A stretch of 64,000 bases of DNA, from the NCBI RefSeq assembly GCF_009931435.1, contig NZ_CP043414.1. One strand, written 5' to 3'. Shown piece by piece: positions 1 to 64,000 of this stretch. A model generated the notes under the pieces. The model saw nothing but the letters and a program-made list of their open reading frames with translations. It had not been told where the DNA came from and ran no database searches. Made by a program: the position numbers and the translations under genes. Origin of the DNA: Escherichia coli. Its GTDB lineage: Bacteria; Pseudomonadota; Gammaproteobacteria; Enterobacterales; Enterobacteriaceae. Positions within the stretch are counted from its first letter, which is position 1; the number at the start of each line of letters is the position of its first letter.

Positions 1-936
1 ACGGTAGATACCGGTGGTTGGCGTATCGCCTGCGTAGCCCCAGGCGCGATACATTCCTTCGGTGTTAAACGGTAGCGCGACGTTACCTTCATGGTCGATA
101 GCGATTAAGCCACCGTTACCACCAAGCGCAGGGAGTTTTTCCATTACTACCCGCTCGCAGGCTTCCGCGAGACTTAATCCGCCGTAATCCATTAACGCGG
201 CGATGTCATATGCCGCCAGCGCGCGGATGAAGACTTCGCCCGTGCCGGTACAAGAAACCGCCACACTGGCGTTATTGGCGTAGCATCCGGCGCCCACTAA
301 GGGACTATCGCCAACTCGTCCGGGTAATTTATTGGTCATTCCGCCTGTGGACGTGGCTGCCGCCAGATTGCCGTCTAAATCCAACGCCACGGCACCCACG
401 GTGCCCATTTTCTGTTTTTCATCCAGTGGCGCACCGCTATGGTCGAGAACCGTTGCCCCTTCCTCGCGCGCTGCCAGGAGTTGTTCATAACGCAAAGGCG
501 TGGAGAAAATCTCCGGCGAGACGCGCTCCATGCCATGAGCAAACGCAAAATTTTCTGCCCCTTCGCCAATCATCATCACATGCGGGCTTTGCTCCATCAC
601 CAGGCGGGCAGCAAGAACCGGATTACGCAGATGACTCACGCCCGCCACCGCACCGGCTTTCAGGGTGTTACCATCCATCACACAGGCGTCGAGTTCATGC
701 GTTTCATCTCGCGTAAAGACTGCGCCAATTCCGGCGTTAAACAGTGGACACTCTTCCAGCAGACGCACCGTTTCCGTCACCACATCCAGCGCACTTTCGC
801 CCGCTTCCAGCATTTTCTGCCCGGTTTCAACAATGGCAGACAACGCCTCAATGTAGCGTAATTCCTGTTGCAGACTCATCTGCGCGCGGCTAATTGCACC
901 TGCGCCACCATGAATTGCAATGACTGCTTTGCCCAT
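1..936 (-). CDS. iaaA: Isoaspartyl dipeptidase/L-asparaginase IaaA, partial (C-terminal codons lie beyond window start)
   Basis: Minus-strand translation from ATG at 934-936 reads MGKAVIAIHGGAGAISRAQMSLQQELRYIEAL...; frame open to position 1 (...TTGIYR). Absent from ORF track because no stop in window. Recognised from memory as E. coli IaaA. Confidence 0.85.
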   Translation of the reverse strand, partial: MGKAVIAIHGGAGAISRAQMSLQQELRYIEALSAIVETGQKMLEAGESALDVVTETVRLLEECPLFNAGIGAVFTRDETHELDACVMDGNTLKAGAVAGVSHLRNPVLAARLVMEQSPHVMMIGEGAENFAFAHGMERVSPEIFSTPLRYEQLLAAREEGATVLDHSGAPLDEKQKMGTVGAVALDLDGNLAAATSTGGMTNKLPGRVGDSPLVGAGCYANNASVAVSCTGTGEVFIRALAAYDIAALMDYGGLSLAEACERVVMEKLPALGGNGGLIAIDHEGNVALPFNTEGMYRAWGYAGDTPTTGIYR

Positions 937-1139
937 AGTATTCGTCCATTAAGGATGGCTCGCCACTTTTGCTATAAATATCAGAATTTTTATGAATTAC
1001 TCATTCAATTTTTGAATATAGAAAGATGGATATGGCATGTAAAGGCAGGAGCCAGCGCTACGCCCGAGGTGGCATACAGTCTGTGGCGTTTTTCTGACAT
1101 AATAGGCAAATTCGATTTTGCCTCCGCAGGAGTGTTTTC

Positions 1140-2375
1140 ATGGAATTTACCACCGGATTGATGTCGCTCGACACCGCGCTTAATGAGATGCTTTCTCGCG
1201 TTACCCCACTGACCGCCCAGGAAACGCTGCCACTGGTACAGTGTTTTGGTCGTATTCTGGCGAGCGATGTCGTTTCGCCACTGGATGTCCCGGGGTTTGA
1301 TAACTCCGCTATGGACGGCTACGCGGTGCGTTTAGCCGATATCGCCTCCGGGCAACCGCTGCCCGTTGCCGGTAAATCCTTTGCCGGTCAGCCGTACCAT
1401 GGTGAATGGCCTGCGGGTACCTGCATTCGTATTATGACCGGTGCGCCGGTGCCGGAAGGCTGCGAAGCGGTGGTGATGCAGGAACAGACCGAACAGACTG
1501 ACGCTGGCGTGCGTTTTACTGCTGAAGTGCGTAGCGGGCAAAATATTCGCCGTCGCGGTGAAGATATCTCTGCGGGTGCGGTTGTTTTCCCAGCGGGAAC
1601 ACGCCTGACTACCGCAGAGCTGCCAGTAATTGCTTCACTGGGGATTGCCGAAGTTCCGGTGATTCGTAAAGTGCGTGTAGCGCTGTTTTCTACCGGTGAT
1701 GAACTCCAGTTGCCAGGCCAGCCACTGGGCGACGGCCAAATCTACGATACCAACCGTCTCGCCGTACACCTGATGTTAGAACAGCTGGGATGCGAGGTAA
1801 TCAACTTAGGGATTATCCGCGACGATCCCCATGCCCTGCGCGCCGCTTTTATTGAAGCCGATAGCCAGGCAGATGTGGTGATCAGTTCCGGCGGTGTTTC
1901 AGTGGGTGAAGCGGATTACACCAAAACCATTCTTGAAGAGCTGGGGGAGATCGCCTTCTGGAAGCTGGCGATTAAACCAGGTAAACCGTTCGCGTTCGGT
2001 AAACTCAGCAATAGCTGGTTCTGCGGCCTGCCGGGTAATCCGGTTTCAGCAACGCTGACCTTCTATCAACTGGTACAGCCGTTACTGGCAAAATTGAGCG
2101 GCAACACCGCCAGCGGCCTGCCAGCGCGTCAGCGCGTACGCACGGCTTCTCGCCTCAAGAAAACGCCTGGTCGCCTTGATTTCCAACGTGGTGTGCTGCA
2201 ACGTAATGCTGACGGTGAACTGGAAGTCACCACCACCGGGCATCAGGGCTCACATATATTTAGCTCTTTTAGCCTCGGCAACTGCTTTATCGTACTGGAA
2301 CGCGAGCGCGGCAATGTAGAAGCGGGCGAATGGGTGGAAGTAGAACCGTTTAACGCGTTATTCGGAGGCCTGTAA
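1140..2375 (+). CDS. moeA: Molybdopterin molybdenumtransferase MoeA
   Basis: ORF track 411 aa [18 protein letters not shown]...; recognised MoeA; followed directly by moeB. Confidence 0.9.
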
Positions 2376-3124
2376 TGGCGGAACTCAGCGATCAGGAGAT
2401 GCTGCGCTACAACCGGCAAATCATTCTGCGCGGTTTTGATTTTGACGGTCAGGAGGCGCTAAAAGATTCTCGTGTGCTGATCGTCGGCCTCGGTGGACTC
2501 GGCTGTGCAGCTTCGCAGTATCTGGCAAGCTCCGGTGTCGGCAACCTGACGCTGCTCGACTTCGACACGGTTTCGCTCTCGAATCTGCAACGCCAGACTC
2601 TGCACAGTGATGCCACGGTCGGGCAACCGAAGGTGGAATCCGCCCGAGACGCACTGGCGCGGATCAATCCACATATCGCGATTACGCCGGTAAATGCGTT
2701 GCTTGATGACGTGGAGCTTGCTGCATTGATCGCTGAACACAATCTGGTGCTCGACTGCACGGATAACGTTGCGGTACGTAATCAATTGAACGCTGGCTGT
2801 TTTGCCGCAAAGGTGCCGCTGGTTTCCGGGGCGGCAATTCGTATGGAAGGACAAATCACGGTCTTCACTTATCAGGACGGCGAACCGTGCTACCGCTGCC
2901 TTAGCCGTTTGTTTGGCGAGAACGCGCTAACCTGCGTAGAAGCAGGCGTGATGGCACCGTTGATCGGCGTAATTGGTTCGTTGCAGGCAATGGAGGCGAT
3001 CAAACTGCTGGCAGGTTATGGCAAACCGGCCAGCGGGAAAATCGTCATGTACGATGCGATGACCTGCCAGTTTCGCGAAATGAAACTGATGCGTAACCCG
3101 GGGTGTGAGGTGTGCGGGCAGTAA
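2375..3124 (+). CDS. moeB: Molybdopterin-synthase adenylyltransferase MoeB (ThiF/E1-like)
   Basis: 249 aa, GLGGLG nucleotide-binding motif and C-terminal CxxC pairs; start overlaps moeA stop. Confidence 0.9.
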   Translation: MAELSDQEMLRYNRQIILRGFDFDGQEALKDSRVLIVGLGGLGCAASQYLASSGVGNLTLLDFDTVSLSNLQRQTLHSDATVGQPKVESARDALARINPHIAITPVNALLDDVELAALIAEHNLVLDCTDNVAVRNQLNAGCFAAKVPLVSGAAIRMEGQITVFTYQDGEPCYRCLSRLFGENALTCVEAGVMAPLIGVIGSLQAMEAIKLLAGYGKPASGKIVMYDAMTCQFREMKLMRNPGCEVCGQ

Positions 3125-3135
3125 TTGCCAGCCCC

Positions 3136-3215
3136 AGGCCTGATAAGTTGCGACAAGCGTCGCATCAGGCATTTGCTCCAGACGCCAGATGCGGCGTGAA
3201 CGCCTTATCTGGCCT
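3136..3215. repeat. REP/BIME-type palindromic intergenic repeat
   Basis: gcctgataag...gcatcaggc and gatgcggcgtgaacgccttatctggcctac motifs typical of enterobacterial REP units. Confidence 0.6.
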
Positions 3216-3302
3216 ACGGTTCGGGCGCAGATTTCCAGGCGCGGCAAGCGTTGGTGCACTCCACCACGTTATCAGCAATTGATGAGGATGCAGAACGTCC
3301 TG

Positions 3303-3965
3303 TTAAATCGACGTTCTGCCAAAAGCCCCCTGCCAGTCCTGCTCAAACTTCGCCACGGCGGCGTCAACTGCCGGATAGCTAATCATCTGCTGCGCCACAT
3401 CCAGTGGCAGAGTAATTGATTCACATCCTGCCAGTAAGCAGTCCAGCGCCTGACGCGGGGTTTTAAAACTCGCGGCTAACACTTTCGCCTGCGGCGCATG
3501 CATTTTCAATAACTGGTGTAAATCGGTCACAGTTTGCATACCGCTACCGCCCTGAGCATCAATTCGGTTGACGTAAGGTGCAACGTACTCCGCACCTGCC
3601 AGCGCCGACAGCAGCCCTTGTGCCGCGCCATACACTGCCGTACCCAGCGTCGGAATACCTTCTGCTTTTAACATTTTAATAGCAGCCAGCCCCTCGGCAG
3701 TCACCGGAACTTTCACCACGATATCTGCAATAATAGAACGCAGTTTACGTGCATCATTCACCATCCCTTCGGCAGTGGTAGCCATTACCTGGGCAAACAG
3801 ACGCCCCTGACCGCCCATCGCTTCGTGAAGCTCCGGAAGTACCACCTCCAGCGGTTTTTTACCCGCGGCGATAATACTTGGGTTAGTGGTCACACCCGCC
3901 AGCGGAAAAATACGTGACAGTGTCTTCACCGCAACAACGTCTGAAGTATCCAGATACAGTTCCAT
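3303..3965 (-). CDS. fsaA: Fructose-6-phosphate aldolase 1
   Basis: Track ORF 3303-4037; start placed at internal ATG 3963-3965 giving [14 protein letters not shown]... (220 aa), matching FsaA/transaldolase-like fold from memory. Confidence 0.85.
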
Positions 3966-4068
3966 AACCATCCTCAAAATGTACTTTTTGTCTGAATGTA
4001 GACTATCACGGGAAAACTCTCTGAACAGTTGACGCACATCAATCTAACTTTCATTCGAAAGTATTTTA

Positions 4069-4995
4069 ATGTTTGAACGAAACAGAGAGGCAACTATGAT
4101 TTTCAATATTCAGCGCTACTCGACCCATGACGGCCCCGGTATCCGCACGGTCGTTTTTCTTAAAGGCTGTTCACTGGGCTGCCGCTGGTGTCAGAACCCG
4201 GAAAGCCGCGCCCGCACGCAGGATCTTCTGTATGACGCACGTCTGTGTCTGGAAGGCTGCGAGCTGTGCGCTAAGACCGCGCCGGAAGTGATTGAGCGCG
4301 CGCTGAATGGTTTGCTTATTCATCGGGAAAAGTTAACCCCGGAGCATCTGACGGCGTTAACCGACTGCTGCCCGACACAGGCGTTAACCGTGTGTGGTGA
4401 AGTGAAAAGCGTTGAGGAGATCATGGCGACCGTTCTGCGCGACAAACCGTTTTACGATCGCAGCGGCGGCGGCTTAACGCTTTCCGGTGGTGAGCCGTTT
4501 ATGCAGCCGGAAATGGCGATGGGGCTACTGCAAACCAGCCACGAAGCCGGTATTCATACTGCGGTAGAAACCTGTCTGCATGTGCCGTGGAAATACATCG
4601 CCCCTTCTCTGCCGTATATCGATCTGTTTCTTGCCGATTTAAAACACGTTGCCGACGTGCCGTTTAAACAGTGGACCGACGGTAACGCCGCCAGAGTGCT
4701 GGATAACCTGAAAAAACTCGCAGCGGCGGGGAAAAAAATCATCATCCGCGTGCCGTTGATTCAGGGCTTTAATGCCGATGAAACCTCTGTGAAAGCCATT
4801 ACCGATTTTGCCGCCGACGAGCTGCACGTCGGCGAAATTCATTTCCTGCCCTACCACACGCTGGGCATCAACAAATATCACTTACTTAATCTGCCCTATG
4901 ACGCCCCGGAAAAACCGCTTGATGCGCCAGAACTGCTCGACTTTGCCCTGCAGTATGCCTGCCAGAAAGGGTTAACCGCGACCTTACGAGGATAA
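4069..4995 (+). CDS. ybiY: Glycyl-radical enzyme activating protein (radical SAM, PflE/YbiY-like)
   Basis: 308-aa ORF with CxxxCxxC radical-SAM cluster (CSLGCRWC); alternative start ATG 4096 has better RBS (gagagg). Confidence 0.85.
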
Positions 4996-5000
4996 CAACC

Positions 5001-7433
5001 ATGACCACACTGAAACTGGACACGCTCAGCGACCGCATTAAAGCGCACAAAAATGCGCTGGTGAATATTGTGAAACCGCCGGTCTGTACCGAGCGCGCGC
5101 AGCACTATACCGAGATGTATCAACAACATCTCGATAAGCCGATCCCGGTACGTCGCGCTCTGGCGCTGGCCCATCACCTGGCGAATCGCACTATTTGGAT
5201 CAAGCACGATGAGTTGATCATCGGCAACCAGGCAAGCAAAGTTCGCGCCGCGCCGATCTTCCCGGAATATACCGTCTCCTGGATCGAAAAAGAGATTGAT
5301 GATCTGGCGGATCGTCCGGGTGCAGGTTTTGCGGTGAGCGAAGAGAACAAACGCGTTCTGCATGAAGTGTGCCCGTGGTGGCGCGGTCAGACGGTACAGG
5401 ATCGCTGCTATGGCATGTTTACCGATGAGCAAAAAGGCCTGCTGGCGACCGGTATCATTAAAGCGGAAGGTAATATGACCTCCGGCGATGCGCACCTGGC
5501 GGTCAATTTCCCACTGTTGCTGGAAAAAGGGCTTGATGGTTTGCGCGAGAAAGTGGCGGAGCGCCGCTCGCGTATTAACCTGACCGTGCTGGAAGATCTG
5601 CACGGCGAGCAGTTCCTGAAAGCGATTGATATCGTGCTGGTGGCGGTCAGTGAACATATTGAACGTTTCGCTGCCCTGGCGCGTGAAATGGCCGTTACCG
5701 AACCCCGCGAAAGCCGTCGCGATGAACTGCTGGCGATGGCCGAAAACTGCGACCTTATCGCCCACCAGCCGCCGCAGACTTTCTGGCAGGCGCTGCAACT
5801 GTGCTACTTCATCCAGTTGATTTTGCAGATCGAATCCAACGGACACTCGGTATCGTTTGGTCGTATGGACCAGTATCTCTACCCGTACTATCGCCGCGAC
5901 GTTGAACTGAACCAGACGCTGGATCGCGAACACGCCATCGAGATGCTGCATAGCTGCTGGCTGAAACTGCTGGAAGTGAACAAGATCCGCTCCGGCTCGC
6001 ACTCAAAAGCCTCTGCGGGAAGTCCGCTGTATCAGAACGTCACCATTGGCGGGCAAAATCTGGTTGATGGTCAGCCGATGGACGCGGTGAATCCACTCTC
6101 TTACGCGATCCTTGAATCCTGCGGTCGCCTGCGTTCGACGCAGCCTAACCTCAGCGTGCGCTACCACGCGGGAATGAGTAACGATTTCCTCGATGCCTGC
6201 GTACAGGTGATTCGCTGCGGCTTCGGGATGCCCGCGTTCAACAACGACGAAATCGTCATCCCGGAATTTATTAAACTCGGTATTGAACCGCAGGACGCTT
6301 ACGACTACGCGGCGATTGGCTGTATCGAAACCGCCGTCGGTGGCAAATGGGGCTATCGCTGCACCGGGATGAGCTTTATCAACTTCGCCCGCGTGATGCT
6401 GGCGGCGCTGGAAGGCGGTCGTGATGCCACCAGCGGCAAAGTGTTCCTGCCACAAGAAAAAGCGTTGTCAGCGGGTAACTTCAACAACTTCGATGAAGTG
6501 ATGGACGCGTGGGACACGCAAATCCGTTATTACACCCGTAAATCAATCGAAATCGAATATGTCGTCGACACCATGCTGGAAGAGAACGTGCACGATATTC
6601 TCTGCTCGGCGCTGGTGGATGACTGCATTGAGCGAGCGAAAAGTATCAAGCAAGGCGGCGCGAAATATGACTGGGTATCGGGCCTGCAGGTCGGCATTGC
6701 TAACCTCGGCAACAGCCTGGCGGCAGTGAAGAAACTGGTGTTTGAACAGGGCGCGATTGGTCAGCAACAACTGGCTGCCGCACTGGCGGATGACTTCGAC
6801 GGCCTGACGCACGAGCAGCTGCGTCAGCGGCTGATTAACGGCGCGCCGAAGTACGGCAACGACGATGATACTGTCGATACGCTGCTGGCTCGCGCTTATC
6901 AGACCTATATCGACGAACTGAAGCAGTACCATAATCCGCGCTACGGTCGTGGTCCGATTGGCGGCAACTATTACGCGGGTACGTCGTCTATCTCCGCTAA
7001 CGTACCGTTTGGCGCGCAAACTATGGCAACGCCGGACGGGCGTAAAGCCCACACCCCGCTGGCAGAAGGCGCAAGCCCGGCTTCCGGTACTGATCATCTT
7101 GGCCCTACTGCGGTCATTGGCTCGGTGGGTAAACTGCCTACGGCAGCGATTCTCGGCGGCGTGTTGCTCAACCAGAAACTGAATCCGGCAACGCTGGAGA
7201 ACGAATCTGACAAGCAGAAACTGATGATCCTGCTACGTACCTTCTTTGAGGTGCATAAAGGCTGGCATATTCAGTACAACATCGTTTCCCGCGAAACGCT
7301 GCTGGAAGCGAAAAAGCATCCGGATCAGTACCGCGATCTGGTGGTGCGCGTAGCGGGTTATTCCGCCTTCTTCACTGCGCTCTCTCCAGACGCACAGGAC
7401 GATATCATCGCCCGTACTGAACATATGCTGTAA
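5001..7433 (+). CDS. ybiW: Glycyl radical enzyme (PFL-like) YbiW
   Basis: 810 aa; C-terminal glycyl-radical motif region (VRVAGYSAFF); paired with upstream activase. Confidence 0.9.
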   Translation: MTTLKLDTLSDRIKAHKNALVNIVKPPVCTERAQHYTEMYQQHLDKPIPVRRALALAHHLANRTIWIKHDELIIGNQASKVRAAPIFPEYTVSWIEKEIDDLADRPGAGFAVSEENKRVLHEVCPWWRGQTVQDRCYGMFTDEQKGLLATGIIKAEGNMTSGDAHLAVNFPLLLEKGLDGLREKVAERRSRINLTVLEDLHGEQFLKAIDIVLVAVSEHIERFAALAREMAVTEPRESRRDELLAMAENCDLIAHQPPQTFWQALQLCYFIQLILQIESNGHSVSFGRMDQYLYPYYRRDVELNQTLDREHAIEMLHSCWLKLLEVNKIRSGSHSKASAGSPLYQNVTIGGQNLVDGQPMDAVNPLSYAILESCGRLRSTQPNLSVRYHAGMSNDFLDACVQVIRCGFGMPAFNNDEIVIPEFIKLGIEPQDAYDYAAIGCIETAVGGKWGYRCTGMSFINFARVMLAALEGGRDATSGKVFLPQEKALSAGNFNNFDEVMDAWDTQIRYYTRKSIEIEYVVDTMLEENVHDILCSALVDDCIERAKSIKQGGAKYDWVSGLQVGIANLGNSLAAVKKLVFEQGAIGQQQLAAALADDFDGLTHEQLRQRLINGAPKYGNDDDTVDTLLARAYQTYIDELKQYHNPRYGRGPIGGNYYAGTSSISANVPFGAQTMATPDGRKAHTPLAEGASPASGTDHLGPTAVIGSVGKLPTAAILGGVLLNQKLNPATLENESDKQKLMILLRTFFEVHKGWHIQYNIVSRETLLEAKKHPDQYRDLVVRVAGYSAFFTALSPDAQDDIIARTEHML

Positions 7434-7572
7434 TCTCCTTCGCCCGGTAACGGTTGTTGCCGGGCGAAAATACTCATCCCATCGATATTATTTTAATCCG
7501 AAATAAATTTGTGCTCCGCGTCACATTGTCATTACACTGTGGCGGTTTGCATTCATTGTCAGGAGCACATCT

Positions 7573-8388
7573 ATGAGCGTAAAAGTTATCGTCACAGACA
7601 TGGACGGTACTTTTCTGAGCGACGCCAAAACGTACAACAATGAGCGTTTTATGGTGCAATATCAGGAACTTAAAAAGCGCGGCATTGAGTTCGTTGTCGC
7701 CAGCGGTAATCAGTATTACCAGCTTATTTCGTTCTTTCCTGAGCTAAAGGATGAGATCTCTTTTGTCGCGGAAAACGGCGCACTGGTTTACGAACATGGC
7801 AAGCAACTGTTCCACGGCGAACTGACCCGACATGAATCAAGAGTTGTCATTGGTGAACTGCTGAAAGACAAGCAGCTCAATTTTGTTGCCTGCGGTTTGC
7901 AAAGCGCGTATGTCAGTGAGAATGCGCCAGAAGCATTCGTCGCGCTAATGGCAAAACACTACCATCGTCTGAAACCTGTGAAAGATTACCAGGATATTGA
8001 TGATGTACTGTTCAAGTTTTCGCTCAACCTGCCTGACGAACAAATCCCGTTAGTGATCGACAAACTGCATATTACGCTCGATGGCATTATGAAGCCCGTC
8101 ACCAGTGGTTTTGGCTTTATCGACCTGATTATTCCTGGCCTGCATAAAGCGAATGGTATTTCGCGGTTACTGAAACGCTGGGATCTGTCACCGCAAAATG
8201 TGGTAGCGATTGGCGACAGCGGTAACGATGCGGAGATGCTGAAAATGGCGCGTTATTCCTTTGCGATGGGCAATGCTGCGGAAAACATTAAACAAATCTC
8301 CCGTTACGCTACCGATGATAATAATCATGAAGGCGCGCTGAATGTGATTCAGGCGGTGCTGGATAACACCGCTCCTTTCAATAAGTAA
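7573..8388 (+). CDS. ybiV: HAD-family sugar phosphatase YbiV
   Basis: 271 aa, N-terminal DxDGT motif (VTDMDGTFL). Confidence 0.85.
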
Positions 8389-8395
8389 CCTTTTC

Positions 8396-8432
8396 CCGGC
8401 CGGAGCAATCGTTCCGGCATCTCTCTTTTTTG
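8396..8432 (+). terminator. Putative rho-independent terminator after ybiV
   Basis: GC hairpin ccggccggagcaatcgttccggc followed by T-rich run ctctcttttttg. Confidence 0.5.
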
Positions 8433-8539
8433 CTCACTTTGTGCACTTACTCAAGATTTTCATCTTGCGTTAACTTATTTTTAACTTAAAGTATCAATCA
8501 TAACTATTTTCACTTTCGAACGAAAGTTGTGAGGTTGAT

Positions 8540-9799
8540 ATGACTTTTACCTATGAGACACTGCCAACAGATGCGAAAACGGCTATCCGTAAGATGAAAG
8601 CGGAGCTGCGACAACAGATCGGCGATGTACAACAGGTCTTCGATAAACTCTCTGCAAAAATCGAAGCACGTGTAGCAGAAATAGACGCCCTCAAAGGGCA
8701 AGGATTACCGGTTTGGCCGGAAGTCCCATATAGCGACGTTGCAGCAGGTACAGTGAGTGAAGCCACGCGCAATGAAATTAAACGTCGCGGCTGTGCAGTA
8801 ATTAAAGGCCATTTCCCCCGCGAACAGGCACTGGCATGGGATCGCGCAATGCTTGACTATCTTGATGCCAATCATTTTGATGATGTTTATAAAGGTCCCG
8901 GCGACAGCTTCTTTGGATCGCTGGAGGCATCTCGTCCTGAAATCTACCCTATTTACTGGTCGCAGGCACAAATGCAGGCGCGACAAAGTGACAATATGGC
9001 GGCGCTGCAATCTTTCCTTAACCGCCTGTGGAAGTCTGAAAGCAACGGCAGGCAGTGGTTTGATCCCGATATTAGCGTGATCTATCCGGACAGGATCCGC
9101 CGCCGCCCACCAGGCACGACGTCTAAAGGTCTGGGTGCACACACTGATTCTGGGGCGCTGGAACGTTGGTTATTACCCGCTTATCAGCGTGTTTTTGCCC
9201 ATGTTTTCAACGGTAATGTCGACGATTACGATCCGTGGGATGCTGCATACCGTACTGATGTTGAAGAGTACACGGTAGATAACACCACAAAATGTTCGGT
9301 GTTCCGCACTTTTCAAGGCTGGACGGCGCTTTCCGATATGTTACCAGGACAGGGATTATTGCATGTGGTGCCAATCCCGGAAGCGATGGCGTATGTTTTA
9401 TTGCGCCCACTGCTGGATGACGTACCGGACGATGAGTTGTGTGGGGTCGCTCCTGGCAAAGTTCTGCCCATTTCAGAGAGATGGCATCCACTACTGATTA
9501 AAGCACTCACTTCCATTCCAGCTATTACAGCGGGGGATTCCGTCTGGTGGCACTGCGACGTGATCCACTCCGTCGCACCGGTAAATAATCAACAAGGCTG
9601 GGGGAATGTGATGTATATCCCTGCCGCGCCGATGTGTGAGAAAAACCGGGCTTATGCGCATAACGTCAGGAAAGCACTGGAAAAAGGGGCATCACCGGGC
9701 GATTTCCCTCGAGAAGATTATGAAGCAAACTGGGATGGCCGATTTACGCTGGATGATCTGAACATTCACGGTAAGCGCGCGCTGGGCATGGATGTTTGA
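8540..9799 (+). CDS. ybiU: DUF1479-family protein YbiU
   Basis: 419-aa ORF at the syntenic position; identity from recall. Confidence 0.8.
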   Translation: MTFTYETLPTDAKTAIRKMKAELRQQIGDVQQVFDKLSAKIEARVAEIDALKGQGLPVWPEVPYSDVAAGTVSEATRNEIKRRGCAVIKGHFPREQALAWDRAMLDYLDANHFDDVYKGPGDSFFGSLEASRPEIYPIYWSQAQMQARQSDNMAALQSFLNRLWKSESNGRQWFDPDISVIYPDRIRRRPPGTTSKGLGAHTDSGALERWLLPAYQRVFAHVFNGNVDDYDPWDAAYRTDVEEYTVDNTTKCSVFRTFQGWTALSDMLPGQGLLHVVPIPEAMAYVLLRPLLDDVPDDELCGVAPGKVLPISERWHPLLIKALTSIPAITAGDSVWWHCDVIHSVAPVNNQQGWGNVMYIPAAPMCEKNRAYAHNVRKALEKGASPGDFPREDYEANWDGRFTLDDLNIHGKRALGMDV

Positions 9800-9891
9800 G
9801 AGGTGATGGATTAGTAGAAGTGAATTGATGTGAGGTTAAGAAAGCAGGTTCGGTGTTGCTCTGATTGCTGACAAAGTGCGCTTTGTTCATG

Positions 9892-9990
9892 ACGGATGCG
9901 GCGTTAACGCCTTATCCGGTCTACAAAGTCCTGAAAATTCAATATATTGCGATACGCTGTCAGGCCTGATAAGCGTAGCGCATCAGGCAA
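9892..9990. repeat. REP/BIME palindromic repeat cluster
   Basis: gatgcggcgttaacgccttatccggtctac ... caggcctgataagcgtagcgcatcaggc. Confidence 0.6.
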
Positions 9991-10048
9991 TTTTGCATTT
10001 GTCATCAGTTTCAGTAGCCCTGACCCTATCAGGGCTACTGATAATAAC

Positions 10049-11641
10049 TTACTCGATCCCTTTACTACGCAGGTAATCTTCGTAATTACCGCTAAAGTCG
10101 ATCACGCGTTCCGGGGTGATTTCCAGAATGCGGGTCGCCAGGGAGCTTACAAACTCACGGTCGTGAGAAACAAAGATCAGCGTTCCCTGATACAGTTCCA
10201 GCGCCATGTTCAGCGACTCGATAGATTCCATATCCAGGTGGTTGGTCGGTTCGTCCATGATTAGAATATTTGGTTTCTGCATCATTAACTTACCAAACAG
10301 CATCCGCCCTTTTTCCCCACCGGAAAGCACATTAGCTGGTTTTTTGATGTCGTCCTGGCTGAACAGCAAACGACCGAGAATGCTGCGTACCGCCTGCTCG
10401 TCATCGCCTTCCTGCTTCCACTGACTCATCCATTCGAATACGGTCAGATCATTTTCGAACTCATATTCGTGGTCCTGGGCGTAGTAACCAATGCGCGCGT
10501 TTTCAGACCATTTTACGGTGCCGCTGTCCGGTTGCAGATCGCCCACCAGCGTTTTCAGCAGCGTTGATTTACCGACGCCGTTGGTACCCAGTACCGCCAG
10601 TTTTTCACCCACTTCCAGCAGCAGGTTGAGATTTTTAAACAGGGGACCGTTATCAAACCCTTTGGTCAGACCTTCCACTTCCAGCGCGTTACGGAACAGT
10701 TTCTTATCCTGTTCAAAACGGATGAACGGGTTCTGACGGCTGGAGGCTTTCACCTCTTCAAGTTTGATTTTATCAATCTGGCGTGCGCGCGAAGTTGCCT
10801 GGCGAGATTTCGAGGCGTTGGCACTAAAGCGGCTAACGAAAGATTGCAACTCAGCAATCTGCGCTTTCTTCTTGGCGTTATCAGCCAGCAGACGTTCACG
10901 CGCCTGAGTCGCCGCCGTCATGTACTCATCGTAGTTGCCCGGATAAACGCGCAGTTCACCGTAATCCAGATCCGCCATGTGGGTACAAACCATGTTAAGG
11001 AAGTGACGGTCGTGCGAGATGATGATCATGGTGCTGTCACGCTCGTTCAGCACCTGTTCCAGCCAACGAATGGTGTCGATGTCGAGGTTGTTGGTCGGTT
11101 CGTCGAGCAGGAGAATGTCCGGATCAGCAAACAGCGCCTGCGCCAGCAGCACACGCAGCTTCCAGCCAGGAGCAACTTCACTCATCGGGCCGTAGTGCTG
11201 TTCCACTGGAATTCCCACGCCAAGCAACAGTTCACCGGCGCGAGCTTCCGCAGAGTAACCGTCCATTTCGCCGTATTTCACTTCCAGATCGGCCACTTTA
11301 TAGCCGTCTTCTTCACTCATTTCCGGCAAAGCATAGATGCGGTCGCGCTCCTGCTTCACTTCCCACAACTCTTTATGCCCCATGATCACCGTATCCAGCA
11401 CGGTGAACTCTTCAAAGGCAAACTGATCCTGACGCAATTTACCAATGCGCTCGTTGGGATCGAGGGAAACGTTACCCAGCGTCGGCTCTAAGTCGCCGCC
11501 GAGGATCTTCATAAAGGTGGATTTACCACTACCGTTCGCGCCAATCAGGCCGTAACGGTTGCCGCCGCCAAACTTGACGGAAATGTTTTCAAACAACGGC
11601 TTACTGCCGAACTGCATGGTGACGTTACTGGAAACTAACAC
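10049..11641 (-). CDS. ybiT: ABC-F family ATPase YbiT (tandem ABC domains)
   Basis: 530 aa, two Walker A motifs ([18 protein letters not shown]); GTG start. Confidence 0.9.
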
Positions 11642-11859
11642 AGGCGTATCCTGAAAAGAGATATGACAAACCGCGTATTATGCCATAAGTCTGAAAGAAG
11701 ATCCCGTCCCCCGCTTAAGGTCTACACTCTTCCCAAAGGCAAAAAATGTGATTTCGTACACATCTGATTTCACTGTGAGCTGGAATGAACTTATAATGCG
11801 CTTCCAATACTCTAATATTCTCAACCCAATGGCCTGCCAGGCACTAAATCTCGCTTAAC

Positions 11860-12780
11860 ATGAATATGAAATTGAAAACATTATTCGCAGCGGCCTTCGC
11901 TGTTGTCGGCTTTTGCAGTACCGCCTCTGCGGTAACTTATCCTCTGCCAACCGACGGGAGTCGCGTGGTTGGTCAGAATCAGGTGATCACCATTCCTGAA
12001 GGTAACACTCAGCCGCTGGAGTATTTTGCCGCCGAGTACCAGATGGGTCTTTCCAACATGATGGAAGCTAACCCGGGTGTGGATACCTTCCTGCCGAAAG
12101 GCGGTACTGTACTGAACATTCCGCAGCAGCTGATCCTGCCGGATACCGTTCATGAAGGCATTGTCATTAACAGCGCAGAGATGCGTCTCTATTACTATCC
12201 GAAAGGCAGCAACACCGTTATCGTGCTGCCCATCGGCATTGGTCAGTTAGGCAAAGACACGCCTATCAACTGGACCACCAAAGTTGAGCGTAAGAAAGCA
12301 GGCCCGACCTGGACGCCGACCGCAAAAATGCACGCAGAGTACCGCGCTGCGGGCGAACCGCTTCCGGCTGTCGTTCCGGCAGGTCCGGATAACCCGATGG
12401 GGCTGTATGCACTCTACATCGGTCGCCTGTACGCTATCCATGGCACCAACGCCAACTTCGGTATCGGTCTGCGTGTAAGTCATGGCTGTGTGCGTCTGCG
12501 TAACGAAGACATCAAATTCCTGTTCGAGAAAGTACCGGTCGGTACTCGCGTACAGTTTATTGATGAGCCGGTAAAAGCGACCACCGAGCCTGACGGCAGC
12601 CGTTATATTGAAGTCCATAACCCGCTGTCTACCACCGAAGCCCAGTTTGAAGGTCAGGAAATTGTGCCAATTACCCTGACCAAGAGCGTGCAGACAGTAA
12701 CTGGTCAGCCTGATGTTGACCAGGTTGTTCTGGATGAAGCGATCAAAAATCGTTCCGGGATGCCGGTTCGTCTGAATTAA
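11860..12780 (+). CDS. ldtB: L,D-transpeptidase LdtB (YbiS)
   Basis: 306 aa with signal peptide and catalytic SHGC motif ([10 protein letters not shown]). Confidence 0.85.
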
Positions 12781-12799
12781 TCGTCAAAACGTAAAACAG

Positions 12800-12830
12800 A
12801 GGCGGACTCATCATCCGCCTTTTTTATTTG
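12800..12830. terminator. Bidirectional rho-independent terminator between convergent ldtB and ybiR
   Basis: Hairpin aggcggactcatcatccgcct followed by ttttttatttg; A-rich on the other side. Confidence 0.6.
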
Positions 12831-12837
12831 CCAGACC

Positions 12838-13956
12838 CTACCAGGCCGGGAGCATAACGAATAAAACGTATCCCACCAGCGCCGCCCACAACAGCATCGG
12901 TATCGAATAAAGATGAAAACGCCACCAGATACGGCGATCGTTCGCCATCCGTAATGCAATCAAATTTGCCAGCGATCCGGGTAATAAACCAAAGCCACCG
13001 ACGTTTACCGCCCATGCCAGTAATAAAGACGGTGGCACATAATTGAGGAGCAAAATCGTGCTCGGCACATTACTGATCACCTGCGATAAACCAATTGCCG
13101 TTAACCATAATCCGGGTTCGGATAAATGGCTCACATTGCTCAACACGCCCTGCAAAGCTGGCAGTTGGGTCAGCAAATGGACGTCGATAAACATCGCCAT
13201 AAATACCAGCAGCAGCGTCCAGTCCACGCTGATCACCACGCGACGAGCCAGCAGCGCAAAGCCCGCCGCTACAATCACCAGTCCCCACAGCTCTTGTTTT
13301 AACTCCAGCGCCGTCAGAAAGACGATATACAGCCCCAGACAACTCCACACCAGCCGCGGTTTCCACTCAGGTGTTTGCGCCCCCGTATGATATTGCAGCG
13401 CCTTTCCAGGGAAACAACACCAGCACAGTAGCAGGAGTGTCAGCATCATTGCGCCAGCCAGCGGTGCCATTTGGGCAATAAACCCGGCAAACGAAAGACC
13501 AGAACGACCCCAGATAAGAATATTTTGCGGGTTGCCAATCGGCGTCAGTAGCGAACCCGCATTGACTGCCAGCGCCTCAAAAATAATCAGTCGATTAACC
13601 GGGATCTCACACAGTCTTTTTAGCGTGATGGTCAGCGGAACAACTATAAACAGCGCGACATCGTTGGTCAGAAAGGTAGAAAGTAGCGCCGCCGCCAGCA
13701 CCATAAACATCGCCAGCCGTCGCTCCGTAGCAAAGCGGCGCACCATTTTGCGCCCCAGCACATCAAAATAACCGCTTAACTCCACACCTTTGGTCAGCAG
13801 CATCAGACCGCTTAAGGTGATGATGGTGTGCCAGTCGATAGCAGCAGGCCAGGATTTCGGTGCAAAGGGAACAAAAAAACTTAATCCGATGCCAACAAGA
13901 ATTAATAACTGAAAAAAACGATCGCCTTGCAGCGTGCGTAAAAAAGGCAGGCTCAT
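12838..13956 (-). CDS. ybiR: Inner-membrane transporter YbiR (ArsB/NhaD-like permease)
   Basis: 372 aa, highly hydrophobic multi-TM protein; syntenic. Confidence 0.8.
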
Positions 13957-14420
13957 TTGGCACCGTGTTTCTGGGTAAACAAACGAAAGGCATCCAGCGT
14001 CTCTTCACTAACATGGTGCTCCATGCCTTCCGCGTCGCGACGGGCGATTTCCGGACTGACGCCCAACACCAACAAGAAATTTTCGACTATCTGATGTCGC
14101 TCGCGGCTTTCCTGCGCCAGTTTCTCTCCTTCTGCCGTTAAAAACACGCCACGCCAGGGGATCATTTCAATCAGCCCCATGGTTGCCAGTCGTTTGAGCA
14201 TTTTAGCCACCGTCGGTTGCGAAACGCCCAGACGAGCAGCCATGTCCACCTGACGAGCTTCCCCCACTTCCCTGATCAAGTCAGAAATCAGCTCAACGTA
14301 ATCATCAATAAGCTCGCGCCGGTGTGCCTCTCTGACCTGGCGGAACCCTTCAACGTGCTCTTCCACATTCACTAACTGCGTCACTTTTTTTGCTGTTGGC
14401 GTACCTGCGCGACGACTCAT
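13953..14420 (-). CDS. mntR: Manganese-responsive transcriptional regulator MntR (DtxR family)
   Basis: 155 aa [31 protein letters not shown]...; recognised MntR. Confidence 0.9.
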
Positions 14421-14520
14421 TGTGCTTCCTCATTATGGTGACGCATACATAGCGTTCTCATTTCGTGCGCACATTGTAAACCAGAGTTGCGAAGGTACAA
14501 AAAATTAACGTTTTAGCAAT

Positions 14521-14547
14521 AGCTATATAATATAGCCATTGCTAAAT
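14521..14547. repeat. Left junction repeat with MntR-box-like dyad (candidate attL/target duplication)
   Basis: agctatataatatagccattgctaaat; 22/27 identical to 45328-45354; lies inside larger palindrome tttagcaatagctatat/atatagccattgctaaa (14512-14546). Confidence 0.4.
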
Positions 14548-14824
14548 ACATAAAATCAAATAAAATCATAATGTTAACAAAACAAAAAAAATAATCAATG
14601 TCGCAAAAATGTCTCACAAAACAAAAGCCATAACTTATTTGCTTGTTTTTTTATAGTGTCAGTATTAATCTAGTATATCAAAATGTTATCACTTCAATTA
14701 TTCTCTGCTTAACATTTATTTAAGAAATAATATTTTTAAGCTCTTTAAAAAAACCTTAAATAACGCTGATAGTTTCTTAGGAAAACTTAACGATAGTGGT
14801 AAATTAATCCCAAAGGACTAAAAA

Positions 14825-16060
14825 ATGGTATTAAGTAACTGTATTCAATGTCAGTCATGCAAATTTATATATAGAGTTAGGGTTGGTATTGGGTTTGATA
14901 AATACCAAAGACATTATATGGACTGTTTTGAGTGTAATATTCCTATTGTTTTTGCTATACGAACAGACCCACCAAATGCTTATCTTGAAGCGGAAGAAAA
15001 CTGCCTAATTGTTGAACATAGTACAGACCACAAGGTTGTTAACTTCCATCCGGGATGTGCTTTTAATAAAGATGAGATACATCAGTCACTGATATTCCCA
15101 TCTATTGAATTGACACAAATGATTCATAAACATATGAGGATGCCGAAAGGACAACGCCTTATAAGTGCCTCTCATCAATTTGATATTCCCAACGCCCCCT
15201 CCAAATGGAATTATTTAAAATCAATAATAAAACTTATTAATGAAGGAAAGAAAGACAAAGCTCAGAATACAGCAAAGCTTTATATGCAATCAAGAAATAA
15301 AGAGTTACCTTTGTATAATGAAGATGATAGCTATTCCTCTACATCTCTAATCTATGAGTTTTTAGATTGGCTTTTCTATCCTCGAGTACATGATATAGCC
15401 GATTCCATTAAAAAAACAATTGATGACCTTAAAGAACAAAATTTGTTGGATGATTTTTACGCTTTCTATAAAGAAAATTTAAAATCCGAAAATGAACAAA
15501 GATACATCAATATAATATCAGATTTCATGGCTCGTAGAGATCATTTCGGGCAGTTAATCTATTACGCAAGAATTAACAACGATGCAATAGACGATAAGAT
15601 AATTAGCTCTAAGAACTTCGATAATGTAAGAAATTATTATGGAGATGCTTATGAAAGTCTGACATCTAACATGACTATTTTAGCATGTATTAATAACATC
15701 GTCAGTGGAAGGGCATTCGATCAGTTCAAGCAAATGACATTGAATAAATACATAAAGGATGTAAATAAAGACAGTAAAACAAACCCATTTAAGGACAACC
15801 CTTTATTTAGCGCATTTTGTGAAGATGATTTAGAGTCAGCAATAAGAAATGGTTCTCATCATGCCTCTATATGGCATGACGGAGAGAGTATTCGATATAG
15901 AAGTGGCGGAACTGGCGCAGAAAGAGAAATAAGCTATACAAAATATATTCACCTTTGTAATAAGCTAACTCTTAAAATCGTAAGTTTGTGGTTAATTGAA
16001 CTTCATATCCAACATATTTACGAAAAAGATGATAATAGCTATGCATGGTTTCATCTTTAA
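14825..16060 (+). CDS. Hypothetical 411-aa protein with N-terminal CxxCxxC...CxxC zinc-ribbon-like cluster; orphan cargo, candidate defence/abortive-infection protein
   Basis: ORF track; A/T-rich codon usage, preceded by ~270 bp of extremely A/T-rich DNA; Cys at 6,9,12,34,37; R-x4-H (RNGSHH) near C-terminus; no family recognised. Confidence 0.5.
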   Translation: MVLSNCIQCQSCKFIYRVRVGIGFDKYQRHYMDCFECNIPIVFAIRTDPPNAYLEAEENCLIVEHSTDHKVVNFHPGCAFNKDEIHQSLIFPSIELTQMIHKHMRMPKGQRLISASHQFDIPNAPSKWNYLKSIIKLINEGKKDKAQNTAKLYMQSRNKELPLYNEDDSYSSTSLIYEFLDWLFYPRVHDIADSIKKTIDDLKEQNLLDDFYAFYKENLKSENEQRYINIISDFMARRDHFGQLIYYARINNDAIDDKIISSKNFDNVRNYYGDAYESLTSNMTILACINNIVSGRAFDQFKQMTLNKYIKDVNKDSKTNPFKDNPLFSAFCEDDLESAIRNGSHHASIWHDGESIRYRSGGTGAEREISYTKYIHLCNKLTLKIVSLWLIELHIQHIYEKDDNSYAWFHL

Positions 16061-16081
16061 GTTAAATATTTGATTCACTAA

Positions 16082-16368
16082 TTTTCAGTTTCTACTCACT
16101 CTAATGATTGTACATAGCCCGCACCATTCTTGGTATTGCGGGCTTTCAGCCGTTTATATCACTTAACGCAATTAGATCATGCAACTTTACACAATATGGT
16201 TTTTTCTATTATTTTTCAGTTGGTTGAATGGATTAGCCATCACACAACTGATCTATAAAACTGAAAAACACTGAAATTCTTTTCAATCTTTTCAGTGGCA
16301 GCTCTCCGGCAAACCGCCAACAGTGGCGCAGCCTGACGCTCACGTTTGTAGAAAAATAAAACTGAAAA
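16082..16368. repeat. Non-coding region with repeated TTTTCAG / CTGAAAA heptamers
   Basis: TTTTCAG at about 16082, 16213, 16289; CTGAAAA/CTGAAAT at about 16261, 16271, 16362; between convergent cargo gene and phage tail operon. Confidence 0.4.
16116..16144 (+). terminator. Possible terminator downstream of the 411-aa gene
   Basis: Hairpin agcccgca...tgcgggct followed by ttcagccgtttat (weak T-run). Confidence 0.35.
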
Positions 16369-16555
16369 ATTTTATCGATCCAGAAACCGCAGGCGGGTGC
16401 GGTGTAGTGCCATTTTGGTCTGCGAAAGATTTATTTTGTCAGTGCGTAGTGCCGTCAGCGCAACGTGACAGCACAGATCCTTTTGTGGTGTTACGGGATG
16501 GTGGTCAGAGAAAAAAAGTGCTTAGAATGCTTCTGGTTGCGTGAGAATACAGGTA

Positions 16556-16578
16556 TAAAAAACCCGCACTAGGCGGGT
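16556..16578 (-). terminator. Rho-independent terminator of the phage late (tail) operon
   Basis: On minus strand: hairpin cccgcctagtgcggg followed by ttttttatac, 12 nt after stop of 16590-16844 ORF. Confidence 0.6.
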
Positions 16579-16589
16579 ACTAAAGAGAG

Positions 16590-16844
16590 CTATTTCATTT
16601 CGTTAAGTGCGTACGCACCTCTATCAGTGAGTGCAAAAAAGCCATCCCTTACGCTGGGTTGAATCAACCCAAACATACGCAATTCACCCAGTATTTGTTC
16701 TGAGCGACTACCAGCACCAGAATGCTTAATTAGTGCAAATTCAGGCTGTGCTTCTTCACTGAGCAAAGTCAATATTTTGACAATGGCGTCACGTTTGCTT
16801 TCATCTGCAATGTCATGGTATGGATTGATGGAACAGGTTACCAT
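16590..16844 (-). CDS. Hypothetical 84-aa protein, possible winged-helix DNA-binding fold
   Basis: ORF track; last gene of tail-operon direction; C-terminal segment GSRSEQILGELRMFGLIQ...FFALTDRGAYAL resembles wHTH regulators. Confidence 0.4.
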   Translation of the reverse strand: MVTCSINPYHDIADESKRDAIVKILTLLSEEAQPEFALIKHSGAGSRSEQILGELRMFGLIQPSVRDGFFALTDRGAYALNEMK

Positions 16845-17020
16845 AGTGTTTTCCTTTTTTTATGAAAATCATATTTTACCATATCCCAACACGCCATATT
16901 GAAGTGCTCAATATTCACTCACCCTAAAAGGTATCTGTTGTGCAATCAGTTCCCCTACTCCCAGGTATCGCGGTTAAACAGGTATCAAAAAGCCGCATTA
17001 TGCGCGGGCTGATGGGATGA

Positions 17021-18724
17021 TCAGGCGATGATTTTCTGGTACTTACTTCGGGTCTGTCCTGCTTTCTCTGCTGTCTGGGTAAATGCTCCGGCATTGGTTG
17101 GCGTACCAACACTGGGGTGCGAATGACTCGCACATTGCTGCGCCAGCTCTGCCAGTAAATCAATGGTGTCCAACATCATGGTCAGCGTGTTTACACTCTC
17201 ACTGCCGATATGGATGGTTGGCCCCATAATCTGCTGACCGCCCGATGCTACCGATTTGCGTAATGCAGTAATCTTTTCAGTCAGGCTTTCGCCAACCTCC
17301 ACGGCTACAGCACCGCCCACTTTAATGGACTGCTGTCCTGCTATGTCCGTTTCTTCGTTTCCTTCAATGCTGGCCAGCCTGTTACCTTTCACGGCCTGGC
17401 TAAAATCCCCGGCACTGACCTGCTGAATGGCTCCGGCTAGCAGGGTGGCGGTCCCCACCACAATGGTTTTATCCGTGGCTTTAACCGTGGTTTCGCGACT
17501 GACCAGATCACGTTGTTCTGTATCTGCTTTTACCGTTCGCACCATCGATGTTTCACTGATGGTCTGATCGGTCTGCCTTACCCAGTCACCCGCCAGAGTC
17601 ACCCTCTGGGATACTTCTTCCCGCTGCTGCTGCAATTGCTCACCGGGTTTAACGTCCGGCAGACTGGTGCCATCCGGTAGCGTCTGCCTGATAAAAGGTT
17701 TATCCGGTCTGCCTCCTGTGAATGCGACCTCAACCAGCGTCCCTTCTGGCGGGAACTGAAACATACCTGAATCATTCCCGGCCATTGGTACCGGCAGCGG
17801 CACCGCTGAATAAACAGGCGTCTGATTGTCCGGATTTCCGTCTGCGTCAAGCAGCTGCACGTCCACGGCGTAACGTGGCCGGAAGGGATCGGCAAAGTTA
17901 CCGCTTTTTACCGGCTCTGAATGCGCCACGACTCTGGCCATCTTTGGCAAATGAAGCCCGGATGCCAGTTCCGGGTAATGGCTTTCAATCTGCCGTTGCG
18001 CTGGTGTTTTCTGCAAAGGTTTACCCGTTGCGCGGTTTCTCGGCGTCCATGTGATCGCCATCGTGTCATTAGTCAGGTGAACTTTAGTCACGCGTTCACC
18101 GTTCATCTCCACCCCTGGCCGCATAGTCTGGATCACTGGTAATGTCACAGAGTTACCGCCAGCAGCCCCCTGGCTGAACTCTGACGGGATTTCTACTGGA
18201 CGACCGGCAAACAATGACTTTTCTGCGCCGCCGACGTAAAGCGAACCATCAGGTAACTGGTACCAGATGTAATCCTGGATACTGAACGCCCTGCCCAGAT
18301 TGTTCAGCAACTGATAACCAGTACCGTTATGGGTAAAATGTGGGATGGGGGTATCGCTGTACTGTGCATCAGGCACACTGACCGTGATCCCGCTGTTTTC
18401 TTCCAGCCAGCCCGCAATTTCACGCAAAGTCGGGTGTTGAAACGAACATGGCCACATCCTTTCAAACACACCTACCAGCTCACGAATGAATAGGCGCTGA
18501 AAACCGTTTTCAGCGGGCTGCGATCGCTCCACATACCCCGTAAACCAGCGCAAAAGCAGATCGGTATACCCCACATCCAGCCGCACCAGTTTTCCGGTGT
18601 AATCGGTTGTTGTCTCTGCGGTGATGAAGCCCCGGCCGCAGCTGTTCAGCTCCAGTACCAGGCTGACATCCACCAGGTGAACTTCATCCGTTGAAAGGTA
18701 AAGACGTTTTACTGGTTTCATCAT
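17021..18724 (-). CDS. Phage tail/baseplate protein, probable hub-spike (gpD/VgrG-like), 567 aa
   Basis: Size, position at end of tail module, Gly/Thr/Val-rich beta-strand-like C-terminal half; family assignment by recall only. Confidence 0.45.
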   Translation of the reverse strand: MMKPVKRLYLSTDEVHLVDVSLVLELNSCGRGFITAETTTDYTGKLVRLDVGYTDLLLRWFTGYVERSQPAENGFQRLFIRELVGVFERMWPCSFQHPTLREIAGWLEENSGITVSVPDAQYSDTPIPHFTHNGTGYQLLNNLGRAFSIQDYIWYQLPDGSLYVGGAEKSLFAGRPVEIPSEFSQGAAGGNSVTLPVIQTMRPGVEMNGERVTKVHLTNDTMAITWTPRNRATGKPLQKTPAQRQIESHYPELASGLHLPKMARVVAHSEPVKSGNFADPFRPRYAVDVQLLDADGNPDNQTPVYSAVPLPVPMAGNDSGMFQFPPEGTLVEVAFTGGRPDKPFIRQTLPDGTSLPDVKPGEQLQQQREEVSQRVTLAGDWVRQTDQTISETSMVRTVKADTEQRDLVSRETTVKATDKTIVVGTATLLAGAIQQVSAGDFSQAVKGNRLASIEGNEETDIAGQQSIKVGGAVAVEVGESLTEKITALRKSVASGGQQIMGPTIHIGSESVNTLTMMLDTIDLLAELAQQCASHSHPSVGTPTNAGAFTQTAEKAGQTRSKYQKIIA

Positions 18725-19269
18725 TAATCCAAAGCATCATTGACGGGCTTCAGCACCTTGCGTTCAAACCACGTCAGTTTTTCTTCATCCTCTCCGGCAG
18801 ACTGGCCACCGAACTGCCCCGCACTACCGGCAGTCTGTTTTTTTGCGGTCGTCTTACCTGTTGCCCTGGCCTCTCGCTTTTCCTGCACGCTGATATGTTC
18901 AGCCAGTGTGAATGTCACCAGCCAGGACATTTTCCCGTCCTGCTGGGGCGCATCCAGCATTCCGCTGAACGTTGCTTCACGAAAATTAACAGCACGGGCA
19001 ACTTCATGCGCCACGCGGTACTTCTGACGATTACCACTGGCATCGGTAGCACTGGCCAGCTCAAAAATACGCTTCAGTATTTCAGGCTGTTTAAAAGGTA
19101 TTTCACCGCTGATCCGCAGTTCCTTTCCCTTTGCTCCCTGCTCTGATTTTGTTGTGGCACTGGTCTGGCCGGACTGATCTTTATCCTGAAATTGCTGTGA
19201 AACAGTCACCCGCATGTTTTTCAGCTGGATGGCCTCGCCATTAAGCGCCAGTGTCGGGATCGAAGTCAT
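18724..19269 (-). CDS. Phage tail-associated protein (possibly gpU-like), 181 aa
   Basis: Start overlaps stop of upstream gene; located in tail module; no motif recognised. Confidence 0.35.
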   Translation of the reverse strand: MTSIPTLALNGEAIQLKNMRVTVSQQFQDKDQSGQTSATTKSEQGAKGKELRISGEIPFKQPEILKRIFELASATDASGNRQKYRVAHEVARAVNFREATFSGMLDAPQQDGKMSWLVTFTLAEHISVQEKREARATGKTTAKKQTAGSAGQFGGQSAGEDEEKLTWFERKVLKPVNDALD

Positions 19270-19966
19270 GAATCATTCCCTTTATTCCATCAAGATTATC
19301 GCCAACCAGCATCATGGCTGCGGTGTAAACGGCAGACTGCTGCGGAATGTCCTTCACCAGTTCCAGTAACGTTGTGCCGGTGTCTCCGCTGGCAGTAAAA
19401 ACCCACGCTCTGGCACTCTTCCCCTGTAAGTCATTCAGGCCGCTGGCCACATCACTGATAAGCTGGTCACGCAGCTGCGTGAACTCGCCCAGCTGTTTTT
19501 TCAGCCCTTCGATATCAAATCCGGCACCCGCCACCTTTTGTGCCTGGTTGATTGCCGCAGCAGATAAAGCTGCCCTGCTGGTTGGTACAGACAGTGGAAT
19601 GGACGCAGGTAACGCTGCGGCGGTTTTCGCCGGGATCTGCATCTTTTCAATAGCCAGCGCTGCGGCGGATTGCGCCAGCCGTTTTACCTGCGTGAATGCC
19701 GGGGCGGGGAAAATCCCGACCAGGTTATTCAGGCTGGCCATAAAGTTTTCCTGCGTCTGTCCGGTGACCATCATAATCACCACGTCCACATTCCCCCCAG
19801 TTCCGGCCAGGCGTTCAGCAAGATAGCGAACAGCATTAACCGGGCTGAGATATGCCCCGTTCGCTGTCTGCTGTCCCAGCCCATAAATCCACGGATGCGC
19901 AGGGACGATCGAACAGTTCAGCGCAGCAACAGAATCCGTGAAGGCCAGACGTGCTTCACGCCACAT
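19241..19966 (-). CDS. Phage tail-associated protein of unknown function
   Basis: Track ORF 19241-20002; likely start at internal ATG (MWREARLAF...) overlapping Tfa stop; Ala-rich. Confidence 0.35.
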   Translation of the reverse strand: MWREARLAFTDSVAALNCSIVPAHPWIYGLGQQTANGAYLSPVNAVRYLAERLAGTGGNVDVVIMMVTGQTQENFMASLNNLVGIFPAPAFTQVKRLAQSAAALAIEKMQIPAKTAAALPASIPLSVPTSRAALSAAAINQAQKVAGAGFDIEGLKKQLGEFTQLRDQLISDVASGLNDLQGKSARAWVFTASGDTGTTLLELVKDIPQQSAVYTAAMMLVGDNLDGIKGMIHDFDPDTGA

Positions 19967-20543
19967 TTCCAGGCACCTCCGGCCACACAATTTCCGGCGC
20001 ATCTTCCGCTTGAATACGATTCAGTAAAACGCGGTATTTTTTCCATGCGGTAAGTAACAATGTTTCTTCCTGGCTCGCCATGCCTAAAACAACAGCATCC
20101 TGCAATGTGGCAATGGCAGTATGGGCCTGTTTAAGCAGTCTTATCTTTTCCAATTCTGCCTCACGGGTTAATGCAACTCGCATAGACTCAGCATCATCCT
20201 CCCATTTACTGCCATTCCATTTTTGCCATGCGTTTTCAGGCTCCAGAGTAGTTGTTCCAGCTGGATAATCCCCTGGTGCTGTTATCACGAACCTTCTAGC
20301 GTCTTTCGTATCAAATACAATTTCGCCACGGTGATCTTTAATAGCAATCCATTTCTGTTTTTCTGTATTAAAAATTGCCACGAATCCGTCTTTTGTTAAT
20401 GGAGGTTTAATTGTGGTGCAATTGGCTGGTAGTCCTGTGTGAGCGGGAATAAAAGCGTTATCACTACCAATAAACTCATTCGTCTCAGAATGAAGTTTAT
20501 AAACAGTAACTGTTTGATCGATATCACTCATTTTAAATATCAT
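19956..20543 (-). CDS. Tail fiber assembly protein (Tfa, gpG-like)
   Basis: 195 aa directly downstream of tail fiber gene with overlapping start/stop; typical Tfa size and N-terminal motif. Confidence 0.7.
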   Translation of the reverse strand: MIFKMSDIDQTVTVYKLHSETNEFIGSDNAFIPAHTGLPANCTTIKPPLTKDGFVAIFNTEKQKWIAIKDHRGEIVFDTKDARRFVITAPGDYPAGTTTLEPENAWQKWNGSKWEDDAESMRVALTREAELEKIRLLKQAHTAIATLQDAVVLGMASQEETLLLTAWKKYRVLLNRIQAEDAPEIVWPEVPGNVA

Positions 20544-22150
20544 TAAGCGAGTCTCACGATATAGTTTAATGCAATGTTTTTAACAGTGTTTTCTGAAGTA
20601 CCCGCAGCATTAACCGTAATGGTGTGTCCATGCGAACCAATCGCAACAGAGTGCGTATGAGCACCAATACCGACAGTATGTTTATGCTCCCCAGCACTTG
20701 CTGCAGTACCTGATACCGAGTGGGTGTGTGCGCCCGCAGAATTCGTTGCACCTAAGTGAGTTTGAGCAGAGTTCGACGAAGCTACTCTACCGGAGCTAAC
20801 GTTAGCATTATCTCCCTGAGATATCGGATGTGTATGTGCACCTGCTGAAGCAGCTGTTCCGCTAACACTATGGGTATGAGCACCAGTGTTATTCGTAGAT
20901 TTAGTTCCATAATCAAACGATGATGTGGTTTTTGTCCCTAAATCGGTATTTGAGGCACTGGCGCTATGGGTATGTGACTTAATATTATCCTGTTCATAAG
21001 ATAATACGGCACGTCCGCTGTTAGGCTTACCTTTAATCGTCTGCCCGCGCATATCAGGAATAACACCCAATGGATACGCAGCAGCCAATAATGGATATAC
21101 TGCCTTATCAAAAGACTGCCCCTGCATAATTGCCCAGCCAGGAGGTGGAATATCTGCTGGCCATGGAAGTGGAACACCAACCGGCAGAACATCACTACGA
21201 CTTAAAACGGCCAGTTCACCCAGCTCCAGGCTTTTTCTTGCTTTCACCTTGTCGCTAACATCAGCAAGGTTTGCATCCTTACGCAAAAAATCGCTGCTGG
21301 CCTGCTGTTCTCCCAGGCTACCCTTTGGCCGTAAATCCGTGATGTTGCCATCCGCATCAATGCTGGCCACAGCAAACACATAATGCTGAACCCCGTTCTG
21401 AACATAATCAGCAAGATTTGCTGCCACCGTGATTTTGCTCTGCACATTCCAGACACTGGTCAGTGTCCCTGTCCAGCACACATCCAGCCAGACTTTTACC
21501 GGCTTTGTCGTTACCGTAATATTCTGATTCGCAGCCAGTGACGCACGAAGTCCAGCCACATACCCCGTGCCTTTCGTGACAAAAAACTGATTGCCGGTTT
21601 TGGCTACCAGATACCCGTTACCAAAAAACGCCGCCGCGCCATAAATATCCATATTTTCCAGGCGCTGGCGTTCATCCATTCCGGCCAGACGTGCAGTAAA
21701 ATCAATCTGCCATGTTTCAGCGGGTGTATTAATCCCGGTTTCCGTTTGTGCGCCATTGTACTCCATCAGAAACGAGCGGGTCAGCACGTTCCCCTGTTGA
21801 CCTTCTTTTGTTTTCAGTTTCTGCTGTGATGGTGCATGGACAATCATTGCCAGCGTACCGCTGGCCTTATTGAGCAGACCGATCCAGTTAAAACTGAAAT
21901 CACCCACATCTGCGCCCAGCACTACGGAATAGACCACACCGTTTTCATCCACCACACCGGTGCGGGTAACAGACTGCCGGTGAACAATCTGTGCAGCCGG
22001 TGGTAATGTTTCATTGCGGTCAACAGGTGTATCCGGGTTTAAATCCGGCACACTGGCAAAAACAAATTCATCCAGTAGTACCGGTTCACCCGTTGCGCCC
22101 TGCTGCGCTTTCCAGTTTTCAAACGCCAATGTGATGGCTGTCTGTGACAT
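20543..22150 (-). CDS. Tail fiber protein (gpH-like) with C-terminal His-rich GAHTHS-type repeats
   Basis: 535 aa; repeated [15 protein letters not shown] / GAHTHPIS / [15 protein letters not shown] units near C-terminus. Confidence 0.75.
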
Positions 22151-22160
22151 AAAAACCTCC

Positions 22161-31928: not shown

Positions 31929-31931
31929 TTA

Positions 31932-32969
31932 TCAGCCCTCCACCGGTTCGGAGACTTTGCCGATTGTCACAGCGGATTCATCAATGGCTGCATACAGCTC
32001 CGGCACTTCCACCGCGTAACCTTCATTGCGCAGGTATTTGTTTTCGAACTGCTTACGATCTTCAACAAACTCCGCCTTACGCATACGGGTATTACGCTGG
32101 GTGTAGATGTGCAGGTTAGAAAGTGGCGTAACCACCATGCGTTTACCCGGCATAAACGGCGGAATAATGGCCTGACGGCCAGCAATGGTGCTCCCCAGCA
32201 TCTGCGCAGCAATTTTTTCAGTCGGACGGTCTGCTGCCTGATACAGTCGGTATTGTTCAGCAGCGACCAGATCGGCACCGACCAGGACAACCAGACGCGG
32301 GTCATTGCGGAACTGTGCCGGAATTTTGGCGTTAATCAGATCGGATGCCATTGCATCCAGTGACGTGTAATCCCCAGCCGCATCCAGTACCACCGGATCG
32401 GTCATAATCTGATTACCACCCAGTAGCGTTTTCATGCGCTCATGCCAGCCAACGTTGACGTCTTCGCCGTTCGGGTTGTCGGTCGGGTTCGTGGTTTTTG
32501 CGCGGCTCTTACCGTTAAAACCAATACGCAGCATATCCAGCGCAAAAGCCTGCGTGGTGAAGGCCTGGACAAGGTTATAGAACTCGTTTTCGTCCTTTCC
32601 AGCATTTGCCCATACCGAAAGCAGATCCCAGCGCAACGCCGCGCAGCTGTCTGTCTCAGCCAGGGAATAATCGTTACCGTCAACGCCGACCTGACGAATA
32701 AAACGGCCATTTTCGCTGCGACCGGTATGCAGTACGGAGGAACCGACAGAAATCACCTGGCCACTTAACTGGTCAACATCCAGACAGGTGATCATGTTCA
32801 GGAACTCCACAGACTCCAGCAACGCCAGACGCAGCGCGTTTTCCTGCGGGTCATTCAGGGAAAAATAACGACTGGTATCACGTGCGCCGAACTGCTGCGC
32901 CATCCCACTCGAATATTTATCCAGTAAATCCCGCGCACGGTTATTAAGGTGCATAAAACTCCCTCGCAA
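31932..32969 (-). CDS. Major capsid protein, gpN-like
   Basis: 345 aa between scaffold and terminase small subunit; central GFNGK...VGW motif region resembles P2 gpN as recalled. Confidence 0.7.
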   Translation of the reverse strand: MRGSFMHLNNRARDLLDKYSSGMAQQFGARDTSRYFSLNDPQENALRLALLESVEFLNMITCLDVDQLSGQVISVGSSVLHTGRSENGRFIRQVGVDGNDYSLAETDSCAALRWDLLSVWANAGKDENEFYNLVQAFTTQAFALDMLRIGFNGKSRAKTTNPTDNPNGEDVNVGWHERMKTLLGGNQIMTDPVVLDAAGDYTSLDAMASDLINAKIPAQFRNDPRLVVLVGADLVAAEQYRLYQAADRPTEKIAAQMLGSTIAGRQAIIPPFMPGKRMVVTPLSNLHIYTQRNTRMRKAEFVEDRKQFENKYLRNEGYAVEVPELYAAIDESAVTIGKVSEPVEG

Positions 32970-33015
32970 TTAAGCGATAATAAAAATGTTCTGTATTAAT
33001 CAGCGGCAGTGCGAA

Positions 33016-33819
33016 TTACAGGAAATTAAATTTCCCGGCTTTATCTTTGATACTGCGCCCCGGTGTGCGGGTGGATTTATTACCCAAATCGTTAAAGCGT
33101 TTAACGATATCTTTCGCATTATCACGAATAGCCGCAAATTCTTCCGTGTCCACTACCTCAGCAATAGTGTCAACATCGCCCTGGACATCGTTCATCTGGC
33201 TTTCAATTTTTGCCACACGACCTTCCAGTTCATTCACTGCATTGGCCAGCGCCTGCAACTTATCATCACCCTGCCCGGAATCATCCGACTGCGATTCGTC
33301 TTCAAATTTCGGCTTAATGCCAAATAATTTCTGCCAATTCTTCATTCTGTTTTCCTGTTGAATTTTGCCATCACGGGAAATTACACAGCTGTAATACCCC
33401 TGCTTTGATAATTTTTTGCGCCGACTACTAAAGCGCAGCCGTGTGGTGCCAATACTGGCTGGCGTATCCGTTACCGCCAGCCCCTTCAGATAAGTACGCC
33501 CGCTACCGCGCCAGTTCTCCTCCGGCTCAATGGAGAAGAACAGAAGCTGGTCTTCATGGTTTGCGAAAATCAAACGCATATTTGGGCAGAGGCTGACGTA
33601 AAGTCGCGCCAGTCCGTCTTCACCATCTTTCCAGGTGGCCTCCAGTACCTCCCCGAAATTACCGCAATCGTCCTCATGTTCCGGCCAGATTAAGGCAACG
33701 AAGTGGCTATAGTCATAGGTTTCCCCCATATCAATAATCCACTGCCGTTTAATCTCTCTGCCGTCAACGGTATCCCCTTCGGTAGCCACACACAGCCAGT
33801 CAGTTTTTAAATGTGACAT
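33016..33819 (-). CDS. Capsid scaffolding protein, gpO-like
   Basis: 267 aa, YLKGLAVTDTPASIGT segment similar to P2 gpO; divergent from terminase large subunit gene. Confidence 0.7.
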   Translation of the reverse strand: MSHLKTDWLCVATEGDTVDGREIKRQWIIDMGETYDYSHFVALIWPEHEDDCGNFGEVLEATWKDGEDGLARLYVSLCPNMRLIFANHEDQLLFFSIEPEENWRGSGRTYLKGLAVTDTPASIGTTRLRFSSRRKKLSKQGYYSCVISRDGKIQQENRMKNWQKLFGIKPKFEDESQSDDSGQGDDKLQALANAVNELEGRVAKIESQMNDVQGDVDTIAEVVDTEEFAAIRDNAKDIVKRFNDLGNKSTRTPGRSIKDKAGKFNFL

Positions 33820-33901
33820 ATCCCCCCTGCTTCACTCCCTGACGCTGCAAATCAATTATTGCCAAATATAACCGCCACCGCATTACGCTTTATTCTTTTC
33901 A

Positions 33902-33926
33902 GTTCGGTTATAACGCTTTGCCGAAC
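33902..33926. promoter_or_regulatory. Dyad-symmetry element GTTCGG-N13-CCGAAC in divergent late promoter region
   Basis: Perfect 6-bp inverted repeat about 55-80 bp upstream of terminase ATG; candidate activator-binding site. Confidence 0.3.
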
Positions 33927-33980
33927 AGACGCGAATTAACACCACCGTTTTTTCATTACAGCCACGGCATAATTATCCGC

Positions 33981-35756
33981 ATGGCTAAATACTCCGAAGA
34001 ACTAAAAGGCGTTGTTCGCGCACTTTATTTGCGCCGCTATACGCCAAAAGAAATTGCATCAGAATTAAATCTGCCGAATGCGCGGATCGTTTACTACTGG
34101 GCGGAAAAATACAGCTGGGCAGATTTACTCAGTTTTGAAAGCACAGAAGAAGCGATCGAACGCCGTTACCAGCTGCTGGCCAGTCGCGATAACAAAACCG
34201 ATCTCGACCTGAAAGAAATGGACATGCTTATTGCACACGCCACGAAGCTGCGTGCTCAAAGCAATAAGCATAAAGAGAAGATGGCCAGCGGACAGGGAAG
34301 CGGGCAAGCAGCTGCGCGGGACAACAATGACGATGAATCCCGCAGCAAACGCAAATACAAGAAAAACGATATCTCATCGCTGACCCAGGAAGATTTTGAC
34401 GCTTGGGCAGAAGAGCATCTTTTTGAATACCAGAAACACCTGCGCCTGAACATTGGCCAACTGGTGCGAAACATCCTCAAAAGCCGCCAGATTGGTGCCA
34501 CTTGGTATTTTGCGTATGAAGCGTTTGAAAACGCCGTAATAACCGGCGATCCGCAAATCTTCCTGTCCGCCTCCAAAGCTCAGGCAGAAGTATTCCGTTC
34601 GTATATCGTCAACATTGCCGAGCAGTATTTCGGCATCACGCTGACCGGCAACCCGATCCGTTTAAGCAACGGCGCAGAGCTGCGTTTTCTCTCCACCAAT
34701 AAAAATACAGCGCAGTCCTACAGCGGCCACCTGTACTGCGACGAATATTTCTGGGTGCCGAACTTCACCCGGCTTAACGAAGTAGCCAGTGCGATGGCCA
34801 CGCACGACAAGTGGCGCACCACCTACTTTTCAACGCCGTCAGCCAAAACACACCAGGCGTACCCGTTCTGGACAGGTGAGGAATGGACACAGGGCAGTAA
34901 AAAACGAGCGGCAGTTAAATTCCCGTCCTTTGACGAAATGCGCGATGGCGGACGTCTTTGCCCGGATGGTCAGTGGCGCTACGTCATTACGATGGAAGAT
35001 GCCATTGCGGGCGGCTTTAACCTGGCCAACATCGAGAAACTGCGCAACCGCTACAACACGGCCACTTTTAACATGCTCTATATGTGCGTGTTCGTGGACA
35101 GCAAAGACTCCGTTTTCAGTTTCGCGGATCTGGAAGCCTGCGGCGTGGAGGTGGACACCTGGCAGGATCATAACCCGGATGCCCTGCGCCCCTTCGGAGA
35201 CAGACCCGTCTGGGGCGGTTTTGACCCGGCACGCAGCGGCGATTTGTCGTGTTTCGTCATTGTCGCCCCGCCGATGTTTGCCGTGGAGAAATTCCGCGTT
35301 CTGAAAGTGATTTACTGGAAGGGAATGAACTTCAGATACCAGGCAAAACAGATCGAACAGCTGTTTAAAAAATACAACTTCACGTATCTGGGCGTTGACG
35401 TTACCGGCATTGGCCAGGGTGTTTTTGACAATATCCAGCATTTCGCCATGCGTGTGGCCGTCGCCATTCGTTACGACATGAACACCCAAAACCAGCTGGT
35501 ACTGAAGGCGGCAGACGTGGTGGAAAGCCAGCGCATTGAATGGGACAAAAACCTGAAAGAGATCCCGGCCAGTTTTATGTCCGTGCGCCGAACCACCACA
35601 CAGAGCGGCAACGCCATGACGTTTGTCGCAGACCGCAGCCAGGACACTGGTCACGCAGAGGCATTCTGGGCAATCACCCACGCCCTGCATAACGAGCCTC
35701 TGAACTACGAAAACAAACCGAAATCCCGCTGGGGTGTGAGGAACAAAGCAGCATGA
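33981..35756 (+). CDS. Terminase large (ATPase) subunit, gpP-like
   Basis: Track ORF starts at TTG 33918; ATG at 33981 gives ~591 aa, the size of P2 gpP; divergent from O-N-M-L. Confidence 0.75.
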   Translation: MAKYSEELKGVVRALYLRRYTPKEIASELNLPNARIVYYWAEKYSWADLLSFESTEEAIERRYQLLASRDNKTDLDLKEMDMLIAHATKLRAQSNKHKEKMASGQGSGQAAARDNNDDESRSKRKYKKNDISSLTQEDFDAWAEEHLFEYQKHLRLNIGQLVRNILKSRQIGATWYFAYEAFENAVITGDPQIFLSASKAQAEVFRSYIVNIAEQYFGITLTGNPIRLSNGAELRFLSTNKNTAQSYSGHLYCDEYFWVPNFTRLNEVASAMATHDKWRTTYFSTPSAKTHQAYPFWTGEEWTQGSKKRAAVKFPSFDEMRDGGRLCPDGQWRYVITMEDAIAGGFNLANIEKLRNRYNTATFNMLYMCVFVDSKDSVFSFADLEACGVEVDTWQDHNPDALRPFGDRPVWGGFDPARSGDLSCFVIVAPPMFAVEKFRVLKVIYWKGMNFRYQAKQIEQLFKKYNFTYLGVDVTGIGQGVFDNIQHFAMRVAVAIRYDMNTQNQLVLKAADVVESQRIEWDKNLKEIPASFMSVRRTTTQSGNAMTFVADRSQDTGHAEAFWAITHALHNEPLNYENKPKSRWGVRNKAA

Positions 35757-36814
35757 GCAAAAAGAAACGCTTCGTTAAGCGCGACCCGCGCGGCGATAAA
35801 TCAAAAAAGATGAGCATTATCACGTTCGACAAACCGGAACCAGTGCTGACCACCGGCACGGATTACCGTGATATCTGGTATGACAACGCCGCAGATCACT
35901 ACACCCAGCCGATTGACCGGCTGGCGCTGGCGCAACTTATCAACCTTAACGGCCAGCATGGTGGCATCATCCACGCCCGAAAAAATATGATTGTGTCCGA
36001 TTACCTAGGGGGCGGTCTGACGTATGACCAGCTTGAAGCCGCAGCGTTTGACTATACGACCTTCGGAGATATCGCGATTGGCAAAATCCGCAATGGCTGG
36101 GGAGACGTGATCGGGCTGGAGCCTTTACCCGGTCTGTATATCCGCCGCCGTAAACTCAGGGATAACGCAGAAAATGTACCCGGTGATTATGTGGTTCTAC
36201 AGGAAGGAGAGCCGCAAATCTGGCCGCAGGAAGACATTATTTTTATCAAAATGTATGACCCCCAGCAGCACATCTACGGGCTGCCGGATTATATCGGAGG
36301 GGTGCATTCGGCCTTACTGAACAGTGAGGCGGTCATTTTCCGCCGTCGCTACTACCATAACGGCGCCCATACGGGTGGCATCCTGTACACGCGTGACCCC
36401 AGCATGACGGATGAAATGGAAGAAGAGATTGAACAGCAGCTGCGTGACAGCAAAGGGATCGGCAACTTCTCCACCATTCTGGTGAACATTCCAGGCGGGG
36501 ACGGTGACGCCATCAAATTCATTGAAATGGGGGATATCTCTGCAAAAGATGAATTTGCCAACATCAAAAATATCAGTGCGCAGGACATTCTCAACGCTCA
36601 CCGCTTTCCCGCAGGGCTGGCCGGAATTGTCCCGCAGAATACTGCCGGGCTGGGTGATGTTGAAAAGGCTGAAAGGATTTACAAGAAAAGCGAGATAGCG
36701 CCCATTCAGCGCCGGTTTATGACCGCTGTTAACAACGATCCCGAAATACCTGAACGGCTGCATCTTAACTTCGATTTAAGTTACACAGAATCAACGGATA
36801 AGGATGCGGCATGA
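35753..36814 (+). CDS. Portal protein, gpQ-like
   Basis: 353 aa, start overlaps terminase stop; P2-type P-Q arrangement. Confidence 0.75.
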   Translation: MSKKKRFVKRDPRGDKSKKMSIITFDKPEPVLTTGTDYRDIWYDNAADHYTQPIDRLALAQLINLNGQHGGIIHARKNMIVSDYLGGGLTYDQLEAAAFDYTTFGDIAIGKIRNGWGDVIGLEPLPGLYIRRRKLRDNAENVPGDYVVLQEGEPQIWPQEDIIFIKMYDPQQHIYGLPDYIGGVHSALLNSEAVIFRRRYYHNGAHTGGILYTRDPSMTDEMEEEIEQQLRDSKGIGNFSTILVNIPGGDGDAIKFIEMGDISAKDEFANIKNISAQDILNAHRFPAGLAGIVPQNTAGLGDVEKAERIYKKSEIAPIQRRFMTAVNNDPEIPERLHLNFDLSYTESTDKDAA

Positions 36815-36864
36815 GGCGAAAAAGGCTAAAATCCAGGCATCATTTAACAGCTGGAGCATGGAAT

Positions 36865-37134
36865 ATGCGAGTTCTGAAAATCGAATGCCCGGAATGCGGC
36901 TCAAAGGCTGTTATTCGTAAAACAAACCGGAAGCACCGGCAGATTGCGGATATTTACTGCGCATGTTCAGATGTGGAGTGTGGCCATACTTTTGTTATGA
37001 ACCTGACGTTCTCCCACACTCTCAGCCCCAGCGCTAAAACGGGTGATGCGATGGTGCAAAAAATACTGAATGCACTTTCACCCGATCAGCGCCAGATGGC
37101 ATTAGACCTACTGAAAGCGCCCCCCGCCGCCTGA
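36865..37134 (+). CDS. Ogr/Delta-family zinc-finger late-gene transcription activator (C-terminally extended)
   Basis: From ATG 36865: MRVLKIECPECG...YCACSDVECGHTF matches C-x2-C...C-x4-C-x2-TF spacing of Ogr/Delta/186 B. Confidence 0.6.
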   Translation: MRVLKIECPECGSKAVIRKTNRKHRQIADIYCACSDVECGHTFVMNLTFSHTLSPSAKTGDAMVQKILNALSPDQRQMALDLLKAPPAA

Positions 37135-37137
37135 AAT

Positions 37138-37170
37138 GCCCCCATTCTGGGGGCGTTGCCCTTCCTTTTT
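37138..37170 (+). terminator. Rho-independent terminator after ogr-like gene
   Basis: Hairpin gcccccattctgggggc followed by gttgcccttccttttt. Confidence 0.6.
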
Positions 37171-37433
37171 AACCATTTCGCGAACCTCTCCCGCAAGCTC
37201 TCCAATCCAGGCCAAAGCGATTGTTTTCTCTCTCTGGTTACTTTCGTAAACATGGGCAATTTTGGCCAATAACTCAATGCGTTCCAGCTGTGCCGACGCC
37301 TCCAAAAGATCCATTTAGCCCCCACAAGCAATAAATAACTGGATATACATACAGTATACCTTAAAGCACGAATTGTGAAATTTAATTTCCTGTCATCTAC
37401 TGACAAATGAATGCCTTTCACATACTTACACCG

Positions 37434-39458
37434 CTATAACCACCCCGGCCACAGCTCCTGTAATGGCTCGTTTTGAGTCTCTTTAAGCCGTCCGTTGCGG
37501 TAAATCAGAGCGCCCTGACCAAATCTCAAACCACTACCCCGCAGGAGAATAGCTATTTCTTCATCAGAACCATCAAAACCCCGACTGCGTAATTCCAGTT
37601 TTAACCGTCTGCGGGTTCCCCCTTCCGTACAGTTATTGACAGAACTCCAAGGGGCGGCGTTGCCGCCAGAAAAACCCGCCTCCGCTGGCGCTGCGGCCAA
37701 CTTCGCAACCTTCTGCCACTTCACCAGGCGCGTACATACCGCTGAATCTGGAATCAATGGAGAATAGACACCCTGAACGCGCTGCACGTCCTCTGCGTAT
37801 TCATTGCCCTGCTCTGTGATTTCATAAGCCAGACGAACAACCAGATCACGACGGGCAACCAGTGCGCCACCCTGCTCCTGGGTGTATGCCGCCCAGTCCC
37901 CAACATCCGCAGCAGCCAGAACCGCATCCATTCTGCGGTCAGTCAGCACCTGATCACGTAACCGGCGCAACTCGCGCCAGACTGTCACTGGCGCACCGCC
38001 AATCTGCTGAAACTGGCGAATGCGCCAGCGTGAAGCCCATGCAGAAACGGACTTGGCCATATCCCGCAGGTTCTCCCCTGTTTCGTCGTCCTGCTCACCA
38101 TCCAGCGCAAACCCATCAATGTTTTTGGATATGTATTTGGCGATGTAACCCGTAGCCGAACCTTTAGCGGGATCGATGGCTTCAACATGGAAACGTGCCT
38201 TTAGCGCGTTTGGCGTTTGCAGTTCTTCGGAGTCGGTAATTCTGGCGTGATAGCAAAGAATATCGCGCACGGTATCCACATCACCAGGACGCATAAAAAG
38301 CAGCATGTGCCAGTGCGGTGTCCCATCGTGGTGAGGCTCTACCACACGAAAACCAAAAACATGGATACCAGCACGGGAAATAGCGGCGCGGGCTTTCGCC
38401 CATACACCGCATAAGTAACGCTGGGTGTCCTGCGGGGTGCAGCCATCCCACTGTGAAACAAAGCCCCCTTTGCTGTGTACCGCATGGAATCGCGATGGCG
38501 CAGTGATGGTGTAAAACTCACCGGCCAGCCCTTCTTCATTGGCCATATCTTCAAATCCTCTCATTCTTACCATTAGCTCACAGCGACGGATCGCCGGATT
38601 AGCAACGCTGCGGTGCACCATGCTGTCCAGCGCAATACGCAGCCCTTCATCATTCAGCAGGTCAAACTTTTTGAAGAACTCAAGGTTCCGCTTTTTCTGG
38701 TCTATCCATTCGCCCAGGGTTTTACGGGACACATAAGCGCTGGCCGCTTTCTGTACTTGCCCCACTGCAATGGCCATATGCTCACGCTGCATATCCCGCG
38801 CCCGCTTAAGACGCAGATACCACCATTCTGGTGCCATCATGCGGAGGATCCCGGATTCAGCCTTACGCGTTTCCAGTTGCCCGCCATTAGCTTCATGTTC
38901 AGCCCAGTACGGCGGCGGATTGTTCAGCATCAGGGAACACGTGCATAAATGGCGGTAAGACTCCAGCGTACGGCGGCGCAGCTCTGCGGCATCGTCAGTG
39001 CTGCCCACAAACTGATTGGTAAAGTCATACAGTGACTGGGAGATCCAGCCAGATATCTGGCCAGCCAGTTTTTTGAGTTCCGGGCGGTCAAGTGACGGCA
39101 GTCGCTCCAGCGACTTACCGAAAGGAAGATCAAGTGCATCAGCGGCCAGTTTGTAACGTGCAGCCACTTTTCGCAGACGTGGCAATACATTCCCGCCGAT
39201 AGTTTTGCGCAGGAATGTATTGGCACGGCGACGCCCGTCACGACCAGCCAGCAGCTTTTCGTAACGGTTGCCAAAATACCCGGCTAACCAGTCGGGTATT
39301 TCATGCAGGTACTGGGATCGCCATTCATAATCCTGTGGGTTTACAGCCCGCAAACGGCGTTCTGTGATCGTTGCATCTGAAGGAGTGCCAGGCGCAAAGG
39401 TTTCACGCCGCCAGGCATTGACGGCGTGGTGTTGGCCAGGCTCCAGCATATCAACCAC
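37434..39458 (-). CDS. Replication initiation endonuclease (P2 gpA / 186 A family)
   Basis: 674 aa; size and position in early operon downstream of dam. Confidence 0.65.
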   Translation of the reverse strand: MVDMLEPGQHHAVNAWRRETFAPGTPSDATITERRLRAVNPQDYEWRSQYLHEIPDWLAGYFGNRYEKLLAGRDGRRRANTFLRKTIGGNVLPRLRKVAARYKLAADALDLPFGKSLERLPSLDRPELKKLAGQISGWISQSLYDFTNQFVGSTDDAAELRRRTLESYRHLCTCSLMLNNPPPYWAEHEANGGQLETRKAESGILRMMAPEWWYLRLKRARDMQREHMAIAVGQVQKAASAYVSRKTLGEWIDQKKRNLEFFKKFDLLNDEGLRIALDSMVHRSVANPAIRRCELMVRMRGFEDMANEEGLAGEFYTITAPSRFHAVHSKGGFVSQWDGCTPQDTQRYLCGVWAKARAAISRAGIHVFGFRVVEPHHDGTPHWHMLLFMRPGDVDTVRDILCYHARITDSEELQTPNALKARFHVEAIDPAKGSATGYIAKYISKNIDGFALDGEQDDETGENLRDMAKSVSAWASRWRIRQFQQIGGAPVTVWRELRRLRDQVLTDRRMDAVLAAADVGDWAAYTQEQGGALVARRDLVVRLAYEITEQGNEYAEDVQRVQGVYSPLIPDSAVCTRLVKWQKVAKLAAAPAEAGFSGGNAAPWSSVNNCTEGGTRRRLKLELRSRGFDGSDEEIAILLRGSGLRFGQGALIYRNGRLKETQNEPLQELWPGWL

Positions 39459-39651
39459 GGTTAACCCACTTGCGCCAGAAATCTATCAGGAAGGCCACTA
39501 CCAGCGGTAGCCAGAAAACCGCACTCAGAGTGATTAACCCTAAGTCCTCAGCGTCGTGATCAAATTCATCCGGGCATTCGTCCCATAAGAGAAAAGCGAA
39601 AGTGATACAGGCAAACAAGGCATAAAAGCCGGTGATAATTTCCGTCATCAT
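39451..39651 (-). CDS. Small hydrophobic protein (2 predicted TM helices)
   Basis: 66-aa ORF overlapping dam stop and gpA-like start. Confidence 0.3.
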   Translation of the reverse strand: MMTEIITGFYALFACITFAFLLWDECPDEFDHDAEDLGLITLSAVFWLPLVVAFLIDFWRKWVNRG

Positions 39652-40517
39652 GCCACCACCGCCCGAACATCGATCGCAGGGTTAGCAGGTGACTTAAGAA
39701 TCAGCTCAGCGGCCATTTTCTGGCTTGCAGCTGCTGCACCCACACTACGTGGCGCATTTACCCGAACAGCGTCGAATCCTGCATACAGGTAATGCACCAT
39801 TTCCAGATCGCTATTTGACGCGACAACCTTAATCCCACGCTCAGTCAGGCGGCGCAGCTTACGCGCCAGCCGTCCCTGATCCATGTGCGAAAAACCGCGC
39901 TCATGGTAAGCGGTGAAATTATCGCTATCAGTCAGGTAAGGCGGATCACAATAAACAACGTCATGCCCGTCCCTTACCAAATCAAGCGTTTCTGAATAGT
40001 GGGCAGTAATGAACGTTGCACGTTTCGCTTTTTCAGCAAAAGCGCGGATTTCATCAGCAGGAAAGTAGGTTTTTTTGTACTTACCAAAAGGAACATTGAA
40101 CTGGCCACGGCGATTGTATCGGCACAGGCCATTGAAGCAGTGACGGTTCAGATAAAGAAAACGCGCCGCAGCTTCCACAGATTCAGAACCAAAGGATTTG
40201 CCTGATTGGTTGAAGGCATCACGCACCGCGTAATAGAAAACAGCGCGGCTTTCTTCATTGCCTAATGAACCGGCAGAAAATAAAGCCTCCAGCTCAATGA
40301 GCAATGCATCAGTCTGATAGGCCATTGTCTTATACAGATTAACCAGGTCGGGATTCACATCAGCGATCAGGTACTCGCCATAATCCGTATTCATCATGAC
40401 AGCACATGAACCGGCAAAAGGTTCTATCAGGCGCTTGCCCTCCGGCAGATGGGGAAGCAACTGCGGCATAAGGCGGGCTTTACTGCCCACCCACTTAAGC
40501 GGAGTTTTTACTGCCAT
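39648..40517 (-). CDS. DNA adenine methyltransferase (Dam-like N6-adenine MTase), prophage-encoded
   Basis: 289 aa with N-terminal FAGS (EPFAGSCAV) SAM motif and DPPY catalytic motif (VVYCDPPYL). Confidence 0.8.
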   Translation of the reverse strand: MAVKTPLKWVGSKARLMPQLLPHLPEGKRLIEPFAGSCAVMMNTDYGEYLIADVNPDLVNLYKTMAYQTDALLIELEALFSAGSLGNEESRAVFYYAVRDAFNQSGKSFGSESVEAAARFLYLNRHCFNGLCRYNRRGQFNVPFGKYKKTYFPADEIRAFAEKAKRATFITAHYSETLDLVRDGHDVVYCDPPYLTDSDNFTAYHERGFSHMDQGRLARKLRRLTERGIKVVASNSDLEMVHYLYAGFDAVRVNAPRSVGAAAASQKMAAELILKSPANPAIDVRAVVA

Positions 40518-40741
40518 GCTGCACCGCCTTTACTGCAAATCGCTGCGGCTTCTTCGCGGATTAACTCAACGATTTCCGTTGCGCTTAAACCTTCATTGAC
40601 GGCATGGGTGGCCAGCTTATCCAGGCGGGTGGAACACAGATCAGCAGCAGCTGCTTTACCTTCCTGCGTGGCTTTGGTGAGCATAGCCAGCAGGTCAGTG
40701 CCTGATTTTGTTGCGGGTAAATCCTGACATGTCATGTGCAT
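40508..40741 (-). CDS. Hypothetical phage early protein (77 aa)
   Basis: ORF track; operon with overlapping stop/start; no motif recognised. Confidence 0.3.
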   Translation of the reverse strand: MHMTCQDLPATKSGTDLLAMLTKATQEGKAAAADLCSTRLDKLATHAVNEGLSATEIVELIREEAAAICSKGGAAWQ

Positions 40742-40808
40742 TTTGGTTTCCTTAAGGCAAAAGAATCCCCGGCCACCTAAGCTGTGGCCAAAAAATTCAG
40801 GTTGTTAA

Positions 40809-41210
40809 TTAGTGAAAAGCGGGTTGTACAGTGACTGCGGAATGATTCGGTGCTGGAATAAGGTGCAGCTCGTACGTTGTCCGCCACCACTCCTGGATCA
40901 GTGCTTTAATCTCGCCAACACCCAACGCCCCGGCCGTATAGAAAATTGCGCGGATTCCGGCAATTGCTTCAATTTGCGCTTCTTTGCTCTCTGCCTCGCG
41001 GTACACGCAGCACCAAAAAGCGGCATTTATCGCCAGCCAATGACGCGGGTTAGTCATGTGTTCGGTGTCATTGAAGAAGAAAGGATGCAAAGCGATACGG
41101 CCATTTTTACTGGTACTTTTCTCAGCAAAAGCCACAGCGTAATTGTGAGGAACTCCCCACGCGGCCAATTCAGCCCCTAACGATTTACCTTCAACGGAAA
41201 TAATGGCCAT
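40809..41210 (-). CDS. Hypothetical phage early protein (133 aa)
   Basis: ORF track; co-directional early operon. Confidence 0.35.
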   Translation of the reverse strand: MAIISVEGKSLGAELAAWGVPHNYAVAFAEKSTSKNGRIALHPFFFNDTEHMTNPRHWLAINAAFWCCVYREAESKEAQIEAIAGIRAIFYTAGALGVGEIKALIQEWWRTTYELHLIPAPNHSAVTVQPAFH

Positions 41211-41638
41211 CAGAGATTCCCTTGTTGTTGCAACTTATGGACGATGTGAGGCGCGATAATCATCTGCGGCCCCCGATTGTTAATGATTGGATAAACCCGC
41301 TTTATCGGACGGTTCACGGTACTTTTAGAAAAATCACTGTCACGCAATGACCCGAATCCGTTCATCGTCAGACGCGCTCGGGAAATGCCGCAACGCAGTT
41401 GAATCATTGCCCGGTAATCCAGACGCTCAAACAGCTCCCGCCAGCAGCATTTGCTTAAGTGGGCTTTGAATACACTCAAGCCAGAATTAACAGCGGCGGC
41501 ATGGAGAACTACCCCGCGCCATTCAGGTGTTAATTTGTCCCACCAGTCAGCAGCCTCACTACTGGTATTGAAGTATTTGCGGCGAATCTTTTTAAGCTGT
41601 TCCAGTCCGCGCTGTTGCTGTTCCTGGCTAATTGCCAT
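41210..41638 (-). CDS. Hypothetical phage early protein (142 aa)
   Basis: ORF track; start adjacent to stop of upstream small ORF. Confidence 0.35.
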   Translation of the reverse strand: MAISQEQQQRGLEQLKKIRRKYFNTSSEAADWWDKLTPEWRGVVLHAAAVNSGLSVFKAHLSKCCWRELFERLDYRAMIQLRCGISRARLTMNGFGSLRDSDFSKSTVNRPIKRVYPIINNRGPQMIIAPHIVHKLQQQGNL

Positions 41639-41647
41639 AACCCCCCC

Positions 41648-41821
41648 CTATAGCCCCATCAGGCGACGCCACCACGGACGGCGCGGTTGCTGACCATTGA
41701 ATTTGTACATATGACTTGGATTCCAGCGCTGACCAGTTGGCAGTTCGATCCAGCCAGTGGAACCGCTTGGCAGCTGCATAGCCGGTGATTCATTTTTCAG
41801 ATAAGTGACGAACACTTTCAT
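41648..41821 (-). CDS. Hypothetical small phage protein (57 aa, MKVFVTYLKNESPAMQLPSG...)
   Basis: Below ORF-track cutoff; ATG 41819-41821 with gagggag RBS 10 nt after CII-like stop. Confidence 0.35.
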   Translation of the reverse strand: MKVFVTYLKNESPAMQLPSGSTGWIELPTGQRWNPSHMYKFNGQQPRRPWWRRLMGL

Positions 41822-41830
41822 GGTGCTCCC

Positions 41831-42334
41831 TCACATCAAGCCGGTCGCATTAGCCGTAACCAGATCCACCGCTGCGGCCAGAACGGGCGCAGACTGGATA
41901 CGGCTTTCAACGGTATAAGCCAGCACGGATAAGCTGCGGATGGCATCGCGAGCGCGATCCAGAATTTGTGTACGGCGGGCGGCGGTCATATGACCAGTTG
42001 ATACGGCTTCCCCAGCAATTGCACCCACACAGGCTGTGGCACTTAGTGCACACAACTGCATGTTGCCTTCTGTGGCATTGTTCACCGGTACGGATGGGAG
42101 ACAGTTAATCTGCCCCAGCATTCCATCCAGTAAACGTGCATCTTCGGTGTAATCCGTAATAGCTAAAAGCTCGTCACAGGTTAAACGGTGCGGCTGTGCT
42201 GGATTCAATTTGTTACGCAGAATCTGCGGCCTCATACCAACGGCAGCGGCTACATCTTCCAGATTGTGTTCAATTGCAAATGCTCGGCAAGCCGCATCAA
42301 AGTGAGCATGTTTAGAGGTCTGGTAATCAAACAT
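41831..42334 (-). CDS. CII-like phage regulatory protein (186 CII / CP76-type)
   Basis: 167 aa, position immediately downstream of apl/cox-like gene as in 186. Confidence 0.45.
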   Translation of the reverse strand: MFDYQTSKHAHFDAACRAFAIEHNLEDVAAAVGMRPQILRNKLNPAQPHRLTCDELLAITDYTEDARLLDGMLGQINCLPSVPVNNATEGNMQLCALSATACVGAIAGEAVSTGHMTAARRTQILDRARDAIRSLSVLAYTVESRIQSAPVLAAAVDLVTANATGLM

Positions 42335-42364
42335 TGTTTGCCTCTCCCTAATCCGTAGGATGGA

Positions 42365-42619
42365 TTACGCGTTAAGCGAAATATCACATTCGCTTAACGC
42401 CTGAATGGTAAGCGCGGCCATGTTGACTTCGACCAGGCCTTTCTTTTGCTTACCCTTCGGCTTGATAGGTAATTTTCCGTATTCGATCAGGTTCCTAGCG
42501 GTTTCTTTGTTAGTACCAGTACGGCGGCAATACTCGTCTAGAGGCAGGTATGGTTCTGGGATGATGATTGTAATGTTTGGACGCATAAGGCAAACTCCAC
42601 AAGTTAACCTGTACGGCAA
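42365..42619 (-). CDS. Apl/Cox-like or Cro-like small DNA-binding switch protein
   Basis: 84-aa ORF (alt start MRPNITIII at 42586) divergent from CI-like repressor gene. Confidence 0.4.
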   Translation of the reverse strand: MPYRLTCGVCLMRPNITIIIPEPYLPLDEYCRRTGTNKETARNLIEYGKLPIKPKGKQKKGLVEVNMAALTIQALSECDISLNA

Positions 42620-42721
42620 TACAGGGTTATATAAGGCTGCATTCGAAATGTGGAGCCAGATTAATTCGCGTTTCGAGAAGTGTCAATCACAATTTCTCGA
42701 ATCGAGATTTATGGATTCGTT
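42620..42721. promoter_or_regulatory. Lysis-lysogeny switch region with operator-like inverted repeats
   Basis: TTCGAGAA-N14-TTCTCGAA perfect 8-bp inverted repeat (about 42671-42700) and CGAAAtg...cgTTTCG, between divergent regulators. Confidence 0.4.
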
Positions 42722-43303
42722 ATGAGCACATTCAAAATTGACCTGAACGTTGACAGCACCCCGATTCTGGATCGGGTGATCGAGGCTTACGGATTTACGC
42801 AGAAGTTACAGCTAGCAGAACATCTGGACATGGCTGCCAGTTCTCTATCATCACGCTATAAACGTGGAGTTTTCCCAGCTGATATCGTCGTTAAATGTGT
42901 TGCTGAAACAGGCGCTAACCTGGAATGGCTAGCTACTGGTCACGGCCCCAAATTTAATGATGAAGAATTAGACATTCTCAGAATTCCACGCAGCAAGATC
43001 GTTGATGGCCAGCTTTACGACTCAGGCACTCTTATGCTTGATAAAGTCACTTTCCTACCAGGTAAATCACTACCACAACAGCCGTTATGCGTTTTGGATG
43101 GTCTTGTACAGTACATCGTTGACCAGTCTTACTCTGAAGTTTATGACGACGATTGGCTGGTTGAAGTAGAAGGAAAAATTAGCATTCGTACACTGACAAG
43201 AATTCCAGTACGCAAAGTAAGAGTTAGTGGCGTGGGCATGGCTTTTGATTGTGGCATCGACGACATAAAAATCATTGGCCGCGTAGTTCTGACGATTAAA
43301 TAA
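42722..43303 (+). CDS. CI-like prophage repressor (186 CI-type)
   Basis: Track ORF starts at GTG 42680; ATG 42722 gives 193 aa (MSTFKIDLNV...); int immediately downstream. Confidence 0.55.
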   Translation: MSTFKIDLNVDSTPILDRVIEAYGFTQKLQLAEHLDMAASSLSSRYKRGVFPADIVVKCVAETGANLEWLATGHGPKFNDEELDILRIPRSKIVDGQLYDSGTLMLDKVTFLPGKSLPQQPLCVLDGLVQYIVDQSYSEVYDDDWLVEVEGKISIRTLTRIPVRKVRVSGVGMAFDCGIDDIKIIGRVVLTIK

Positions 43304-43304
43304 A

Positions 43305-44360
43305 ATGAGTGTTCGTAAACTTCCTACTGGCGAATGGATCGCCGACTTCTACACCGTCAACCGCAGCAATGGTAAAAACGGGAAGCGTATACGTAAAAAA
43401 TTTGCCACTAAGGGAGAAGCCCTGGCATTTGAGAATCACACGCTTCAAAAGGTAGATAGTGCGCCGTGGTTAGGTGAAGGGAAAGATAAACGAACATTAA
43501 TCGACCTGATTACAATGTGGTACGAGCGCCACGGCGTTGCCCTACGCAATGGTAAAAAGCGTAAAGACGCAATGACCTGGGCGGCGGAGTGTATGGGTTT
43601 TCCGCTGGCCACTGAGTTTAATGCCCAGCTGTTTACAGCATACCGTGCAAAAAGGCTTGAAGGGCATTATGCCCGTACTAACCGTGTTTCTAAGGTTTCA
43701 CCTAAAACAATGAACCTTGAACACGCATATTTTCTGGCTATGTTCAATGAACTGAAACGGATCGGTGAGTGGTCAGCCCCTAACCCACTGGAGAACGTCA
43801 GACAGTACCGTACAGATGAAACTGAAATGGCATTTCTCACTGCTGAGGAAATTGATCGGCTTTTGCTGGAATGCAAACGCAGTAAAGTAAGTTATTTAGA
43901 GTTAGTCGTAAAAATCTGTCTGGCGACTGGCGCAAGATGGAATGAAGCGGCAACACTCAAAAGTTCCCAGATAGCCGGCGGAAAAGTCACCTTCATAAAA
44001 ACAAAAGGGAAAAGGAACCGTTCCATTCCGTTAGATGATGAACTGCTGGCTGAACTACCCGAAACAAAAGGCGCTCTGTTTCCAAAGCCCTGCTATAACG
44101 CTTTCCGTTCCGCTCTGGAACGTGCTGGCATTGAACTACCAGCAGGTCAGCTTACCCACGTACTACGCCATACATTTGCCAGCCACTTTATGATGAACAG
44201 CGGCAACATTCTGGTTCTCCAAAAAATCCTCGGCCATGCCGATATCACTATGACAATGCGGTATGCGCATTTCGCCCCAAGCCACCTTGAAGACGCTGTG
44301 CGACTTAATCCCTTAAAATGCCGCAGCAGCTTAGAAATACTGTCGAGTACCAAAACATAA
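43305..44360 (+). CDS. int: Tyrosine-type phage integrase
   Basis: 351 aa; C-terminal catalytic region HVLRHTFASH...LGHADITMTMRYAHF (R, HxxR, Y). Confidence 0.85.
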   Translation: MSVRKLPTGEWIADFYTVNRSNGKNGKRIRKKFATKGEALAFENHTLQKVDSAPWLGEGKDKRTLIDLITMWYERHGVALRNGKKRKDAMTWAAECMGFPLATEFNAQLFTAYRAKRLEGHYARTNRVSKVSPKTMNLEHAYFLAMFNELKRIGEWSAPNPLENVRQYRTDETEMAFLTAEEIDRLLLECKRSKVSYLELVVKICLATGARWNEAATLKSSQIAGGKVTFIKTKGKRNRSIPLDDELLAELPETKGALFPKPCYNAFRSALERAGIELPAGQLTHVLRHTFASHFMMNSGNILVLQKILGHADITMTMRYAHFAPSHLEDAVRLNPLKCRSSLEILSSTKT

Positions 44361-44380
44361 ACAACAAAGATAAAAGGTCT

Positions 44381-44962
44381 CTAACCTGTTTTCAGCAACA
44401 ACCACTGGAGGAAAACAACAACAATGTAGATTAAAGTTACAGACCCCAGAAACAGCAATAGTTGACAAAAATGAATAAAGGCCGGATGGTGAAGTTTTTG
44501 AGGAACCAAGGTTATATTTCGTGCAATTCCTTCTTTACATCTCACTGTGAGCAACGCGGGTAAGTCAGTATTTATCGACATAACCTCACATCGTATAGAT
44601 TCATGTGGTGCAAGATAATCAAACAACATAACCTGCCTTTCTTCGGCATCACTCTTAATTGTGTAATGCCTTGAGGGCCAAATGTTTACGTACATAGGTG
44701 GGTAATTGAAAATTATCTCCACATTAGTAGCAGGTTCTTTTCCTTCGTTTTTAAAGGCATAGGATTTTGTATGCACCACCTGTTTTGCCTTAACAATTTC
44801 ACCTTCAGCATTACGTAACGGCTCGTTAATTAAATAGCTATATTGGTGAAGCTCTCCATAGCAAATTTTCGCTCCATTTTTAAAAATCTTATTGATAAAT
44901 AAGGTAAAAACAGGAACGAAAAGTGCAAATATTTCTTTCCCATACTGAGTAAGTATATTCAT
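44381..44962 (-). CDS. Hypothetical 193-aa protein with C-terminal TM helix; orphan cargo adjacent to int
   Basis: ORF track; A/T-rich; hydrophobic C-terminus AFIHFCQLLLFLGSVTLIYIVVVFLQWLLL; convergent with int; weak RBS. Confidence 0.4.
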   Translation of the reverse strand: MNILTQYGKEIFALFVPVFTLFINKIFKNGAKICYGELHQYSYLINEPLRNAEGEIVKAKQVVHTKSYAFKNEGKEPATNVEIIFNYPPMYVNIWPSRHYTIKSDAEERQVMLFDYLAPHESIRCEVMSINTDLPALLTVRCKEGIARNITLVPQKLHHPAFIHFCQLLLFLGSVTLIYIVVVFLQWLLLKTG

Positions 44963-45104
44963 TACTTGTCCACAAAAAGTTGAAATGGTTACCCACCGTG
45001 TTCCTAAAGCAGTCGTTCACCCTACTCTAGTTCTTAGAATAGAAATTCTACATAACTTCAAGCAGCTAACTCAACATAACAATTGAAAAGGTAATCACTC
45101 TGTA

Positions 45105-45260
45105 AGCGTACCCATTTTAATTTCAGCCGCTTTCTGGCTTGCAGCCGCTACCCCCGCATTGCGCGGTGCATTTCGCCCCAAGCTACCTTGAAGAAGCTGT
45201 ACGCTTAACCCCTTAAAATGTCGCAAAATTGTCGCGACAGCTTAGAAACACTGCCGAATA
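45105..45260. pseudogene. Fossil fragments of a related element: dam-like 3' end (minus sense) fused to int-like 3' end (plus sense)
   Basis: 45121-45180 about 75 percent identical to dam 3' region 39703-39760; 45168-45260 about 90 percent identical to int 3' end 44268-44350 but with 1-nt deletion and ~11-nt insertion. Confidence 0.5.
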
Positions 45261-45327
45261 CTCACGAATATTAACTAACGTAACTTATTGATAACACTGT
45301 AAGTTACTGTTTTTCGTAGATAGTTAA

Positions 45328-45354
45328 TGCTTTATAATATAGCCTGTGCTATAT
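45328..45354. promoter_or_regulatory. Right junction repeat containing MntR box (ATAGC-N4-GCTAT) upstream of mntS
   Basis: tgctttataatatagcctgtgctatat; palindrome ATAGCctgtGCTAT matches MntR operator architecture; 22/27 identical to 14521-14547. Confidence 0.5.
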
Positions 45355-45412
45355 CTGTATGTAATGCAATCATCCCTCAAGGATCGACGGGATTAGCAAG
45401 TCAGGAGGTCTT

Positions 45413-45541
45413 ATGAATGAGTTCAAGAGGTGTATGCGCGTGTTTAGTCATTCTCCCTTTAAAGTACGGTTAATGCTGCTCTCTATGTTGTGCGATATGG
45501 TCAACAACAAACCGCAGCAAGATAAACCTTCCGATAAATAG
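45413..45541 (+). CDS. mntS: Small protein MntS (manganese homeostasis)
   Basis: 42-aa ORF MNEFKRCMRVFSHSPFKVRLMLLSMLCDMVNNKPQQDKPSDK with strong aggagg RBS; below ORF-track cutoff. Confidence 0.8.
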   Translation: MNEFKRCMRVFSHSPFKVRLMLLSMLCDMVNNKPQQDKPSDK

Positions 45542-45812
45542 CGGCGTCGCGGTACGCCGCTTCACTCCTGCTTTTATGCAGGCACAACGCGTTTTGCTCT
45601 GAAAAACCCCACTTTTTGTCGGATTTGCAATCCCCTTCGCAAAAGATTTGTTCGTCAGTAGTTGACCTGAACGGCAGCTCGCTCTATCTTCTTGCAGCCC
45701 TGCGTATATTGCGGCTCGCGGATGCGGACCCTTTTCCCCTCTTCACGCACTCTTGCAGGTATTGACCCTTGACGCCAGGGTAAGCACATGGCGTTTGTTA
45801 CGATAGTGGCAT

Positions 45813-47396
45813 ATGAATTTAACCCTCAAAGAATCGCTTGTTACCCGTAGCCGGGTATTTAGCCCGTGGACTGCGTTCTACTTTTTACAGTCGCTATTAA
45901 TTAACCTCGGCTTAGGTTACCCCTTCAGTTTGCTATACACCGCCGCATTTACGGCTATTTTGCTTTTGCTATGGCGAACATTGCCTCGCGTGCAAAAAGT
46001 TCTGCTCGGCGTCAGTTCACTGGTCGCCGCTTGTTATTTCCCTTTTGCACAGGCCTACGGCGCGCCTAACTTCAATACCTTGCTGGCATTGCATTCCACC
46101 AATATGGAAGAGTCGACCGAAATCCTGACGATTTTTCCGTGGTACAGCTACCTGGTCGGCTTATTTATTTTTGCGCTCGGCGTAATAGCAATCAGGCGGA
46201 AAAAAGAGAGCGAAAAAGCGCGCTGGAATACCTTCGACAGTCTGTGTCTGGTATTCAGTGTGGCGACATTTTTTGTTGCTCCCGTGCAAAATCTGGCCTG
46301 GGGCGGCGTATTTAAACTGAAAGATACTGGCTATCCGGTATTTCGTTTTGCTAAGGATGTCATCGTCAATAATAACGAGGTGATTGAAGAGCAAGAACGG
46401 ATGGCAAAACTTTCCGGAATGAAAGATACCTGGACGGTCACTGCCGTTAAGCCGAAATATCAGACCTATGTGGTGGTGATCGGTGAAAGTGCGCGTCGCG
46501 ATGCCCTCGGTGCCTTTGGCGGTCACTGGGATAATACCCCGTTTGCCAGCAGCGTTAACGGTTTGCTTTTTGCTGACTATATTGCCGCCAGTGGCTCCAC
46601 GCAGAAATCGCTTGGCTTAACACTCAATCGCGTAGTCGATGGCAAACCACAGTTTCAAGATAACTTTGTCACCCTGGCAAATCGCGCGGGCTTCCAGACC
46701 TGGTGGTTTTCCAACCAGGGTCAAATCGGCGAATACGATACCGCTATCGCCAGCATCGCCAAACGGGCAGATGAAGTGTACTTCCTGAAAGAAGGTAATT
46801 TTGAAGCAGATAAAAACACGAAAGACGAAGCGTTACTGGATATGACCGCTCAAGTGCTGGCACAAGAGCACTCGCAACCGCAGCTGATTGTTCTACATCT
46901 GATGGGCTCACATCCACAGGCCTGCGACCGGACACAAGGCAAATACGAAACCTTTGTGCAATCGAAAGAAACGTCGTGCTATCTCTATACCATGACGCAA
47001 ACGGACGATTTACTGCGTAAGCTGTACGATCAGTTACGCAACAGCGGCAGCAGCTTCTCGCTGGTTTACTTTTCTGACCACGGTCTGGCCTTTAAAGAGC
47101 GCGGCAAAGACGTGCAATACCTTGCCCATGATGATAAATATCAGCAGAATTTCCAGGTGCCTTTTATGGTCATTTCGAGCGACGATAAAGCGCATCGGGT
47201 GATTAAAGCCCGCCGCTCTGCCAATGACTTCTTAGGCTTTTTCTCCCAGTGGACGGGAATTAAAGCGAAGGAAATTAACATCAAATACCCGTTTATCTCT
47301 GAGAAGAAAGCCGGGCCGATATATATCACCAACTTCCAGTTACAGAAGGTAGATTACAACCATCTCGGAACCGATATTTTCGACCCGAAACCTTAA
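45813..47396 (+). CDS. opgE: Phosphoethanolamine transferase OpgE (YbiP)
   Basis: 527 aa, N-terminal TM helices plus sulfatase-like domain; syntenic. Confidence 0.85.
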   Translation: MNLTLKESLVTRSRVFSPWTAFYFLQSLLINLGLGYPFSLLYTAAFTAILLLLWRTLPRVQKVLLGVSSLVAACYFPFAQAYGAPNFNTLLALHSTNMEESTEILTIFPWYSYLVGLFIFALGVIAIRRKKESEKARWNTFDSLCLVFSVATFFVAPVQNLAWGGVFKLKDTGYPVFRFAKDVIVNNNEVIEEQERMAKLSGMKDTWTVTAVKPKYQTYVVVIGESARRDALGAFGGHWDNTPFASSVNGLLFADYIAASGSTQKSLGLTLNRVVDGKPQFQDNFVTLANRAGFQTWWFSNQGQIGEYDTAIASIAKRADEVYFLKEGNFEADKNTKDEALLDMTAQVLAQEHSQPQLIVLHLMGSHPQACDRTQGKYETFVQSKETSCYLYTMTQTDDLLRKLYDQLRNSGSSFSLVYFSDHGLAFKERGKDVQYLAHDDKYQQNFQVPFMVISSDDKAHRVIKARRSANDFLGFFSQWTGIKAKEINIKYPFISEKKAGPIYITNFQLQKVDYNHLGTDIFDPKP

Positions 47397-47432
47397 AAAC
47401 AAAAATCCGCCCCGAGAGGCGGATTTTTTATA
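47397..47432. terminator. Bidirectional terminator between convergent opgE and ompX
   Basis: aaaaatccgccccgagaggcggatttttta: GC hairpin flanked by A-run and T-run. Confidence 0.65.
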
Positions 47433-47444
47433 TCACCGAAGTGA

Positions 47445-47960
47445 TTAGAAGCGGTAACCAACACCGGCAATCCAGGTGCCTACGTCAACGCTACGAATAC
47501 GGCTCTGCTCGTAAGAGAAGTCCAGAGCAACGTTTTCCATCGGGTTAAACTGCAGACCTGCACCGTAGGAGAAACCGTAGTCGCTGGTGTCGTGTTTGTA
47601 GGTCGGGTATTCAGTGGTCTGGAATTTACCGTAACCCACACCCACTACACCGTAGATGCTTGCCCAGTCGTTAATGCGGTAAGCCGGACCAGCAGTGATG
47701 CCGTAGTACTGGTTTTTGTTGTAGTCACCAGAGCTTGCAGTACGGCTTTTCTCGGTGTAAGTGAAAGAACCGATCACACCCAGCGGGCTGTTGTCTTCTT
47801 CATAGCGGTATTTCAGGTTGAAACCGCCCATTTTGTTCATTTGGCCCTGAGCGTCGCTCTGTGCGTAACCGCCAGTTACGGTAGAAGTCGCAGCTACGGA
47901 AGTACCTGCGGTGAAAGCCAGAACTGCGGCCAGTGCTGAAAGACATGCAATTTTTTTCAT
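47445..47960 (-). CDS. ompX: Outer membrane protein X
   Basis: Start at ATG 47958-47960 (MKKIACLSALAAVLAFTAGTSVA...), 171 aa; C-terminal aromatic residue. Confidence 0.9.
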   Translation of the reverse strand: MKKIACLSALAAVLAFTAGTSVAATSTVTGGYAQSDAQGQMNKMGGFNLKYRYEEDNSPLGVIGSFTYTEKSRTASSGDYNKNQYYGITAGPAYRINDWASIYGVVGVGYGKFQTTEYPTYKHDTSDYGFSYGAGLQFNPMENVALDFSYEQSRIRSVDVGTWIAGVGYRF

Positions 47961-48312
47961 AACCACCTCAAATGTGATTCAAATAAGTCCTAAGTTTTAA
48001 ATATATCAAAAATTAATGGGAAACTCTTCGCGATTTATGATGTCTAACGGGCCATTTCATGTAACAGAACGTTTCCATACACCGCTATCCATCTAAATTT
48101 AAATCACTTTTTCAGAGAACTGCGTAAGTATTACGCATGTATTCCCTGTCATTCATCCAGATTATTCCTAATCACCAGACTAATGATTCCATCAATCCTG
48201 GCGCATTTTAGTCAAAACGGGGGAAAATTTTTTCAACAAATGCTCAACCAGCATTGGGTATATCCAGTACACTCCACGCTTTACTTAGGTTTAGATATTT
48301 GTGGGAGAAAGG

Positions 48313-49200
48313 ATGCCTGGTTCATTACGTAAAATGCCGGTCTGGTTACCAATAGTCATATTGCTCGTTGCCATGGCGTCTATTCAGGGTGGAGCCTCGT
48401 TAGCTAAGTCACTTTTTCCTCTGGTGGGTGCACCGGGTGTCACTGCGCTGCGTCTGGCATTAGGAACGCTGATCCTCATCGCGTTCTTTAAGCCATGGCG
48501 ACTGCGCTTTGCCAAAGAGCAACGATTACCGCTGTTGTTTTACGGCGTTTCGCTGGGTGGGATGAATTATCTTTTTTATCTTTCTATTCAAACGGTCCCA
48601 CTGGGTATTGCGGTGGCGCTTGAGTTCACCGGACCACTGGCGGTGGCGCTGTTCTCTTCTCGTCGCCCGGTAGATTTCGTCTGGGTTGTGCTGGCGGTTC
48701 TTGGTCTGTGGTTCCTGCTACCGCTGGGGCAAGACGTTTCCCATGTCGATTTAACCGGCTGTGCGCTGGCACTGGGAGCAGGGGCTTGTTGGGCTATTTA
48801 CATTTTAAGTGGGCAACGCGCAGGAGCGGAACATGGCCCTGCGACGGTGGCAATTGGTTCGTTGATTGCAGCGTTAATTTTCGTGCCAATTGGAGCGCTT
48901 CAGGCTGGTGAAGCACTCTGGCACTGGTCGGTTATTCCATTGGGTCTGGCGGTCGCTATTCTCTCGACCGCTCTGCCTTATTCGCTGGAAATGATTGCCC
49001 TCACCCATTTGCCAACACGGACATTTGGTACGCTGATGAGCATGGAACCGGCGCTGGCTGCCGTTTCCGGGATGATTTTCCTCGGAGAAACATTGACACC
49101 CATACAGCTGCTGGCGCTCGGCGCTATCATCGCCGCTTCAATGGGTTCTACGCTGACAGTACGCAAAGAGAGCAAAATAAAAGAATTAGACATTAATTAA
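48313..49200 (+). CDS. rhtA: Threonine/homoserine exporter RhtA (DMT family)
   Basis: Start at ATG 48313 (MPGSLRKMPVWLPIV...), 295 aa, 10-TM permease. Confidence 0.85.
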   Translation: MPGSLRKMPVWLPIVILLVAMASIQGGASLAKSLFPLVGAPGVTALRLALGTLILIAFFKPWRLRFAKEQRLPLLFYGVSLGGMNYLFYLSIQTVPLGIAVALEFTGPLAVALFSSRRPVDFVWVVLAVLGLWFLLPLGQDVSHVDLTGCALALGAGACWAIYILSGQRAGAEHGPATVAIGSLIAALIFVPIGALQAGEALWHWSVIPLGLAVAILSTALPYSLEMIALTHLPTRTFGTLMSMEPALAAVSGMIFLGETLTPIQLLALGAIIAASMGSTLTVRKESKIKELDIN

Positions 49201-49354
49201 ATTTACATTTCTGCATGGTTATGCATAACCATGCAGAATTTCTCGCTACTTTTCCTCCACACCGTCTTTATATATCGAATTATGCAAAAGCATATTTATT
49301 CCGAAAATTCCTGGCGAGCCAATAAATAAGAATTGTTCTTATCAATATATCTAA

Positions 49355-50002
<648 letters not shown>

Positions 50003-50209
50003 ATCCATCGCTGATGGTGCAGAAATTTAGTAAACGATAACAGCGGCTTCCTGACAGGAGGCCGTTTTGTTTTGCAATCCGCCTCAACGCACTTATTTAG
50101 TGCATCCATCCGCTGTCCGCGACCATCAAAGTAAATTTTTTGTATCCACATCATCACACAATCGTTACATAAAGATTGTTTTTTCATCAGGTTTTACGCT
50201 AAATAATCA

Positions 50210-50352
50210 CTGTGTTGAGTGCACAATTTTAGCGCACCAGTTTGGTGCCCCAGAATGGTGCATCTTCAGGGTATTGCCCTATAAATCGTGCATTACGTTT
50301 TTACCGCATCTCGATAAATCAATGAGTTGCAAAACTGGCACGATTTTTTCAT
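50210..50352 (+). promoter_or_regulatory. glnHPQ regulatory region: NtrC enhancer sites and sigma54 promoter
   Basis: GCACCA-gtt-TGGTGC dyads around 50215-50262 (NtrC-like) and TGGCAC-N5-TTTCA at 50337-50352 (-24/-12 sigma54 element). Confidence 0.5.
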
Positions 50353-50390
50353 ATATGTGAATGTCACGCAGGGGATCGTCCCGTGGATAG

Positions 50391-51152
<762 letters not shown>

Positions 51153-51290
51153 TAATGCTACGCCTGTAAAGCGCACTGGCAGTTCCCTCTCCCCTCTGGG
51201 GAGAGGATTAGGGTGAGGGGCGCAAACCCGCTCCGGGGCCGTTAATTACCCTGAATTTGATTATTTACACCACGGTAACAGGAACAACAT

Positions 51291-51950
51291 ATGCAGTTTG
51301 ACTGGAGTGCCATCTGGCCTGCCATTCCGCTTCTGATTGAAGGTGCCAAAATGACCCTGTGGATTTCTGTCCTCGGTCTGGCTGGCGGCCTGGTGATCGG
51401 ATTGCTGGCAGGTTTTGCACGCACCTTCGGTGGTTGGATATCCAACCACGTCGCGCTGGTCTTTATTGAAGTGATCCGCGGCACACCTATCGTCGTCCAG
51501 GTGATGTTTATCTACTTCGCCCTGCCGATGGCGTTTAACGACTTACGCATCGACCCATTTACTGCGGCGGTGGTCACCATCATGATCAACTCCGGCGCAT
51601 ACATTGCGGAAATCACGCGTGGTGCGGTGCTGTCTATCCACAAAGGTTTCCGTGAAGCAGGACTGGCGCTCGGTCTTTCACGTTGGGAAACCATTCGCTA
51701 CGTCATTTTACCGCTGGCACTGCGTCGTATGCTGCCGCCGCTGGGTAACCAGTGGATCATCAGCATTAAAGACACCTCGCTGTTTATTGTTATCGGCGTG
51801 GCGGAACTGACCCGTCAGGGGCAAGAAATTATTGCCGGTAATTTCCGCGCCCTTGAGATCTGGAGCGCCGTGGCGGTGTTCTATCTGATTATTACCCTGG
51901 TGCTGAGCTTTATTCTGCGTCGTCTGGAAAGAAGGATGAAAATCCTGTGA
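51291..51950 (+). CDS. glnP: Glutamine ABC transporter permease
   Basis: 219 aa polar amino-acid ABC permease. Confidence 0.9.
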
Positions 51951-52669
51951 TTGAATTTAAAAACGTCTCCAAGCATTTTGGTCCAACCCAGGTGCTGCAC
52001 AATATCGATTTGAACATTGCTCAGGGCGAAGTCGTGGTGATTATCGGGCCGTCCGGTTCCGGTAAATCGACCCTGCTGCGTTGCATCAACAAACTGGAAG
52101 AAATCACCTCCGGCGATCTGATTGTCGATGGCCTGAAGGTTAACGATCCGAAAGTTGACGAGCGCCTGATTCGCCAGGAAGCGGGTATGGTGTTCCAGCA
52201 GTTTTACCTTTTCCCGCATCTGACGGCGCTGGAAAACGTCATGTTTGGCCCGCTACGTGTACGTGGCGCGAACAAAGAAGAGGCGGAAAAACTGGCGCGT
52301 GAACTGCTGGCGAAAGTCGGTCTGGCAGAACGTGCACATCACTACCCTTCCGAACTTTCTGGTGGTCAGCAGCAGCGTGTGGCGATTGCCCGCGCGCTGG
52401 CGGTGAAGCCGAAAATGATGCTATTTGATGAACCGACTTCCGCTCTTGACCCGGAACTGCGCCATGAAGTGCTGAAGGTTATGCAGGATCTGGCTGAAGA
52501 AGGGATGACGATGGTGATCGTGACACACGAAATCGGTTTTGCCGAGAAAGTCGCTTCGCGCCTGATCTTTATCGACAAAGGCCGGATTGCGGAAGATGGC
52601 GATCCGCAGGTGTTGATCAAGAACCCACCGAGCCAGCGCTTGCAGGAATTTTTGCAGCACGTCTCTTAA
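51947..52669 (+). CDS. glnQ: Glutamine ABC transporter ATP-binding protein
   Basis: 240 aa, Walker [10 protein letters not shown], signature LSGGQQQR. Confidence 0.9.
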
Positions 52670-52785
52670 CTTCTCAGCCTCCCTTTCCCCCGAAAGGGAG
52701 GCACACCAGATTCCTCTCATTTAAAATCGCCCCTCCTCCAGCATCTATACTTATCTTTTTGCTCTGTTTTCTCACTGGAGGAGTC

Positions 52786-55011
52786 ATGCGGTGGATCCTG
52801 TTCATCCTCTTCTGCCTGCTGGGCGCACCTGCCCACGCGGTATCCATACCCGGCGTTACAACCACAACGACAACGGACTCAACGACTGAACCGGCCCCGG
52901 AACCGGATATCGAACAAAAAAAAGCGGCCTATGGCGCACTGGCGGATGTGCTGGATAATGACACCTCGCGTAAAGAGTTGATCGACCAGTTGCGCACCGT
53001 CGCCGCGACGCCCCCTGCGGAACCCGTACCGAAGATCGTGCCGCCGACGCTGGTTGAAGAGCAAACCGTGCTGCAAAAAGTCACCGAAGTCAGCCGCCAT
53101 TATGGTGAAGCCCTTTCTGCCCGCTTCGGACAACTTTATCGCAATATCACCGGCTCCCCGCATAAGCCGTTTAATCCACAAACCTTCAGCAATGCGTTGA
53201 CCCATTTTTCAATGTTAGCGGTATTAGTGTTTGGTTTTTACTGGCTGATTCGCCTGTGCGCACTGCCGCTGTATCGCAAAATGGGCCAGTGGGCGCGGCA
53301 AAAAAATCGTGAGCGCAGTAACTGGTTGCAGCTTCCGGCGATGATTATCGGGGCGTTTATTATCGACCTGCTGTTACTGGCACTGACATTATTTGTCGGC
53401 CAGGTCTTAAGCGACAACCTGAATGCGGGCAGTCGCACCATCGCTTTCCAACAAAGTTTGTTTCTCAATGCCTTTGCCCTGATTGAATTTTTCAAAGCCG
53501 TACTACGCCTGATTTTTTGCCCCAATGTGGCGGAGCTGCGCCCGTTCACGATTCAGGACGAAAGCGCCCGTTACTGGAGTCGTCGCCTGAGCTGGTTAAG
53601 CAGCCTGATTGGGTATGGTCTGATTGTGGCTGTGCCGATTATCTCTAATCAGGTGAATGTGCAAATCGGTGCGCTAGCGAACGTCATCATTATGCTGTGC
53701 ATGACCGTCTGGGCGCTGTACCTGATCTTTCGTAATAAAAAAGAGATTACGCAGCATTTGCTCAACTTCGCGGAACACTCGCTGGCCTTTTTCAGCCTGT
53801 TTATTCGCGCTTTTGCGCTGGTGTGGCACTGGTTGGCAAGCGCCTATTTTATCGTGCTGTTTTTCTTTTCGTTGTTCGATCCGGGCAACAGCCTGAAATT
53901 TATGATGGGTGCAACGGTACGCAGCCTGGCGATTATTGGTATCGCCGCGTTTGTTTCCGGTATGTTTTCCCGCTGGTTGGCGAAGACCATCACTCTCTCG
54001 CCACATACTCAGCGTAATTATCCGGAACTGCAAAAACGGCTGAATGGATGGCTTTCGGCGGCACTGAAAACAGCGCGTATTCTGACAGTCTGCGTGGCGG
54101 TAATGCTGCTGTTGAGCGCATGGGGATTGTTCGATTTCTGGAACTGGCTGCAAAACGGCGCGGGGCAGAAAACCGTAGATATCCTGATCCGTATCGCACT
54201 CATCCTTTTCTTCTCGGCGGTTGGCTGGACGGTGCTCGCCAGTTTGATCGAAAACCGGCTGGCTTCGGATATTCATGGCCGCCCGCTACCGAGCGCCCGT
54301 ACGCGTACTCTGCTGACGCTGTTTCGCAACGCGCTGGCGGTGATTATCAGTACCATCACCATCATGATTGTGTTGTCAGAAATCGGCGTCAATATCGCGC
54401 CATTGCTGGCAGGTGCCGGGGCATTAGGTCTGGCTATCTCATTTGGTTCGCAAACGCTGGTGAAAGATATCATCACCGGCGTGTTTATACAGTTTGAAAA
54501 CGGCATGAATACCGGTGATTTAGTGACTATCGGGCCGTTGACCGGCACTGTGGAACGGATGTCGATTCGCTCCGTGGGAGTGCGTCAGGATACCGGGGCG
54601 TATCACATCATTCCGTGGTCTTCGATTACCACCTTTGCTAACTTCGTCCGCGGCATTGGTTCGGTAGTGGCAAATTACGATGTTGATCGCCATGAAGATG
54701 CTGATAAAGCCAATCAGGCGCTGAAAGATGCGGTAGCGGAATTGATGGCAAACGAAGAAATTCGCGGGTTGATTATCGGTGAACCGAACTTTGCCGGGAT
54801 TGTCGGCTTAAGCAATACCGCATTTACACTGCGAGTTTCGTTCACTACGCTGCCACTCAAACAGTGGACGGTACGCTTTGCCCTCGACAGCCAGGTGAAA
54901 AAACATTTCGACCTGGCTGGCGTTCGCGCGCCGGTACAGACTTATCAGGTGCTGCCCGCTCCGGGCGCGGCCCCGGCTGAACCGCTGCCACCGGGAGAAC
55001 CGACACTTTAA
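52786..55011 (+). CDS. ybiO: Mechanosensitive channel YbiO (MscS family)
   Basis: Track ORF from 52759; start at ATG 52786 ([18 protein letters not shown]...), signal peptide, poly-Thr tract, multi-TM MscS-like body. Confidence 0.85.
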
Positions 55012-55934
55012 CGCTGGCGATTGACAAAACGACGGCGCTGCTCGTCGTTCATAAAGGTCCAGGCAATAAAGCGACTCTGCTTTTGCCCCTGGGCCATCTC
55101 TTTTTTGACCACTTTCACCGCGCCCACGTCCGTCAGAGCACGATACAACGGCGGTAAGTTTTCGCCACGAGATACCAACGAGGTAAACCAAATCACCTGC
55201 TTCGCGAAGCCTTTGCTCTCTTCAATCATCTTTTTGATAAAAGCGACTTCACCGCCGTCACACCACAGCTCCTGTTGCTGACCACCAAAGTTCAGTGCAT
55301 CGTCTTTGTTCAGCCCCAGGTTACGCCGTTTACGCTCACTACCCGCCCGTGCCGCAGCGGCGGAATCGTGGAATGGCGGGTTACACAAGGTCGCGTCGTA
55401 TTGCTCGTTTTTGTGGATAATACCGTTAAAAATCGCCCCACTCTCTTTTTGCCGACGCAGACGAATGGCGCGGTTAAGCCCCGGATTAGCACTGATGATC
55501 GCCTGCGCACTGCTTAACGCCTGGCTGCTGGTTTCACTACCGGTAAAACGCCAGCCATATTCATGTACGCCAATCAGCGGATAAATACAGTTCGCACCAA
55601 CGCCGATATCCAGAATGCTGGCATTAGCTGGAATTGATCCTGTTGCTTCTGCCAGTAAATCGGCAAGGTGATGAATATAATCCGCCCGGCCCGGTACTGG
55701 CGGGCAGAGAAAACCGTCCGGGATATCCCAGTTCGCTACGGCGTAAAAATGGGCCAGCAACGCCTTATTGAGCGCCTTCACCGCCAGCGGATTGGCAAAG
55801 TCTACGCTTTGCTCCCCGGCGGGTGTAAGCGTGAGGAATTGCCCGAGTTCAGGATTCACCTGACAAAGCGTGGCAAGATCGTAGCGGCTGTGATGACGGT
55901 TGCGCGGATGCAACCCCGGTTTCTGGGCGGACAT
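55008..55934 (-). CDS. rlmF: 23S rRNA m6A1618 methyltransferase RlmF
   Basis: Start at ATG 55932-55934 ([20 protein letters not shown]...), 308 aa; stop overlaps ybiO stop (convergent). Confidence 0.85.
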
Positions 55935-56209
55935 AGCATTCTCCTTTAAGCAGCGGCGTAAGATACCCGCATAACGCGACAGGGTAAATATCTGGCTGCG
56001 TTTATCATTCCCCAAAGCCTTAACATGGCTATGGTTTATGGCAATTCATCATAAAAATCAGCATCATGCATGTCATTGATTTGTCTTATTTTGTAAAAAT
56101 ATATCGTTCAAAAAACAAGCACATCTCTGTCAATTTTTTGCGTCATTTTCATCGTCCAGGCGACCTACACTTATCAGGCACTACCCGTTGTATTTATGAG
56201 GATGTCATT

Positions 56210-56470
56210 ATGAAAAAGTGCCTCACACTACTGATTGCCACCGTCCTGAGCGGAATCTCTCTCACGGCTTATGCCGCGCAACCGATGAGTAACCTGGACA
56301 GCGGTCAGCTACGGCCCGCCGGTACCGTTTCGGCAACTGGCGCATCAAACCTAAGCGATCTGGAGGATAAACTGGCAGAAAAAGCGCGCGAACAAGGCGC
56401 GAAAGGTTATGTCATTAATTCCGCAGGCGGAAATGACCAGATGTTCGGTACTGCAACCATCTACAAATAA
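56210..56470 (+). CDS. mcbA: DUF1471/YhcN-family periplasmic protein McbA (YbiM)
   Basis: 86 aa from ATG 56210 (MKKCLTLLIATVLSGISLTAYA...), signal peptide. Confidence 0.75.
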   Translation: MKKCLTLLIATVLSGISLTAYAAQPMSNLDSGQLRPAGTVSATGASNLSDLEDKLAEKAREQGAKGYVINSAGGNDQMFGTATIYK

Positions 56471-56484
56471 CCCCACCAACGTAA

Positions 56485-56512
56485 CTGCATTCGCCTCTGG
56501 ATGCAGTTTTCG
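56485..56512 (+). terminator. Rho-independent terminator after mcbA
   Basis: Hairpin ctgcattcgcctctggatgcag followed by ttttcg. Confidence 0.55.
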
Positions 56513-56604
56513 CCTGTTTTGTAATCAAAAAACATCAAATATGAACGCAATGTAAATAAATGTATTTCTTTTTCGCGCAATGGGTGATAGAAAATCGCGC
56601 CAAG

Positions 56605-56630
56605 TGATAATGCTTATCAAAATTATTATC
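56605..56630. promoter_or_regulatory. Fur box upstream of fiu
   Basis: tgataatgcttatcaaaattattatc resembles Fur consensus GATAATGATAATCATTATC. Confidence 0.55.
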
Positions 56631-56734
56631 ACTTGCACGAACACTATCACGGGATTAACAGTGGCATCGCATCCGCAGAGAGGCTTTCTCGTGACAGTGA
56701 AAATTTCAACATATAAGAAAAAGTCACCTGCAAA

Positions 56735-59017
56735 ATGGAAAACAATCGCAATTTCCCTGCCAGACAATTTCATTCGCTCACGTTCTTTGCCGGTCTTTGT
56801 ATTGGTATTACGCCTGTGGCACAGGCACTCGCCGCCGAAGGGCAAACTAACGCGGATGACACGCTGGTTGTCGAAGCATCAACGCCTTCGCTTTATGCAC
56901 CACAACAATCTGCCGATCCGAAATTCTCGCGTCCGGTAGCGAATACTACCCGCACGATGACGGTGATTTCTGAACAAGTGATTAAAGATCAGGGCGCAAC
57001 CAACCTTACCGACGCGCTCAAAAACGTCCCCGGCGTGGGTGCGTTTTTTGCGGGTGAGAACGGTAACTCCACCACTGGCGACGCCATTTATATGCGTGGT
57101 GCCGATACCTCTAACAGTATTTATATTGATGGCATTCGCGATATCGGCAGCGTCTCGCGCGACACCTTCAATACCGAGCAGGTCGAAGTGATTAAAGGGC
57201 CGTCCGGCACCGACTACGGGCGCAGCGCACCGACGGGCTCGATCAATATGATCAGCAAGCAGCCGCGCAATGATTCGGGCATTGACGCCTCCGCGAGTAT
57301 TGGCAGCGCCTGGTTCCGCCGCGGCACGCTGGACGTCAATCAGGTCATTGGTGATACCACCGCGGTGCGCCTGAATGTAATGGGCGAAAAAACGCACGAT
57401 GCCGGACGCGACAAAGTCAAAAATGAGCGTTACGGCGTCGCCCCTTCTGTCGCTTTTGGCCTTGGTACAGCGAATCGTTTGTATCTTAATTATCTGCATG
57501 TCACCCAGCACAACACGCCAGACGGCGGCATTCCAACCATCGGTTTGCCGGGCTATTCTGCCCCATCTGCGGGAACGGCGGCCCTGAATCATTCCGGAAA
57601 AGTTGATACGCATAACTTTTACGGCACGGATTCCGATTACGACGATTCGACCACCGACACCGCTACCATGCGTTTTGAGCACGACATCAACGATAACACC
57701 ACCATTCGCAACACTACCCGTTGGTCGCGCGTAAAGCAGGATTACCTGATGACGGCGATTATGGGCGGGGCATCGAATATTACCCAGCCCACCAGCGATG
57801 TGAATAGCTGGACGTGGTCACGTACGGCGAATACCAAAGATGTGAGTAATAAAATTCTCACCAACCAGACCAACCTGACCTCGACGTTCTATACCGGCTC
57901 TATCGGTCATGATGTCAGTACCGGCGTGGAATTTACCCGTGAGACGCAGACCAACTACGGCGTTAATCCGGTGACGTTACCGGCGGTGAATATTTATCAT
58001 CCTGACAGCAGCATTCATCCCGGCGGCCTGACGCGCAACGGCGCAAACGCCAATGGTCAGACGGATACCTTCGCAATTTACGCCTTCGATACGCTGCAAA
58101 TCACCCGTGATTTTGAGCTGAACGGCGGGATCCGTCTGGATAATTATCATACTGAATATGACAGTGCCACCGCCTGCGGCGGCAGCGGACGCGGTGCCGT
58201 TACCTGCCCAGCTGGCGTGGCGAAAGGTTCTCCGGTCACCACTGTTGACACCGCCAAGTCTGGCAATCTGGTGAACTGGAAAGCCGGGGCGCTGTATCAC
58301 CTGACGGAAAACGGCAATGTCTATATTAACTATGCCGTTTCCCAACAGCCGCCGGGCGGAAACAACTTCGCCCTTGCGCAGTCTGGCAGCGGTAACAGTG
58401 CCAACCGTACCGATTTTAAACCGCAAAAAGCCAACACCAGCGAGATTGGCACCAAATGGCAGGTTCTGGATAAACGCCTGTTGCTCACCGCCGCGCTGTT
58501 CCGTACTGATATCGAAAATGAAGTTGAGCAAAATGATGACGGAACTTACTCGCAATACGGTAAGAAACGCGTCGAAGGCTATGAGATATCCGTGGCCGGG
58601 AATATCACTCCCGCGTGGCAGGTGATTGGCGGCTATACCCAGCAAAAAGCAACCATCAAAAACGGCAAAGATGTTGCCCAGGATGGTTCCTCATCGCTGC
58701 CGTATACCCCGGAGCACGCCTTTACCTTATGGAGCCAGTACCAGGCAACCGATGATATTTCCGTTGGTGCGGGCGCACGCTATATCGGCAGTATGCATAA
58801 AGGTTCTGACGGCGCGGTGGGAACGCCAGCGTTTACCGAAGGTTATTGGGTCGCCGACGCTAAACTGGGGTATCGGGTTAATCGCAATCTCGACTTCCAG
58901 CTAAACGTCTACAACCTGTTTGATACCGATTACGTCGCCTCAATCAACAAGAGCGGCTACCGTTATCACCCGGGCGAGCCAAGAACGTTCCTGCTTACCG
59001 CCAATATGCATTTCTGA
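56735..59017 (+). CDS. fiu: TonB-dependent catecholate siderophore receptor Fiu
   Basis: 760 aa, signal peptide, TonB-box region, C-terminal aromatic residue. Confidence 0.9.
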   Translation: MENNRNFPARQFHSLTFFAGLCIGITPVAQALAAEGQTNADDTLVVEASTPSLYAPQQSADPKFSRPVANTTRTMTVISEQVIKDQGATNLTDALKNVPGVGAFFAGENGNSTTGDAIYMRGADTSNSIYIDGIRDIGSVSRDTFNTEQVEVIKGPSGTDYGRSAPTGSINMISKQPRNDSGIDASASIGSAWFRRGTLDVNQVIGDTTAVRLNVMGEKTHDAGRDKVKNERYGVAPSVAFGLGTANRLYLNYLHVTQHNTPDGGIPTIGLPGYSAPSAGTAALNHSGKVDTHNFYGTDSDYDDSTTDTATMRFEHDINDNTTIRNTTRWSRVKQDYLMTAIMGGASNITQPTSDVNSWTWSRTANTKDVSNKILTNQTNLTSTFYTGSIGHDVSTGVEFTRETQTNYGVNPVTLPAVNIYHPDSSIHPGGLTRNGANANGQTDTFAIYAFDTLQITRDFELNGGIRLDNYHTEYDSATACGGSGRGAVTCPAGVAKGSPVTTVDTAKSGNLVNWKAGALYHLTENGNVYINYAVSQQPPGGNNFALAQSGSGNSANRTDFKPQKANTSEIGTKWQVLDKRLLLTAALFRTDIENEVEQNDDGTYSQYGKKRVEGYEISVAGNITPAWQVIGGYTQQKATIKNGKDVAQDGSSSLPYTPEHAFTLWSQYQATDDISVGAGARYIGSMHKGSDGAVGTPAFTEGYWVADAKLGYRVNRNLDFQLNVYNLFDTDYVASINKSGYRYHPGEPRTFLLTANMHF

Positions 59018-59067
59018 TTCAGATGTGGGGCGCAGGGCTCACTAATGTTGATGGCGAGAACAGGACT

Positions 59068-59166
59068 GCCTGATGCGCTGCGCTTATCAGGCCTACAAGG
59101 TTGTGCAATGCATTGAATTCACATCATTTGGTAGGCCGGATAAGGCGTTCACGCCGCATCCGGCAT
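59068..59166. repeat. REP/BIME palindromic repeats
   Basis: gcctgatgcgctgcgcttatcaggcctac ... gtaggccggataaggcgttcacgccgcatccggca. Confidence 0.6.
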
Positions 59167-59229
59167 GAACAAAGCACCTGCTGTTAAAAATCGGTGTAGG
59201 GTAAAAGCCCCACTTTTTGGAGAACTTGT

Positions 59230-59907
59230 ATGATGTACCACATTCCCGGCGTGCTATCGCCAAAGGACGTCGCCCGGTTTCGCGAACAACTGGAACAAGC
59301 CGAATGGGTTGATGGACGCGTCACCACCGGCGCACAAGGCGCGCAAGTTAAGAACAATCAACAGGTCGACACCCACAGCGCGTTATACGCCGCCCTGCAA
59401 AATGAGGTGCTGAACGCGGTTAACCAACATGCATTGTTCTTTGCCGCTGCCTTGCCGCGTACCCTTTCCACGCCGCTGTTTAATCGTTATCAGAACAATG
59501 AAACTTACGGTTTTCATGTGGATGGCGCGGTACGCAGTCACCCACAAAACGGCTGGATGCGCACTGACCTTTCTGCCACGCTGTTTTTAAGCGATCCACA
59601 AAGCTACGACGGCGGCGAACTGGTCGTTAATGACACCTTCGGACAACATCGGGTAAAACTCCCGGCAGGCGATCTGGTGTTGTACCCTTCCAGCAGCCTG
59701 CACTGCGTGACCCCCGTAACCCGTGGCGTACGGGTGGCATCATTTATGTGGATCCAGTCGATGATCCGCGATGATAAAAAGCGCGCCATGCTGTTCGAAC
59801 TGGACACCAATATTCAGTCGCTGAAAAGCCGCCATGGCGAAAGTGAAGAGATCCTGTCGCTGCTCAATCTTTATCATAATCTGCTGCGGGAATGGTCGGA
59901 GATCTGA
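59230..59907 (+). CDS. ybiX: PKHD-type Fe(II)/2-oxoglutarate-dependent hydroxylase YbiX
   Basis: 225 aa; HxD...H pattern (FHVDG ... H) typical of 2OG oxygenases. Confidence 0.85.
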
Positions 59908-59980
59908 CGCTTGAACTGCCCGAGTTCGTCCCTATATTAGCTACACTTAACTGTACAAGCATTGATATGGGGAGGACGAT

Positions 59981-60247
59981 ATGGCATCCGGTTGGGCTAA
60001 CGATGACGCCGTCAACGAACAGATCAACAGTACAATTGAAGATGCGATTGCTCGTGCCCGGGGTGAAATTCCGCGTGGCGAGAGCCTGTATGAATGTGAA
60101 GAGTGCGGCGCCCCCATCCCGCAGGCCCGTCGGGAAGCCATTCCTGGCGTGCGCTTATGCATTCACTGCCAACAGGAGAAAGATTTACAAAAACCAGCTT
60201 ATACAGGATATAATCGCAGAGGTTCGAAAGACAGCCAGTTACGTTAA
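59981..60247 (+). CDS. ybiI: DksA/TraR-type C4 zinc-finger protein YbiI
   Basis: 88 aa with CxxC-N17-CxxC (CEECGAPIP...CIHC). Confidence 0.8.
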   Translation: MASGWANDDAVNEQINSTIEDAIARARGEIPRGESLYECEECGAPIPQARREAIPGVRLCIHCQQEKDLQKPAYTGYNRRGSKDSQLR

Positions 60248-60511
60248 CTACAACTGGCGGGATGTATAGCGAGTATAATTTGTATTTTGCGTGGCATTCC
60301 GTGCCTTTAACGCTGTCGTGACTGCCACGCTGCATAAAACACGTCCATAAGTTCAACAAATAAATGGATTATCAGTATGTTAGATATCAATCAATTTATT
60401 TGAACAAGGCGGTCAATTCTCTTCGATTTTATCTCTCGAAAAAAAACGTGATACTCATCACATCGACGAAACAACGTCACTTATACAAAAATCACCTGCG
60501 AGAGATTAATT

Positions 60512-60772
60512 ATGAAAACTATCAATACTGTTGTTGCTGCTATGGCTCTTTCAACTCTGTCATTTGGCGTGTTTGCCGCGGAACCGGTAACGGCATCCCA
60601 GGCACAGAACATGAATAAAATCGGCGTGGTTTCTGCCGATGGCGCATCCACCCTCGATGCCCTGGAAGCGAAACTGGCTGAGAAAGCTGCGGCTGCTGGT
60701 GCTAGTGGATACAGCATCACTTCCGCCACCAACAACAATAAATTAAGCGGTACCGCGGTTATCTATAAGTAA
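60512..60772 (+). CDS. ybiJ: DUF1471/YhcN-family periplasmic protein YbiJ
   Basis: 86 aa with signal peptide; paralog-like to mcbA (shared ...LEAKLAEKA...GA.GY.I.SA...IYK). Confidence 0.8.
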   Translation: MKTINTVVAAMALSTLSFGVFAAEPVTASQAQNMNKIGVVSADGASTLDALEAKLAEKAAAAGASGYSITSATNNNKLSGTAVIYK

Positions 60773-60774
60773 TT

Positions 60775-60900
60775 CGTAGGCTGGATAAGGCGTTCACGTC
60801 GCATCCGGCAACAGGTGCCTGATGCGACGCTACCGCATCTTATCAGGCCTACAAAATCCGAACCGTTTGACGGATAAGGCGTTTACGCTACGTCCAGCAT
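60775..60900. repeat. REP/BIME palindromic repeat cluster
   Basis: gtaggctggataaggcgttcacgtcgcatccggca ... gcctgatgcgacgctaccgcatcttatcaggcctac. Confidence 0.6.
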
Positions 60901-60999
60901 AAGTATTTCCCTGTCTGTTTGCCGACAGACGCATATGCTCTAACCCTCATTGATCCTATGTTACCCTTGTTTGCCCGTCCGTCACTGGACGGGCTTTTT

Positions 61000-63188
<2,189 letters not shown>

Positions 63189-63215
63189 TTACGACTCCTT
63201 ACCTGACTCACATCA

Positions 63216-64000
63216 TTAACGCCGCCGACGGCGTGGGGATTTCGTTTTTTCTTTCTTTTTAACTATACCTTCAGGGACTTCCGGTTGCTCTATCGGAAAT
63301 ACCGGTAATGCATCCAGTAGCCGCTTGCCGTAGTTTTTGGTGAGCAAGCGTTTATCGTAAATCACCACTTCGCCCCAGCAACCGTGGCTTCGAATCAGTC
63401 GCCCAACCTGCTGAATCAGGTTAAACGAGGCGCTCGGCAGGCTTTGTACTTCAAACGGATAGCGGTTGAGGCTTTTCAGCCATTCACCTTCGGTGATCAC
63501 TACTGGGCTGTCGATGGGCGGAAAAGCGATTTTGTGGATATGCACCTGGCTTAACAGATCACCTTTCAAATCAAGCCCTTCGGCAAATGACTGTAAACCC
63601 ACCAGCACGCTGCGCTCACCGTTGGCAACGCGTTTGCGGTGCAGTTCAACTAAACGGTAACGCGGCTGATCGCCCTGCACCAGCAGCATCAGACGTAAAT
63701 CCGTCACATAGTCGAGAAACCGCTGCATCGCCCGTCCGCTGGCAAACAGTACCAACATACCGAGATGTTTTTTGCTCTCCACCTGTTCACGGAAAAAGGC
63801 CGCCATTTCGGCAATGTGCTGTTCTTCGTTGTCGATGGAAGGCTCAAAGCGCATCCGGGGAATAACAATTTTGCCCTGTTCGCAGTGGTTAAAGGGCGAA
63901 TCCAGCGCCACAAAACGGTCGCCCGCTTTCTCTTTCAGCCCGCTCATCTCCTGCAAACGCGAAAAACTGTTCAGCGAACGCAAGGTTGCGGAGGTAACAA
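63216..64000 (-). CDS. dinG: ATP-dependent DNA helicase DinG, partial (N-terminal part beyond window end)
   Basis: Minus-strand frame open to window end; C-terminus ...VPEGIVKKKEKTKSPRRRRR; syntenic with ybiB. Confidence 0.8.
   Translation of the reverse strand, partial: VTSATLRSLNSFSRLQEMSGLKEKAGDRFVALDSPFNHCEQGKIVIPRMRFEPSIDNEEQHIAEMAAFFREQVESKKHLGMLVLFASGRAMQRFLDYVTDLRLMLLVQGDQPRYRLVELHRKRVANGERSVLVGLQSFAEGLDLKGDLLSQVHIHKIAFPPIDSPVVITEGEWLKSLNRYPFEVQSLPSASFNLIQQVGRLIRSHGCWGEVVIYDKRLLTKNYGKRLLDALPVFPIEQPEVPEGIVKKKEKTKSPRRRRR

Follow-up and report, generated by a model that had tools for sequence, protein, structure and literature searches.

A P2/186-like prophage at the mntS promoter and MntR operator of Escherichia coli

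Known integration systems and the mntS locus

Integration of P2-type phages often takes place in intergenic DNA, and their short or imperfect cores are deduced by comparison of attL with attR (Nilsson et al. 2011, PMC3448106). The P2/186-type modules of Peduoviridae comprise integrase (Int), IHF and Cox/Apl, and 186-type integrases tend towards tRNA genes (PMC3448106). HK022 integrates between torS and torT (Carey et al. 2019, PMC6814406); it cuts torS off from the IscR site, and torS is driven by a phage promoter. This is a published precedent for the replacement of host cis-regulation by such insertions (PMC6814406).

The window analysed here (the whole 64-kb stretch of DNA) carries a prophage at the promoter of mntS, a gene repressed by MntR (PMC9315381, PMC8632737), and adds a further case to a type of event already known. 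As in the modules of P2, 186, W-phi and phiD145 (PMC3448106), a tyrosine integrase adjoins a CI/Cox switch, and direct arm repeats flank a short attP core on both sides. The attB, in contrast, is formed by the −10 box and MntR operator of mntS; such a site is absent from the list in PMC3448106, and none was found in the literature searched. The arm repeat also differs (TGTCGC-N5-TGTCGC versus the consensus repeats tgTGGaCa and tgccGCCActt of PMC3448106), and a 186-type switch (CI/CII) is paired with a non-tRNA site, against the 186-type tendency. As for HK022 (PMC6814406), attB lies at a transcription-factor site in a short spacer between divergent genes and is used in natural isolates. Unlike in HK022, the crossover falls within the core promoter, and mntS has its start, −10 box and operator rebuilt.

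The integrase is 76% identical to that of Salmonella phage S.Kent 1-2-1, a tRNA-targeting relative with the same arm motif (TGTCGCAAAAGTGTCGC), and ~62% identical to those of 186-like phages. In tRNA-targeting relatives attP likewise duplicates the interrupted host sequence, and the target stays functional; their core, however, consists of a tRNA gene 3' end, in place of the sigma-70 −10 box and half operator found here.

The insertion and the empty site

The following features delimit the insertion:
13953..14420, minus strand: mntR (host; NCBIfam NF008273, 269 bits versus a cut-off of 153; collinear with K-12 b0817)
14538..45332: prophage body (Peduoviridae, P2/186-like; 30,807 bp with one core copy)
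45413..45541, plus strand: mntS (host; NCBIfam NF033226, 96 bits versus a cut-off of 36)

The insert between mntR and mntS is 30,807 bp long (45333 minus 14526), and the separation of the two genes by ~30.8 kb reported in the initial annotation is corroborated by the NCBIfam identification of both. The 27-mers which it described at the ends were found again: AGCTATATAATATAGCCATTGCTAAAT at 14521-14547 and TGCTTTATAATATAGCCTGTGCTATAT at 45328-45354 are identical at 22/27 positions. In the empty site mntR and mntS are divergent with a spacer of 185 bp. Alignment of the K-12 spacer to the window gives one copy of the repeat (AGCTATATAATATAGCCTGTGCTATAT); left-flank identity to K-12 stops at 14537 and right-flank identity resumes at 45333. 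Of the 5,421 matching complete E. coli genomes, 5,392 have the uninterrupted 161-bp site as a single copy. This is the empty-site comparison proposed in the initial annotation.

The 12-mer TATAATATAGCC has exactly two copies in the window (14526 and 45333) and one in K-12. Both positions are breakpoints of collinearity with K-12 and the 12-mer occurs only there, so the 27-mers are not chance repeats. Since K-12 has one copy between mntR and mntS, the 27-mers are hybrid attL and attR.

The best overall explanation, held with high confidence, is that a P2/186-like prophage entered the −10 box and MntR operator of mntS by site-specific recombination. A temperate P2/186-like myovirus (Peduoviridae) would have integrated via its own tyrosine integrase into attB between mntR and mntS. 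Strand exchange would have occurred inside TATAATATA, and the 27-mers would have been left as attL (B-O-P') and attR (P-O-B').

Core, attL and attR

14526..14537: core copy in attL (TATAATATAGCC; from the K-12 alignment)
45333..45344: attR copy of the core (TATAAT, the mntS −10 hexamer, at 45333-45338; crossover confined to 45333-45341)

attL differs from attB at 3 positions, all rightward, and attR at 2, both leftward, as expected for attL = B-O-P' and attR = P-O-B'. A target-site duplication from the transposition-like insertion of a genomic island would also flank the insert with short direct repeats, but it would give two host copies; here the deviation is one-sided in each repeat, with the inner part foreign and the outer part host. 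The element, moreover, lacks a transposase but has a Cox-like excisionase, arm repeats and a tyrosine integrase, and the junction of this P arm with this core recurs in over 27 genomes. Target duplication, which the initial annotation had listed among its options, is refuted by the K-12 alignment with its single copy, and its probability is negligible. Of those options the att core is the correct one, given the single-copy empty site and the hybrid mismatches.

The 27-bp repeat of the initial annotation is real, but its exactly identical part is 12 bp. Crossover is narrowed to TATAATATA by seven related prophages at the same site: a phage-type T at 45332 remains in attR, and the attL of strain 573 has a phage-type A directly after TATAATATA. 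On the P' side the related prophages share with the host only TATAATATA(GC), and the 27-bp unit is thus not the functional core. TATAATATA contains the mntS −10 hexamer and directly borders the MntR box, an exact ATAGC-N4-GCTAT. The perfect dyad GCTATAT-A-ATATAGC forms the centre of attB.

The reconstructed attP had no match in INPHARED (50,697 phage records), IMG/VR or metagenome contigs; this reflects absence of sampling and is no proof of inactivity.

The prophage and its arms

41831..42334, minus strand: CII-like activator (phrog_101, E = 1e-44)
42365..42619, minus strand: Cox/Apl-like excisionase-repressor (phrog_575, E = 2.5e-27)
42680..43303, plus strand: CI-type immunity repressor (phrog_4, phrog_34054; "phage repressor" in the near-identical MFDS1016424 prophage)
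43305..44360, plus strand: tyrosine integrase (phrog_1, E = 4e-73), transcribed towards mntS
44381..44962, minus strand: 193-aa moron, inserted between int and the P arm
14825..16060, plus strand: cargo gene in the att-proximal variable slot (411 aa, 33% GC)

That the element is a prophage ending at the two repeats, as first annotated, follows from the K-12 alignment, from PHROG matches including baseplate, replication (A) and other phage functions, and from the identity of 16501-41500 (92% over 95%) to Escherichia phage ESSI2_ev129 of the genus Quadragintavirus. The P2-type structural gene set is complete according to this 25-kb match and the gene-by-gene annotation of the near-identical MFDS1016424 prophage, and the Peduoviridae prophage is apparently intact. 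Its integrase is 96% identical to those of other same-site prophages, and the R...HxxR...Y motifs are visible in the alignment. The cargo protein has an N-terminal four-Cys beta domain and a helical domain with an R-N-x3-H motif. The moron, which gave no match in PHROG, PADLOC or NCBIfam, is missing from most relatives, and their int ends ~90 bp from the core.

The arms of attP include the following candidate sites:
14599..14615, plus strand: P' arm tandem direct repeat TGTCGCAAAAATGTCTC, candidate arm-type integrase site (in the P' arm of 7/7 related prophages)
45168..45279, plus strand: P arm, a remnant derived by duplication from the 3' end of int, with arm repeats kept
45219..45235, plus strand: P arm tandem direct repeat TGTCGCAAAATTGTCGC, candidate arm-type integrase site (kept in all relatives and Citrobacter)
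45281-45293, minus strand: IHF-consensus match TATCAATAAGTTA (pattern match only; inside 45280..45307)

TGTCKC-N5-TGTCKC occurs only twice in the window (14599 and 45219, both on the plus strand; 0.07 expected), and this motif, flanking the core on both sides, is probably the arm site of the integrase. The P arm aligns to 44267-44365, where the int-proximal copy has lost one repeat; in relatives the P-arm stretch is the real 3' end of int. Each arm has one WATCAANNNNTTR match; these are IHF consensus matches only, and the one in the P arm sits within the inverted repeat GTAACTTA...TAAGTTAC.

MntR boxes at the junctions

14513..14526: host MntR-like box 1, TTAGC-AATA-GCTAT (9/10 half-site positions; motif scan)
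14532..14545: hybrid MntR-like box at attL, ATAGC-CATT-GCTAA (9/10; motif scan)
45320..45333: phage-derived box-1-like ATAGT-TAAT-GCTTT (8/10 half-site positions)
45339..45352: exact MntR box 2, ATAGC-CTGT-GCTAT (spans −7 to +7 of mntS/rybA; unchanged from K-12)

K-12 has the exact ATAGC-N4-GCTAT in front of mntH, mntP and mntS. Exact copies in the window are confined to mntS and the spacer between dps and rhtA, against 0 in 30 shuffles. The E. coli operators of mntH, mntP and dps have the same exact motif as mntS; near mntP and near mntS the exact copy is accompanied by another that matches at 9/10. Among these operators, that of mntS alone also serves as a phage attachment site. Taken with reviews, the motif test places attB over the predicted MntR operator of mntS, as the initial annotation had it. 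The 5' end of rybA in RefSeq (853064, window 45346) puts TATAAT at −13 to −8, and box 2, overlapping the −10/start region of mntS, is positioned in a way that fits repression.

The MntR-type palindrome ascribed to the right 27-mer is exact (45339-45352). The similar dyad ascribed to the left one is a 9/10 match whose left half is host and core and whose right half is phage; it is not conserved in other prophage variants. Compared with the E. coli operators, the hybrid or phage-derived copies at attL (9/10) and attR (8/10) are putative boxes. Box 1 at 14513..14526, present in K-12, stays with mntR, and its position upstream of mntS is now filled by the phage-derived ATAGT-TAAT-GCTTT; GATAGTTRATGCTTTAT is kept in 8/8 E. 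coli prophages and Citrobacter.

In the K-12 spacer a 9/10 and a 10/10 MntR-like box lie side by side, 19 bp apart, with the crossover between their centres, and it could be supposed, as in one option of the initial annotation, that tandem operator repeats pre-existed and the element landed between them. Yet the 27-mer and the 12-bp core are single in K-12, 5,392 genomes have the uninterrupted 161-bp site, no uninterrupted genome with both 27-mers in tandem was seen, and the flanks of the second copy (TGCTT..., ...ATTGCTAAAT) are phage DNA, which makes this origin highly improbable.

The attL palindrome

14512..14546: attL region, a 35-bp near-perfect palindrome (17-nt arms matching at 16/17)

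The larger near-perfect palindrome noted around the left 27-mer is present; it consists of the host B arm (TTTAGCAATAGCTATAT), a central A, and the core with the start of phage P' (ATATAGCCATTGCTAAA). The last 9 nt on its right (14538-14546) belong to the phage side, and related prophages lack them. Since the relatives share only TATAATATA(GC), both the large palindrome and the MntR-like dyad of attL are specific to this phage lineage.

The likeness beyond the 12-bp core could be a coincidence in AT-rich DNA: the region is 67% A+T, and the relatives lack such P'-side similarity. Against this, 10/15 positions outside the core match (P ~0.002 at local base composition), and for the palindrome to be extended perfectly over 9 nt P is ~1e-5, or ~7e-5 allowing for seven variants; coincidence is accordingly considered unlikely.

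It could also be proposed that the attP boxes (P, ATAGT-TAAT-GCTTT; P', ATAGC-CATT-GCTAA) were selected because MntR binding matters, either for Mn control at both junctions or because Mn-MntR occupancy of attB, attL or attR gates integration and excision. Such selection would agree with the match of attP to attB at 26/35 positions across both boxes (mismatches mostly in the N4 spacers), with the P-side box-like sequence kept in all variants and Citrobacter, with the two-box layout reproduced at native spacing at both junctions here, and with the improbability of the 9/9 extension by chance. However, the P'-side box is missing from six other phage variants at the same site and is therefore not needed for recombination or lysogeny, and a core-type integrase site would account equally well for the conserved similarity on the P side. 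In addition, spacer bases of host box 1 (3/4) recur in the P' extension, although recognition by MntR should not depend on them; templated copying is thereby favoured over selection, itself rather improbable. Under templated copying, the host arm may have served in a lysogen as the template for the extra 9 nt (ATTGCTAAA), through quasi-palindrome template switching, and the lineage would since have carried them in its P' arm; this proposal is plausible but tentative.

Regulatory outcome

attP has the same core as attB and also the conserved left arm GCTTTAT, so integration restores at attR the mntS leader, MntR box, start and −10 box. From the −10 box through the annotated transcription start, operator and 5' UTR to the gene itself, the mntS side is base-for-base as in K-12, and Mn-MntR repression of mntS would be retained. 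Upstream of −13 the DNA is phage; the weak −35, the A-tract region and the imperfect MntR box 1 are lost. Int points at mntS with no terminator predicted between them, and any change in mntS would stem from the swapped upstream region or from cI-int read-through.

mntR retains its proximal 105 bp and box 1. A candidate, consensus-like mntR promoter (ATTACA-18-TATATT, mntR strand, 45365-45336) would be split by the insertion, and an effect on mntR is therefore possible. The suggestion of the initial annotation that the prophage rewired MntR control of mntS and mntR is likewise possible on these sequence grounds.

There is a small probability that the attB/MntR operator overlap is functional and not incidental, through opposition of Mn-MntR and integrase or Mn control kept at the junctions, or, conversely, that read-through acts on mntS. 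In the first case, Mn-loaded MntR on attB, attR or attL would compete with integrase, and lysogenisation and excision would respond to manganese. In the second, the box-like attP arms would have been selected for Mn control at both junctions. In the third, read-through of the lysogenic cI-int transcript could raise MntS and alter the Mn tolerance of lysogens.

Recurrent use of the site

Relatives are found at the mntS site in ~0.5% of complete E. coli genomes and in one Citrobacter, compared with an occupancy of ~5% at the HK022 site (PMC6814406). The same P arm and integrase lie beside mntS in at least 27 E. coli genomes and in Citrobacter amalonaticus. The same-site elements are either full prophages (30.9-32 kb) or remnants (8-13 kb).

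Attachment Site and Boundaries of the Insert

The intergenic region between mntR and mntS is interrupted by a prophage whose attachment core adjoins and overlaps a predicted MntR operator. The proposal made in the initial annotation is partly supported: the observation itself is confirmed, the reading as att core with operator overlap is supported, and the 27-bp repeat unit was over-read. The biological interest is modest.

The interrupted region is bounded by two genes, both identified above the curated NCBIfam cut-offs:

13953–14420, minus strand, mntR
45413–45541, plus strand, mntS

The DNA separating them is of mixed composition, with stretches of 33–40% GC at both ends. The two 27-mers described at its edges (14521–14547 and 45328–45354) are present and match at 22 of 27 positions. 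The mntS-mntR region of E. coli K-12 MG1655, aligned to both window flanks, has a spacer of 185 bp with one copy only, AGCTATATAATATAGCCTGTGCTATAT. Identity with K-12 extends through 14537 in the left flank and starts at 45333 in the right one. The 12-mer TATAATATAGCC is common to the attL junction (mntR side), the attR junction (mntS side) and K-12, and has no other copy in the window. Against the empty host site (attB), attL has three mismatches, confined to its right side, and attR has two, confined to its left side. One-sided mismatches of this kind, together with the single K-12 copy, are what reciprocal site-specific recombination of a phage attP with a similar attB leaves behind. The repeats are thus hybrid att junctions around a core; of the readings offered originally, this agrees with the att core. 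A target-site duplication is excluded by the K-12 alignment and the one-sided mismatch pattern, and pre-existing tandem copies of the repeat by the single copy in the K-12 empty site.

The insert is 30,807 bp long, and the predicted attP junction of the excised element is GCTTTATAATATAGCCATTGC. When complete E. coli genomes were searched with a 161-bp probe spanning the K-12 site, 5,421 gave a match; the site was unbroken in 5,392 of these and split in the other 29.

Recurrence at the Site and Crossover Segment

The same combination of P arm and integrase lies next to mntS in at least 27 complete E. coli genomes, and the integrases of prophages at this site are 96% identical. Seven of the related genomes were compared at their junctions, four with full prophages (30.9–32 kb) and three with deletion remnants of 8–13 kb (strains PSS-07, L002; 573, L003; Combat13F7, L007). 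The remnants keep int, cI, cII, both att junctions and variable cargo, so cargo and integration module outlive the structural genes. In a one-genome-per-species scan for P arm plus core, Citrobacter amalonaticus was found to have a real attR adjoining its mntS. An exact 23-nt match in Frischella japonica (L012, 4627–4649) lies in AT-rich DNA, shows no similarity around it and looks like chance.

On the P side, GATAGTTRATGCTTTAT and the core are conserved in every junction compared, and the P'-side sequence right after the core differs between all lineages. In the attL of strain 573, divergence starts directly after TATAATATA; in the window the phage-type T at 45332 is retained in attR. Both strand exchanges are therefore confined to the 9 bp TATAATATA (14526–14534/45333–45341). 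The junction comparison splits the 27-bp unit of the initial annotation into the 12-bp core and two flanking parts: the left reflects the conserved C/B arm, and the right (ATTGCTAAAT) is specific to the lineage of the window and MFDS1016424.

Attachment of P2/186-like phages in the mntR-mntS region, seen here in E. coli and Citrobacter, had not been listed before; no description of it was found in the literature searched, coverage of which is incomplete. The prophages phiECO1-3/phiSEN1 (Nilsson 2011, PMC3448106) were considered as occupants, and their coordinates and a shared Salmonella Typhi site at 3.5 Mb argue against this.

Integration Module and Identity of the Prophage

Two copies of the tandem direct repeat TGTCKC-N5-TGTCKC, and no more, are present in the 64 kb, against 0.07 expected, one in each attP arm:

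45219–45235, plus strand, P arm repeat, 114 bp left of the attR core
14599–14615, plus strand, P' arm repeat, 73 bp right of the attL core

An 8-bp inverted repeat in the P arm encloses a match to the IHF consensus (pattern only). Between int and the P arm a further gene is inserted:

44381–44962, minus strand, 193-aa moron without a family match

This insertion comes with a duplication of the int 3' end including the arm repeats (45168–45279 aligns to 44267–44365). The distal copy (45168–45279) retains both arm repeats; the int-proximal copy is short of one.

That the insert is a prophage, as annotated, is borne out by PHROG matches and by identity to Peduoviridae phages. The following regulatory and recombination genes were recognized with PHROG:

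43305–44360, plus strand, tyrosine integrase
42680–43303, CI-type repressor
42365–42619, minus strand, Cox/Apl-like excisionase
41831–42334, minus strand, CII-like activator

A P2 A-type replication nickase, a methyltransferase and baseplate proteins were identified in the same way, and the genes follow the order of a full P2-type set according to the annotation of the nearly identical MFDS1016424 prophage. Over 25 kb, the prophage body has 92% identity (95% coverage) to three Escherichia phages of the Peduoviridae genus Quadragintavirus, ESSI2_ev129, ev015 and ev040. Its integration module is distinct from theirs. No integrase in phage records exceeds 76% identity to that of the prophage, and 186-like ones reach about 62%. 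The reconstructed attP (669-nt blastn) has no attP match among 50,697 phage records; searches by 21-mer in IMG/VR and by 22-mer in metagenome contigs yielded none either, the sole match being one further E. coli attL contig.

The recombination module is standard for the P2/186 type, from which this phage differs by its new attB and a different arm repeat. Salmonella phage S.Kent 1-2-1, which has the closest integrase in phage records (76%), carries the same arm motif, TGTCGCAAAAGTGTCGC (L014, 3811–3960). Its core is unlike that of the window phage and reads as a tRNA 3' end (GGTTCAAGTCC...CCA) followed by host-like DNA; ARAGORN predicted no complete tRNA in that region. The shared arm motif and the tRNA-like core suggest that core specificity may have switched from a tRNA to a promoter target within one integrase clade that kept its arm sites.

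MntR Boxes and the mntS Promoter Core

In K-12 the motif ATAGC-N4-GCTAT occurs exactly upstream of mntH, mntP and mntS, and the last two each have a second copy nearby that matches at 9 of 10 positions. In the window, exact copies are found only at 45339 (mntS) and 49436; 30 shuffles of the window gave none. The copy at 49436–49449, ATAGCCGGTGCTAT, corresponds to a point in the K-12 dps-rhtA spacer near position 848,974. This fits dps, which is a reported MntR target.

The mntS/rybA transcript is repressed by MntR according to reviews (PMC9315381, PMC8632737). The RefSeq rybA 5' end maps to window position 45346, which places the elements as follows:

45333–45338, TATAAT, −13 to −8
12-bp core, −13 to −2
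exact MntR box, −7 to +7

By this mapping the crossover segment contains the mntS −10 hexamer. The claimed overlap of the insertion site with an MntR operator, here predicted from the motif shared with mntH and mntP, is likewise upheld: the exact box adjoins and overlaps the core. The K-12 attB is a quasi-palindrome (arms 13/17) made of box 1 (TTAGC-AATA-GCTAT) and box 2 (ATAGC-CTGT-GCTAT), the centres of which are 19 bp apart; the perfect dyad GCTATAT-A-ATATAGC sits midway between them.

Consequences for mntS and mntR

From −13 downstream, the promoter, operator, leader and gene of mntS are the same as in K-12. Upstream of −13 the host sequence is gone, box 1 and an A-tract with it, and phage P-arm DNA takes its place, supplying an 8/10 box-like sequence where box 1 stood. 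Integration should leave Mn-MntR able to repress mntS through box 2. Since int is directed at mntS and the scan predicted no terminator-like site in the interval, read-through of a lysogenic transcript into mntS is possible, and would be likelier in relatives without the convergent 193-aa gene.

On the other side, 105 bp of the original DNA upstream of mntR stays in place, as do box 1 and one half of box 2. A candidate mntR promoter, ATTACA-18-TATATT (consensus-like, a scan lead only), extends across the core, so the insertion would break it in two. Promoter and terminator scans gave counts no higher than in shuffles, save one terminator-like site (1 vs. 0.2 expected), which is the attL palindrome itself. 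None of this is evidence for the suggested rewiring of MntR control; it defines quantities to be measured.

Like the window prophage, phage HK022 has inserted at a regulator's site separating two divergent genes, torS and torT, and it was demonstrated there that the phage can replace host cis-control (PMC6814406). At mntS the phage recombines at the −10 box of a promoter under metal control and restores the core of that promoter. The site could serve as a natural, easily engineered test of whether a repressor at attB affects integrase access. Expression of mntS and manganese tolerance after the swap upstream of −13, or under int read-through, are also testable. The practical value is modest and lies in better calling of prophage boundaries; about 0.5% of E. 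coli have changed DNA upstream of mntS, which is worth awareness.

The attL Palindrome

The left 27-mer does lie inside a near-perfect palindrome, of 35 bp with arms 16/17. The 9 nt after the core in the window lineage (ATTGCTAAA) are the exact reverse complement of host TTTAGCAAT, and create a hybrid MntR-like box (9/10) at attL. The chance of such an extension is about 1e-5, or about 7e-5 allowing for seven lineages. Other lineages at the site are without it, so it is not required for recombination.

Capture of host DNA as the P' extension would call for a native host site with ATATAGCCATTGCTAAAT; a search for one found none. Selected operator mimicry is a minority alternative: it would account for the hybrid box, but the extension is missing from the other lineages and also copies spacer bases, which MntR recognition should not need. 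The preferred, if tentative, reading has the 9-nt patch made at attL in a lysogen by quasi-palindrome template switching, which the native 15-bp perfect dyad may have nucleated. Lying to the right of the crossover, a patch of this origin would leave with the phage upon excision.

Variable Cargo

The attL-proximal slot from the core and P' arm repeat to the first tail gene (14538–16500 in the window; L002–L008 in the related loci) is hypervariable among prophages at this site:

Strain 573, AIPR Abi protein
AHB29, AAA ATPase and serine O-acetyltransferase
JNE25-001, ATPase, STAS and PIN
PSS-07, DUF6680, hypothetical protein and DprA-like protein

Divergence of the slot starts at the core edge, which hints that cargo may be exchanged through integrase-mediated swapping at the core. 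In the window prophage, two cargo ORFs (411 and 193 aa) have no PADLOC, NCBIfam, PHROG or Pfam match, and a Foldseek search of the 411-aa model against PDB returned nothing significant. The 411-aa protein has a homologue of 70% identity in Enterobacter (L015–L018), at the end of another P2/186-like remnant beside mug and rpoD. There it is always followed by a 257-aa partner, which the window phage is without. In the prophage of strain Br_190_kylling, an additional 'putative phage abortive infection protein' is encoded in the interval from the replication gene to ogr (L006, 8821–9552), which seems to be a second hotspot for cargo in these phages.

Follow-up and report, generated by a model that had tools for sequence, protein, structure and literature searches.

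We analysed a window of 64,000 nucleotides (the whole stretch of DNA considered here) from Escherichia coli (GCF_009931435.1, NZ_CP043414.1), in which an HP1/P2-like prophage is inserted between mntR and mntS. The prophage contains P2-family capsid, terminase, baseplate J and tape-measure genes, with the integrase and the CI repressor at its far end. A 12-nt att core (TATAATATAGCC) at 14526-14537 is repeated at 45333-45344; the latter copy is attR and lies 69 nt upstream of mntS (45413-45541). The attL junction is an inverted repeat, a palindrome of 17+17 nt at 14512-14546 (unstranded) that contains the first att core and has host DNA as its left arm and phage DNA as its right arm. Close to this junction, at 14825-16060 on the plus strand, is an open reading frame of 411 codons with an ATG start. 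The tail and baseplate genes, on the minus strand, run convergently towards it, and it is located between those genes and the chromosomal junction, a position that had been proposed from the sequence alone and that the repeated att core bears out.

The start codon is preceded by an AAGGA Shine-Dalgarno sequence, read from the sequence at 14811-14815, for which the distance to the ATG is given as seven bases. Because an open frame of this length is so improbable in DNA so rich in A and T (an arithmetic estimate gives a chance of ~1e-14 for 411 codons at ~33% GC), the frame is not a chance event, and because full-length homologues at 20-78% identity also exist, it is a real gene, as the sequence-only reading had claimed for the same frame and start. 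The product is identical to WP_088445653.1 (annotated as 'hypothetical protein') and is abundant in Ile, Ser, Asp, Leu, Asn, Lys and Tyr. The GC content is 23% in the leader (14538-14824, plus strand, 287 nt), 32.6% in the frame and 34.5% in the 194 nt that follow it, compared to 51.4% in the prophage backbone and 50.8% in the whole window, which agrees with the description of the gene as A/T-rich and dissimilar to the phage genes. The leader had been called 'A/T-rich promoter-like' DNA, of which the first part stands, whereas the second is unproven because promoter hexamers are no commoner in it than in shuffled sequence (11 sigma-70-like sites vs. 10.7 expected, not above chance). Scans of the leader for open reading frames of at least 20 aa, tandem repeats and Rfam families yielded none. 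On the 3' side, the segment 16061-16254 (plus strand), whose boundary comes from the alignment with a sister prophage, contains no partner gene, all of its open reading frames being at most 31 aa long. It includes a perfect 8-bp hairpin, in which AGCCCGCA (16116-16123) pairs with TGCGGGCT (16137-16144); this hairpin may be a terminator, although the terminator scan did not flag it.

A swap-prone cargo slot at the attL end

In the alignment with a sister prophage, homology ends at 14537 and starts again at 16255, from which we define the cargo cassette as 14538-16254 (~1.7 kb), directly abutting the att core. The closest complete genome, E. coli MFDS1016424 (NZ_CP106924.1), is 100% identical over 14400-16400 and 99.1% identical across the prophage, and its flanking regions differ. 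The backbone end next to the slot was found in only 7 of 5,426 complete E. coli genomes. Within the backbone family, which includes one more divergent relative, each slot holds one of five cargos: the 411-aa zinc-ribbon/HEPN gene described here (one genome), a 345-aa protein that matches the PADLOC candidate PDC-S64, a 578-aa AIPR protein that matches AbiU, a set of three small genes of which one encodes a DUF6338 protein, or a gene of conversion type for a serine acetyltransferase, the last being the cargo of the more divergent relative. Since five alternative cargos occur at the same place, the slot is a real swap-prone accessory locus, and 2 of the 4 alternatives to the 411-aa gene are of defence type. 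The suggestion that variable cargo would be found here is thus supported, with the AbiU-like AIPR protein and PDC-S64 among the replacements of the cassette. The inner edge of the slot is formed by an 84-aa gene at 16590-16844 on the minus strand (WP_000255618.1), which flanks different cargos and is therefore backbone, not cargo; it has no PADLOC match.

Accessory hotspots described in P2-like phages lie between gpA and the portal gene, between integrase and att, between integrase and primase, within the late genes and downstream of gpL (PMC9122126; bioRxiv 10.64898/2026.02.27.708500), the cos-proximal hotspot being the interval between gpA and the portal gene gpQ (Rousset et al. 2022, PMC9122126). 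The gpA-portal interval of the prophage examined here (36811-37434) contains only an ogr-like gene, and the 411-aa gene is found instead between the baseplate genes and attL. The earlier comparison of its location to those of the P2 genes old, tin and fun/Z does not hold, as old and tin lie between gpA and gpQ, and fun/Z within the tail genes, and the slot matches none of these positions. The P2 and P4 hotspots, which receive diverse anti-phage systems, resemble the slot in being short swap-prone loci with conserved phage genes on either side, and a relative of the 411-aa gene in a P4-like satellite adjoins Gabija and an integrase. The slot differs from the P2 hotspots in being bounded on one side by the last baseplate genes and on the other by the att site that lies opposite the integrase, in an HP1-like relative.

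Domain architecture and conserved residues

We aligned 79 family members that share 20-78% identity (29% mean column identity). Eleven columns are invariant across the 79 sequences: C9, C12, C34, C37, E277, N291, R296, R341, N342, H346 and Y374. An AlphaFold model built from this alignment (pLDDT 90.5, pTM 0.91) divides the protein into three parts. The first is a beta-rich N-terminal domain (residues 1-74; 14825-15046, plus strand) with a CxxC...CxxC arrangement of C9, C12, C34 and C37, whose invariance supports the zinc ribbon previously suggested. The Cys cluster originally listed for this domain (C6, C9, C12, C34 and C37) is present in full, but C6 is not conserved, so that the ligands are the other four. 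Weak matches to Cys_rich_CPXG (19 of 79 members) and Zn_ribbon_Elf1 (5 of 79) were found in the alignment, and we propose the zinc ribbon as the sensor or nucleic-acid-binding part of the protein. The second part is a helical middle region (residues 92-204; 15098-15436, plus strand), and the third is a C-terminal HEPN-like domain (residues 205-400; 15437-16024, plus strand). The helices proposed for the latter in the model are H1 (206-236), H2 (271-293, with the invariant E277), followed by an insert, and H3 (ending at 345), after which the chain forms an inserted beta-hairpin (349-370) and finally the long helix H4 (371-400).

Proteins of the HEPN superfamily build a composite active site by dimerization and have metal-independent RNase activity; the acidic motif in helix 2 is typically Ex3[KR] and accompanies a nearby Rx4-6H motif. 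In the published definition, Rx4-6H closes helix 3, its R is followed by a polar residue (in most cases N, D or H), helix 2 carries an acidic residue, and inserts between helices 2 and 3 are frequent (PMC3710099). The modelled C-terminal domain is a four-helix up-down bundle composed of two alpha-hairpins. Its RNGSHH sequence (residues 341-346; codons at 15845-15862, plus strand), which had been noted as a possible HEPN-like motif, holds the invariant R341 and H346 at the end of the helix 338-345, as well as the invariant polar residue N342 directly after the R. The invariant E277, in the helix 271-282, may correspond to the acidic residue of helix 2; the position four residues further is Ser, so the usual Ex3[K/R] form is absent. 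Judged by its sequence, R341-N342-x3-H346 is a canonical HEPN RNase motif and predicted to be catalytic; its location where helix 3 ends and the polar N342 agree with the published definition, to which the acidic residue in helix 2 would also conform.

Structural comparison points in the same direction. A Foldseek search of AFDB50 matched uncharacterised family members over the full length (TM score normalised by the query, TMq, up to 0.95) and, further out, AFDB entries annotated as Cthe-2314-like HEPN (TMq 0.74) and LA2681-like HEPN (0.64), also full-length, together with entries labelled 'ApeA N-terminal domain-containing' (0.69) and SEC-C motif proteins. The Foldseek comparison that had been recommended for this protein thus led to HEPN- and ApeA-annotated entries with full-length matches in the range 0.64-0.74. 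For the catalytic domain, the best structural matches are the HepT/MntA structures 7ae2, 8xdj and 5yep, and HEPN matches persist with a domain model from which the middle region (92-204) is omitted.

Profile searches with the query against PADLOC, NCBIfam, PHROGs and Pfam returned nothing significant, the only Pfam result being Cys_rich_CPXG (E = 0.065), and none of the 79 members reached even E = 0.1 with the Pfam HEPN models. PADLOC and NCBIfam gave nothing relevant for divergent members, sequence-profile searches of the PDB with the full-length and the HEPN-only alignments produced no HEPN match, and hhalign comparison of the HEPN-domain profile to a neighbouring Abi_alpha protein yielded a probability of 0.2%. 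The sequence-only reading had found no named defence family for the protein, and this is upheld in that defence-family models of PADLOC, NCBIfam and Pfam match neither the query nor divergent members; the PADLOC check it had called for gave no family for the query at E up to 1.

Family breadth and genomic contexts

The protein had been labelled an orphan, a label that must be dropped. A word-indexed search identified 176 relatives, nearly all of them full-length (~400 aa), in Enterobacter, Pantoea, Citrobacter, Salmonella, Vibrio, Shewanella, Aeromonas, cyanobacteria and Bacteroidota, among which none is named and none has a Pfam domain. An exhaustive profile search of 1.84 billion representatives (E <= 1e-3) identified 535 clusters at 50% identity, with uniform length and no fusions seen. 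At the other end of the scale, a cluster at >=90% identity covers E. coli and Salmonella enterica, and the identical protein occurs on 137 contigs. The cassette is nucleotide-identical in 8 of the 8 loci examined, in differing host backgrounds, whereas the host flanks differ by ~2%, which indicates recent spread. No paper was found for the seven accession numbers searched.

We examined about fourteen independent genomic contexts of relatives. In P2-like prophages of Enterobacter and of an IMG/VR contig, the slot described here is likewise filled by relatives, which have 70% and 59% identity. Single relatives were found inside a siphovirus tail module (on the opposite strand), in an element that resembles a satellite and carries a primase, among the cargo of a conjugative element from Vibrio, next to an Oscillatoria integrase, and in an island that also contains Fic/Phd and an HTH-M78 gene; four more, from Rhizobium, Ensifer and Novosphingobium, are on plasmids. 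In an HK97-like prophage, a remote member lies on the opposite strand in the interval from the primase gene to the small terminase gene. Defence genes, known or candidate, adjoin several relatives. In a Shewanella P4-like satellite, the gene is directly downstream of GajA and GajB (Gabija) and is followed by the integrase; in a cyanobacterial locus, it is directly upstream of HEC-01A and B; in the cargo region of a Citrobacter/E. coli ICE, it neighbours PDC-S33 and anti-restriction genes; and in an enterobacterial integrase island, its neighbours are PDC-S47 (Abi_alpha) and a SMEK-domain protein. A further remote member is found in an island of restriction-modification type with helicase, methyltransferase, PIN and YhcG genes. 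As a plain count, a PADLOC system or candidate is adjacent in 4 of about 14 contexts, and a fifth relative is in the restriction-modification-type island. Several contexts have no recognisable defence neighbour, and these were counted against a role in defence. Homologues, whose recurrence in prophage end hotspots had been put forward as a check, thus recur in prophage accessory slots, satellites, ICEs and defence islands.

Comparison to known single-protein HEPN systems

ApeA was reportedly described by Gao et al. in 2020 as a single-protein HEPN abortive-infection system. It cuts tRNA anticodon loops upon activation by deoxydinucleotides, assembles into a doughnut-shaped decamer or dodecamer with a ligand pocket, and has a diverged HEPN domain with inserts around helices 3 and 4, whose closest solved relative is HepT (bioRxiv 10.64898/2026.01.26.701840). 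Like ApeA, the 411-aa protein has no partner gene and, as modelled here, joins in a single polypeptide a non-catalytic region at the N-terminus to a split HEPN domain at the C-terminus, and HepT is the top structural match of both HEPN domains. However, it has no match to PADLOC ApeA, Pfam HEPN_Apea or ApeA_NTD1, and PADLOC ApeA likewise matched none of 10 distant members. The proteins also differ in size, as Ec2ApeA reaches at least residue 583, and in their N-terminal parts, which in ApeA are described as catenin-like (N-terminal domain) and PafA-like helical (Mid domain), whereas the 411-aa protein begins with a beta-rich four-Cys zinc ribbon.

HepS, from the Gifsy-1 prophage, is a 'HEPN solo' anticodon nuclease that acts by abortive infection, cutting tRNA upon activation by the tail protein J; its motif is R100-H105, and only homologues of <=250 aa were kept in the study that described it (PMC13043305). 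It shares with the 411-aa protein the status of a prophage accessory gene and of a lone HEPN protein without a partner but is a minimal HEPN protein, with neither a zinc-ribbon nor a middle domain. DARNA (PD-T7-3) cuts tRNA when activated by ssDNA presented by phage SSB (bioRxiv 10.64898/2026.02.22.705581). Its domain order is reversed in comparison to that of the 411-aa protein, the HEPN domain (1-159, with R117-H122) being followed by a Pds5-like helical C-terminal domain; DARNA has no zinc ribbon, and PADLOC assigns the 411-aa protein to no family. DARNA and HepS were both rejected as the family of the 411-aa protein on account of their different architectures. The named families that come nearest are Cthe_2314 and LA2681, two bacterial HEPN families in which an Rx4-6H motif is conserved, Cthe_2314 having no detected fused enzymatic domain (Anantharaman et al. 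2013, PMC3710099). AFDB entries with these two annotations provide the full-length structural matches given above, but there is no Pfam match to HEPN_Cthe2314 (PF18730) or LA2681 in the 79 members, and the link is structural only, at 19-25% identity. Finally, HepT structures are the best matches to the catalytic domain, but HepT/MntA are two-gene systems with an adjacent MNT antitoxin and toxins of ~130-140 aa, and because no MNT gene adjoins the 411-aa gene, identity with such a pair was rejected. By analogy, we conclude that the protein probably resembles ApeA, HepS and DARNA in the way it works; it belongs to none of the three, given the lack of model matches, the different size and domain order, and the zinc-ribbon head.

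Discussion

The gene encodes a member of an unannotated family of probable HEPN type with a proposed sensor module of its own, in a slot outside the described P2 hotspots. The explanation that we favour, with a probability of roughly 0.6 and by analogy to ApeA, HepS and DARNA, is that it is prophage cargo for abortive-infection defence in the form of a single-polypeptide, normally silent HEPN ribonuclease. By the same analogy, two HEPN domains would together build a composite, metal-independent RNase site, occluded at rest, and the zinc ribbon and the middle region, alone or with the HEPN inserts, would detect an infection cue, for which phage proteins, nucleic acids and small molecules are all candidates. 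The activated enzyme would then cut host RNA, most likely tRNA anticodon loops, whereupon translation would stop, the phage cycle would not be completed, and the lysogen population and the resident prophage would be protected. Given that lone HEPN abortive-infection proteins are already a familiar theme, the candidate is plausible rather than startling.

If confirmed, this assignment would add to the one-gene HEPN abortive-infection systems a widespread unannotated family, whose 535 clusters at 50% identity reach from Enterobacteriaceae as far as cyanobacteria and Bacteroidota, and would provide a new sensor module (zinc ribbon plus helical linker) in which the off/on control of a nuclease can be studied. 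The family escapes detection by PADLOC v2, Pfam and NCBIfam, so that the defence inventories of these genomes would be incomplete. The tail-end att junction of HP1/P2-like prophages is a further swap-prone slot that could serve as a source of more systems. A bolder version seems unlikely to us: the protein would be the founder of a new family of immune sensors, each a single HEPN protein, its zinc-ribbon head would recognise a new class of infection signal, and the slot would be an undescribed att-proximal hotspot; the signal would then differ from the deoxydinucleotides sensed by ApeA, the SSB-bound ssDNA sensed by DARNA and the tail protein J sensed by HepS.

A HEPN toxin might instead serve the mobile element itself, through addiction, post-segregational killing or competition between related elements. 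We consider this improbable, as no candidate antitoxin, MNT gene or RNA repeat is adjacent in E. coli or at most other loci. The loci examined have no conserved partner gene in common; a 257-aa gene that follows the Enterobacter relative was considered as an obligate partner and rejected, since neither the window nor any other locus examined contains it. The cassette 14538-16254 has no second gene that could encode an MNT nucleotidyltransferase antitoxin, its remaining open reading frames not exceeding 31 aa. Searches for RNA antitoxins around the gene found as the only tandem repeat 1.9 copies of a 10-nt A/T unit and no Rfam match at E up to 1. The leader shows no conservation between loci, and neither a tandem array nor a structured RNA, by which AbiF-like or type III toxin-antitoxin HEPN systems with an RNA antitoxin are recognised, lies beside the gene. 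Two further observations weigh against a toxin that serves the element: the direct neighbours of relatives include genes from Gabija, HEC-01, PDC-S33 and PDC-S47, and an intact gene is kept where most of the prophage has been deleted (loci L005, L010 and L011), a retention that carries an ascertainment bias, these loci having been located by way of the protein itself.

A second set of alternatives assigns the protein a non-immune benefit to the phage, for example as a nuclease that processes RNA or has a regulatory role within the cycle of the prophage itself, as an anti-defence protein, or as a factor of lysogenic conversion. The presence of a serine acetyltransferase, a conversion-type gene, in the same slot of the more divergent relative and the location of some relatives inside phage structural modules are what could be expected under this assumption. 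Conversely, many relatives reside in non-phage islands, ICEs and plasmids, the gene is dispensable, as shown by sister prophages that do without it, and tblastn found no match among 50,697 phage genome records. The last result was counted against the defence reading as well; it also argues against a function that benefits phages, which we regard as quite unlikely overall.

It is likewise distinctly improbable that the HEPN likeness reflects the shape of a helical bundle only and that the protein is a non-catalytic zinc-ribbon protein with a nucleic-acid-binding or regulatory role. That the gene is horizontally acquired DNA, silent or in decay, which at present has no function in this strain, as its very low GC content and A/T-rich leader, typical of H-NS-silenced DNA, and a promoter signal at the level of chance might suggest, is highly unlikely considering the intact 411-codon frame, the identity of the protein in 137 contigs and of the cassette in 8 loci with different host backgrounds, and the deep conservation of the family.

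The attL palindrome and mntS

The prophage is inserted inside a palindrome upstream of mntS, which we take to be probably the mntS operator, and the insertion rebuilds a better palindrome at attL. Complementarity between the arms (from scores and a hand count) is 16/17 at attL, compared to 11/17 at attR and 13/17 in the reconstructed empty site. The gene mntS is repressed by MntR:Mn (PMC4361602). The cargo gene and mntS share the same orientation. Host promoter or operator elements kept at attL might read into the slot or regulate its cargo. In the bolder version above, which seems unlikely to us, expression of the slot cargo could be tied to the MntR/manganese status of the host because the prophage inserts in the palindrome upstream of mntS and improves it at attL.

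Cargo of the att-proximal slot and of other positions in the prophage

The slot directly inside attL, which holds the HEPN gene in this prophage, is occupied in sister prophages by a gene for a PDC-S64-like protein (L002, 6357-7394), a gene for an AbiU-like AIPR protein (L034, 2020-3756), three small genes, one of which encodes a DUF6338 protein (L035, 2144-3626), and a gene for a serine acetyltransferase (L036, 4300-4839). These varied cargos mark the att-proximal slot as a hotspot, one that is absent from the hotspots given in the papers on P2 (PMC9122126 and bioRxiv 10.64898/2026.02.27.708500). A 170-nt stretch (16256-16425) borders the slot on its inner side, and ATAAAACTGAAAAA occurs there twice without mismatch (16255-16268 and 16356-16369). 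Among complete E. coli genomes, 455 contain a match to this stretch at ~77% identity, ST131 strains among them. The matched DNA is unannotated, and the stretch may be a conserved element, either of the prophage end or regulatory.

Between the integrase gene (43305-44360) and attR, a position that the 2026 preprint describes as a minor P2 defence hotspot, lies a 193-aa ORF (44381-44962, minus strand) that has no match in Pfam or PADLOC and is a candidate for a second orphan cargo gene of the prophage. The classical P2 defence hotspot, flanked by the portal gene and replication gene A, is where old and tin are found in P2; in this phage, the interval (36811-37434) contains only an ogr/Delta-like zinc-finger gene.

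The att palindrome and mntS

The att core, TATAATATAGCC, is part of a palindrome upstream of mntS (14512-14546 and 45320-45360), which is probably the MntR operator. The arms of the palindrome match at 16 of 17 positions in attL, 13 of 17 in the reconstructed empty site and only 11 of 17 in attR, such that attL, thanks to its phage-derived arm, carries a better palindrome than the empty site. The cargo gene is oriented in the same direction as mntS; therefore, the slot may come under host mntS promoter or operator elements, and the regulation of mntS may be changed.

Genomic contexts of homologues

In four Enterobacter loci (L012-L015), the homologous cassette is followed, 43 nt downstream, by a 257-aa gene (L012, 9279-10052) that was not found in any other locus examined. 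Its product had no match in Pfam or PADLOC; by eye, it displays R...STS...ExE-like motifs reminiscent of ADP-ribosyltransferases. A Shewanella P4-like satellite with a Phage_GPA replication gene and an integrase (L030, 4074-9188) encodes a complete Gabija system (GajA and GajB), directly followed by the HEPN gene homologue and then the integrase. In a siphovirus-type viral contig (L039, 8001-10710), the genes for the major tail protein and the tape measure are separated by the homologue and a 274-aa gene, both on the opposite strand; this is an unusual site for a moron-like insertion.

Host flanks

Window positions 1-10000 and 59000-64000 were compared to the closest record (E. coli MFDS1016424, NZ_CP106924.1), which contains an IS621 copy beside ybiT that is missing from the window. 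For the ybiY-ybiU block of the window, identity to this record is only 89%, against 98.5% to other strains, and two divergent alleles of the block therefore appear to exist within E. coli.

Follow-up and report, generated by a model that had tools for sequence, protein, structure and literature searches.

The three genes that follow the tail fibre assembly gene (Tfa) in a 64,000-nucleotide stretch of Escherichia coli DNA (the window) most probably form a conserved module for the centre of the baseplate, at the end of the late tail operon in an HP1-type Peduoviridae prophage, a reading to which we assign a probability of about 93%. The largest of their products, a protein of 567 amino acids (aa), is supported by its predicted structure as a fused gpD-like hub and gpV/gp5-like spike with the architecture of VgrG and Afp8. 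The features on which this reading rests are collected in Table 1.

Table 1. Features of the late tail region, in window coordinates
Feature	Position	Strand	Remarks
Terminator-like hairpin (intrinsic type)	16993..17007	(-)	Ends the late tail operon
HP1 orf35-like gene	17021..18724	(-)	567 aa; predicted fused hub (gpD/gp27-like) and central spike (gpV/gp5-like)
C-terminal cap	17024..17194	(-)	His534-x-His536; candidate metal-binding apex
Triple-stranded beta-helix needle region	17195..17572	(-)	~aa 385-510
OB-fold region (gpV/gp5 N-terminal, VgrG)	17573..17962	(-)	~aa 255-384, boundaries approximate
Predicted hub domain (gp27/gpD/Mu gp44-like)	17975..18724	(-)	~aa 1-250, boundaries approximate
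HP1 orf34-like gene	18724..19269	(-)	181 aa; Pfam HP1_ORF34, "baseplate complex protein"
HP1 orf33-like gene	19241..19966	(-)	241 aa; conserved tail or baseplate protein, probably of low copy number
Tail fibre assembly gene (Tfa)	19956..20543	(-)	Caudo_TAP, E 4.9e-32; stop overlaps orf33-like start
Fibre gene	20543-22150		Upstream of Tfa
Baseplate wedge genes	22161..24269	(-)	Pfam matches; order as HP1 orf28-30
Tail_P2_I gene	22161-22754	(-)	Pfam
Baseplate_J gene	22741-23979	(-)	Pfam
DUF2590 (gpW-like sheath initiator)	23922-24269	(-)	Pfam
TMP gene	24248-26215		Overlaps W-like gene

Gene order and conservation of the module

The prophage is a member of the genus Quadragintavirus, of HP1-type Peduoviridae. 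It occupies about 30.8 kb (window ~14548-45328) and is inserted in E. coli with mntS/rybA on one side and mntR on the other. Its ends were set by comparison with K-12; no exact long direct repeat was found for att, only an imperfect match of ~24 bp with 12 bp at its core that match exactly. The ORF translations, together with the annotation of ESSI2_ev015, show the P2-family backbone (gpQ, P, O, N and M head genes, gpA-type replication, Cox/CI/Int), and over the stretch of the three genes the DNA is ~93% identical to that of Quadragintavirus ESSI2_ev015.

An earlier note on this DNA, made without database searches, had described three genes of 253, 181 and 567 aa after Tfa. Three consecutive minus-strand ORFs are indeed present, but the first gene encodes 241 aa: the maximal ORF (19241-20002, 253 aa) extends past the real start, an ATG at 19966 with GGAGG 9 nt before it, which is also the start called by PGAP; almost every homologue has this length of 241 aa. 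The order upstream of the three genes was found as the note had given it (sheath, tube at 27785-28240, lysis genes, chaperone, TMP, W-like, J, I, fibre, Tfa). The TMP and W-like genes overlap, so that neither a hub nor a spike gene separates them. Tfa and the orf33-like gene overlap by 11 nt, the orf33-like and orf34-like genes by 29 nt, and the orf34-like and orf35-like genes by 1 nt, which suggests translational coupling. Among these four genes we saw neither a promoter nor a terminator at any junction, and no change of strand; Tfa and the gene after it are not separated by a gap. The terminator-like hairpin (CCGCGCATAATGCGG, then CTTTTTGATA) lies 13 nt past the stop of the 567-aa gene, at the place equivalent to the annotated terminator T39 of K139.

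Each of the three proteins has an HP1 counterpart, with identities of 41% to orf35 (E 1e-156), 40% to orf34 (E 4e-37) and 26% to orf33 (tblastn E 1e-13). Judged from the window ORFs and their Pfam matches, the order TMP, DUF2590, J, I, fibre, Tfa, orf33, orf34, orf35, terminator is that of the HP1 subgroup; it corresponds to HP1 orf23-orf35 and recurs in K139, F108, SI7, YenM_324 and ESSI2_ev015. Specifically, the counterparts of the three genes are orf33-orf34-orf35 in HP1 (Hpunavirus), orf37-39 in K139, orf42-44 in F108, gp22-24 in SI7, gp33-35 in YenM_324 and gp03-01 in ESSI2_ev015. In all six phages the families, order and orientation are the same, and the genes come after Tfa as the last of the late operon, followed, as here, by the terminator and then the attP/int region, with no substantive difference from the arrangement in the window. 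The gene lengths (726, 546 and 1704 nt) are constant in all relatives, and the enterobacterial orf33-like protein lacks an N-terminal extension of ~55-70 aa that is found in K139 and many other family members.

At least seven Peduoviridae genera have these three genes at the end of the late operon. Salmonella prophages carry them as well, as do five prophages at mntR in E. coli. Among 80 IMG/VR viral loci collected via the middle, orf34-like gene, the three are adjacent, in the same order and on the same strand, with fixed spacing, in 78; each of the remaining two is missing one flanking gene. The note's statement that these genes fall outside the canonical P2 order holds for P2 itself, but within the P2 family the order is canonical for the HP1 subgroup. 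Likewise, its "relocated" hub genes do include a hub and a spike, but they stand in the ancestral arrangement of the HP1 subgroup, and no rearrangement took place in this phage. The arrangement is ordinary and already known. In a literature search we found no study devoted to HP1 orf33/34/35, to Quadragintavirus or to vB_YenM_324 proteomics; the useful source was PMC10612066.

A predicted fused hub and spike

At the N-terminus of the 567-aa protein, the predicted structure shows a hub fold of the gp27/gpD/Mu gp44 type. The AF2 pLDDT is 85-94 over aa 1-180, and the hub-only structures 1wru, 3cdd, 3d37 and 6u5h_C align with the predicted hub over ~210-220 residues at 2.3-2.9 A. The assignment of the N-terminal half as a hub is thus one at the level of the fold, from a predicted structure with a mean pLDDT of 80. 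Pfam Phage_GPD matched none of the 49 orf35-family members, and hhalign of the orf35 family gave a probability of 0.3% against P2 gpD and no signal against P2 gpV, each template being a single sequence and hence a weak test.

The hub is followed by an OB-fold, found in whole-length VgrG alignments as well as in the match of VgrG 6sjl to aa 292-355. Pfam Phage_base_V matches aa 309-345 just below its cut-off (E 1.2e-4; 22.8 bits vs 23.8) and is matched by 22 of the 49 family members, with a best E of 2.2e-6. The C-terminal triple-stranded beta-helix is found through sequence matches: phmmer aligns aa 414-508 with the beta-helix of T4 gp5 (E 1e-6), and there are matches to Gp5_trimer_C and Gp5_C among the family members. 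In the monomer AF2 model the needle region lacks regular secondary structure, as would be expected if the helix forms only in the trimer. At the C-terminal end, His534 and His536 are invariant in all 49 sequences, the AF2 monomer places helices around the His-x-His motif, and the Pfam "GpV Apex motif" is matched by three of the 49 members (best E 0.0013). By analogy with P2 gpV and phi92 gp138, this cap may bind a metal.

In P2 and Mu, hub and spike are separate proteins (gpD and gpV in P2, gp44 and gp45 in Mu), and here they are a single polypeptide; the note was right in substance in expecting both, but they do not have a gene each. In P2, moreover, V heads a separate operon before W-J-I-H-G, whereas the hub-spike gene here ends the late operon; sequence-level similarity between the 567-aa protein and P2 gpD or gpV is not detectable. 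The fused layout is shared with VgrG of the type VI secretion system (T6SS) and with Afp8 and PVC8 of extracellular contractile injection systems (eCIS), at identities of 11-16%; unlike these, the 567-aa protein is encoded among phage tail genes, outside any effector or secretion context. The NCBIfam vgr_GE model scores 16 bits, far below its cut-off of 122.

This likeness could be taken to mean that the three genes were recently captured from a T6SS or an eCIS and grafted onto a P2-like tail, since the best whole-length structural matches of the 567-aa protein are eCIS, PVC, Afp and T6SS VgrG proteins, and P2-type split hubs and spikes score lower. We regard such a capture as very improbable. 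The three genes are present in all HP1-subgroup genera sampled, they have diverged in step with the other tail genes (the identities to HP1 orf35 and orf34 given above), and no T6SS or eCIS genes were found nearby. In addition, the corresponding hub and spike are encoded as two genes in ACA1 and C5a. PMC10612066 concludes that the HP1 and P2 tails are old paralogues, the HP1 module being one as a whole.

Under the preferred reading, that of a phage baseplate-centre module, transcription of the late tail operon would end with these three genes. Trimers of the 567-aa product would form the central hub together with a membrane-piercing spike, each chain contributing to both: it has an N-terminal gp27/gpD-like hub, which would dock on the tail tube and the tape measure, then an OB-fold, a gp5-type beta-helix and a His-x-His cap. 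The protein would thereby perform the separate tasks of P2 gpD and gpV, in the manner of VgrG, Afp8 and PVC8.

The 181-aa and 241-aa proteins

The 181-aa protein matches PF25759 (HP1_ORF34) over profile positions 2-176 of 180 (E 2e-53; 181.1 bits vs a cut-off of 27), as do all seven aligned orthologues, and phrog_1398 with E 1.8e-73; PGAP labels its homologues "baseplate complex protein". It may be a gpU-like tube initiator. P2 gpU, annotated as "tail - tube initiator" in one phage record, has 159 aa and occupies the same place, directly upstream of the hub gene, whereas the 181-aa protein belongs to a Pfam family of its own. In HMMER, the orthologues did not match Phage_P2_GpU even at E 10. 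Against a 7-sequence gpU alignment, hhalign of the 181-aa family gave a weak, collinear N-terminal alignment over 70 columns that is not statistically significant, at a probability of 0.5% and E 0.13; against single P2 gpU and gpX sequences, a weak test as templates, it gave no signal. A scan of viral contigs for P2 gpU yielded only sequences at least 97% identical to that of P2, unusable for a diverse profile. For the ACA1 homologue, an HHpred link to gpU has been reported and marked "uncertain" (PMC10612066).

The 241-aa protein, searched as a single sequence and as a 58-sequence profile, gave nothing meaningful in Pfam, NCBIfam, PADLOC or the PDB. It matches none of gpU, gpD and gpX, no solved structural relative was found, and hhalign of the orf33 family against the 7-sequence gpU alignment returned nothing. 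Its model contains a long helical hairpin. Inspection of the listed ORFs of the late region, by eye rather than by profile scan, gave no candidate for a gpX-like small LysM gene elsewhere.

An alternative that we consider unlikely, though far less so than a capture, is that only the 567-aa protein is a virion part, and that the 241-aa protein, the 181-aa protein or both act only in assembly, as non-structural chaperones or as factors for the fibre or baseplate, and are missing from mature virions. Mass spectrometry of ACA1 virions did not detect the 181-aa homologue and gave only two spectra for the 241-aa homologue, but the method often misses low-copy baseplate proteins, and gpW and gpJ gave only one or two spectra in the same experiment. 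The gene for the 241-aa protein comes straight after that of the fibre chaperone, which it overlaps, and the hairpin-containing model of the protein matches no solved baseplate protein; on the other hand, its homologue YenM_324 gp33 is annotated "structural protein", and both Pfam and PGAP name the 181-aa family as a baseplate complex protein. Furthermore, contractile baseplates do not normally work without a layer of tube initiator or adaptor, for which we infer that no other candidate gene is present.

The reading that we favour instead takes both products as accessory, hub-proximal baseplate proteins, most likely a tube initiator or hub adaptor functionally equivalent to P2 gpU and gpX, with their stoichiometry and position in the baseplate likewise presumed. 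Altogether, of the note's proposal that the three genes are the displaced gpU, gpD and hub-spike equivalents, the 567-aa hub-spike fold and the conserved structural module stand; a gpU could not be demonstrated, and the 241-aa protein resembles none of gpU, gpD and gpX. The HMM searches it had suggested returned HP1_ORF34 for the 181-aa protein and Phage_base_V just under its cut-off for the 567-aa protein, with no match to Phage_GPD or Phage_P2_GpU.

The cargo site and implications for annotation

The note had also compared the position after Tfa with the P2 Z/fun hotspot, which would make the three genes accessory cargo for defence or lysogenic conversion. Besides the resemblance of position, this reading has in its favour that two of the proteins carry the annotation "hypothetical". 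Nevertheless, this reading is refuted, because the three genes do not vary among the relatives that we examined, form overlaps with one another and with Tfa, and lie upstream of the segment that does vary, and we give it practically no probability. The variable segment (14548-17020) is located between the operon terminator and attL. Moreover, the GC content of the three genes is phage-like (0.52-0.56, against a prophage mean of 0.50 and 0.33-0.43 in neighbouring cargo), a PADLOC search of them gave no defence match, the 567-aa protein has a predicted hub-spike fold, and removing its gene would leave the phage with no hub or spike gene at all. Cargo or defence candidates were accordingly rejected among these constant, overlapping, operon-strand genes. 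Like P2 with its Z/fun, old and tin hotspots, this phage does have a variable, attP-proximal cargo site beyond the tail operon; it does not lie between Tfa and the three genes, and these are excluded from it. The site carries in this genome an uncharacterised 411-aa gene of 33% GC, at 14825-16060.

The tail module, which appeared non-canonical, is therefore an HP1-type layout of the P2 family, with a fused, VgrG-like hub-spike at the end of the operon. The consequence is mainly one of correct annotation, with little beyond it: in thousands of enterobacterial genomes, PGAP still labels the hub-spike and orf33-like genes "hypothetical protein", even though a role can be assigned to them. For the mining of defence cargo in this phage family, the segment to search is the attP-adjacent one downstream of the three genes, and not the position after Tfa.

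Orthology and gene structure of the trio

The three minus-strand genes that follow the tail-fiber assembly gene (Tfa) are orthologs of orf33, orf34, and orf35 of Haemophilus phage HP1, and the entire late operon is collinear with HP1 orf23 to orf35. The 567-aa protein shares 41% identity with HP1 orf35 over the full length (E 1e-156), the 181-aa protein 40% identity with orf34 (E 4e-37), and the 241-aa protein 26% identity with orf33 (E 1e-13, tblastn). The same trio closes the late operon after Tfa in Vibrio phage K139 (orf37-39, with the annotated terminator T39 next), Pasteurella phage F108 (orf42-44), Salmonella phage SI7 (gp22-24), Yersinia phage vB_YenM_324 (gp33-35, gp33 being annotated “structural protein”), and Escherichia phage ESSI2_ev015 (gp03-01; Peduoviridae, genus Quadragintavirus), which has ~93% DNA identity across the trio region. 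When IMG/VR was scanned with the middle gene as the query and 80 loci were kept, the three genes were adjacent, in the same strand and order, and at fixed spacing in 78; each of the other two lacked one flanking gene.

In P2, the order is V-W-J-I-H-G, then Z/fun, and then FI-FII-E-T-U-D, from which the late-operon layout of the window differs. The earlier note's statement that the trio departs from the canonical P2 order thus holds against P2 itself but not against the HP1 subgroup of the same family, whose canonical layout is the one found here.

Upstream, the genes run sheath, tube, holin, endolysin, spanins, chaperone, tape measure (TMP), DUF2590 (W-like), Baseplate_J, Tail_P2_I, fiber, and Tfa; the interval between TMP and the W-like gene contains neither a hub nor a spike gene. 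This order, the gene positions, and the absence of a hub or spike gene from that interval had been described correctly, except that the first trio gene encodes 241 aa, not 253. Its true start is the ATG at 19966, 9 nt past GGAGG, which is also used by PGAP, and nearly all homologs are 241 aa long. The orf33-like start overlaps the Tfa stop by 11 nt, the orf33-like and orf34-like genes overlap by 29 nt, and the orf34-like and orf35-like genes by 1 nt (TAATG), which suggests translational coupling. The 567-aa ORF opens with two ATG codons (MMKP...); since the HP1 orf35 alignment begins at the second Met and Salmonella homologs are annotated with a length of 566 or 567 aa, the second ATG may be the true start.

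Coordinates of features in the window
Feature	Position	Strand	Remark
mntR	13953-14420
Palindrome, 35 bp	14512-14546
Left prophage end (attL)	~14523-14546
Variable segment	14548-17020
411-aa ORF	14825-16060	+	33% GC
Terminator-like hairpin	16578-16562		belongs to 84-aa ORF
84-aa ORF	16590-16844	-	just downstream of tail operon
Terminator-like hairpin with T run	17007-16993		13 nt after last trio stop codon
orf35-like ORF	17021-18724	-	567 aa
orf34-like ORF	18724-19269	-	181 aa
orf33-like maximal ORF	19241-20002	-
Tfa	19956-20543		directly before trio; Caudo_TAP
Tail fiber	20543-22150
32-aa ORF	31119-31217	-	His-rich
Integrase gene	43305-44360
193-aa ORF	44381-44962	-	37% GC
Right prophage end (attR)	~45330-45353

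Predicted roles of the trio proteins

Sequence features and structure matches together identify the 567-aa protein as a predicted gpD-like hub fused to a gpV/gp5-like spike. PHROGs places it in phrog_2258, “baseplate protein” (E 3.5e-276). An OB-fold is indicated by a Phage_base_V match at aa 309-345, slightly below the cut-off (22 of 49 orf35-family members match this model), and by a match to VgrG 6sjl at aa 292-355. These are followed by a T4 gp5-type beta-helix match at aa 414-508 (E 1e-6) and, in the C-terminal region, by a His-x-His (H534, H536) conserved in all 49 sequences, three of which match the Pfam “GpV Apex” motif. When the AF2-predicted monomer was compared with solved structures, fused hub-spike proteins scored 21.9 (eCIS spike 9gtr_q, 448 residues aligned), 21.0 (PVC8), 20.2 (T6SS VgrG 2p5z), and 19.6 (Afp8), hub-only proteins 19.7 (MuSo2 3cdd), 18.3 (Mu gp44), and 16.1 (Pyocin R2 hub), and spike-only proteins 8.4 (Mu gp45), 7.6 (R2 spike), and 7.1 (P2 gpV). 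No sequence-level match of the protein or its family to Pfam Phage_GPD, P2 gpD, or P2 gpV was detectable. The earlier proposal of displaced hub and spike equivalents was therefore essentially right, with both parts in this one protein.

The hub-spike identity of HP1 orf35-type proteins is already published: in the HP1-subgroup phage ACA1, gpD-like gp48 and gpV-like gp49, both present in virions, correspond to the N- and C-terminal halves of HP1 orf35, respectively, their equivalents being fused in HP1 (PMC10612066).

The 181-aa protein is a clear member of PF25759, “Bacteriophage HP1 ORF34 baseplate complex protein” (Pfam, E 2e-53), and PGAP calls some homologs “baseplate complex protein”. Its ACA1 homolog, not detected in virions, was tentatively tied to P2 gpU via HHpred and flagged as uncertain (PMC10612066). 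Our profile-profile comparison of the orf34 family with a 7-sequence gpU alignment was collinear and insignificant (probability 0.5%, E 0.13), and HMMER found nothing between the family and gpU. Position and size make a tube initiator or adaptor plausible.

The 241-aa protein falls in phrog_1677 (function unknown) and, as a single sequence or profile, has no Pfam, NCBIfam, PADLOC, or PDB sequence match; its family is small, with 111 clusters at 50% identity among 1.84 billion representatives. ACA1 gp46 (“HP1 orf33”) was detected in virions with 2 spectra, a low level similar to that of gpW and gpJ in that experiment (PMC10612066). It is best interpreted as a low-copy baseplate protein confined to the HP1 lineage, with an assembly factor as a possible alternative.

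The prophage at mntR

The window is E. coli chromosome, with mntR flanked by ybiR, ldtB, and ybiT on one side and opgE, ompX, rhtA, dps, and glnH on the other, and strain MFDS1016424 is 99.9-100% identical across the stretches compared. Relative to K-12, a P2-family prophage of ~30.8 kb is inserted between mntS/rybA and mntR: K-12 homology ends at 14547 and restarts at 45329, and the two alignment blocks overlap by 26 bp. The prophage ends form an imperfect ~24-bp match with an exact 12-bp core, TATAATATAGCC. The left copy sits within the palindrome, a possible regulatory site, between mntS/rybA and mntR.

Between the integrase gene and attR, the 193-aa ORF, with a hydrophobic C-terminus and no Pfam or PADLOC match, is probably a second cargo gene, on the opposite side of attP. 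The 32-aa ORF, between the small-terminase and gpL-like genes, carries AHTHS repeats resembling those in the tail fiber C-terminus; at the corresponding position, ESSI2_ev015 has an annotated 65-aa gene, “L33”.

Core module and downstream cargo

In five E. coli prophages at mntR, the trio is constant, and gene content differs in the attP-proximal segment downstream of it, from the operon terminator to attL. This segment holds the gene for a 411-aa protein here, an AIPR-family protein in strain 573 (NZ_CP102853), and elsewhere DUF6680 with a hypothetical protein and DprA, an AAA ATPase with serine O-acetyltransferase, or two hypothetical proteins with DUF6338. A cargo hotspot thus exists in this phage family, as had been supposed, one step beyond the place proposed directly after Tfa. 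Strain 573 carries this prophage in degraded form: a fiber pseudogene abuts a replication-endonuclease pseudogene, indicating a large internal deletion, and Tfa, an intact trio, and the AIPR gene are still present.

The 411-aa protein has an N-terminal CxxC...CxxC motif, a weak Cys_rich_CPXG match (E 0.03), and no match in Pfam, PHROGs, NCBIfam, PADLOC, PDB, or the phage collection. Of 5426 complete E. coli genomes, one carries its gene; at 90% identity, the protein falls in a cluster of 46 members from E. coli and Salmonella. In Salmonella, a related prophage integrated elsewhere in the chromosome has the gene in the corresponding position, converging on its orf35-like gene. The 411-aa gene is therefore a phage-borne moron and a candidate for a new defense gene. 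The 84-aa ORF has no family match (NCBIfam and PADLOC among those searched), is kept in several related mntR prophages, and is recorded with identical sequence on 821 contigs.

All tests agree that the trio is core: it is invariant among relatives, its genes overlap, its GC is phage-like (0.52-0.56 vs 0.50 for the whole prophage), PADLOC gives no defense-family match, and no other hub or spike is encoded in the prophage genome. On these grounds, we reject the reading of the trio as cargo. The trio is an ordinary, already-described structural module, whose orf33-like member has a predicted orphan fold.

Follow-up and report, generated by a model that had tools for sequence, protein, structure and literature searches.

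The window, a 64,000-nucleotide stretch of Escherichia coli DNA, carries a prophage of the Peduoviridae (ESSI-2/Quadragintavirus type) that is 88% identical to Escherichia phage ESSI2_ev129 (ev129) over 2 kb. Within this prophage, a non-coding gap of 161 bp (33820-33980) separates two divergent genes, a gpO-type scaffold gene, which starts at 33819 on the minus strand, and a gpP-type terminase gene, the ATG of which lies at 33981 on the plus strand. A search of 5,426 complete E. coli genomes yielded the gap in 10, with 100% identity in strain MFDS1016424 (NZ_CP106924.1), and this prophage type is rare in E. coli. The features of the region are as follows.

33016-33819, minus strand: capsid scaffolding gene (gpO family), from the open reading frame list, Pfam PF05929 (Phage_GPO, E 2e-36) and the annotation of ev129
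33855-33860, minus strand: AATAAT, predicted -10 element of the leftward late promoter (scaffold to baseplate), from conservation and mirror symmetry
33893-33935, no strand: composite element of four phased half-sites, exactly symmetric about 33914
33893-33897, 33903-33907, 33921-33925 and 33931-33935: half-sites TTCTT, TTCGG, CCGAA and GCGAA of the composite element, respectively
33968-33973, plus strand: CATAAT, predicted -10 element of the rightward late promoter (terminase, portal and ogr), from conservation and spacing
33981-35756, plus strand: gene for the terminase large subunit (gpP type), first of the rightward operon, from Pfam Terminase_6N, Terminase_6C and Terminase_5
35753-36814, plus strand: gene for the portal protein, from Pfam PF04860
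36865-37134, plus strand: Ogr/Delta-family zinc-finger gene (89 aa), last of the rightward operon, candidate activator
37149-37173, plus strand: terminator-like hairpin with a T-run, directly after the ogr-like gene

The open reading frame map and the annotations of relatives fit a late region of the HP1/K139 type, in which two late operons diverge and the ogr homologue lies downstream of the portal gene. The rightward operon consists of terminase, portal and, in the last position, the Ogr/Delta gene, followed by the terminator-like hairpin; a terminator is annotated in the equivalent position in K139. The leftward operon starts with the scaffold gene and runs for roughly 17 kb to a baseplate gene at about 17021. 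The non-coding gaps between 17021 and 33819 measure at most about 190 bp, the largest being the tail-chaperone frameshift region. The gene order is shared with K139 and the HP1-like phages; in K139, only two late promoters (P16 and P17) are annotated, and one 17-kb operon extends from the scaffold gene to orf39. A 32-aa histidine-rich open reading frame (31119-31217, minus strand) was also observed between the small terminase and head-completion genes. It starts 6 nt past the terminase stop codon, it matches nothing except, marginally, a PHROG of unknown function, and a longer open reading frame is annotated at this place in ev129.

The dyad GTTCGG-N13-CCGAAC, reported in the earlier note at 33902-33926, was confirmed there letter for letter and is the sole exact copy in the 64-kb window (expected number, 0.01). 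It is centred at 33914, and its arms can be lengthened to TCaGTTCGG and CCGAACaGA, with pairing at eight of nine positions. Because a perfect 6-bp inverted repeat with a spacer of 3-20 bp occurred in 33% of the dinucleotide shuffles of the 161-bp region, the dyad on its own is not significant and lies within chance; its significance comes from the comparison with other phages. A perfect 6-bp inverted repeat at most 3 bp from the symmetry centre of the region occurred in 1.9% of the shuffles. The gap also holds a second inverted repeat, a perfect one of 8 bp (TATAACCG / CGGTTATA at 33867-33874 / 33905-33912) with 30 bp between its arms, which overlaps the left arm of the dyad. It was rejected as a functional site, as its left copy is not conserved in most relatives and it looks accidental. 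A search of the region against Rfam returned no RNA family, but only a single chance match below threshold.

Further copies were sought at other gene starts, since the earlier note had proposed a search for the dyad upstream of the other late operon starts. No other gene start in the window carries the full dyad with up to three mismatches, the left arm plus spacer, or tandem CCGAA, and no second TTCGG-N12-15-CCGAA site with at most one mismatch was found at any gene start. A match at 39760 was discarded for want of a -10 hexamer at the right distance. Internal late promoters at 31072-31223 and 26216-26403 were likewise discarded, these intervals holding the small open reading frame and the tail-chaperone frameshift region, respectively, and no motif. 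Recurrence within the prophage is not an applicable test, because this phage type has only two divergent late operons and there are no other late starts.

Conservation was analyzed with 80 relatives from IMG/VR, the terminases of which are 86-99% identical to that of the window and which gave 62 distinct upstream sequences. On the left side, the conserved islands are ATTATTGC (33855-33862), ATTCT (33892-33896), and TTCGG plus TA (33903-33910); on the right side, they are CGAA (33922-33925), CGAA (33932-33935), a T-run (33946-33953), and GGCATAATTA (33965-33976). The islands around the leftward and rightward -10-like hexamers are invariant in all 62 sequences, and little or no variation is seen in TTCGG and in the right-arm GAA, while the 5-bp spacers between the repeats and most of the central spacer are variable. 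Since the spacers vary and the short repeats are kept, the conserved unit, as judged from the alignment, is a set of four short phased repeats, with two direct repeats for each promoter, and not a 6-N13-6 palindrome. The composite has the layout TTCnn-N5-TTCGG-N13/14-CCGAA-N5-nnGAA and a length of 43 bp, and its outer repeats are weak in the window itself (TTCTT and GCGAA). The whole gap is two-fold symmetric about 33914, both ATAAT boxes included. The dyad is indeed conserved, but it forms only the inner pair of the four half-sites.

The promoter geometry was determined from 22 half-promoters of 11 lineages, numbered outward from the inner repeat as anchor. CCGAA occupies positions 0-4 in 21-22 of the 22 half-promoters, and GAA occupies positions 12-14 in 20-22 of them, which places the second repeat exactly 10 bp outward; TAT tends to stand before the inner repeat. 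A -10-like hexamer (CATAAT, AATAAT, TATGAT, TATGGT, TATTGT, or AATACT) begins 47-48 bp beyond the inner CCGAA (46 bp in one case) in 20 of the 22. On the terminase side this distance, 47-48 bp (46 bp in ev239), was found in all 11 lineages and in HP1, where the arrangement is CCGAA-gatat-CCAAA-N32-CACAAT and the distance is also 47 bp. On the scaffold side, AATAAT of the window mirrors the plus-strand hexamer about 33914 and lies 47 bp from the inner CCGAA, as does the hexamer in 9 of the 11 left half-promoters. The inner half-sites are 18-19 bp apart from centre to centre, which is not a whole number of helical turns.

A sigma-70 scan of the gap detected neither a -35/-10 pair nor a -35 match, and the absence of a -35 match is as expected of an activator-dependent promoter. 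If the hexamers are -10 elements, transcription is predicted to start at about 33848 (leftward) and about 33980-33981 (rightward), and the direct repeats would lie near -57 and -47 of each promoter, with the dyad centre near -66. Counted from these predicted starts, the promoter-proximal repeat pair covers about -59 to -45. CATAAT ends 7 nt upstream of the terminase ATG, so that the predicted start roughly coincides with the ATG. A -10-like hexamer 6-7 nt before the terminase ATG, without a Shine-Dalgarno sequence, was also observed in the E. coli, Yersinia, Salmonella, and Vibrio lineages (33968-33983 in the window); this proximity and the lack of a Shine-Dalgarno sequence suggest that the mRNA of the terminase large subunit may be leaderless in those lineages. 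A terminase leader is present in ev239 and in the Pasteurellaceae phages HP1 and F108, with an evident ribosome-binding site in ev239 and F108.

Next, the motif was compared across phage lineages. The scaffold/terminase gap holds a perfect TTCGG-N13/14-CCGAA in the window and in 10 further phage lineages, which come from E. coli, Cronobacter, Yersinia, Vibrio, and Aeromonas; the compared regions share descent, so the lineages are not fully independent observations. When complete genomes were scanned with the pattern TTCGG-N12-15-CCGAA, exactly one perfect match was found in each of ev129, ev239, YenM_324, K139, and phiO18P, and in every case it was located in the scaffold/terminase gap. ESSI-2 has a perfect TTCGG-N13/14-CCGAA in the corresponding gap, and so do four more Vibrio phages (ValB1MD-2, a V. 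cyclitrophicus prophage, PV94, and yong1), in each of which it is the sole perfect match in the 12-kb stretch scanned. By our own arithmetic, a region of about 170 bp would hold a perfect match by chance with a probability of roughly 3e-4. The DNA flanking the motif does not align when the enterobacterial, Vibrio, and Aeromonas groups are compared. K139, PV94, and YenM_324 differ from the window in their 14-bp spacer, which is 13 bp long in the window, and in having near-perfect TTCGG/CCGAA at most or all of the four repeats, the outer ones being weak in the window. Otherwise, K139 and the HP1-like phages share with the window the four-repeat element and the spacing between it and the -10-like boxes. 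The late promoters of K139 are annotated in its record solely as predicted sigma-70 promoters, with no activator site marked.

No strict match to TTCGG-N12-15-CCGAA was detected in the whole genomes of P2, HP1, and F108, or in 12-kb stretches surrounding the ogr homologue in one Burkholderia and one Pseudomonas phage, the former stretch lying outside the terminase gap. In Salmonella phage SI7, the inner right repeat has been lost and the geometry of both promoters is kept. Repeats of the TATCCG/GGATAT type in 10-bp phase were observed in distant relatives, namely HP1 (13608-13825), F108 of Pasteurella (12196-12399), and PfPro of Pseudomonas (2933-3093); F108 has three direct copies of them, and in HP1 and PfPro they make up a large palindrome.

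The candidate activator encoded at 36865-37134 matched Pfam Ogr_Delta (PF04606) with 70.8 bits (cut-off, 26.3; E 9e-20) and belongs to PHROG 603, a transcriptional regulator. In an alignment with P2 Ogr and six relatives, the cysteines C8, C11, C34, and C39 are invariant and form C-X2-C-X22-C-X4-C, the motif quoted for the Ogr family, members of which are established activators of late transcription in P2, 186, and P4 (PMC3931495). The protein is only about 21-28% identical to P2 Ogr, has an extra conserved C-terminal tail relative to it, and belongs to the HP1/K139 subfamily; no solved relative was found in the PDB. GGAG stands 8 nt ahead of its ATG. An alternative ATG lies 18 codons upstream (36811-36867), overlapping the portal stop codon (ATGA), and is the annotated start in Yersinia phage YenM_324. 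Of the two, the start at 36865, which gives the shorter protein, is preceded by the better ribosome-binding site.

The identity of the Ogr homologues to the window protein is 94% for ESSI-2, 79% for ev239, 68% for YenM_324, 59% for SI7, 53-57% for K139, and 46% for phiO18P. The relatives retrieved with an Ogr alignment were all at least 84% identical, and the wider diversity was sampled from named phage records. All carriers of the motif encode one Ogr subfamily, 46-99% identical to the window protein; P2 has no motif, and the motif is altered where Ogr identity falls below about 40%. Across the sampled records, the half-site seems to shift from CCGAA toward TATCC with growing divergence of the Ogr protein. 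SI7, together with F108 and the Pseudomonas phage, the TATCCG repeats of which are related but differently arranged, shows that the correspondence between motif and Ogr subfamily is not absolute. The proposal of the earlier note that a divergent Ogr-like protein goes with a different recognition sequence thus agrees with the low identity to P2 Ogr and with an element that tracks the Ogr subfamily across genera; the dyad, though, is not the whole of the conserved unit.

The P2 record annotates a single activator site (3057-3087) common to pO and pP; its centre is 55-56 bp away from both mapped starts, and its distance to the O start codon is 95 bp. The two separate boxes that the earlier note implied therefore do not correspond to the P2 arrangement, which leads one to expect a single central element in the window. 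This is what was found, as one symmetric element lies halfway between the two -10-like boxes that mirror each other. Its centre at 33914 is 95 bp from the scaffold start codon, the same distance as in P2. Similarly, one palindromic site was assigned to both promoters in the analysis of phage Smp131 (PMC3931495).

In agreement with the earlier note, no TGT-N12-ACA is present in the gap; its plus strand lacks any TGT, and the best relaxed match is TAT-N13-ACA. This absence is weak evidence, however, as P2's own sites also fail the literal pattern. In the P2 genome, a literal TGT-N12-ACA occurs five times, always outside the three annotated activator sites (3057-3087, 10239-10266, and 17555-17583); the textbook consensus is for this reason too loose as a test of presence or absence.

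The element resembles the Ogr/B/Delta box of P2, 186, and P4 in its location upstream of late promoters without a -35 hexamer match and in the presence of an Ogr/Delta zinc-finger gene at the end of a late operon of the same phage, and it resembles P2 in being a central element common to the divergent terminase (pP) and scaffold (pO) promoters. In contrast, its sequence is unrelated to the P2 box (quoted consensus TGT-N12-ACA, centred near -55), being of the CCGAA type without TGT/ACA, and in place of one 18-bp inverted repeat it comprises four half-sites, which on each promoter side are arranged as direct repeats in 10-bp phase. The predicted symmetry centre is at about -66, as against -55 in P2, whereas the direct repeats near -57 and -47 would lie in the same zone as the P2 Ogr box. 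Activators of the OmpR/PhoB type bind head-to-tail direct-repeat sites in 10-bp phase just upstream of promoters without a -35 match. The element in the window is reminiscent of such sites, although the folds are unrelated (zinc ribbon versus winged helix).

Taken together, the composite probably serves as an upstream activating element shared by the two back-to-back late promoters, with the phage's own Ogr-like protein as its most likely ligand. Several observations weigh against this reading, namely the centre-to-centre distance of the inner half-sites, the weak outer repeats of the window, the arrangements in SI7, F108, and the Pseudomonas phage, the shared descent of the compared regions, and, should the inner dyad be the functional unit, its centre near -66. 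A simpler version, in which the 25-bp inner dyad alone is one palindromic site, occupied by a single dimer of the Ogr-like protein and serving both promoters as in P2, with the outer GAA/TTC being incidental, appears unlikely. P2 does have one shared site for pO and pP, and the inner arms are the best conserved repeats, at a spacing of 13-14 bp that is fixed across genera. However, incidental outer repeats would hardly be kept at exactly 10 bp in 20-22 of the 22 half-promoters while the 5 bp between varies freely, SI7 retains the geometry of both promoters without the inner right arm, and a centre at about -66 would lie a full helical turn beyond that of P2. There is a still smaller chance that the site is regulatory but bound by another protein, either a gamma-proteobacterial host factor or the phage Cox, CII, or repressor. 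The motif is conserved across hosts that have many global regulators in common, but it occurs once per phage genome and only at late promoters; it follows the Ogr subfamily, a family with an established role in late activation, and is absent from P2 and altered where the Ogr protein is more distant. Consensus sequences of CRP, IHF, Fis, and sigma-54 were not recognised in the element by eye, and readings of it as a sigma-54, CRP, IHF, or cos site were dropped on the same inspection.

That the repeat is a chance palindrome, or a packaging (cos) or structural DNA signal instead of a transcription signal, is very improbable. The frequency of 6-bp inverted repeats among the shuffles would allow for it, as would the perfect 8-bp repeat in the same gap, which most relatives do not conserve. 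Against this stands the maintenance of the motif in 11 lineages amid unalignable DNA and at a fixed distance from the -10-like boxes; moreover, the cos ends of phiO18P, HP1, and P2 are located elsewhere in their genomes.

With the composite as a shared activating element, each promoter would combine a conserved -10-like hexamer with two direct repeats of the CCGAA type at a distance of 10 bp and would lack a -35 match, and the palindrome would arise because the two promoters mirror each other about 33914. P2 Ogr recruits RNA polymerase at late promoters. By analogy, we infer that the Ogr-like protein, once bound to the CCGAA-type repeats, would contact and recruit RNA polymerase at both promoters, which would switch on the terminase-portal-ogr operon rightward and the scaffold-to-baseplate operon leftward. 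Late activation would then be self-reinforcing through positive feedback, since ogr stands at the end of the rightward operon; similarly, in P2, ogr is read through from pF. The fixed inner spacing of 13-14 bp argues for some coupling between the repeats of the two promoters, and the SI7 arrangement argues that a tandem pair may be able to act alone. More tentatively, the Ogr proteins of the HP1/K139 type may read direct CCGAA repeats in 10-bp phase, unlike P2 Ogr with its inverted TGT/ACA box, and the four repeats may assemble one complex that fires two promoters at once, one of them giving a leaderless terminase mRNA.

In summary, the element is of the expected kind and leaves the general picture of P2-type late control unchanged, but its sequence and the arrangement of its repeats differ from the P2 paradigm. 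Within the searchable full-text literature, no CCGAA/TTCGG site is described for these phages; the primary papers on K139, HP1, and P4 delta fall outside that scope and may hold a prior description. Among bacterial viruses, the Ogr family provides the classic zinc-finger activators, and to our knowledge it is only in the P2/186/P4 branch that the way in which they recognise DNA has been worked out. For the large HP1/K139/ESSI-2 branch, a clear and testable consensus would make late promoters annotatable in many prophages of Enterobacterales, Vibrio, Aeromonas, and Haemophilus, and it would help to predict cross-activation among satellites and helper phages. The activator and its site also offer a natural variant pair for studying how DNA is read by a small zinc-finger fold.

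Follow-up and report, generated by a model that had tools for sequence, protein, structure and literature searches.

Ogr-like gene at the end of the terminase-portal unit of an Escherichia coli prophage with HP1/K139-type gene order: plausible read-through, a facing tum-like gene and a distant cos site

A gene for a zinc-finger protein of the Ogr/Delta family lies directly behind the portal gene of an Escherichia coli prophage and converges, across a short gap, on a gpA-like replication gene, which raises the questions of how a presumed late activator at the end of a terminase-portal unit comes to be expressed and what the gap contains. The window, that is, the whole stretch of 64,000 nucleotides that was analysed (contig NZ_CP043414.1 of assembly GCF_009931435.1), contains the prophage between mntR and mntS; an exact-match search for att core repeats recovered two 12-mers only, which do not fix the prophage boundaries. 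At positions 14400-17100 and 36700-37500 the window is 100% identical to E. coli strain MFDS1016424, the sole differences seen relative to that strain being one 63-nt repeat unit and a one-base gap. From terL to gpA (33900-39500), nucleotide identity is 88% with Escherichia phage ESSI2_ev040 (Quadragintavirus; hereafter ev040) and approximately 80% with Cronobacter phage ESSI-2 (Seongnamvirus), two members of the family Peduoviridae. The gene order is int-cI, divergent from cox-cII and onward through dam to gpA, which converges on ogr-portal-terL; the late half continues with scaffold, capsid and terS, and then sheath, tube, lysis, tape measure, baseplate and fibre genes to orf35. Thus ogr-portal-terL faces rep, and cos is found between the last tail gene and attP, as in HP1 and K139; in a P2-type map cos would lie immediately 3' of the portal gene, whereas here it is approximately 20.4 kb from the portal stop codon. 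On these similarities and this gene order, the element is classified as an ESSI-2/Quadragintavirus-like prophage (Peduoviridae) with an HP1/K139-type gene order.

The rightward late unit begins with terL (33981-35756, plus strand), encoding a gpP-like terminase large subunit (Pfam Terminase_6N, 6C and 5; start codon as predicted by PGAP in NZ_CP106924), followed by a gpQ-like portal gene (35753-36814, plus strand; PF04860, E=2.4e-17) that is also annotated as portal in ev040, ESSI-2 and RefSeq. The third gene (plus strand, 36811-37134 in a long form or 36865-37134 in a short form) encodes MRVLKIECPECGSK...YCACSDVECGHTF, which matches all 47 positions of the Ogr_Delta profile PF04606 with 70.8 bits against a cut-off of 26.3 (E=9.1e-20) as well as phrog_603, 'transcriptional regulator' (E=1e-44). 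Its cysteines C8, C11, C34 and C39 (short-form numbering) are spaced exactly as CX2C-X22-CX4C, and it is 28% identical to P2 Ogr across the finger and 57% identical to K139 orf13; an NCBIfam search with this product and with the small minus-strand ORF described below returned nothing above the cut-off. The long form, of 107 aa, starts at the ATG at 36811, which overlaps the portal stop codon as ATGA, and the short form, of 89 aa, starts at the ATG at 36865, which is preceded by a GGAG Shine-Dalgarno sequence. The early operon ends on the opposite strand with the gpA-like replication endonuclease gene (37434-39458, minus strand; PF05840, E=5e-103). The initial annotation was correct in placing an Ogr/Delta zinc-finger gene directly after the portal gene on the same strand, in regarding it as the distal gene of the terL-portal unit, which the gene order bears out, and in estimating the distance to the 3' end of the gpA-like gene at about 300 bp, which measures 299 nt to the stop codon at 37434.

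This layout is not peculiar to the window. The portal 3' end through ogr is collinear in all 80 IMG/VR loci fetched with this protein, and the order terL-portal-ogr is annotated in ESSI-2, ev040, Yersinia phage 324, Salmonella SW3, Aeromonas phiO18P, Pasteurella F108 and K139; the locus is held by 28 of 5426 complete E. coli genomes, where RefSeq names the product 'ogr/Delta-like zinc finger family protein'. An ogr homologue between the portal and replication endonuclease genes of K139 and Smhb1 has been described (2021 paper, PMC8537503). The portal-ogr layout is therefore the ordinary, already described standard of the HP1/K139-type branch of Peduoviridae, and since it is routinely annotated and in print for these P2 relatives, the placement itself carries little weight. 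HP1 contains, 3' of portal, an Ogr-like ORF (10420-10757, minus strand) that is unannotated and has an apparent frameshift in the record. The window shares with K139, as well as HP1, phiO18P, F108 and Smhb1, the succession of terminase, portal and Ogr-like genes facing the end of the replication operon, and with K139 also a convergent gene behind a LexA box and, in the divergent late promoter region, an inverted repeat of the same type. K139 differs, however, in having a small orf14, a spacer of 70 nt that contains its own promoter and, directly 5' of orf13, a CTGT-N8-ACAG box; in the window the ogr frame abuts the portal stop codon and this box is absent upstream of ogr.

The initial annotation also contrasted this position with that of P2 ogr near att, and the contrast was overdrawn. 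According to the annotation of P2, the 80-nt gap between D and ogr contains an ogr promoter, and the two transcripts end at one 'rho-independent terminator for ogr transcript and F operon'; this shared terminator indicates that P2 ogr is likewise located at the distal end of a late operon; Birkeland et al. are said to have found in 1991 that P2 ogr is co-transcribed with FETUD at late times. P2 thus resembles the window in having a small CX2C-X22-CX4C activator encoded by the last gene of a late operon with a shared terminator, and in its logic of an own promoter plus read-through, but differs in that the operon consists of tail genes (FETUD) near attP rather than terL-portal, in that cos adjoins portal, and in the divergence of the finger already noted. 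A comparable case of positive autoregulation is P4, in which the gene for an Ogr/Delta-family activator, delta, belongs to Psid (sid-delta-psu), a late operon activated by the delta product itself; P4, however, is not a helper phage but a satellite, and its delta encodes a tandem-duplicated finger protein. By analogy with these systems, an activator within a late unit that feeds back on its own synthesis is established logic in the Ogr/Delta family.

The terL-portal-ogr unit would start in a divergent promoter region, the 161-nt intergenic region between terL and the scaffold gene, in which an inverted repeat GTTCGG-N13-CCGAAC (33902-33926) is located midway between two divergent GCA(A/T)TAATT elements resembling -10 sequences. 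The window contains no other exact match to this repeat, which 49 distinct intergenic regions preserve; at the equivalent place K139 has TTCGGATAT-N6-ATATCCGAA and HP1 has TTCGGATATAGCACGTTATCCG. Activation of late promoters by P2 Ogr involves an upstream inverted repeat, TGT-N12-ACA at about -55, and contact with the RNA polymerase alpha subunit. The repeat in the window differs from this sequence of the P2 late promoters, and TGT-N12-ACA occurs 11 times in the window against 15.8 expected, with no hit at promoter positions. The repeat at 33902-33926 is the best candidate for the site at which the Ogr-like protein would act, and its co-occurrence with the Ogr-like protein across genera supports the functional assignment.

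If late transcription depends on this protein, its first expression must arise elsewhere, most likely from a weak promoter at the portal/ogr junction near the sequence TAAAAT (36827-36832). This sequence, a candidate -10 element, lies in a conserved block GGCTAAAATCCAGGCAT (36824-36840, plus strand) within the N-terminal extension that distinguishes the long form, and TAAAATCCA (36827-36835) is the longest invariant run within 630 nt among 74 distinct sequences. Around TAAAATCCA third codon positions are invariant and codon periodicity is lost, which argues for constraint at the nucleotide level; no further copy of the invariant block, as a possible operator, was found in the window. TAAAAT sits 33-38 nt before the short ATG, close to the position of the -10 element of the ogr promoters of K139, HP1, F108 and phiO18P. 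Clear promoters of their own precede ogr in K139, where the authors annotated promoter P13, and in phiO18P and F108, and HP1 has TGTACA-16-TATAAT. In the window, a scan for the sigma-70 consensus gave three hits in the region, where 4.9 would be expected, and called no promoter ahead of ogr; the proposed -35 element agrees with the consensus at two of six positions. From the conserved block, we infer that a weak internal promoter, xTGxxx-17-TAAAAT, may prime ogr and that late read-through may amplify its expression; alternatively, the invariant block could have a role in translation or bind a regulator.

Downstream, the late unit would end at a hairpin AAUGCCCCCAuucUGGGGGCGUU with a stem of 10 bp (37135-37157, plus strand; -17.1 kcal/mol, z=-2.87), which is conserved, begins directly 3' of the ogr stop codon and lies within the coding sequence of the convergent small gene. 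The strong terminator that had been proposed to follow the activator is thus apparent as a stable hairpin, but in the window its U tract is interrupted (GUUGCCCUUCCUUUUU), whereas those of ev040 and ESSI-2 are canonical. A scan for a terminator-like site between portal and ogr detected none, which makes co-transcription of ogr from the late promoter, and hence positive feedback, a reasonable expectation. Late transcripts would then include ogr and amplify synthesis of its product, comparable to transcription of the P2 F operon through ogr. The proposal of the initial annotation that placement in a late operon creates positive feedback is plausible to this extent, and the P2 precedent deprives it of novelty.

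Taken together, the probable explanation of the locus is an HP1/K139-type prophage in which the Ogr-like gene closes the late unit and is reached by read-through, a tum-like gene with a LexA box faces it, and cos is located at 16393-16407. According to an alternative that we consider unlikely, ogr is expressed only from the junction promoter, read-through is non-functional, there is no feedback, and the position of the gene is a historical accident. This would agree with the clear independent promoters just 5' of ogr in distant relatives, among them the annotated P13 of K139, with the invariant TAAAAT at its distance of 33-38 nt, and with the short start itself, which has its own conserved Shine-Dalgarno sequence GGAG and corresponds to the N terminus of the K139 protein, which begins at the equivalent MRV; the Ogr-like ORFs of HP1 and F108 have differing N termini. 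Yet an in-frame start codon overlapping the portal stop codon is kept in 44 of 44 distinct junction variants (mostly ATG, with a few TTG and two TAATG), the two TAATG loci have GTG in place of ATG at the short start, the interval from portal to ogr is free of terminators, and in P2 both routes, the own promoter and operon read-through, operate. Read-through with feedback, in addition to the internal promoter, therefore appears the plausible reading of the junction.

The gap between ogr and the gpA-like gene, where cos had been expected, is not empty and contains a conserved LexA box and a conserved small minus-strand gene. The box, AACTGGATATACATACAGTA (37337-37356), is located upstream of that gene and is conserved in relatives: alignment with ev040 and ESSI-2 identifies a conserved CTG(T/G)-N8-ACAG at 37339-37354, and CTGT-N8-ACAG, perfect or nearly so, recurs in approximately 75 of 80 related loci at a fixed distance of approximately 95 nt from the gpA stop codon, with invariant half-sites and spacers that vary; most of the 80 have the perfect form. 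Its position is the same as that of the LexA site of the p95 promoter of 186. The gene (37108-37314, minus strand), which shares 27 nt with the 3' end of ogr, encodes a 68-aa protein, and ORFs of 65-76 aa with a strong Shine-Dalgarno sequence occur in approximately 75 of the 80 loci. The protein matches phrog_698 (E=2e-22), shares phrog_8554, 698 and 1993 with Tum of 186, and resembles Tum in BLASTP (E=1e-5) and in profile comparison by hhalign over Tum residues 5-43 (92.9%, E=3.6e-7). The match is confined to the N-terminal 39 residues; the DinI-like C-terminal half is absent, the 68-aa protein having no match to phrog_189 (DinI), and a sequence search of the PDB with the tum-like family found nothing.

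The repressor ORF of the prophage (42680-43303) matches PF07022 and PF16452, the domains of 186 CI. Repressors of the 186 CI type do not undergo RecA-mediated cleavage. Against such a repressor, a short Tum-like antirepressor under LexA repression would trigger induction in the SOS response; the gap therefore probably encodes an SOS-induced antirepressor, judging from the homology and the conserved box, and this gene is the likely induction trigger of these prophages. In 186, too, a LexA box and a small gene directly follow replication gene A and are transcribed towards portal, and the window shares with 186 both a homologue of the N-terminal antirepressor half of Tum and a CI repressor of the same type. 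It differs from 186 in that orf97 is absent, no cos intervenes between the tum-like gene and the portal side, and the gene runs at its 3' end into ogr. Antirepressor activity belongs to the N-terminal half of Tum, for which Fels-2 and PSP3 have a separate gene (PMC3121763); the 68-aa protein, in which the DinI-like half of 186 Tum is missing, resembles this split form of tum. The tum-like gene was missed by PGAP/RefSeq in MFDS1016424, where it is unannotated; ev040 and several further E. coli genomes have a 'hypothetical protein' there. In approximately 8 of the 80 related loci, 1.2-1.6 kb of extra DNA is present between ogr and gpA, with an ISL3-type transposase gene in one locus and a 344-aa ORF in another (L010 4554-5774 and L061 4432-5466, respectively); by this comparison, the ogr-gpA interval evidently tolerates cargo. 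The sole perfect CTGT-N8-ACAG palindrome of the window is located elsewhere, at 42609-42624 (CTGTACGGCAATACAG) in the intergenic control region between cI and cox, and might serve as a second site for LexA or as an operator for CI.

Palindromes of the same type were also observed at the promoters of ogr homologues outside the enterobacterial ESSI-2 group, from which they are absent. In K139 the promoter of the Ogr homologue carries a perfect CTGT-N8-ACAG (12354-12369) of the LexA-box type that overlaps its -35 region; such a perfect palindrome is found at this promoter in 43 of 50 distinct K139-like loci, at -64 from the start codon, and also in phiO18P and F108. The sequence of these promoters suggests possible direct SOS control of the late activator in the K139 branch.

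The overlap of ogr with the tum-like gene invites a more elaborate reading, which we regard as improbable, namely that the portal/ogr/tum junction is a compact timing switch with two Ogr forms, an antisense tum-like transcript and a LexA link in the K139 branch. Short Ogr would be made from the internal promoter and long Ogr, by portal-coupled translation, from late read-through, while the SOS-induced tum-like transcript would run antisense into ogr, as the lack of a U tract after the hairpin on the tum strand would allow, and delay or tune late activation; in the K139 branch the link to SOS would be more direct, through the LexA-type box on the ogr promoter of those 43 of 50 distinct loci. 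Another role for the zinc-finger protein, such as restriction alleviation in the manner of Lar, or satellite control, is very unlikely. Zinc ribbons of the Lar type give weak, sub-threshold matches, and we know of no Ogr homologue of the HP1/K139 branch with a tested activator role; but the Ogr_Delta score is far over its cut-off and the Lar score under its own, the cysteine spacing is exactly CX2C-X22-CX4C, no second Ogr-like gene is seen in the prophage, and a conserved inverted repeat at the late promoters accompanies the protein from HP1 through to E. coli. Assignment as the presumed late activator is accordingly retained.

The cos site of the prophage is GCGGGTGCGGTGTAG at 16393-16407, between the last tail gene and attL, embedded in ccgcaGGCGGGTGCGGTGTAGtgcc, as determined from the ends of virion-derived records. 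The ESSI-2 record, which derives from virion DNA, has GCGGGTGCGGTGTAG as both its first and its last 15 nt, just as the P2 record repeats the 19-nt cos at both ends, and begins 198 nt beyond the orf35 homologue. The assemblies of ev015, ev129 and ev040 derive from plaque isolates recovered from viromes (PMC6969025). That of ev015 ends at ...GGCGGGTGC and starts with a Nextera adapter followed by GTAGCGCC, that of ev129 has adapter sequence at both ends, and that of ev040 contains, between GGCGGGTGC and GGTGTAG, a 41-nt insertion that includes 33 nt of the Nextera adapter. The cos 16-mer is present without mismatch in at least 120 IMG/VR contigs, including relatives that diverge from the window by approximately 22-24% in the portal-ogr region. 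On the left flank of cos, repeated CTGAAAA/TTTTCAG motifs (16240-16385), evident in a conservation profile of 79 distinct sequences and in alignment with ESSI-2 and ev040, are candidate cosB-like terminase-binding sites. The location agrees with that in HP1, where cos is at the record ends, 192 nt past the last tail gene orf35 (whose homologue is the last tail gene here) and adjoining attP/int; the cos sequences of the two phages are unrelated, and in the window cos and the tail gene are 613 nt apart, with an additional ORF of 84 aa lying between them.

The expectation by synteny that cos would occupy the stretch between ogr and gpA is thereby refuted: cos is located elsewhere, an outcome that the initial annotation had itself named as refuting, and the argument failed because it assumed a P2-type map for a prophage with an HP1/K139-type map. 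A P2-like map with cos in that stretch has a negligible probability, since, although P2 and 186 have cos between portal and the end of the A/tin-old or A/tum region, and although minus-strand positions 37112-37157 form a hairpin and then GGCGGCGGGGGGCGC, loosely like the P2 hairpin plus GGCGAGGCGGGG, the P2/186 cos 19-mer is absent from the window even at three mismatches, the G-rich stretch is coding sequence that differs from ESSI-2 at 8 of 19 positions, the gap is occupied by the LexA box and a conserved gene overlapping ogr, the approximately 320 bp between two terminators that the 186 cos region needs would not fit there, and four records derived from virions have their true ends at 16393-16407. 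Synteny with P2 must therefore not be used to place cos in the HP1/K139-type branch, and for the ESSI-2/Quadragintavirus group cos can be placed at GCGGGTGCGGTGTAG using public records alone.

Among the places considered for packaging ends and set aside were the G-rich 3' end of ogr with its hairpin as a P2-like cos, which is coding, is unconserved in ESSI-2 and lies away from the true ends; the conserved G-rich stretch and 63-nt repeats between gpL and gpM (31072-31223) as a packaging site, which proved to be only a variable region of small ORFs and repeats; and the contig ends, near ogr, of the 80 IMG/VR loci, which are uninformative as a clue to cos, being mostly prophage predictions from isolate genomes. 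In the variable gpL-gpM region, the window is without one 63-nt repeat unit that is present in MFDS1016424, and ev040 has an unrelated small ORF, 'L33'.

The RefSeq phage records NC_049393 (position 29633), NC_049395 (start) and NC_049394 (both ends) contain the Nextera adapter TCGTCGGCAGCGTCAGATGTGTATAAGAGACAG exactly at the cos 15-mer. The adapter in these three records is contamination, and by its position it marks the physical ends of the phage DNA.

Three ORFs near the ends of the prophage encode proteins of 411, 84 and 193 aa and are located between attL and cos (14825-16060, plus strand), between cos and the tail genes (16590-16844, minus strand) and between int and attR (44381-44962, minus strand), respectively. 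Searches of Pfam, PHROG and PADLOC gave no informative match for any of the three. At the matching place near the prophage end, ev040 carries an Abi-family gene and an acetyltransferase gene.

What the first reader, a model, noticed from the sequence alone, without database searches (positions are those of the whole stretch)
39648..40517. Prophage-encoded Dam-family adenine methyltransferase
The 289-aa protein has canonical FAGS and DPPY motifs. The host is expected to encode its own Dam, so a phage copy may serve anti-restriction self-protection, packaging or replication timing, or have altered specificity. Its 3' end also shares the short homology involved in the dam/int fossil.
Basis: partly seen in the sequence, partly recalled or inferred. 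Interest (0 to 1): 0.3.

Follow-up and report, generated by a model that had tools for sequence, protein, structure and literature searches.

The report
Prophage Dam (GATC) methyltransferase gene
This is an intact, ordinary copy of a DNA adenine methylase gene carried by a P2/186-like prophage in E. coli; it almost certainly marks the same GATC sites as the host's own enzyme, and it is already annotated in public genomes.

Summary
Window 39648-40517 (minus strand) is an intact 289-aa ORF with FAGS (aa 34-37) and DPPY (aa 191-194). It is a full-length D12-class, Dam-family N6-adenine methyltransferase: Pfam PF02086 E=9e-66, TIGR00571 well above cut-off, and 44% identity to E. coli Dam structure 2G1P at E=7e-59. 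The residues EcoDam uses to read GATC are conserved, so GATC is the predicted target and altered specificity is unlikely. dN/dS of 0.04-0.11 against orthologs shows the gene is maintained. It sits in the early lytic operon of a Peduoviridae (Quadragintavirus-like) prophage inserted between mntR and mntS. It is translationally coupled to its neighbours (DUF2732 > dam > orf66 > gpA), has no restriction partner and no promoter of its own. I therefore infer that it is silent in the lysogen and acts on replicating phage DNA. The "dam/int fossil" is real (45126-45261) but incidental. The identical protein is already annotated in RefSeq as "DNA adenine methylase", and Dam genes are known in related phages. 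Low interest.

The parts
39648..40517 (-). dam: 289-aa orphan D12-class (alpha-group) N6-adenine DNA methyltransferase. Motif I FAGSC at aa 34-38, DNA-recognition hairpin FNGLCRYNRRGQFNVPFGKY at aa 128-147, motif IV DPPY at aa 191-194.
40508..40741 (-). DUF2732 gene directly upstream. Its stop overlaps the dam start by 10 nt (ATGGCAGTAA), suggesting translational coupling.
39451..39651 (-). orf66: small hydrophobic ORF of unknown function. Its ATG overlaps the dam stop (ATGA) and its TGA lies 1 nt before the gpA ATG. It occupies the slot where ESSI2_ev129 carries a C5-cytosine methyltransferase.
37434..39449 (-). gpA replication endonuclease (PF05840), the last gene of the coupled chain. The start at 39449 follows the RefSeq annotation.
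40766..40794 (-). Terminator-like hairpin (GGCCAC-AGCTTAG-GTGGCC followed by a T-rich tail) just upstream of the DUF2732 gene. This is the position where phage 186 has tR1, which is anti-terminated during lytic growth.
42658..42686 (-). Candidate pR-like early lytic promoter: TTGACA, 17-nt spacer, TAATCT. It lies between cI and the cox/apl-like gene. It was read by eye and is below the scan threshold.
   Evidence: by analogy with the 186 annotation
41831..42334 (-). cII-like regulator (PF06892), an early-operon marker.
42722..43303 (+). CI repressor (PF07022 and PF16452). Predicted to keep the dam-containing operon off in the lysogen.
43305..44360 (+). Tyrosine integrase.
45126..45173 (-). Fossil dam' fragment. 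It corresponds to dam codons about 253-269 and shares 13 of 17 aa.
45168..45261 (+). Fossil int' 3'-end fragment, joined to dam' through GCATTT, about 70 nt before the att core.
14526..14537 (.). Left att core TATAATATAGCC (prophage boundary, mntR side).
45333..45344 (.). Right att core TATAATATAGCC (prophage boundary, mntS side).

Best explanation
The gene encodes an active, orphan, alpha-group m6A DNA methyltransferase that methylates the adenine of GATC, the same mark written by host Dam.

It is an accessory gene of the early lytic operon of a P2/186-type temperate phage. I infer that it is transcribed from the CI-repressed rightward promoter. It is translated as part of a coupled chain: DUF2732, dam, orf66, then the replication endonuclease gpA. 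It is therefore made when the phage replicates and not in the quiescent lysogen.

Its most likely job is to top up GATC methylation on rapidly replicating phage genomes (about 106 GATC sites per genome), which could outrun the host's own Dam. Packaged DNA then leaves fully methylated. That would protect it from methylation-sensitive GATC-cutting restriction systems and from MutH and SeqA acting on hemimethylated DNA, including in hosts with little or no Dam.

Shown: fold and family, motifs, conserved GATC-reading residues, purifying selection, operon position, orphan status.
Inferred: GATC activity (about 0.85), lytic-only expression (about 0.7), biological role (about 0.45).
For: Family and fold
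- PF02086 matches at full length, E=9e-66.
- TIGR00571 'Dam family' scores 271.7 bits against a cut-off of 114.85.
- The best solved structure is E. coli Dam 2G1P, E=7e-59, with 43.8% identity over 256 aligned residues.

Specificity
- EcoDam residues that read GATC are listed in PMC4417163: K9, Y119, N120, L122, R124, P134, Y138.
- They align to K8, F128, N129, L131, R133, P143 and Y147 here, so all are kept apart from a conservative Tyr-to-Phe change.
- K8, R133, P143, Y147 and DPPY are invariant in 28 family members.

Maintained gene
- dN/dS is 0.04-0.11 against four orthologs, with dS up to 0.7.

Operon context
- Start and stop overlap the neighbouring genes.
- No sigma-70-like promoter lies next to dam.
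- The layout matches annotated phage 186, where pR is repressed by CI, tR1 precedes the DUF2732 gene, the genes up to A are non-essential, and translation of the upstream ORF is needed for A.
- Felsduovirus RE2010 also has dam directly upstream of its replication gene.

Orphan status
- No nuclease neighbour is present, and the best PADLOC model is 'orphan methyltransferase'.

GATC content
- GATC is not avoided in the prophage: 106 sites observed against 105.5 expected.

Precedents
- A prophage Dam homolog in E. coli EC958 was transcriptionally low in the lysogen and added no motif (PMC4659465).
- P1 Dmt and T4 Dam are cited as GATC enzymes of phages (PMC12707154).
Against: - No biochemical or methylome data exist for this protein or, as far as I found, for any homolog above about 65% identity.
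- Specificity is predicted only from residue conservation at 44% identity to EcoDam.
- Motif I lacks the second glycine (FAGSC).
- Expression timing is inferred from gene order and from phage 186. The pR candidate is weak at -10 (3 of 6), and an internal promoter cannot be excluded by a consensus scan.
- The role is speculative. [quoted passage not shown]
- The 186 record marks the genes in the corresponding slot between the DUF2732 gene and A as non-essential, so any benefit is conditional.
Confidence: 0.6

Rival explanations
1. The enzyme has a changed or relaxed specificity, such as GATC plus near-cognate sites or another short motif. It would then give the phage broad protection against several restriction systems, like the semi-specific phage or plasmid orphan methylases.
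For: Reviews note that mobile elements often carry orphan methylases with degenerate sites that are expressed only on exit from the cell (PMC12707154). Recognition of the first base pair is the least conserved contact in the Dam family (PMC4417163). Position 119 is Phe rather than Tyr, and a sub-branch of the family has Y-R instead of F-N in the hairpin. The protein scores below the chromosomal-Dam equivalog cut-off, 254 against 441 bits.
Against: The listed EcoDam base-contact residues are conserved apart from the Tyr-to-Phe change, including K8 for the first base pair and R133 for the fourth. The 20-residue recognition hairpin is identical to EcoDam at 16 of 20 positions. The known non-specific phage enzymes mentioned in the literature belong to other classes.
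Confidence: 0.08
2. The gene is expressed in the lysogen, from an unrecognised internal promoter or by read-through. It would raise total Dam activity and so alter host physiology: mismatch-repair strand discrimination, mutation rate, phase-variable genes and replication timing. That would make it a lysogenic-conversion function.
For: A prophage Dam-like enzyme (PamA) changes host gene expression in S. aureus (PMC13076061). Consensus scans cannot exclude weak promoters. One 9-of-12 match lies about 740 nt upstream, at 41283-41256.
Against: The gene is embedded in, and translationally coupled within, the early lytic operon, downstream of a terminator-like hairpin. In E. coli the host already methylates more than 99% of GATC sites, and a prophage Dam homolog there was transcribed at a low level and added no motif (PMC4659465). 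The S. aureus precedent works in a host with no native Dam.
Confidence: 0.1
3. The gene is a decaying or inactive passenger, or matters only as a translated spacer that delivers ribosomes to orf66 and gpA, so methyltransferase activity is irrelevant.
For: In 186 the slot upstream of A is filled by unrelated non-essential genes, and only translation to the end of the upstream ORF is noted as needed for A. In ESSI2_ev129 and other relatives the content of this slot varies. Motif I lacks the second Gly.
Against: dN/dS of 0.04-0.11 holds across orthologs with dS up to 0.7. Catalytic DPPY, the AdoMet-binding residues and the DNA-contact residues are invariant in 28 homologs from many genera. A mere spacer would not conserve these.
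Confidence: 0.03

Closest known systems
E. coli chromosomal Dam (EcoDam, PDB 2G1P/4RTJ; NCBIfam NF008152)
   Same: Same fold class and motif order (N-terminal AdoMet site, recognition hairpin, DPPY). 43.8% identity over 256 aa. The GATC-contact residues are conserved, with Y119 replaced by Phe.
   Different: It falls below the equivalog cut-off, 254 against 441 bits. It is prophage-borne and not at the conserved chromosomal dam locus. It has a 10-residue insertion region around aa 81-114 and a different C-terminal tail. It is predicted to be expressed only in lytic growth.
Dam genes of other Peduoviridae: Quadragintavirus ESSI2_ev129/ev040/ev015, Felsduovirus RE2010 (Fels-2 type), Haemophilus phage HP1 Dam
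   Same: 90% aa identity to ESSI2_ev129 gp30 and 51% to RE2010 Dam. The position is the same, in the early operon just upstream of the replication gene A. The literature cites HP1 Dam as a cloned phage Dam (PMC7556043).
   Different: ev129 has a second methyltransferase (C5-cytosine) between dam and A, where this prophage has orf66. RE2010 has the Y-R hairpin variant and no intervening ORF. I did not compare the HP1 sequence directly.
Phage P1 Dmt (Dam domain) and T4/T2 Dam
   Same: These are phage-encoded GATC m6A methylases of the same D12 class. P1 Dmt is 38.7% identical. T4 Dam structures match at E=5e-15. Roles reported in a review: P1 needs GATC methylation at pac for packaging, and T4 Dam blocks restriction in vitro (PMC12707154).
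   Different: P1 Dmt is a larger protein, and P1 packaging is pac/headful, whereas P2-type phages use cos sites (my own knowledge, not tested here). T4 Dam is much more distant and acts in a virulent phage with modified DNA.
M.EcoMIV, the prophage Dam homolog of E. coli ST131 EC958
   Same: A prophage-borne PF02086 orphan methylase in E. coli. It was transcribed at a low level in the lysogen and no new motif was detected (PMC4659465).
   Different: Probably a different lineage. Only 27 of 5426 complete E. coli genomes match this gene at about 80% nt identity or better. M.EcoMIV was described as 100% identical to more than 80 MTases annotated in E. coli genomes. I did not compare the sequences directly.

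Membership tests
D12-class / Dam-family N6-adenine DNA methyltransferase (Pfam PF02086; NCBIfam TIGR00571) | Profile match above the curated cut-offs over the full domain | tested here: met
   PF02086 scores 222.6 bits against a cut-off of 22, over profile positions 1-251 of 253. TIGR00571 scores 271.7 bits against 114.85.
D12-class / Dam-family N6-adenine DNA methyltransferase (Pfam PF02086; NCBIfam TIGR00571) | Alpha-group motif order: AdoMet-binding motif I (FxGxG-like) near the N-terminus, then the target-recognition region, then catalytic motif IV (D/N-P-P-Y/F) | tested here: met
   FAGSC lies at aa 34-38, the recognition hairpin at aa 128-147 and DPPY at aa 191-194. The second Gly of motif I is Cys, and this Cys (C38) is invariant in the family.
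D12-class / Dam-family N6-adenine DNA methyltransferase (Pfam PF02086; NCBIfam TIGR00571) | Residues that read GATC in EcoDam: K9, Y119, N120, L122, R124, P134, Y138 | tested here: met
   They align to K8, F128, N129, L131, R133, P143 and Y147 (residue roles from PMC4417163). The only change is a conservative Tyr-to-Phe substitution at position 119.
D12-class / Dam-family N6-adenine DNA methyltransferase (Pfam PF02086; NCBIfam TIGR00571) | Enzymatic methylation of the adenine in GATC | not testable with these tools
   This needs expression in a dam-minus host followed by DpnI/MboI digestion, or methylome sequencing.
Enterobacterial chromosomal Dam (equivalog NF008152 / PRK10904) | Score above the equivalog cut-off | tested here: not met
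   254.4 bits against a cut-off of 441.
Enterobacterial chromosomal Dam (equivalog NF008152 / PRK10904) | Conserved chromosomal location | tested here: not met
   The gene lies inside a 30.8-kb prophage between mntR and mntS. It is present in only 27 of 5426 complete E. coli genomes.
Type II restriction-modification system (methylase half) | A cognate restriction endonuclease gene adjacent to the methylase | tested here: not met
   The neighbours are DUF2732, a 66-aa hydrophobic ORF and gpA. No nuclease family was found. The best PADLOC model is 'orphan methyltransferase', 302 bits.
Peduoviridae (P2/186-type) early-operon accessory gene | Located on the lytic strand between cII/fil/DUF2732 and replication gene A, in a prophage collinear with a classified Peduoviridae genome | tested here: met
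   The window is collinear with ESSI2_ev129 (Quadragintavirus) from 16981 to 42337. 186 and RE2010 have the same layout.

The most novel reading that the evidence does not exclude
The phage Dam could be more than a redundant copy of host Dam. One option is a counter-defence factor timed to replication, neutralising host systems that sense unmethylated or hemimethylated GATC on incoming or replicating DNA. Another is a subtly broadened specificity that shields the phage from several restriction systems. Either would explain why a gene that duplicates a universal host function is kept under strong purifying selection across many enterobacterial Peduoviridae.
Probability: 0.1. Interest if true: 0.45.

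Novelty: already known. Interest (0 to 1): 0.1.

Why it matters
It matters little beyond correct annotation. The exact protein is already in RefSeq as "DNA adenine methylase" (WP_071290234.1). The family has thousands of members in enterobacterial prophages. Phage-borne Dam genes have been known for decades in P1, T2/T4, VT-2 and HP1.

The one general question it touches is why temperate phages of Dam-positive hosts keep their own Dam under strong selection. That question is still open (PMC7556043). This locus offers no special handle on it compared with many equivalent prophages.

Tried and rejected
Hypotheses considered and rejected
- Chance ORF: rejected on E=9e-66 and dN/dS of about 0.07.
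- Restriction-modification pair: rejected because no nuclease neighbour exists and PADLOC favours an orphan methylase.
- GATC avoidance or enrichment in the prophage as a clue to function: there is none, 106 sites observed against 105.5 expected by base composition, a density like the host flanks.
- The fossil as a separate older prophage outside the element: rejected. The only att cores are at 14526 and 45333, so the fossil and orf193 lie inside the prophage. No att copy follows the living int.

Searches that found nothing useful
- An independent promoter for dam: the consensus scan found nothing nearby and fewer hits than shuffled sequence, 2 against 6.5.
- Covariation support for the hairpin upstream of DUF2732: the five sequences are too similar, so there are no compensatory changes.
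- Function of orf66, orf193 and orf411: orf193 and orf411 have no Pfam, PHROG or PADLOC hits; orf66 likewise has none.

Literature and tool dead ends
- Searches with 'Arg124/Lys9' and 'P2-like + Dam methyltransferase' returned irrelevant papers.
- The Murphy 2013 review of phage orphan methylases is not held.
- PMC12455584 concerns host Dam and the ST64B prophage, so it is not relevant.
- Loci L004-L006 never appeared in the Python sandbox, so I used DNA alignment instead.

Not done
- I did not run structure prediction. A solved homolog at E=1e-59 makes it unnecessary.

Full report
**1. Observation**

The window carries an ORF at 39648..40517 on the minus strand, with an ATG start and 289 aa. 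FAGS begins at residue 34 and DPPY at residue 191. The ORF is not a chance reading frame. Pfam PF02086 (D12-class N6-adenine methyltransferase) matches at E=8.9e-66 over essentially the whole profile. NCBIfam TIGR00571 ("Dam family site-specific DNA-(adenine-N6)-methyltransferase") scores 271.7 bits against a cut-off of 114.85. One detail: motif I reads FAGSC, so the second glycine of the textbook FxGxG is a cysteine. That Cys (C38) is invariant across 28 homologs.

**2. Where it sits**

- The window is E. coli chromosome. The gene and its surroundings are 100% identical to NZ_CP106924.1 and NZ_AP044767.1, where the protein is annotated "DNA adenine methylase", WP_071290234.1.
- Comparison with an empty site (NZ_CP018206.1) shows a 30.8-kb insertion in the mntR-mntS intergenic region, bounded by the 12-nt core TATAATATAGCC at 14526-14537 and 45333-45344.
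- The insert is a P2/186-type prophage. It has CI (PF07022/PF16452), CII (PF06892), Fil, DUF2732, gpA (PF05840), ogr/delta, portal, terminase, a P2-family capsid and tail genes.
- It is collinear from 16981 to 42337 with Escherichia phage ESSI2_ev129 (Peduoviridae, genus Quadragintavirus). The integrase and immunity module differs.
- dam lies on the lytic strand in this order: cox/apl-like, cII, fil, orf142, orf133, DUF2732, dam, orf66, gpA.
- The DUF2732 stop overlaps the dam ATG by 10 nt. The dam stop overlaps the orf66 ATG (ATGA). The orf66 TGA lies 1 nt before the gpA ATG.

**3. What the protein is**

The closest solved structures are E. coli Dam (2G1P, 4RTJ and others) at E=7e-59 over aa 7-273, with 43.8% identity over 256 aligned residues. 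DpnM (1e-33) and T4 Dam (5e-15) follow.

Horton and colleagues list the EcoDam residues that read GATC (PMC4417163):

| EcoDam residue | Role | Residue here |
|---|---|---|
| K9 | first base pair | K8 |
| Y119 | intercalates between the inner A:T pairs | F128 |
| N120 | base hydrogen bond | N129 |
| L122 | second Ade in a half-site complex, 'identical to cognate GATC' | L131 |
| R124 | Gua of the fourth pair | R133 |
| P134 | second Ade in a half-site complex, 'identical to cognate GATC' | P143 |
| Y138 | first base pair | Y147 |

The mapping comes from the HMMER alignment. The 20-residue recognition hairpin is FNGLCRYNRRGQFNVPFGKY here and YNGLCRYNLRGEFNVPFGRY in EcoDam. In an alignment of 28 family members at 50-96% identity, K8, D53, R133, P143, Y147 and D191-P-P-Y194 are invariant. 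I therefore predict GATC specificity. This is an inference from conservation, not a measurement.

**4. Is it a live gene?**

Against four orthologs, dS ranges from 0.15 to 0.71 and dN/dS from 0.04 to 0.11. The orthologs are three E. coli prophages at 93-96% nt identity and ESSI2_ev129 at 85%. That is strong purifying selection on the protein.

The family is large: 6473 proteins at E<=1e-20 among the candidates scored. They come from Citrobacter, Salmonella, Enterobacter, Klebsiella, Leclercia, Cronobacter, Kosakonia and Yokenella, almost all 275-289 aa long. In E. coli it is uncommon, present in 27 of 5426 complete genomes at about 80% nt identity or better, always once and always chromosomal.

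**5. Orphan status and relation to host Dam**

No nuclease-like neighbour exists. The best PADLOC model is "orphan methyltransferase" at 302 bits. The protein falls below the cut-off of the chromosomal-Dam equivalog NF008152, 254 against 441 bits. So it belongs to the Dam family but is not the housekeeping Dam. The host's own dam is reported to be present at a syntenic position in all E. coli isolates (PMC4659465).

**6. How it most likely works**

The richly annotated phage 186 record (NC_001317) gives the template:
- pR is repressed by CI and drives the early lytic operon.
- Terminator tR1, which is anti-terminated in lytic growth, sits immediately before the DUF2732 gene.
- The genes between DUF2732 and A are "not essential".
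- Translation to the end of the ORF upstream of A appears necessary for A translation.

This prophage has the same layout:
- A terminator-like hairpin at 40794-40766 lies just before DUF2732. It is conserved in five relatives, without informative covariation.
- The ORF chain runs tightly coupled into gpA.
- A TTGACA-17-TAATCT candidate promoter lies in the cI/apl intergenic region.
- No sigma-70-like promoter lies next to dam.
- Felsduovirus RE2010 also places dam directly upstream of its replication gene.

I infer that dam is co-expressed with the replication functions and is off in the lysogen. This agrees with the report that a prophage Dam homolog in E. coli EC958 is poorly transcribed in the lysogen and adds no detectable motif (PMC4659465).

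The prophage does not avoid GATC: 106 sites against 105.5 expected from base composition. Each round of lytic replication therefore creates many hemimethylated sites. The most economical role is a methylation top-up during replication, so that packaged genomes are fully G(m6A)TC. That would protect against methylation-sensitive GATC-cutting restriction enzymes and against MutH and SeqA action. Reviews give P1 (methylated pac sites) and T4 (in vitro protection) as precedents. They also stress that the function of phage Dam enzymes remains poorly understood (PMC12707154; PMC7556043). My confidence:

| Claim | Confidence |
|---|---|
| Active GATC enzyme | about 0.85 |
| Lytic-only expression | about 0.7 |
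| Top-up or protective role | about 0.45 |

**7. The dam/int fossil**

The fossil is real. 45126-45173 matches dam 39712-39759 at 81% (E=2e-6), and in register it translates to NAPRNAGVAAASQKAAE against NAPRSVGAAAASQKMAAE. It abuts 45168-45261, which matches the int 3' end 44267-44350 at 78% (E=2e-17) and translates to VHFAPSYLEEAVRLTP* against AHFAPSHLEDAVRLNPLK. The two pieces overlap in GCATTT, and the living genes share GCGCATTT at those points.

This fits a microhomology-mediated deletion, in a related ancestral element about 80% identical, that removed everything from the 5' part of dam to most of int. The fossil lies inside the present prophage, about 70 nt before the right att core. 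It is separated from the living int by an unannotatable 193-aa ORF, and no att copy follows the living int. It is 100% identical in strain SC477, whose dam differs by 4%. It therefore travels with the int/att module and looks like a scar of past module exchange or tandem lysogeny.

Homology with ESSI2_ev129 also breaks near the dam 3' end, at about 39686, so this gene end is a recurrent mosaic joint. None of this bears on Dam function.

**8. Comparison with what is known, and novelty**

The gene is a Dam-family orphan methylase of a Peduoviridae prophage. Its closest relatives are ESSI2-type phage gp30 (90% aa) and RE2010/Fels-2-type Dam (51%), then EcoDam (44%) and P1 Dmt (39%). Phage Dam genes have been described for P1, VT-2, the T-even phages and HP1. 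The identical protein is already annotated in RefSeq. I rate it "already known" and of low interest.

The most novel reading still open is a replication-timed counter-defence role or a subtly broadened specificity. I give that about 0.1 probability.

**9. On the proposed tests**

Comparing the methylome of the lysogen with that of a cured strain would probably be uninformative, for two reasons. The gene is predicted to be repressed in the lysogen, and its predicted mark coincides with host Dam, which already methylates more than 99% of GATC sites. A catalytic-site mutant that preserves translational coupling to gpA is the right way to test the role.

Noticed in passing
window 14526-14537 and 45333-45344 (context 14515-14550 and 45322-45357): The prophage integrates in the mntR-mntS intergenic region. 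The att core TATAATATAGCC lies inside a palindromic GCTATATAATATAGC element upstream of mntS. From memory this resembles an MntR operator; I did not test that. After integration the phage supplies a near-copy (GCTTTATAATATAGCC) next to mntS, so mntS regulation may be preserved or subtly altered in lysogens.
   Followed up: partly
window 44381-44962 (-) and 14825-16060 (+): Two cargo ORFs sit at the prophage ends: 193 aa between int and the fossil, and 411 aa with CxxC pairs at its N-terminus just inside the left att site. Neither has a Pfam, PHROG or PADLOC match. Their positions match the end-of-prophage moron or defence slots of P2-like phages. Related prophages at the rcdA site instead carry a TPR protein, or an AAA ATPase plus DUF4276, between cI and int (L005, L006).
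   Followed up: partly
window 39451-39651 (-); L002 22790-23800: The slot between dam and gpA is variable. Here it holds a 66-aa hydrophobic ORF with no family match. ESSI2_ev129 has a 336-aa C5-cytosine methyltransferase (PF00145) there, giving that phage two tandem methylases. Other E. coli relatives have a DUF3850 gene next to dam.
   Followed up: partly
window 40766-40794 (-): A conserved hairpin with a T-rich tail lies in the 67-nt gap before the DUF2732 gene, at the position of 186 terminator tR1. Four of the five compared loci are identical there; ESSI2_ev129 has one one-sided stem change (C-G to U-G) and several loop changes, so there is no compensatory covariation evidence.
   Followed up: partly
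window 45126-45261: A composite dam'/int' pseudogene scar lies inside the prophage, next to attR. It is 100% identical in strain SC477 although that strain's dam differs by 4%. This suggests the int/att module, including the scar, moves as a unit among these phages.
   Followed up: yes
window 3177-3214, 9884-9921, 59128-59165, 60773-60810, 60862-60899: Repeated GC-rich palindromic units (GCCGGATAAGGCGTTCACGCCGCATCCGGC type), in both orientations, lie in the host flanks. They look like ordinary E. coli REP/BIME elements.
   Followed up: no
window 42770 and 42778: Two GATC sites 8 nt apart lie in the 5' coding region of cI, about 50 nt into the gene. I did not test whether their methylation state affects the lysis-lysogeny switch.
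   Followed up: no

Follow-up and report, generated by a model that had tools for sequence, protein, structure and literature searches.

Four conserved small genes in the probable early operon of a 186-like Escherichia coli prophage, one of them a likely remote relative of P2 gpB

The four small open reading frames (ORFs) that lie between a cII-like gene and dam in a stretch of 64,000 nucleotides of Escherichia coli DNA (contig NZ_CP043414.1 of assembly GCF_009931435.1; hereafter the window) probably form the conserved middle of the pR-type early lytic operon in a prophage of the 186-like Peduoviridae, one that resembles Quadragintavirus and adjoins mntS in the E. coli chromosome. The best-supported explanation of the four genes is an ordinary module, composed of a division inhibitor, a diverged gpB-like accessory protein (142 aa, here called X), one unexplained protein (133 aa, here called Y), and a dispensable homolog of orf80. 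Two of the four genes already carry a name in RefSeq, so that the finding is for the most part an ordinary one. What it adds is modest: the likely link of X with gpB of phage P2 and the alternative contents of the slot in which X and Y are found.

RESULTS

Organization of the locus

The four ORFs are co-directional on the minus strand at positions 40508-41821 and, in the direction of reading, encode proteins of 57, 142, 133, and 77 aa, as seen in the ORF list and in the raw sequence. The features of the region are the following, from the upstream side of the operon to dam:

42365-42619, Cox/Apl-like gene, upstream of cII
41831-42334, minus strand, gene of the cII family (Pfam Phage_CP76, E = 1e-46)
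41648-41821, minus strand, fil homolog, 57 aa, the first gene 3′ of cII
41210-41638, minus strand, X, 142 aa, likely related, as a divergent protein with one repeat, to the N-terminal repeat of P2 gpB
40809-41210, minus strand, Y, 133 aa, conserved protein with no function assigned
40756-40794, minus strand, terminator-like hairpin with T tract, between Y and the DUF2732 gene
40508-40741, minus strand, DUF2732 gene, 77 aa, putative positional ortholog of 186 orf80 and P2 orf80
39648-40517, minus strand, dam, D12-class Dam methylase (Pfam E = 8.9e-66)

The genes for the CI repressor and the integrase are divergent from the early operon, on its upstream side. On the other side, 3′ of dam, there is a 66-aa ORF and then an A-type replication endonuclease. 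The order in the operon is apl/cox, cII, fil, X, Y, a tR1-like terminator, DUF2732, dam, the 66-aa ORF, and the A replicase.

In the initial annotation, made from the letters and the ORFs, four small co-directional genes had been placed between a cII-like regulator and dam, and the coordinates given there are exact. Their tight packing holds for the 9-nt spacers (between the cII stop and the fil start, and again between the fil stop and the X start) and for the overlaps of 1 nt between X and Y (TGATG) and of 10 nt between DUF2732 and dam, but not for the 67-nt gap with its hairpin, which separates Y from the 77-aa gene and makes the packing uneven. A Shine–Dalgarno-like motif is present at all four starts (GAGGGAG, AGGGGGGGG, AAGGGAA, and AAGGAAA), including that of the 57-aa ORF, which had been credited with a good ribosome-binding site.

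With phage ESSI2_ev015 as the reference (86% identical; dS between 0.28 and 1.18), the dN/dS ratios are 0.026 for fil, 0.142 for X, 0.029 for Y, and 0.082 for DUF2732. With Shine–Dalgarno sites and low dN/dS at every one of them, the four ORFs are therefore genuine protein-coding genes under purifying selection. The identical four CDSs occur in the RefSeq annotation of a 99.9% identical prophage, that of E. coli MFDS1016424, adjoining mntS; of 5,426 complete genomes of this species, 31 contain the block.

The fil homolog and the DUF2732 gene

The 57-aa protein matches Pfam PF10893, Phage_186_Fil (E = 6.6e-9; 35.8 bits for a cut-off of 25), in a profile alignment that covers only residues 1-38. 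Against PHROGs, the matches are to phrog_7623 (3e-27) and to phrog_816, a “cell division inhibitor” (7.8e-8), and BLASTP aligns the N-terminal 33 aa with 186 Fil at 36% identity. Fil has 75 residues in 186 vs. 57 here, and the two are similar in the N-terminal half only. In RefSeq, the product is named “phage filamentation protein Fil family protein”. The gene is found directly 3′ of cII, likewise in 186. Judged by these matches, the 57-aa ORF is a member of the family of 186 fil. In 186, Fil blocks cell division when overexpressed (record NC_001317); upon derepression of the present prophage, its Fil would likewise prevent septation.

The 77-aa protein matches Pfam PF10809, DUF2732 (E = 1.6e-12; 47.7 bits for a cut-off of 25), as well as phrog_128 (8.6e-22), and is 36% identical to the DUF2732 protein of 186. 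Here, in 186, and in P2, the DUF2732 gene is the first one after the terminator. The profile matches place the 77-aa ORF in the family of 186/P2 orf80, of which it is the ortholog as far as position indicates. In the 186 record, the DUF2732 protein is called “not essential”, and its counterpart here would equally be a dispensable accessory. The absence of any recognizable motif, as first reported for the four genes, is thus wrong for two of them.

The terminator between Y and DUF2732

The best terminator-like site of the region is a hairpin (40794-40766) followed by TTCTTTT. It consists of a stem of 11 pairs, then TTCTTTTGCC, and the stem GGCCAC/GUGGCC folds. The gap between Y and DUF2732 aligns with the annotated tR1 of 186 and with the terminator located after gene B in P2. 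The three have in common CGGGG-ATTCTTTT, i.e., CGGGG-(A/T/C)TTCTTTT, whereas the sequences of the stems differ. The fold z-score of the whole gap is only −1.15 and, therefore, the folding energy alone is not decisive for a terminator. On the basis of the alignment, the hairpin of the gap corresponds in position to tR1 of 186 and to the terminator 3′ of gene B in P2.

Comparison with the early operons of 186 and P2

In the early operon of 186 (apl-cII-fil-dhr-tR1-orf80...A), the order of apl, cII, fil, terminator, DUF2732, and A is the same as here. The fil and DUF2732 genes belong to the same Pfam families in both and the terminator regions can be aligned. The differences are that dhr in 186 is replaced by X and Y, and orf81-84 by dam and the 66-aa ORF. 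In the early operon of P2 (cox-orf78-B-terminator-orf80...A), the slot of X, as the last gene of a replication type upstream of the terminator and of DUF2732, is that of B. From the gene order and the alignment of the terminators, the operon is therefore colinear with those of 186 and P2, with X and Y in the dhr/B slot. The comparison with 186, suggested at the outset as a check, agrees with the early operon of a 186-type phage that had been proposed, both in the cII-fil order and in the terminator.

Between fil and the terminator, different Peduoviridae carry dhr (186), a short B (Yersinia), X and Y (here), or B (P2) in this slot. In a prophage of Edwardsiella, the slot is filled by Y and an unrelated 72-aa gene; there, the order is Fil, Y, the 72-aa gene, and DUF2732, and nothing gpB-like is encoded anywhere from int to A. 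No gpB-like gene was found in phage 186 either, and such a gene is therefore not universally needed in this group of phages.

Within the lineage, 144 out of 151 related viral contigs retain the order fil-X-Y-DUF2732, at identities that fall to ∼30% for X and to 40-45% for Y. Among the 80 contigs seeded with Y, 78 have it, and the other two each miss one end of the block. Among those seeded with distant X members (a narrower set of seeds than the widest distant-X alignment), the order is found in 66 out of 71; the remaining five show no detectable match to Fil or DUF2732, or miss Y because of a contig end or a rearrangement after X. The proteins of these distant-X contigs are 28-33% (X), 39-56% (Y), and 48-66% (Fil) identical to those of the window. 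Metagenomic and genomic contigs agree with the conserved order. Given its retention in 144 of 151 contigs, the block is a core module of the whole lineage and not a variable accessory island, while across Peduoviridae the slot is filled alternatively.

X and the N-terminal repeat of P2 gpB

X matches a single PHROG, phrog_33841, whose function is listed as unknown, and gave no match in Pfam, NCBIfam, or PADLOC. All its close relatives are “hypothetical” proteins of enterobacterial prophages, and only 43 relatives were retrieved when 1.84 billion cluster representatives were searched with a profile. The predicted structure is all-helical (pLDDT 66). X evolves faster than its neighbors (dN/dS 0.14). 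For the members of the X family, the Pfam search gave two sub-threshold matches to DUF5347 only; the copy of Pfam used was without PF26815, and P2 gpB itself gave no match in it.

The relation to gpB appears between profiles. In the Yersinia phage vB_YenM_324, the homolog of X is annotated as “replication protein GpB” (an annotation that is not discussed in the Yersinia phage paper) and aligns with the X family with a probability of 97.8% in hhalign. With the same program, the X family aligns with the N-terminal half of gpB at 83.9% (E = 7.7e-6), and the broad X alignment with the gpB alignment (A4 vs. A5) at 69% (E = 4.4e-5). Residues 11-83 of P2 gpB match phrog_14551 (1.2e-11), phrog_602, and phrog_5349 (1.7e-5). 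Over the equivalent region, the distant X members match phrog_14551 (12 of 22, the best at 8.6e-9) and phrog_5349 (11 of 22, the best at 3.6e-10). The invariant positions of the X and gpB families, R..HA, E-[LM], and F, fall in register.

With HMMs of the X family, every one of the 32 sequences of gpB or short B obtains a score, of 8-24 bits, and with the HMM of distant X, 31 of the 32 exceed the highest score among 9,600 shuffled decoys (11.6 bits). When the 393 stop-to-stop fragments of the window are scanned with the X-family HMM, X alone scores. When the early region of P2 is scanned blind in six frames, the ORF of gpB comes first with 18.8 bits, against 9.2 for the next one. The direct comparison of X with P2 gpB gave no match, the narrow X-family profile did not reach the gpB family (E = 0.08), and the gpB HMM gives at most 11.5 bits on the distant X members. 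No match was obtained when the PDB was searched by sequence with the profiles of X, Y, and gpB.

The N- and C-terminal halves of gpB align with each other (hhalign 83%, E = 8.7e-6), and gpB looks like a tandem duplication of a repeat that X would hold once. P2 gpB (PF26815/phrog_235) has 166 aa and two repeats, and it has in common with X a core of ∼65 residues with R..HA, E-[LM], and F. X, with its 142 aa, is made of one repeat with an insertion of 11 residues and an unrelated tail, without the C-terminal half of gpB or the two-repeat architecture of ∼166 aa. A single-repeat gpB-like protein occurs also in the Yersinia phages vB_YenM_201.16 and 31.17, where the short “GpB” (DUF5347) is encoded directly after fil, as X is. 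This short protein (103 aa) is clearly nearer gpB than X, with a link of 97.4% to gpB (E = 1.3e-11) and of 67% to the X family (E = 5e-5), and no Y gene follows it. The gpB-type genes (82 phage records) and the X-Y genes (11 records) are found in disjoint sets of records.

From four independent lines (the bridging PHROG families, the alignments between profiles, the HMM scores relative to decoys, and the short GpB of Yersinia phages), we consider it likely that X is homologous to the N-terminal repeat of gpB over the core of ∼65 residues, with moderate support for a link that is remote. P2 B is a DnaB-binding protein required for the synthesis of the lagging strand (note in the P2 record; a passage in PMC12661323 citing Odegrip et al. 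2000), and the same passage lists it among helicase loaders. A function shared by X and gpB, namely, binding of DnaB and enabling of lagging-strand synthesis, is a suggestion that we make tentatively, by analogy. X would then bind the host DnaB helicase in the manner of P2 gpB: once the A protein has nicked the origin, X would help to load DnaB on the displaced strand, which would allow lagging-strand synthesis.

DISCUSSION

Y and the alternatives to an ordinary module

Y matches phrog_3935, a family whose function is listed as unknown in PHROGs; among distant relatives, none of the other three genes is as conserved as Y. Its predicted structure is confident (pLDDT 88, pTM 0.83) and consists of a small β-α-α-β-β unit followed by three long helices. 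In sequence and profile searches, including the PDB, no relative of known function was detected for Y. The searches of NCBIfam and of PADLOC, which holds defense systems and not anti-defense proteins, gave no matches. Remote-homology searches and structure prediction, which had been recommended, have thus produced the link of X to gpB and, for Y, a confident model without a relative of known function. The literature on fil/dhr, on DUF2732, on the PHROG families, and on anti-defense in P2-like phages yielded nothing specific to the four genes.

Two relationships were considered and rejected. The first, Y as the counterpart of the C-terminal repeat of gpB, found no support in HMM and profile tests with decoys; a short motif of Y, IRAIFYTAGA, resembles RRTLFMHAGL of the gpB C-terminal repeat (hhalign E = 0.3). 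Nor did X or Y show homology to 186 Dhr (phrog_6069), a host DNA replication inhibitor encoded at the same position of the operon and without sequence similarity to them: X gave no alignment and Y an E of 12.

A host-directed or anti-defense role is possible for Y, which may work as a partner of X or else, on its own, as an early protein directed at the host and encoded where 186 has dhr. We consider it rather unlikely that Y is a host-directed protein with a new fold (Dhr-like or a defense inhibitor), or that X and Y form a two-component helicase loader in replacement of the two-repeat gpB throughout a large branch of the 186-like phages.

Among the more specific alternatives, X and/or Y could be anti-defense or host-inhibitory early proteins made at once from pR. 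They are small and early and, being upstream of the first terminator, are therefore expressed first. The slot holds different genes across Peduoviridae, Y is without known relative, and X diverges faster, both in its dN/dS of 0.14 and in its identity within the distant group (28-33% vs. 39-56% for Y). On the other hand, no homology to any characterized inhibitor was found in the databases searched (PHROGs and PADLOC among them), Y is under strong purifying selection, and X is likely homologous to a replication protein. Moreover, unlike typical accessory anti-defense loci, the genes do not vary within the lineage, either in presence or in order. We regard such a role as unlikely.

Of the candidates for host takeover or anti-defense that the initial annotation saw in the cluster, the fil homolog does represent a host-takeover function, while anti-defense is unsupported, with the gene order kept as it is. 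Orthology to known early proteins of 186 or P2, which had been named as the finding that would speak against such candidates, is seen for fil and DUF2732 and, at a remote level, for X with gpB. A lack of conservation, named for the same purpose, is not borne out (dN/dS of 0.03-0.14 and the order in 144 of 151 contigs).

X and Y could also constitute a replication accessory complex of two subunits, in which Y would replace the second repeat of gpB. Such a complex would fit the single copy, in X, of the repeat that is doubled in gpB, the overlap of the X stop with the Y start, and the presence of Y in every contig with X except L158 (contig end) and L160 (rearranged), although this co-occurrence may simply reflect common descent. 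Y, however, is unlike either half of gpB or X (E = 0.15 or worse), phages with a short B do without Y, and Y occurs without X in Edwardsiella; a complex of this kind is improbable. Finally, that Y is a functional counterpart of Dhr unrelated to it in sequence, i.e., an inhibitor of host DNA replication, is also improbable: Y lies directly upstream of a tR1-type terminator, as dhr does, and its occurrence without X in the Edwardsiella prophage suggests an independent function, but it is twice the size of Dhr, has no similarity to it, and position is the sole argument.

In hundreds of 186-like prophages of enterobacteria, the “hypothetical” protein encoded after fil is probably related to the helicase loader B of P2, as a diverged form with a single repeat. 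The alternative contents of the slot (dhr, short B, X and Y, or B) offer a testable reason why some phages of the P2/186 type may depend on the host loader DnaC and others not. Y, well conserved, confidently modeled, and without known relatives, would be a sensible choice for a functional screen on a small scale.

P2 gpB and orf78

Two adjacent genes of the P2 record are considered here:

L005:1792-1962, P2 orf78 (56 aa), the gene preceding B
L005:1959-2459, P2 gene B

The two halves of gpB, the DnaB-binding helicase loader of P2, resemble each other. Residues 1-94 (N-terminal half) can be aligned with residues 95-166 (C-terminal half) (hhalign, 83%, E 8.7e-6), and the motif R..[FL][HM]HA[GQ]L is present in both. 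Judged from its sequence, P2 gpB looks like the product of a tandem duplication within the protein. At the gene before B, the N-terminus of orf78 weakly resembles, in the LLRNESP region, the Fil proteins, the family of the 186 cell-division inhibitor Fil (9.6 bits, p 5e-5 with the fil HMM; E 0.015 with BLASTP), and, therefore, the colinearity of P2 may extend to the orf78/fil gene.

Variants of the X–Y module

Two sequences depart from the usual order of the 142-aa protein X (a probable remote relative of the N-terminal repeat of gpB) and the 133-aa protein Y:

L012:3766-4897, module variant of an Edwardsiella tarda prophage
L160:2091-4151, IMG/VR contig with X but no Y after it

In the Edwardsiella tarda prophage, Y comes directly after Fil; an unrelated gene of 72 aa and then DUF2732 follow, and neither X nor a gpB-like gene is present from int to A (8.4 kb). 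The IMG/VR contig is the sole untruncated one where Y does not come after X, the sequence 3′ of X being unrelated; such an arrangement may reflect an insertion or rearrangement, or else an assembly that is chimeric.

Terminator region

Window 40742-40812, terminator region (alignment A6 of P2, 186, and the window lineage)

Common to the three is a TAATTAA upstream of the hairpin and, on the 3′ side of the hairpin, an invariant CGGG inside a CGGGG-ATTCTTTT-like stretch; the sequences of the hairpin stem differ between them. On this alignment, the conservation of the region is more than a plain intrinsic terminator would need. A link to anti-termination, which the 186 record mentions, is possible.

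Integration site and other prophage ORFs

Two further ORFs occur in the prophage:

Window 39451-39651, minus strand, 66-aa hydrophobic ORF between dam and the A replicase, overlapping each
Window 44381-44962, minus strand, 193-aa ORF at the prophage end, flanked by the integrase gene and by mntS of the host

The 66-aa ORF is hypothetical in RefSeq and has no match in Pfam, PHROG, NCBIfam, or PADLOC. The 193-aa ORF, for which nothing matched in Pfam or PADLOC, has hydrophobic N-terminal and C-terminal segments and is possibly a cargo (moron) gene. No tRNA gene was found in the whole window (1-64000). The integration site of the prophage adjoins mntS, whereas 186 integrates in ileY.
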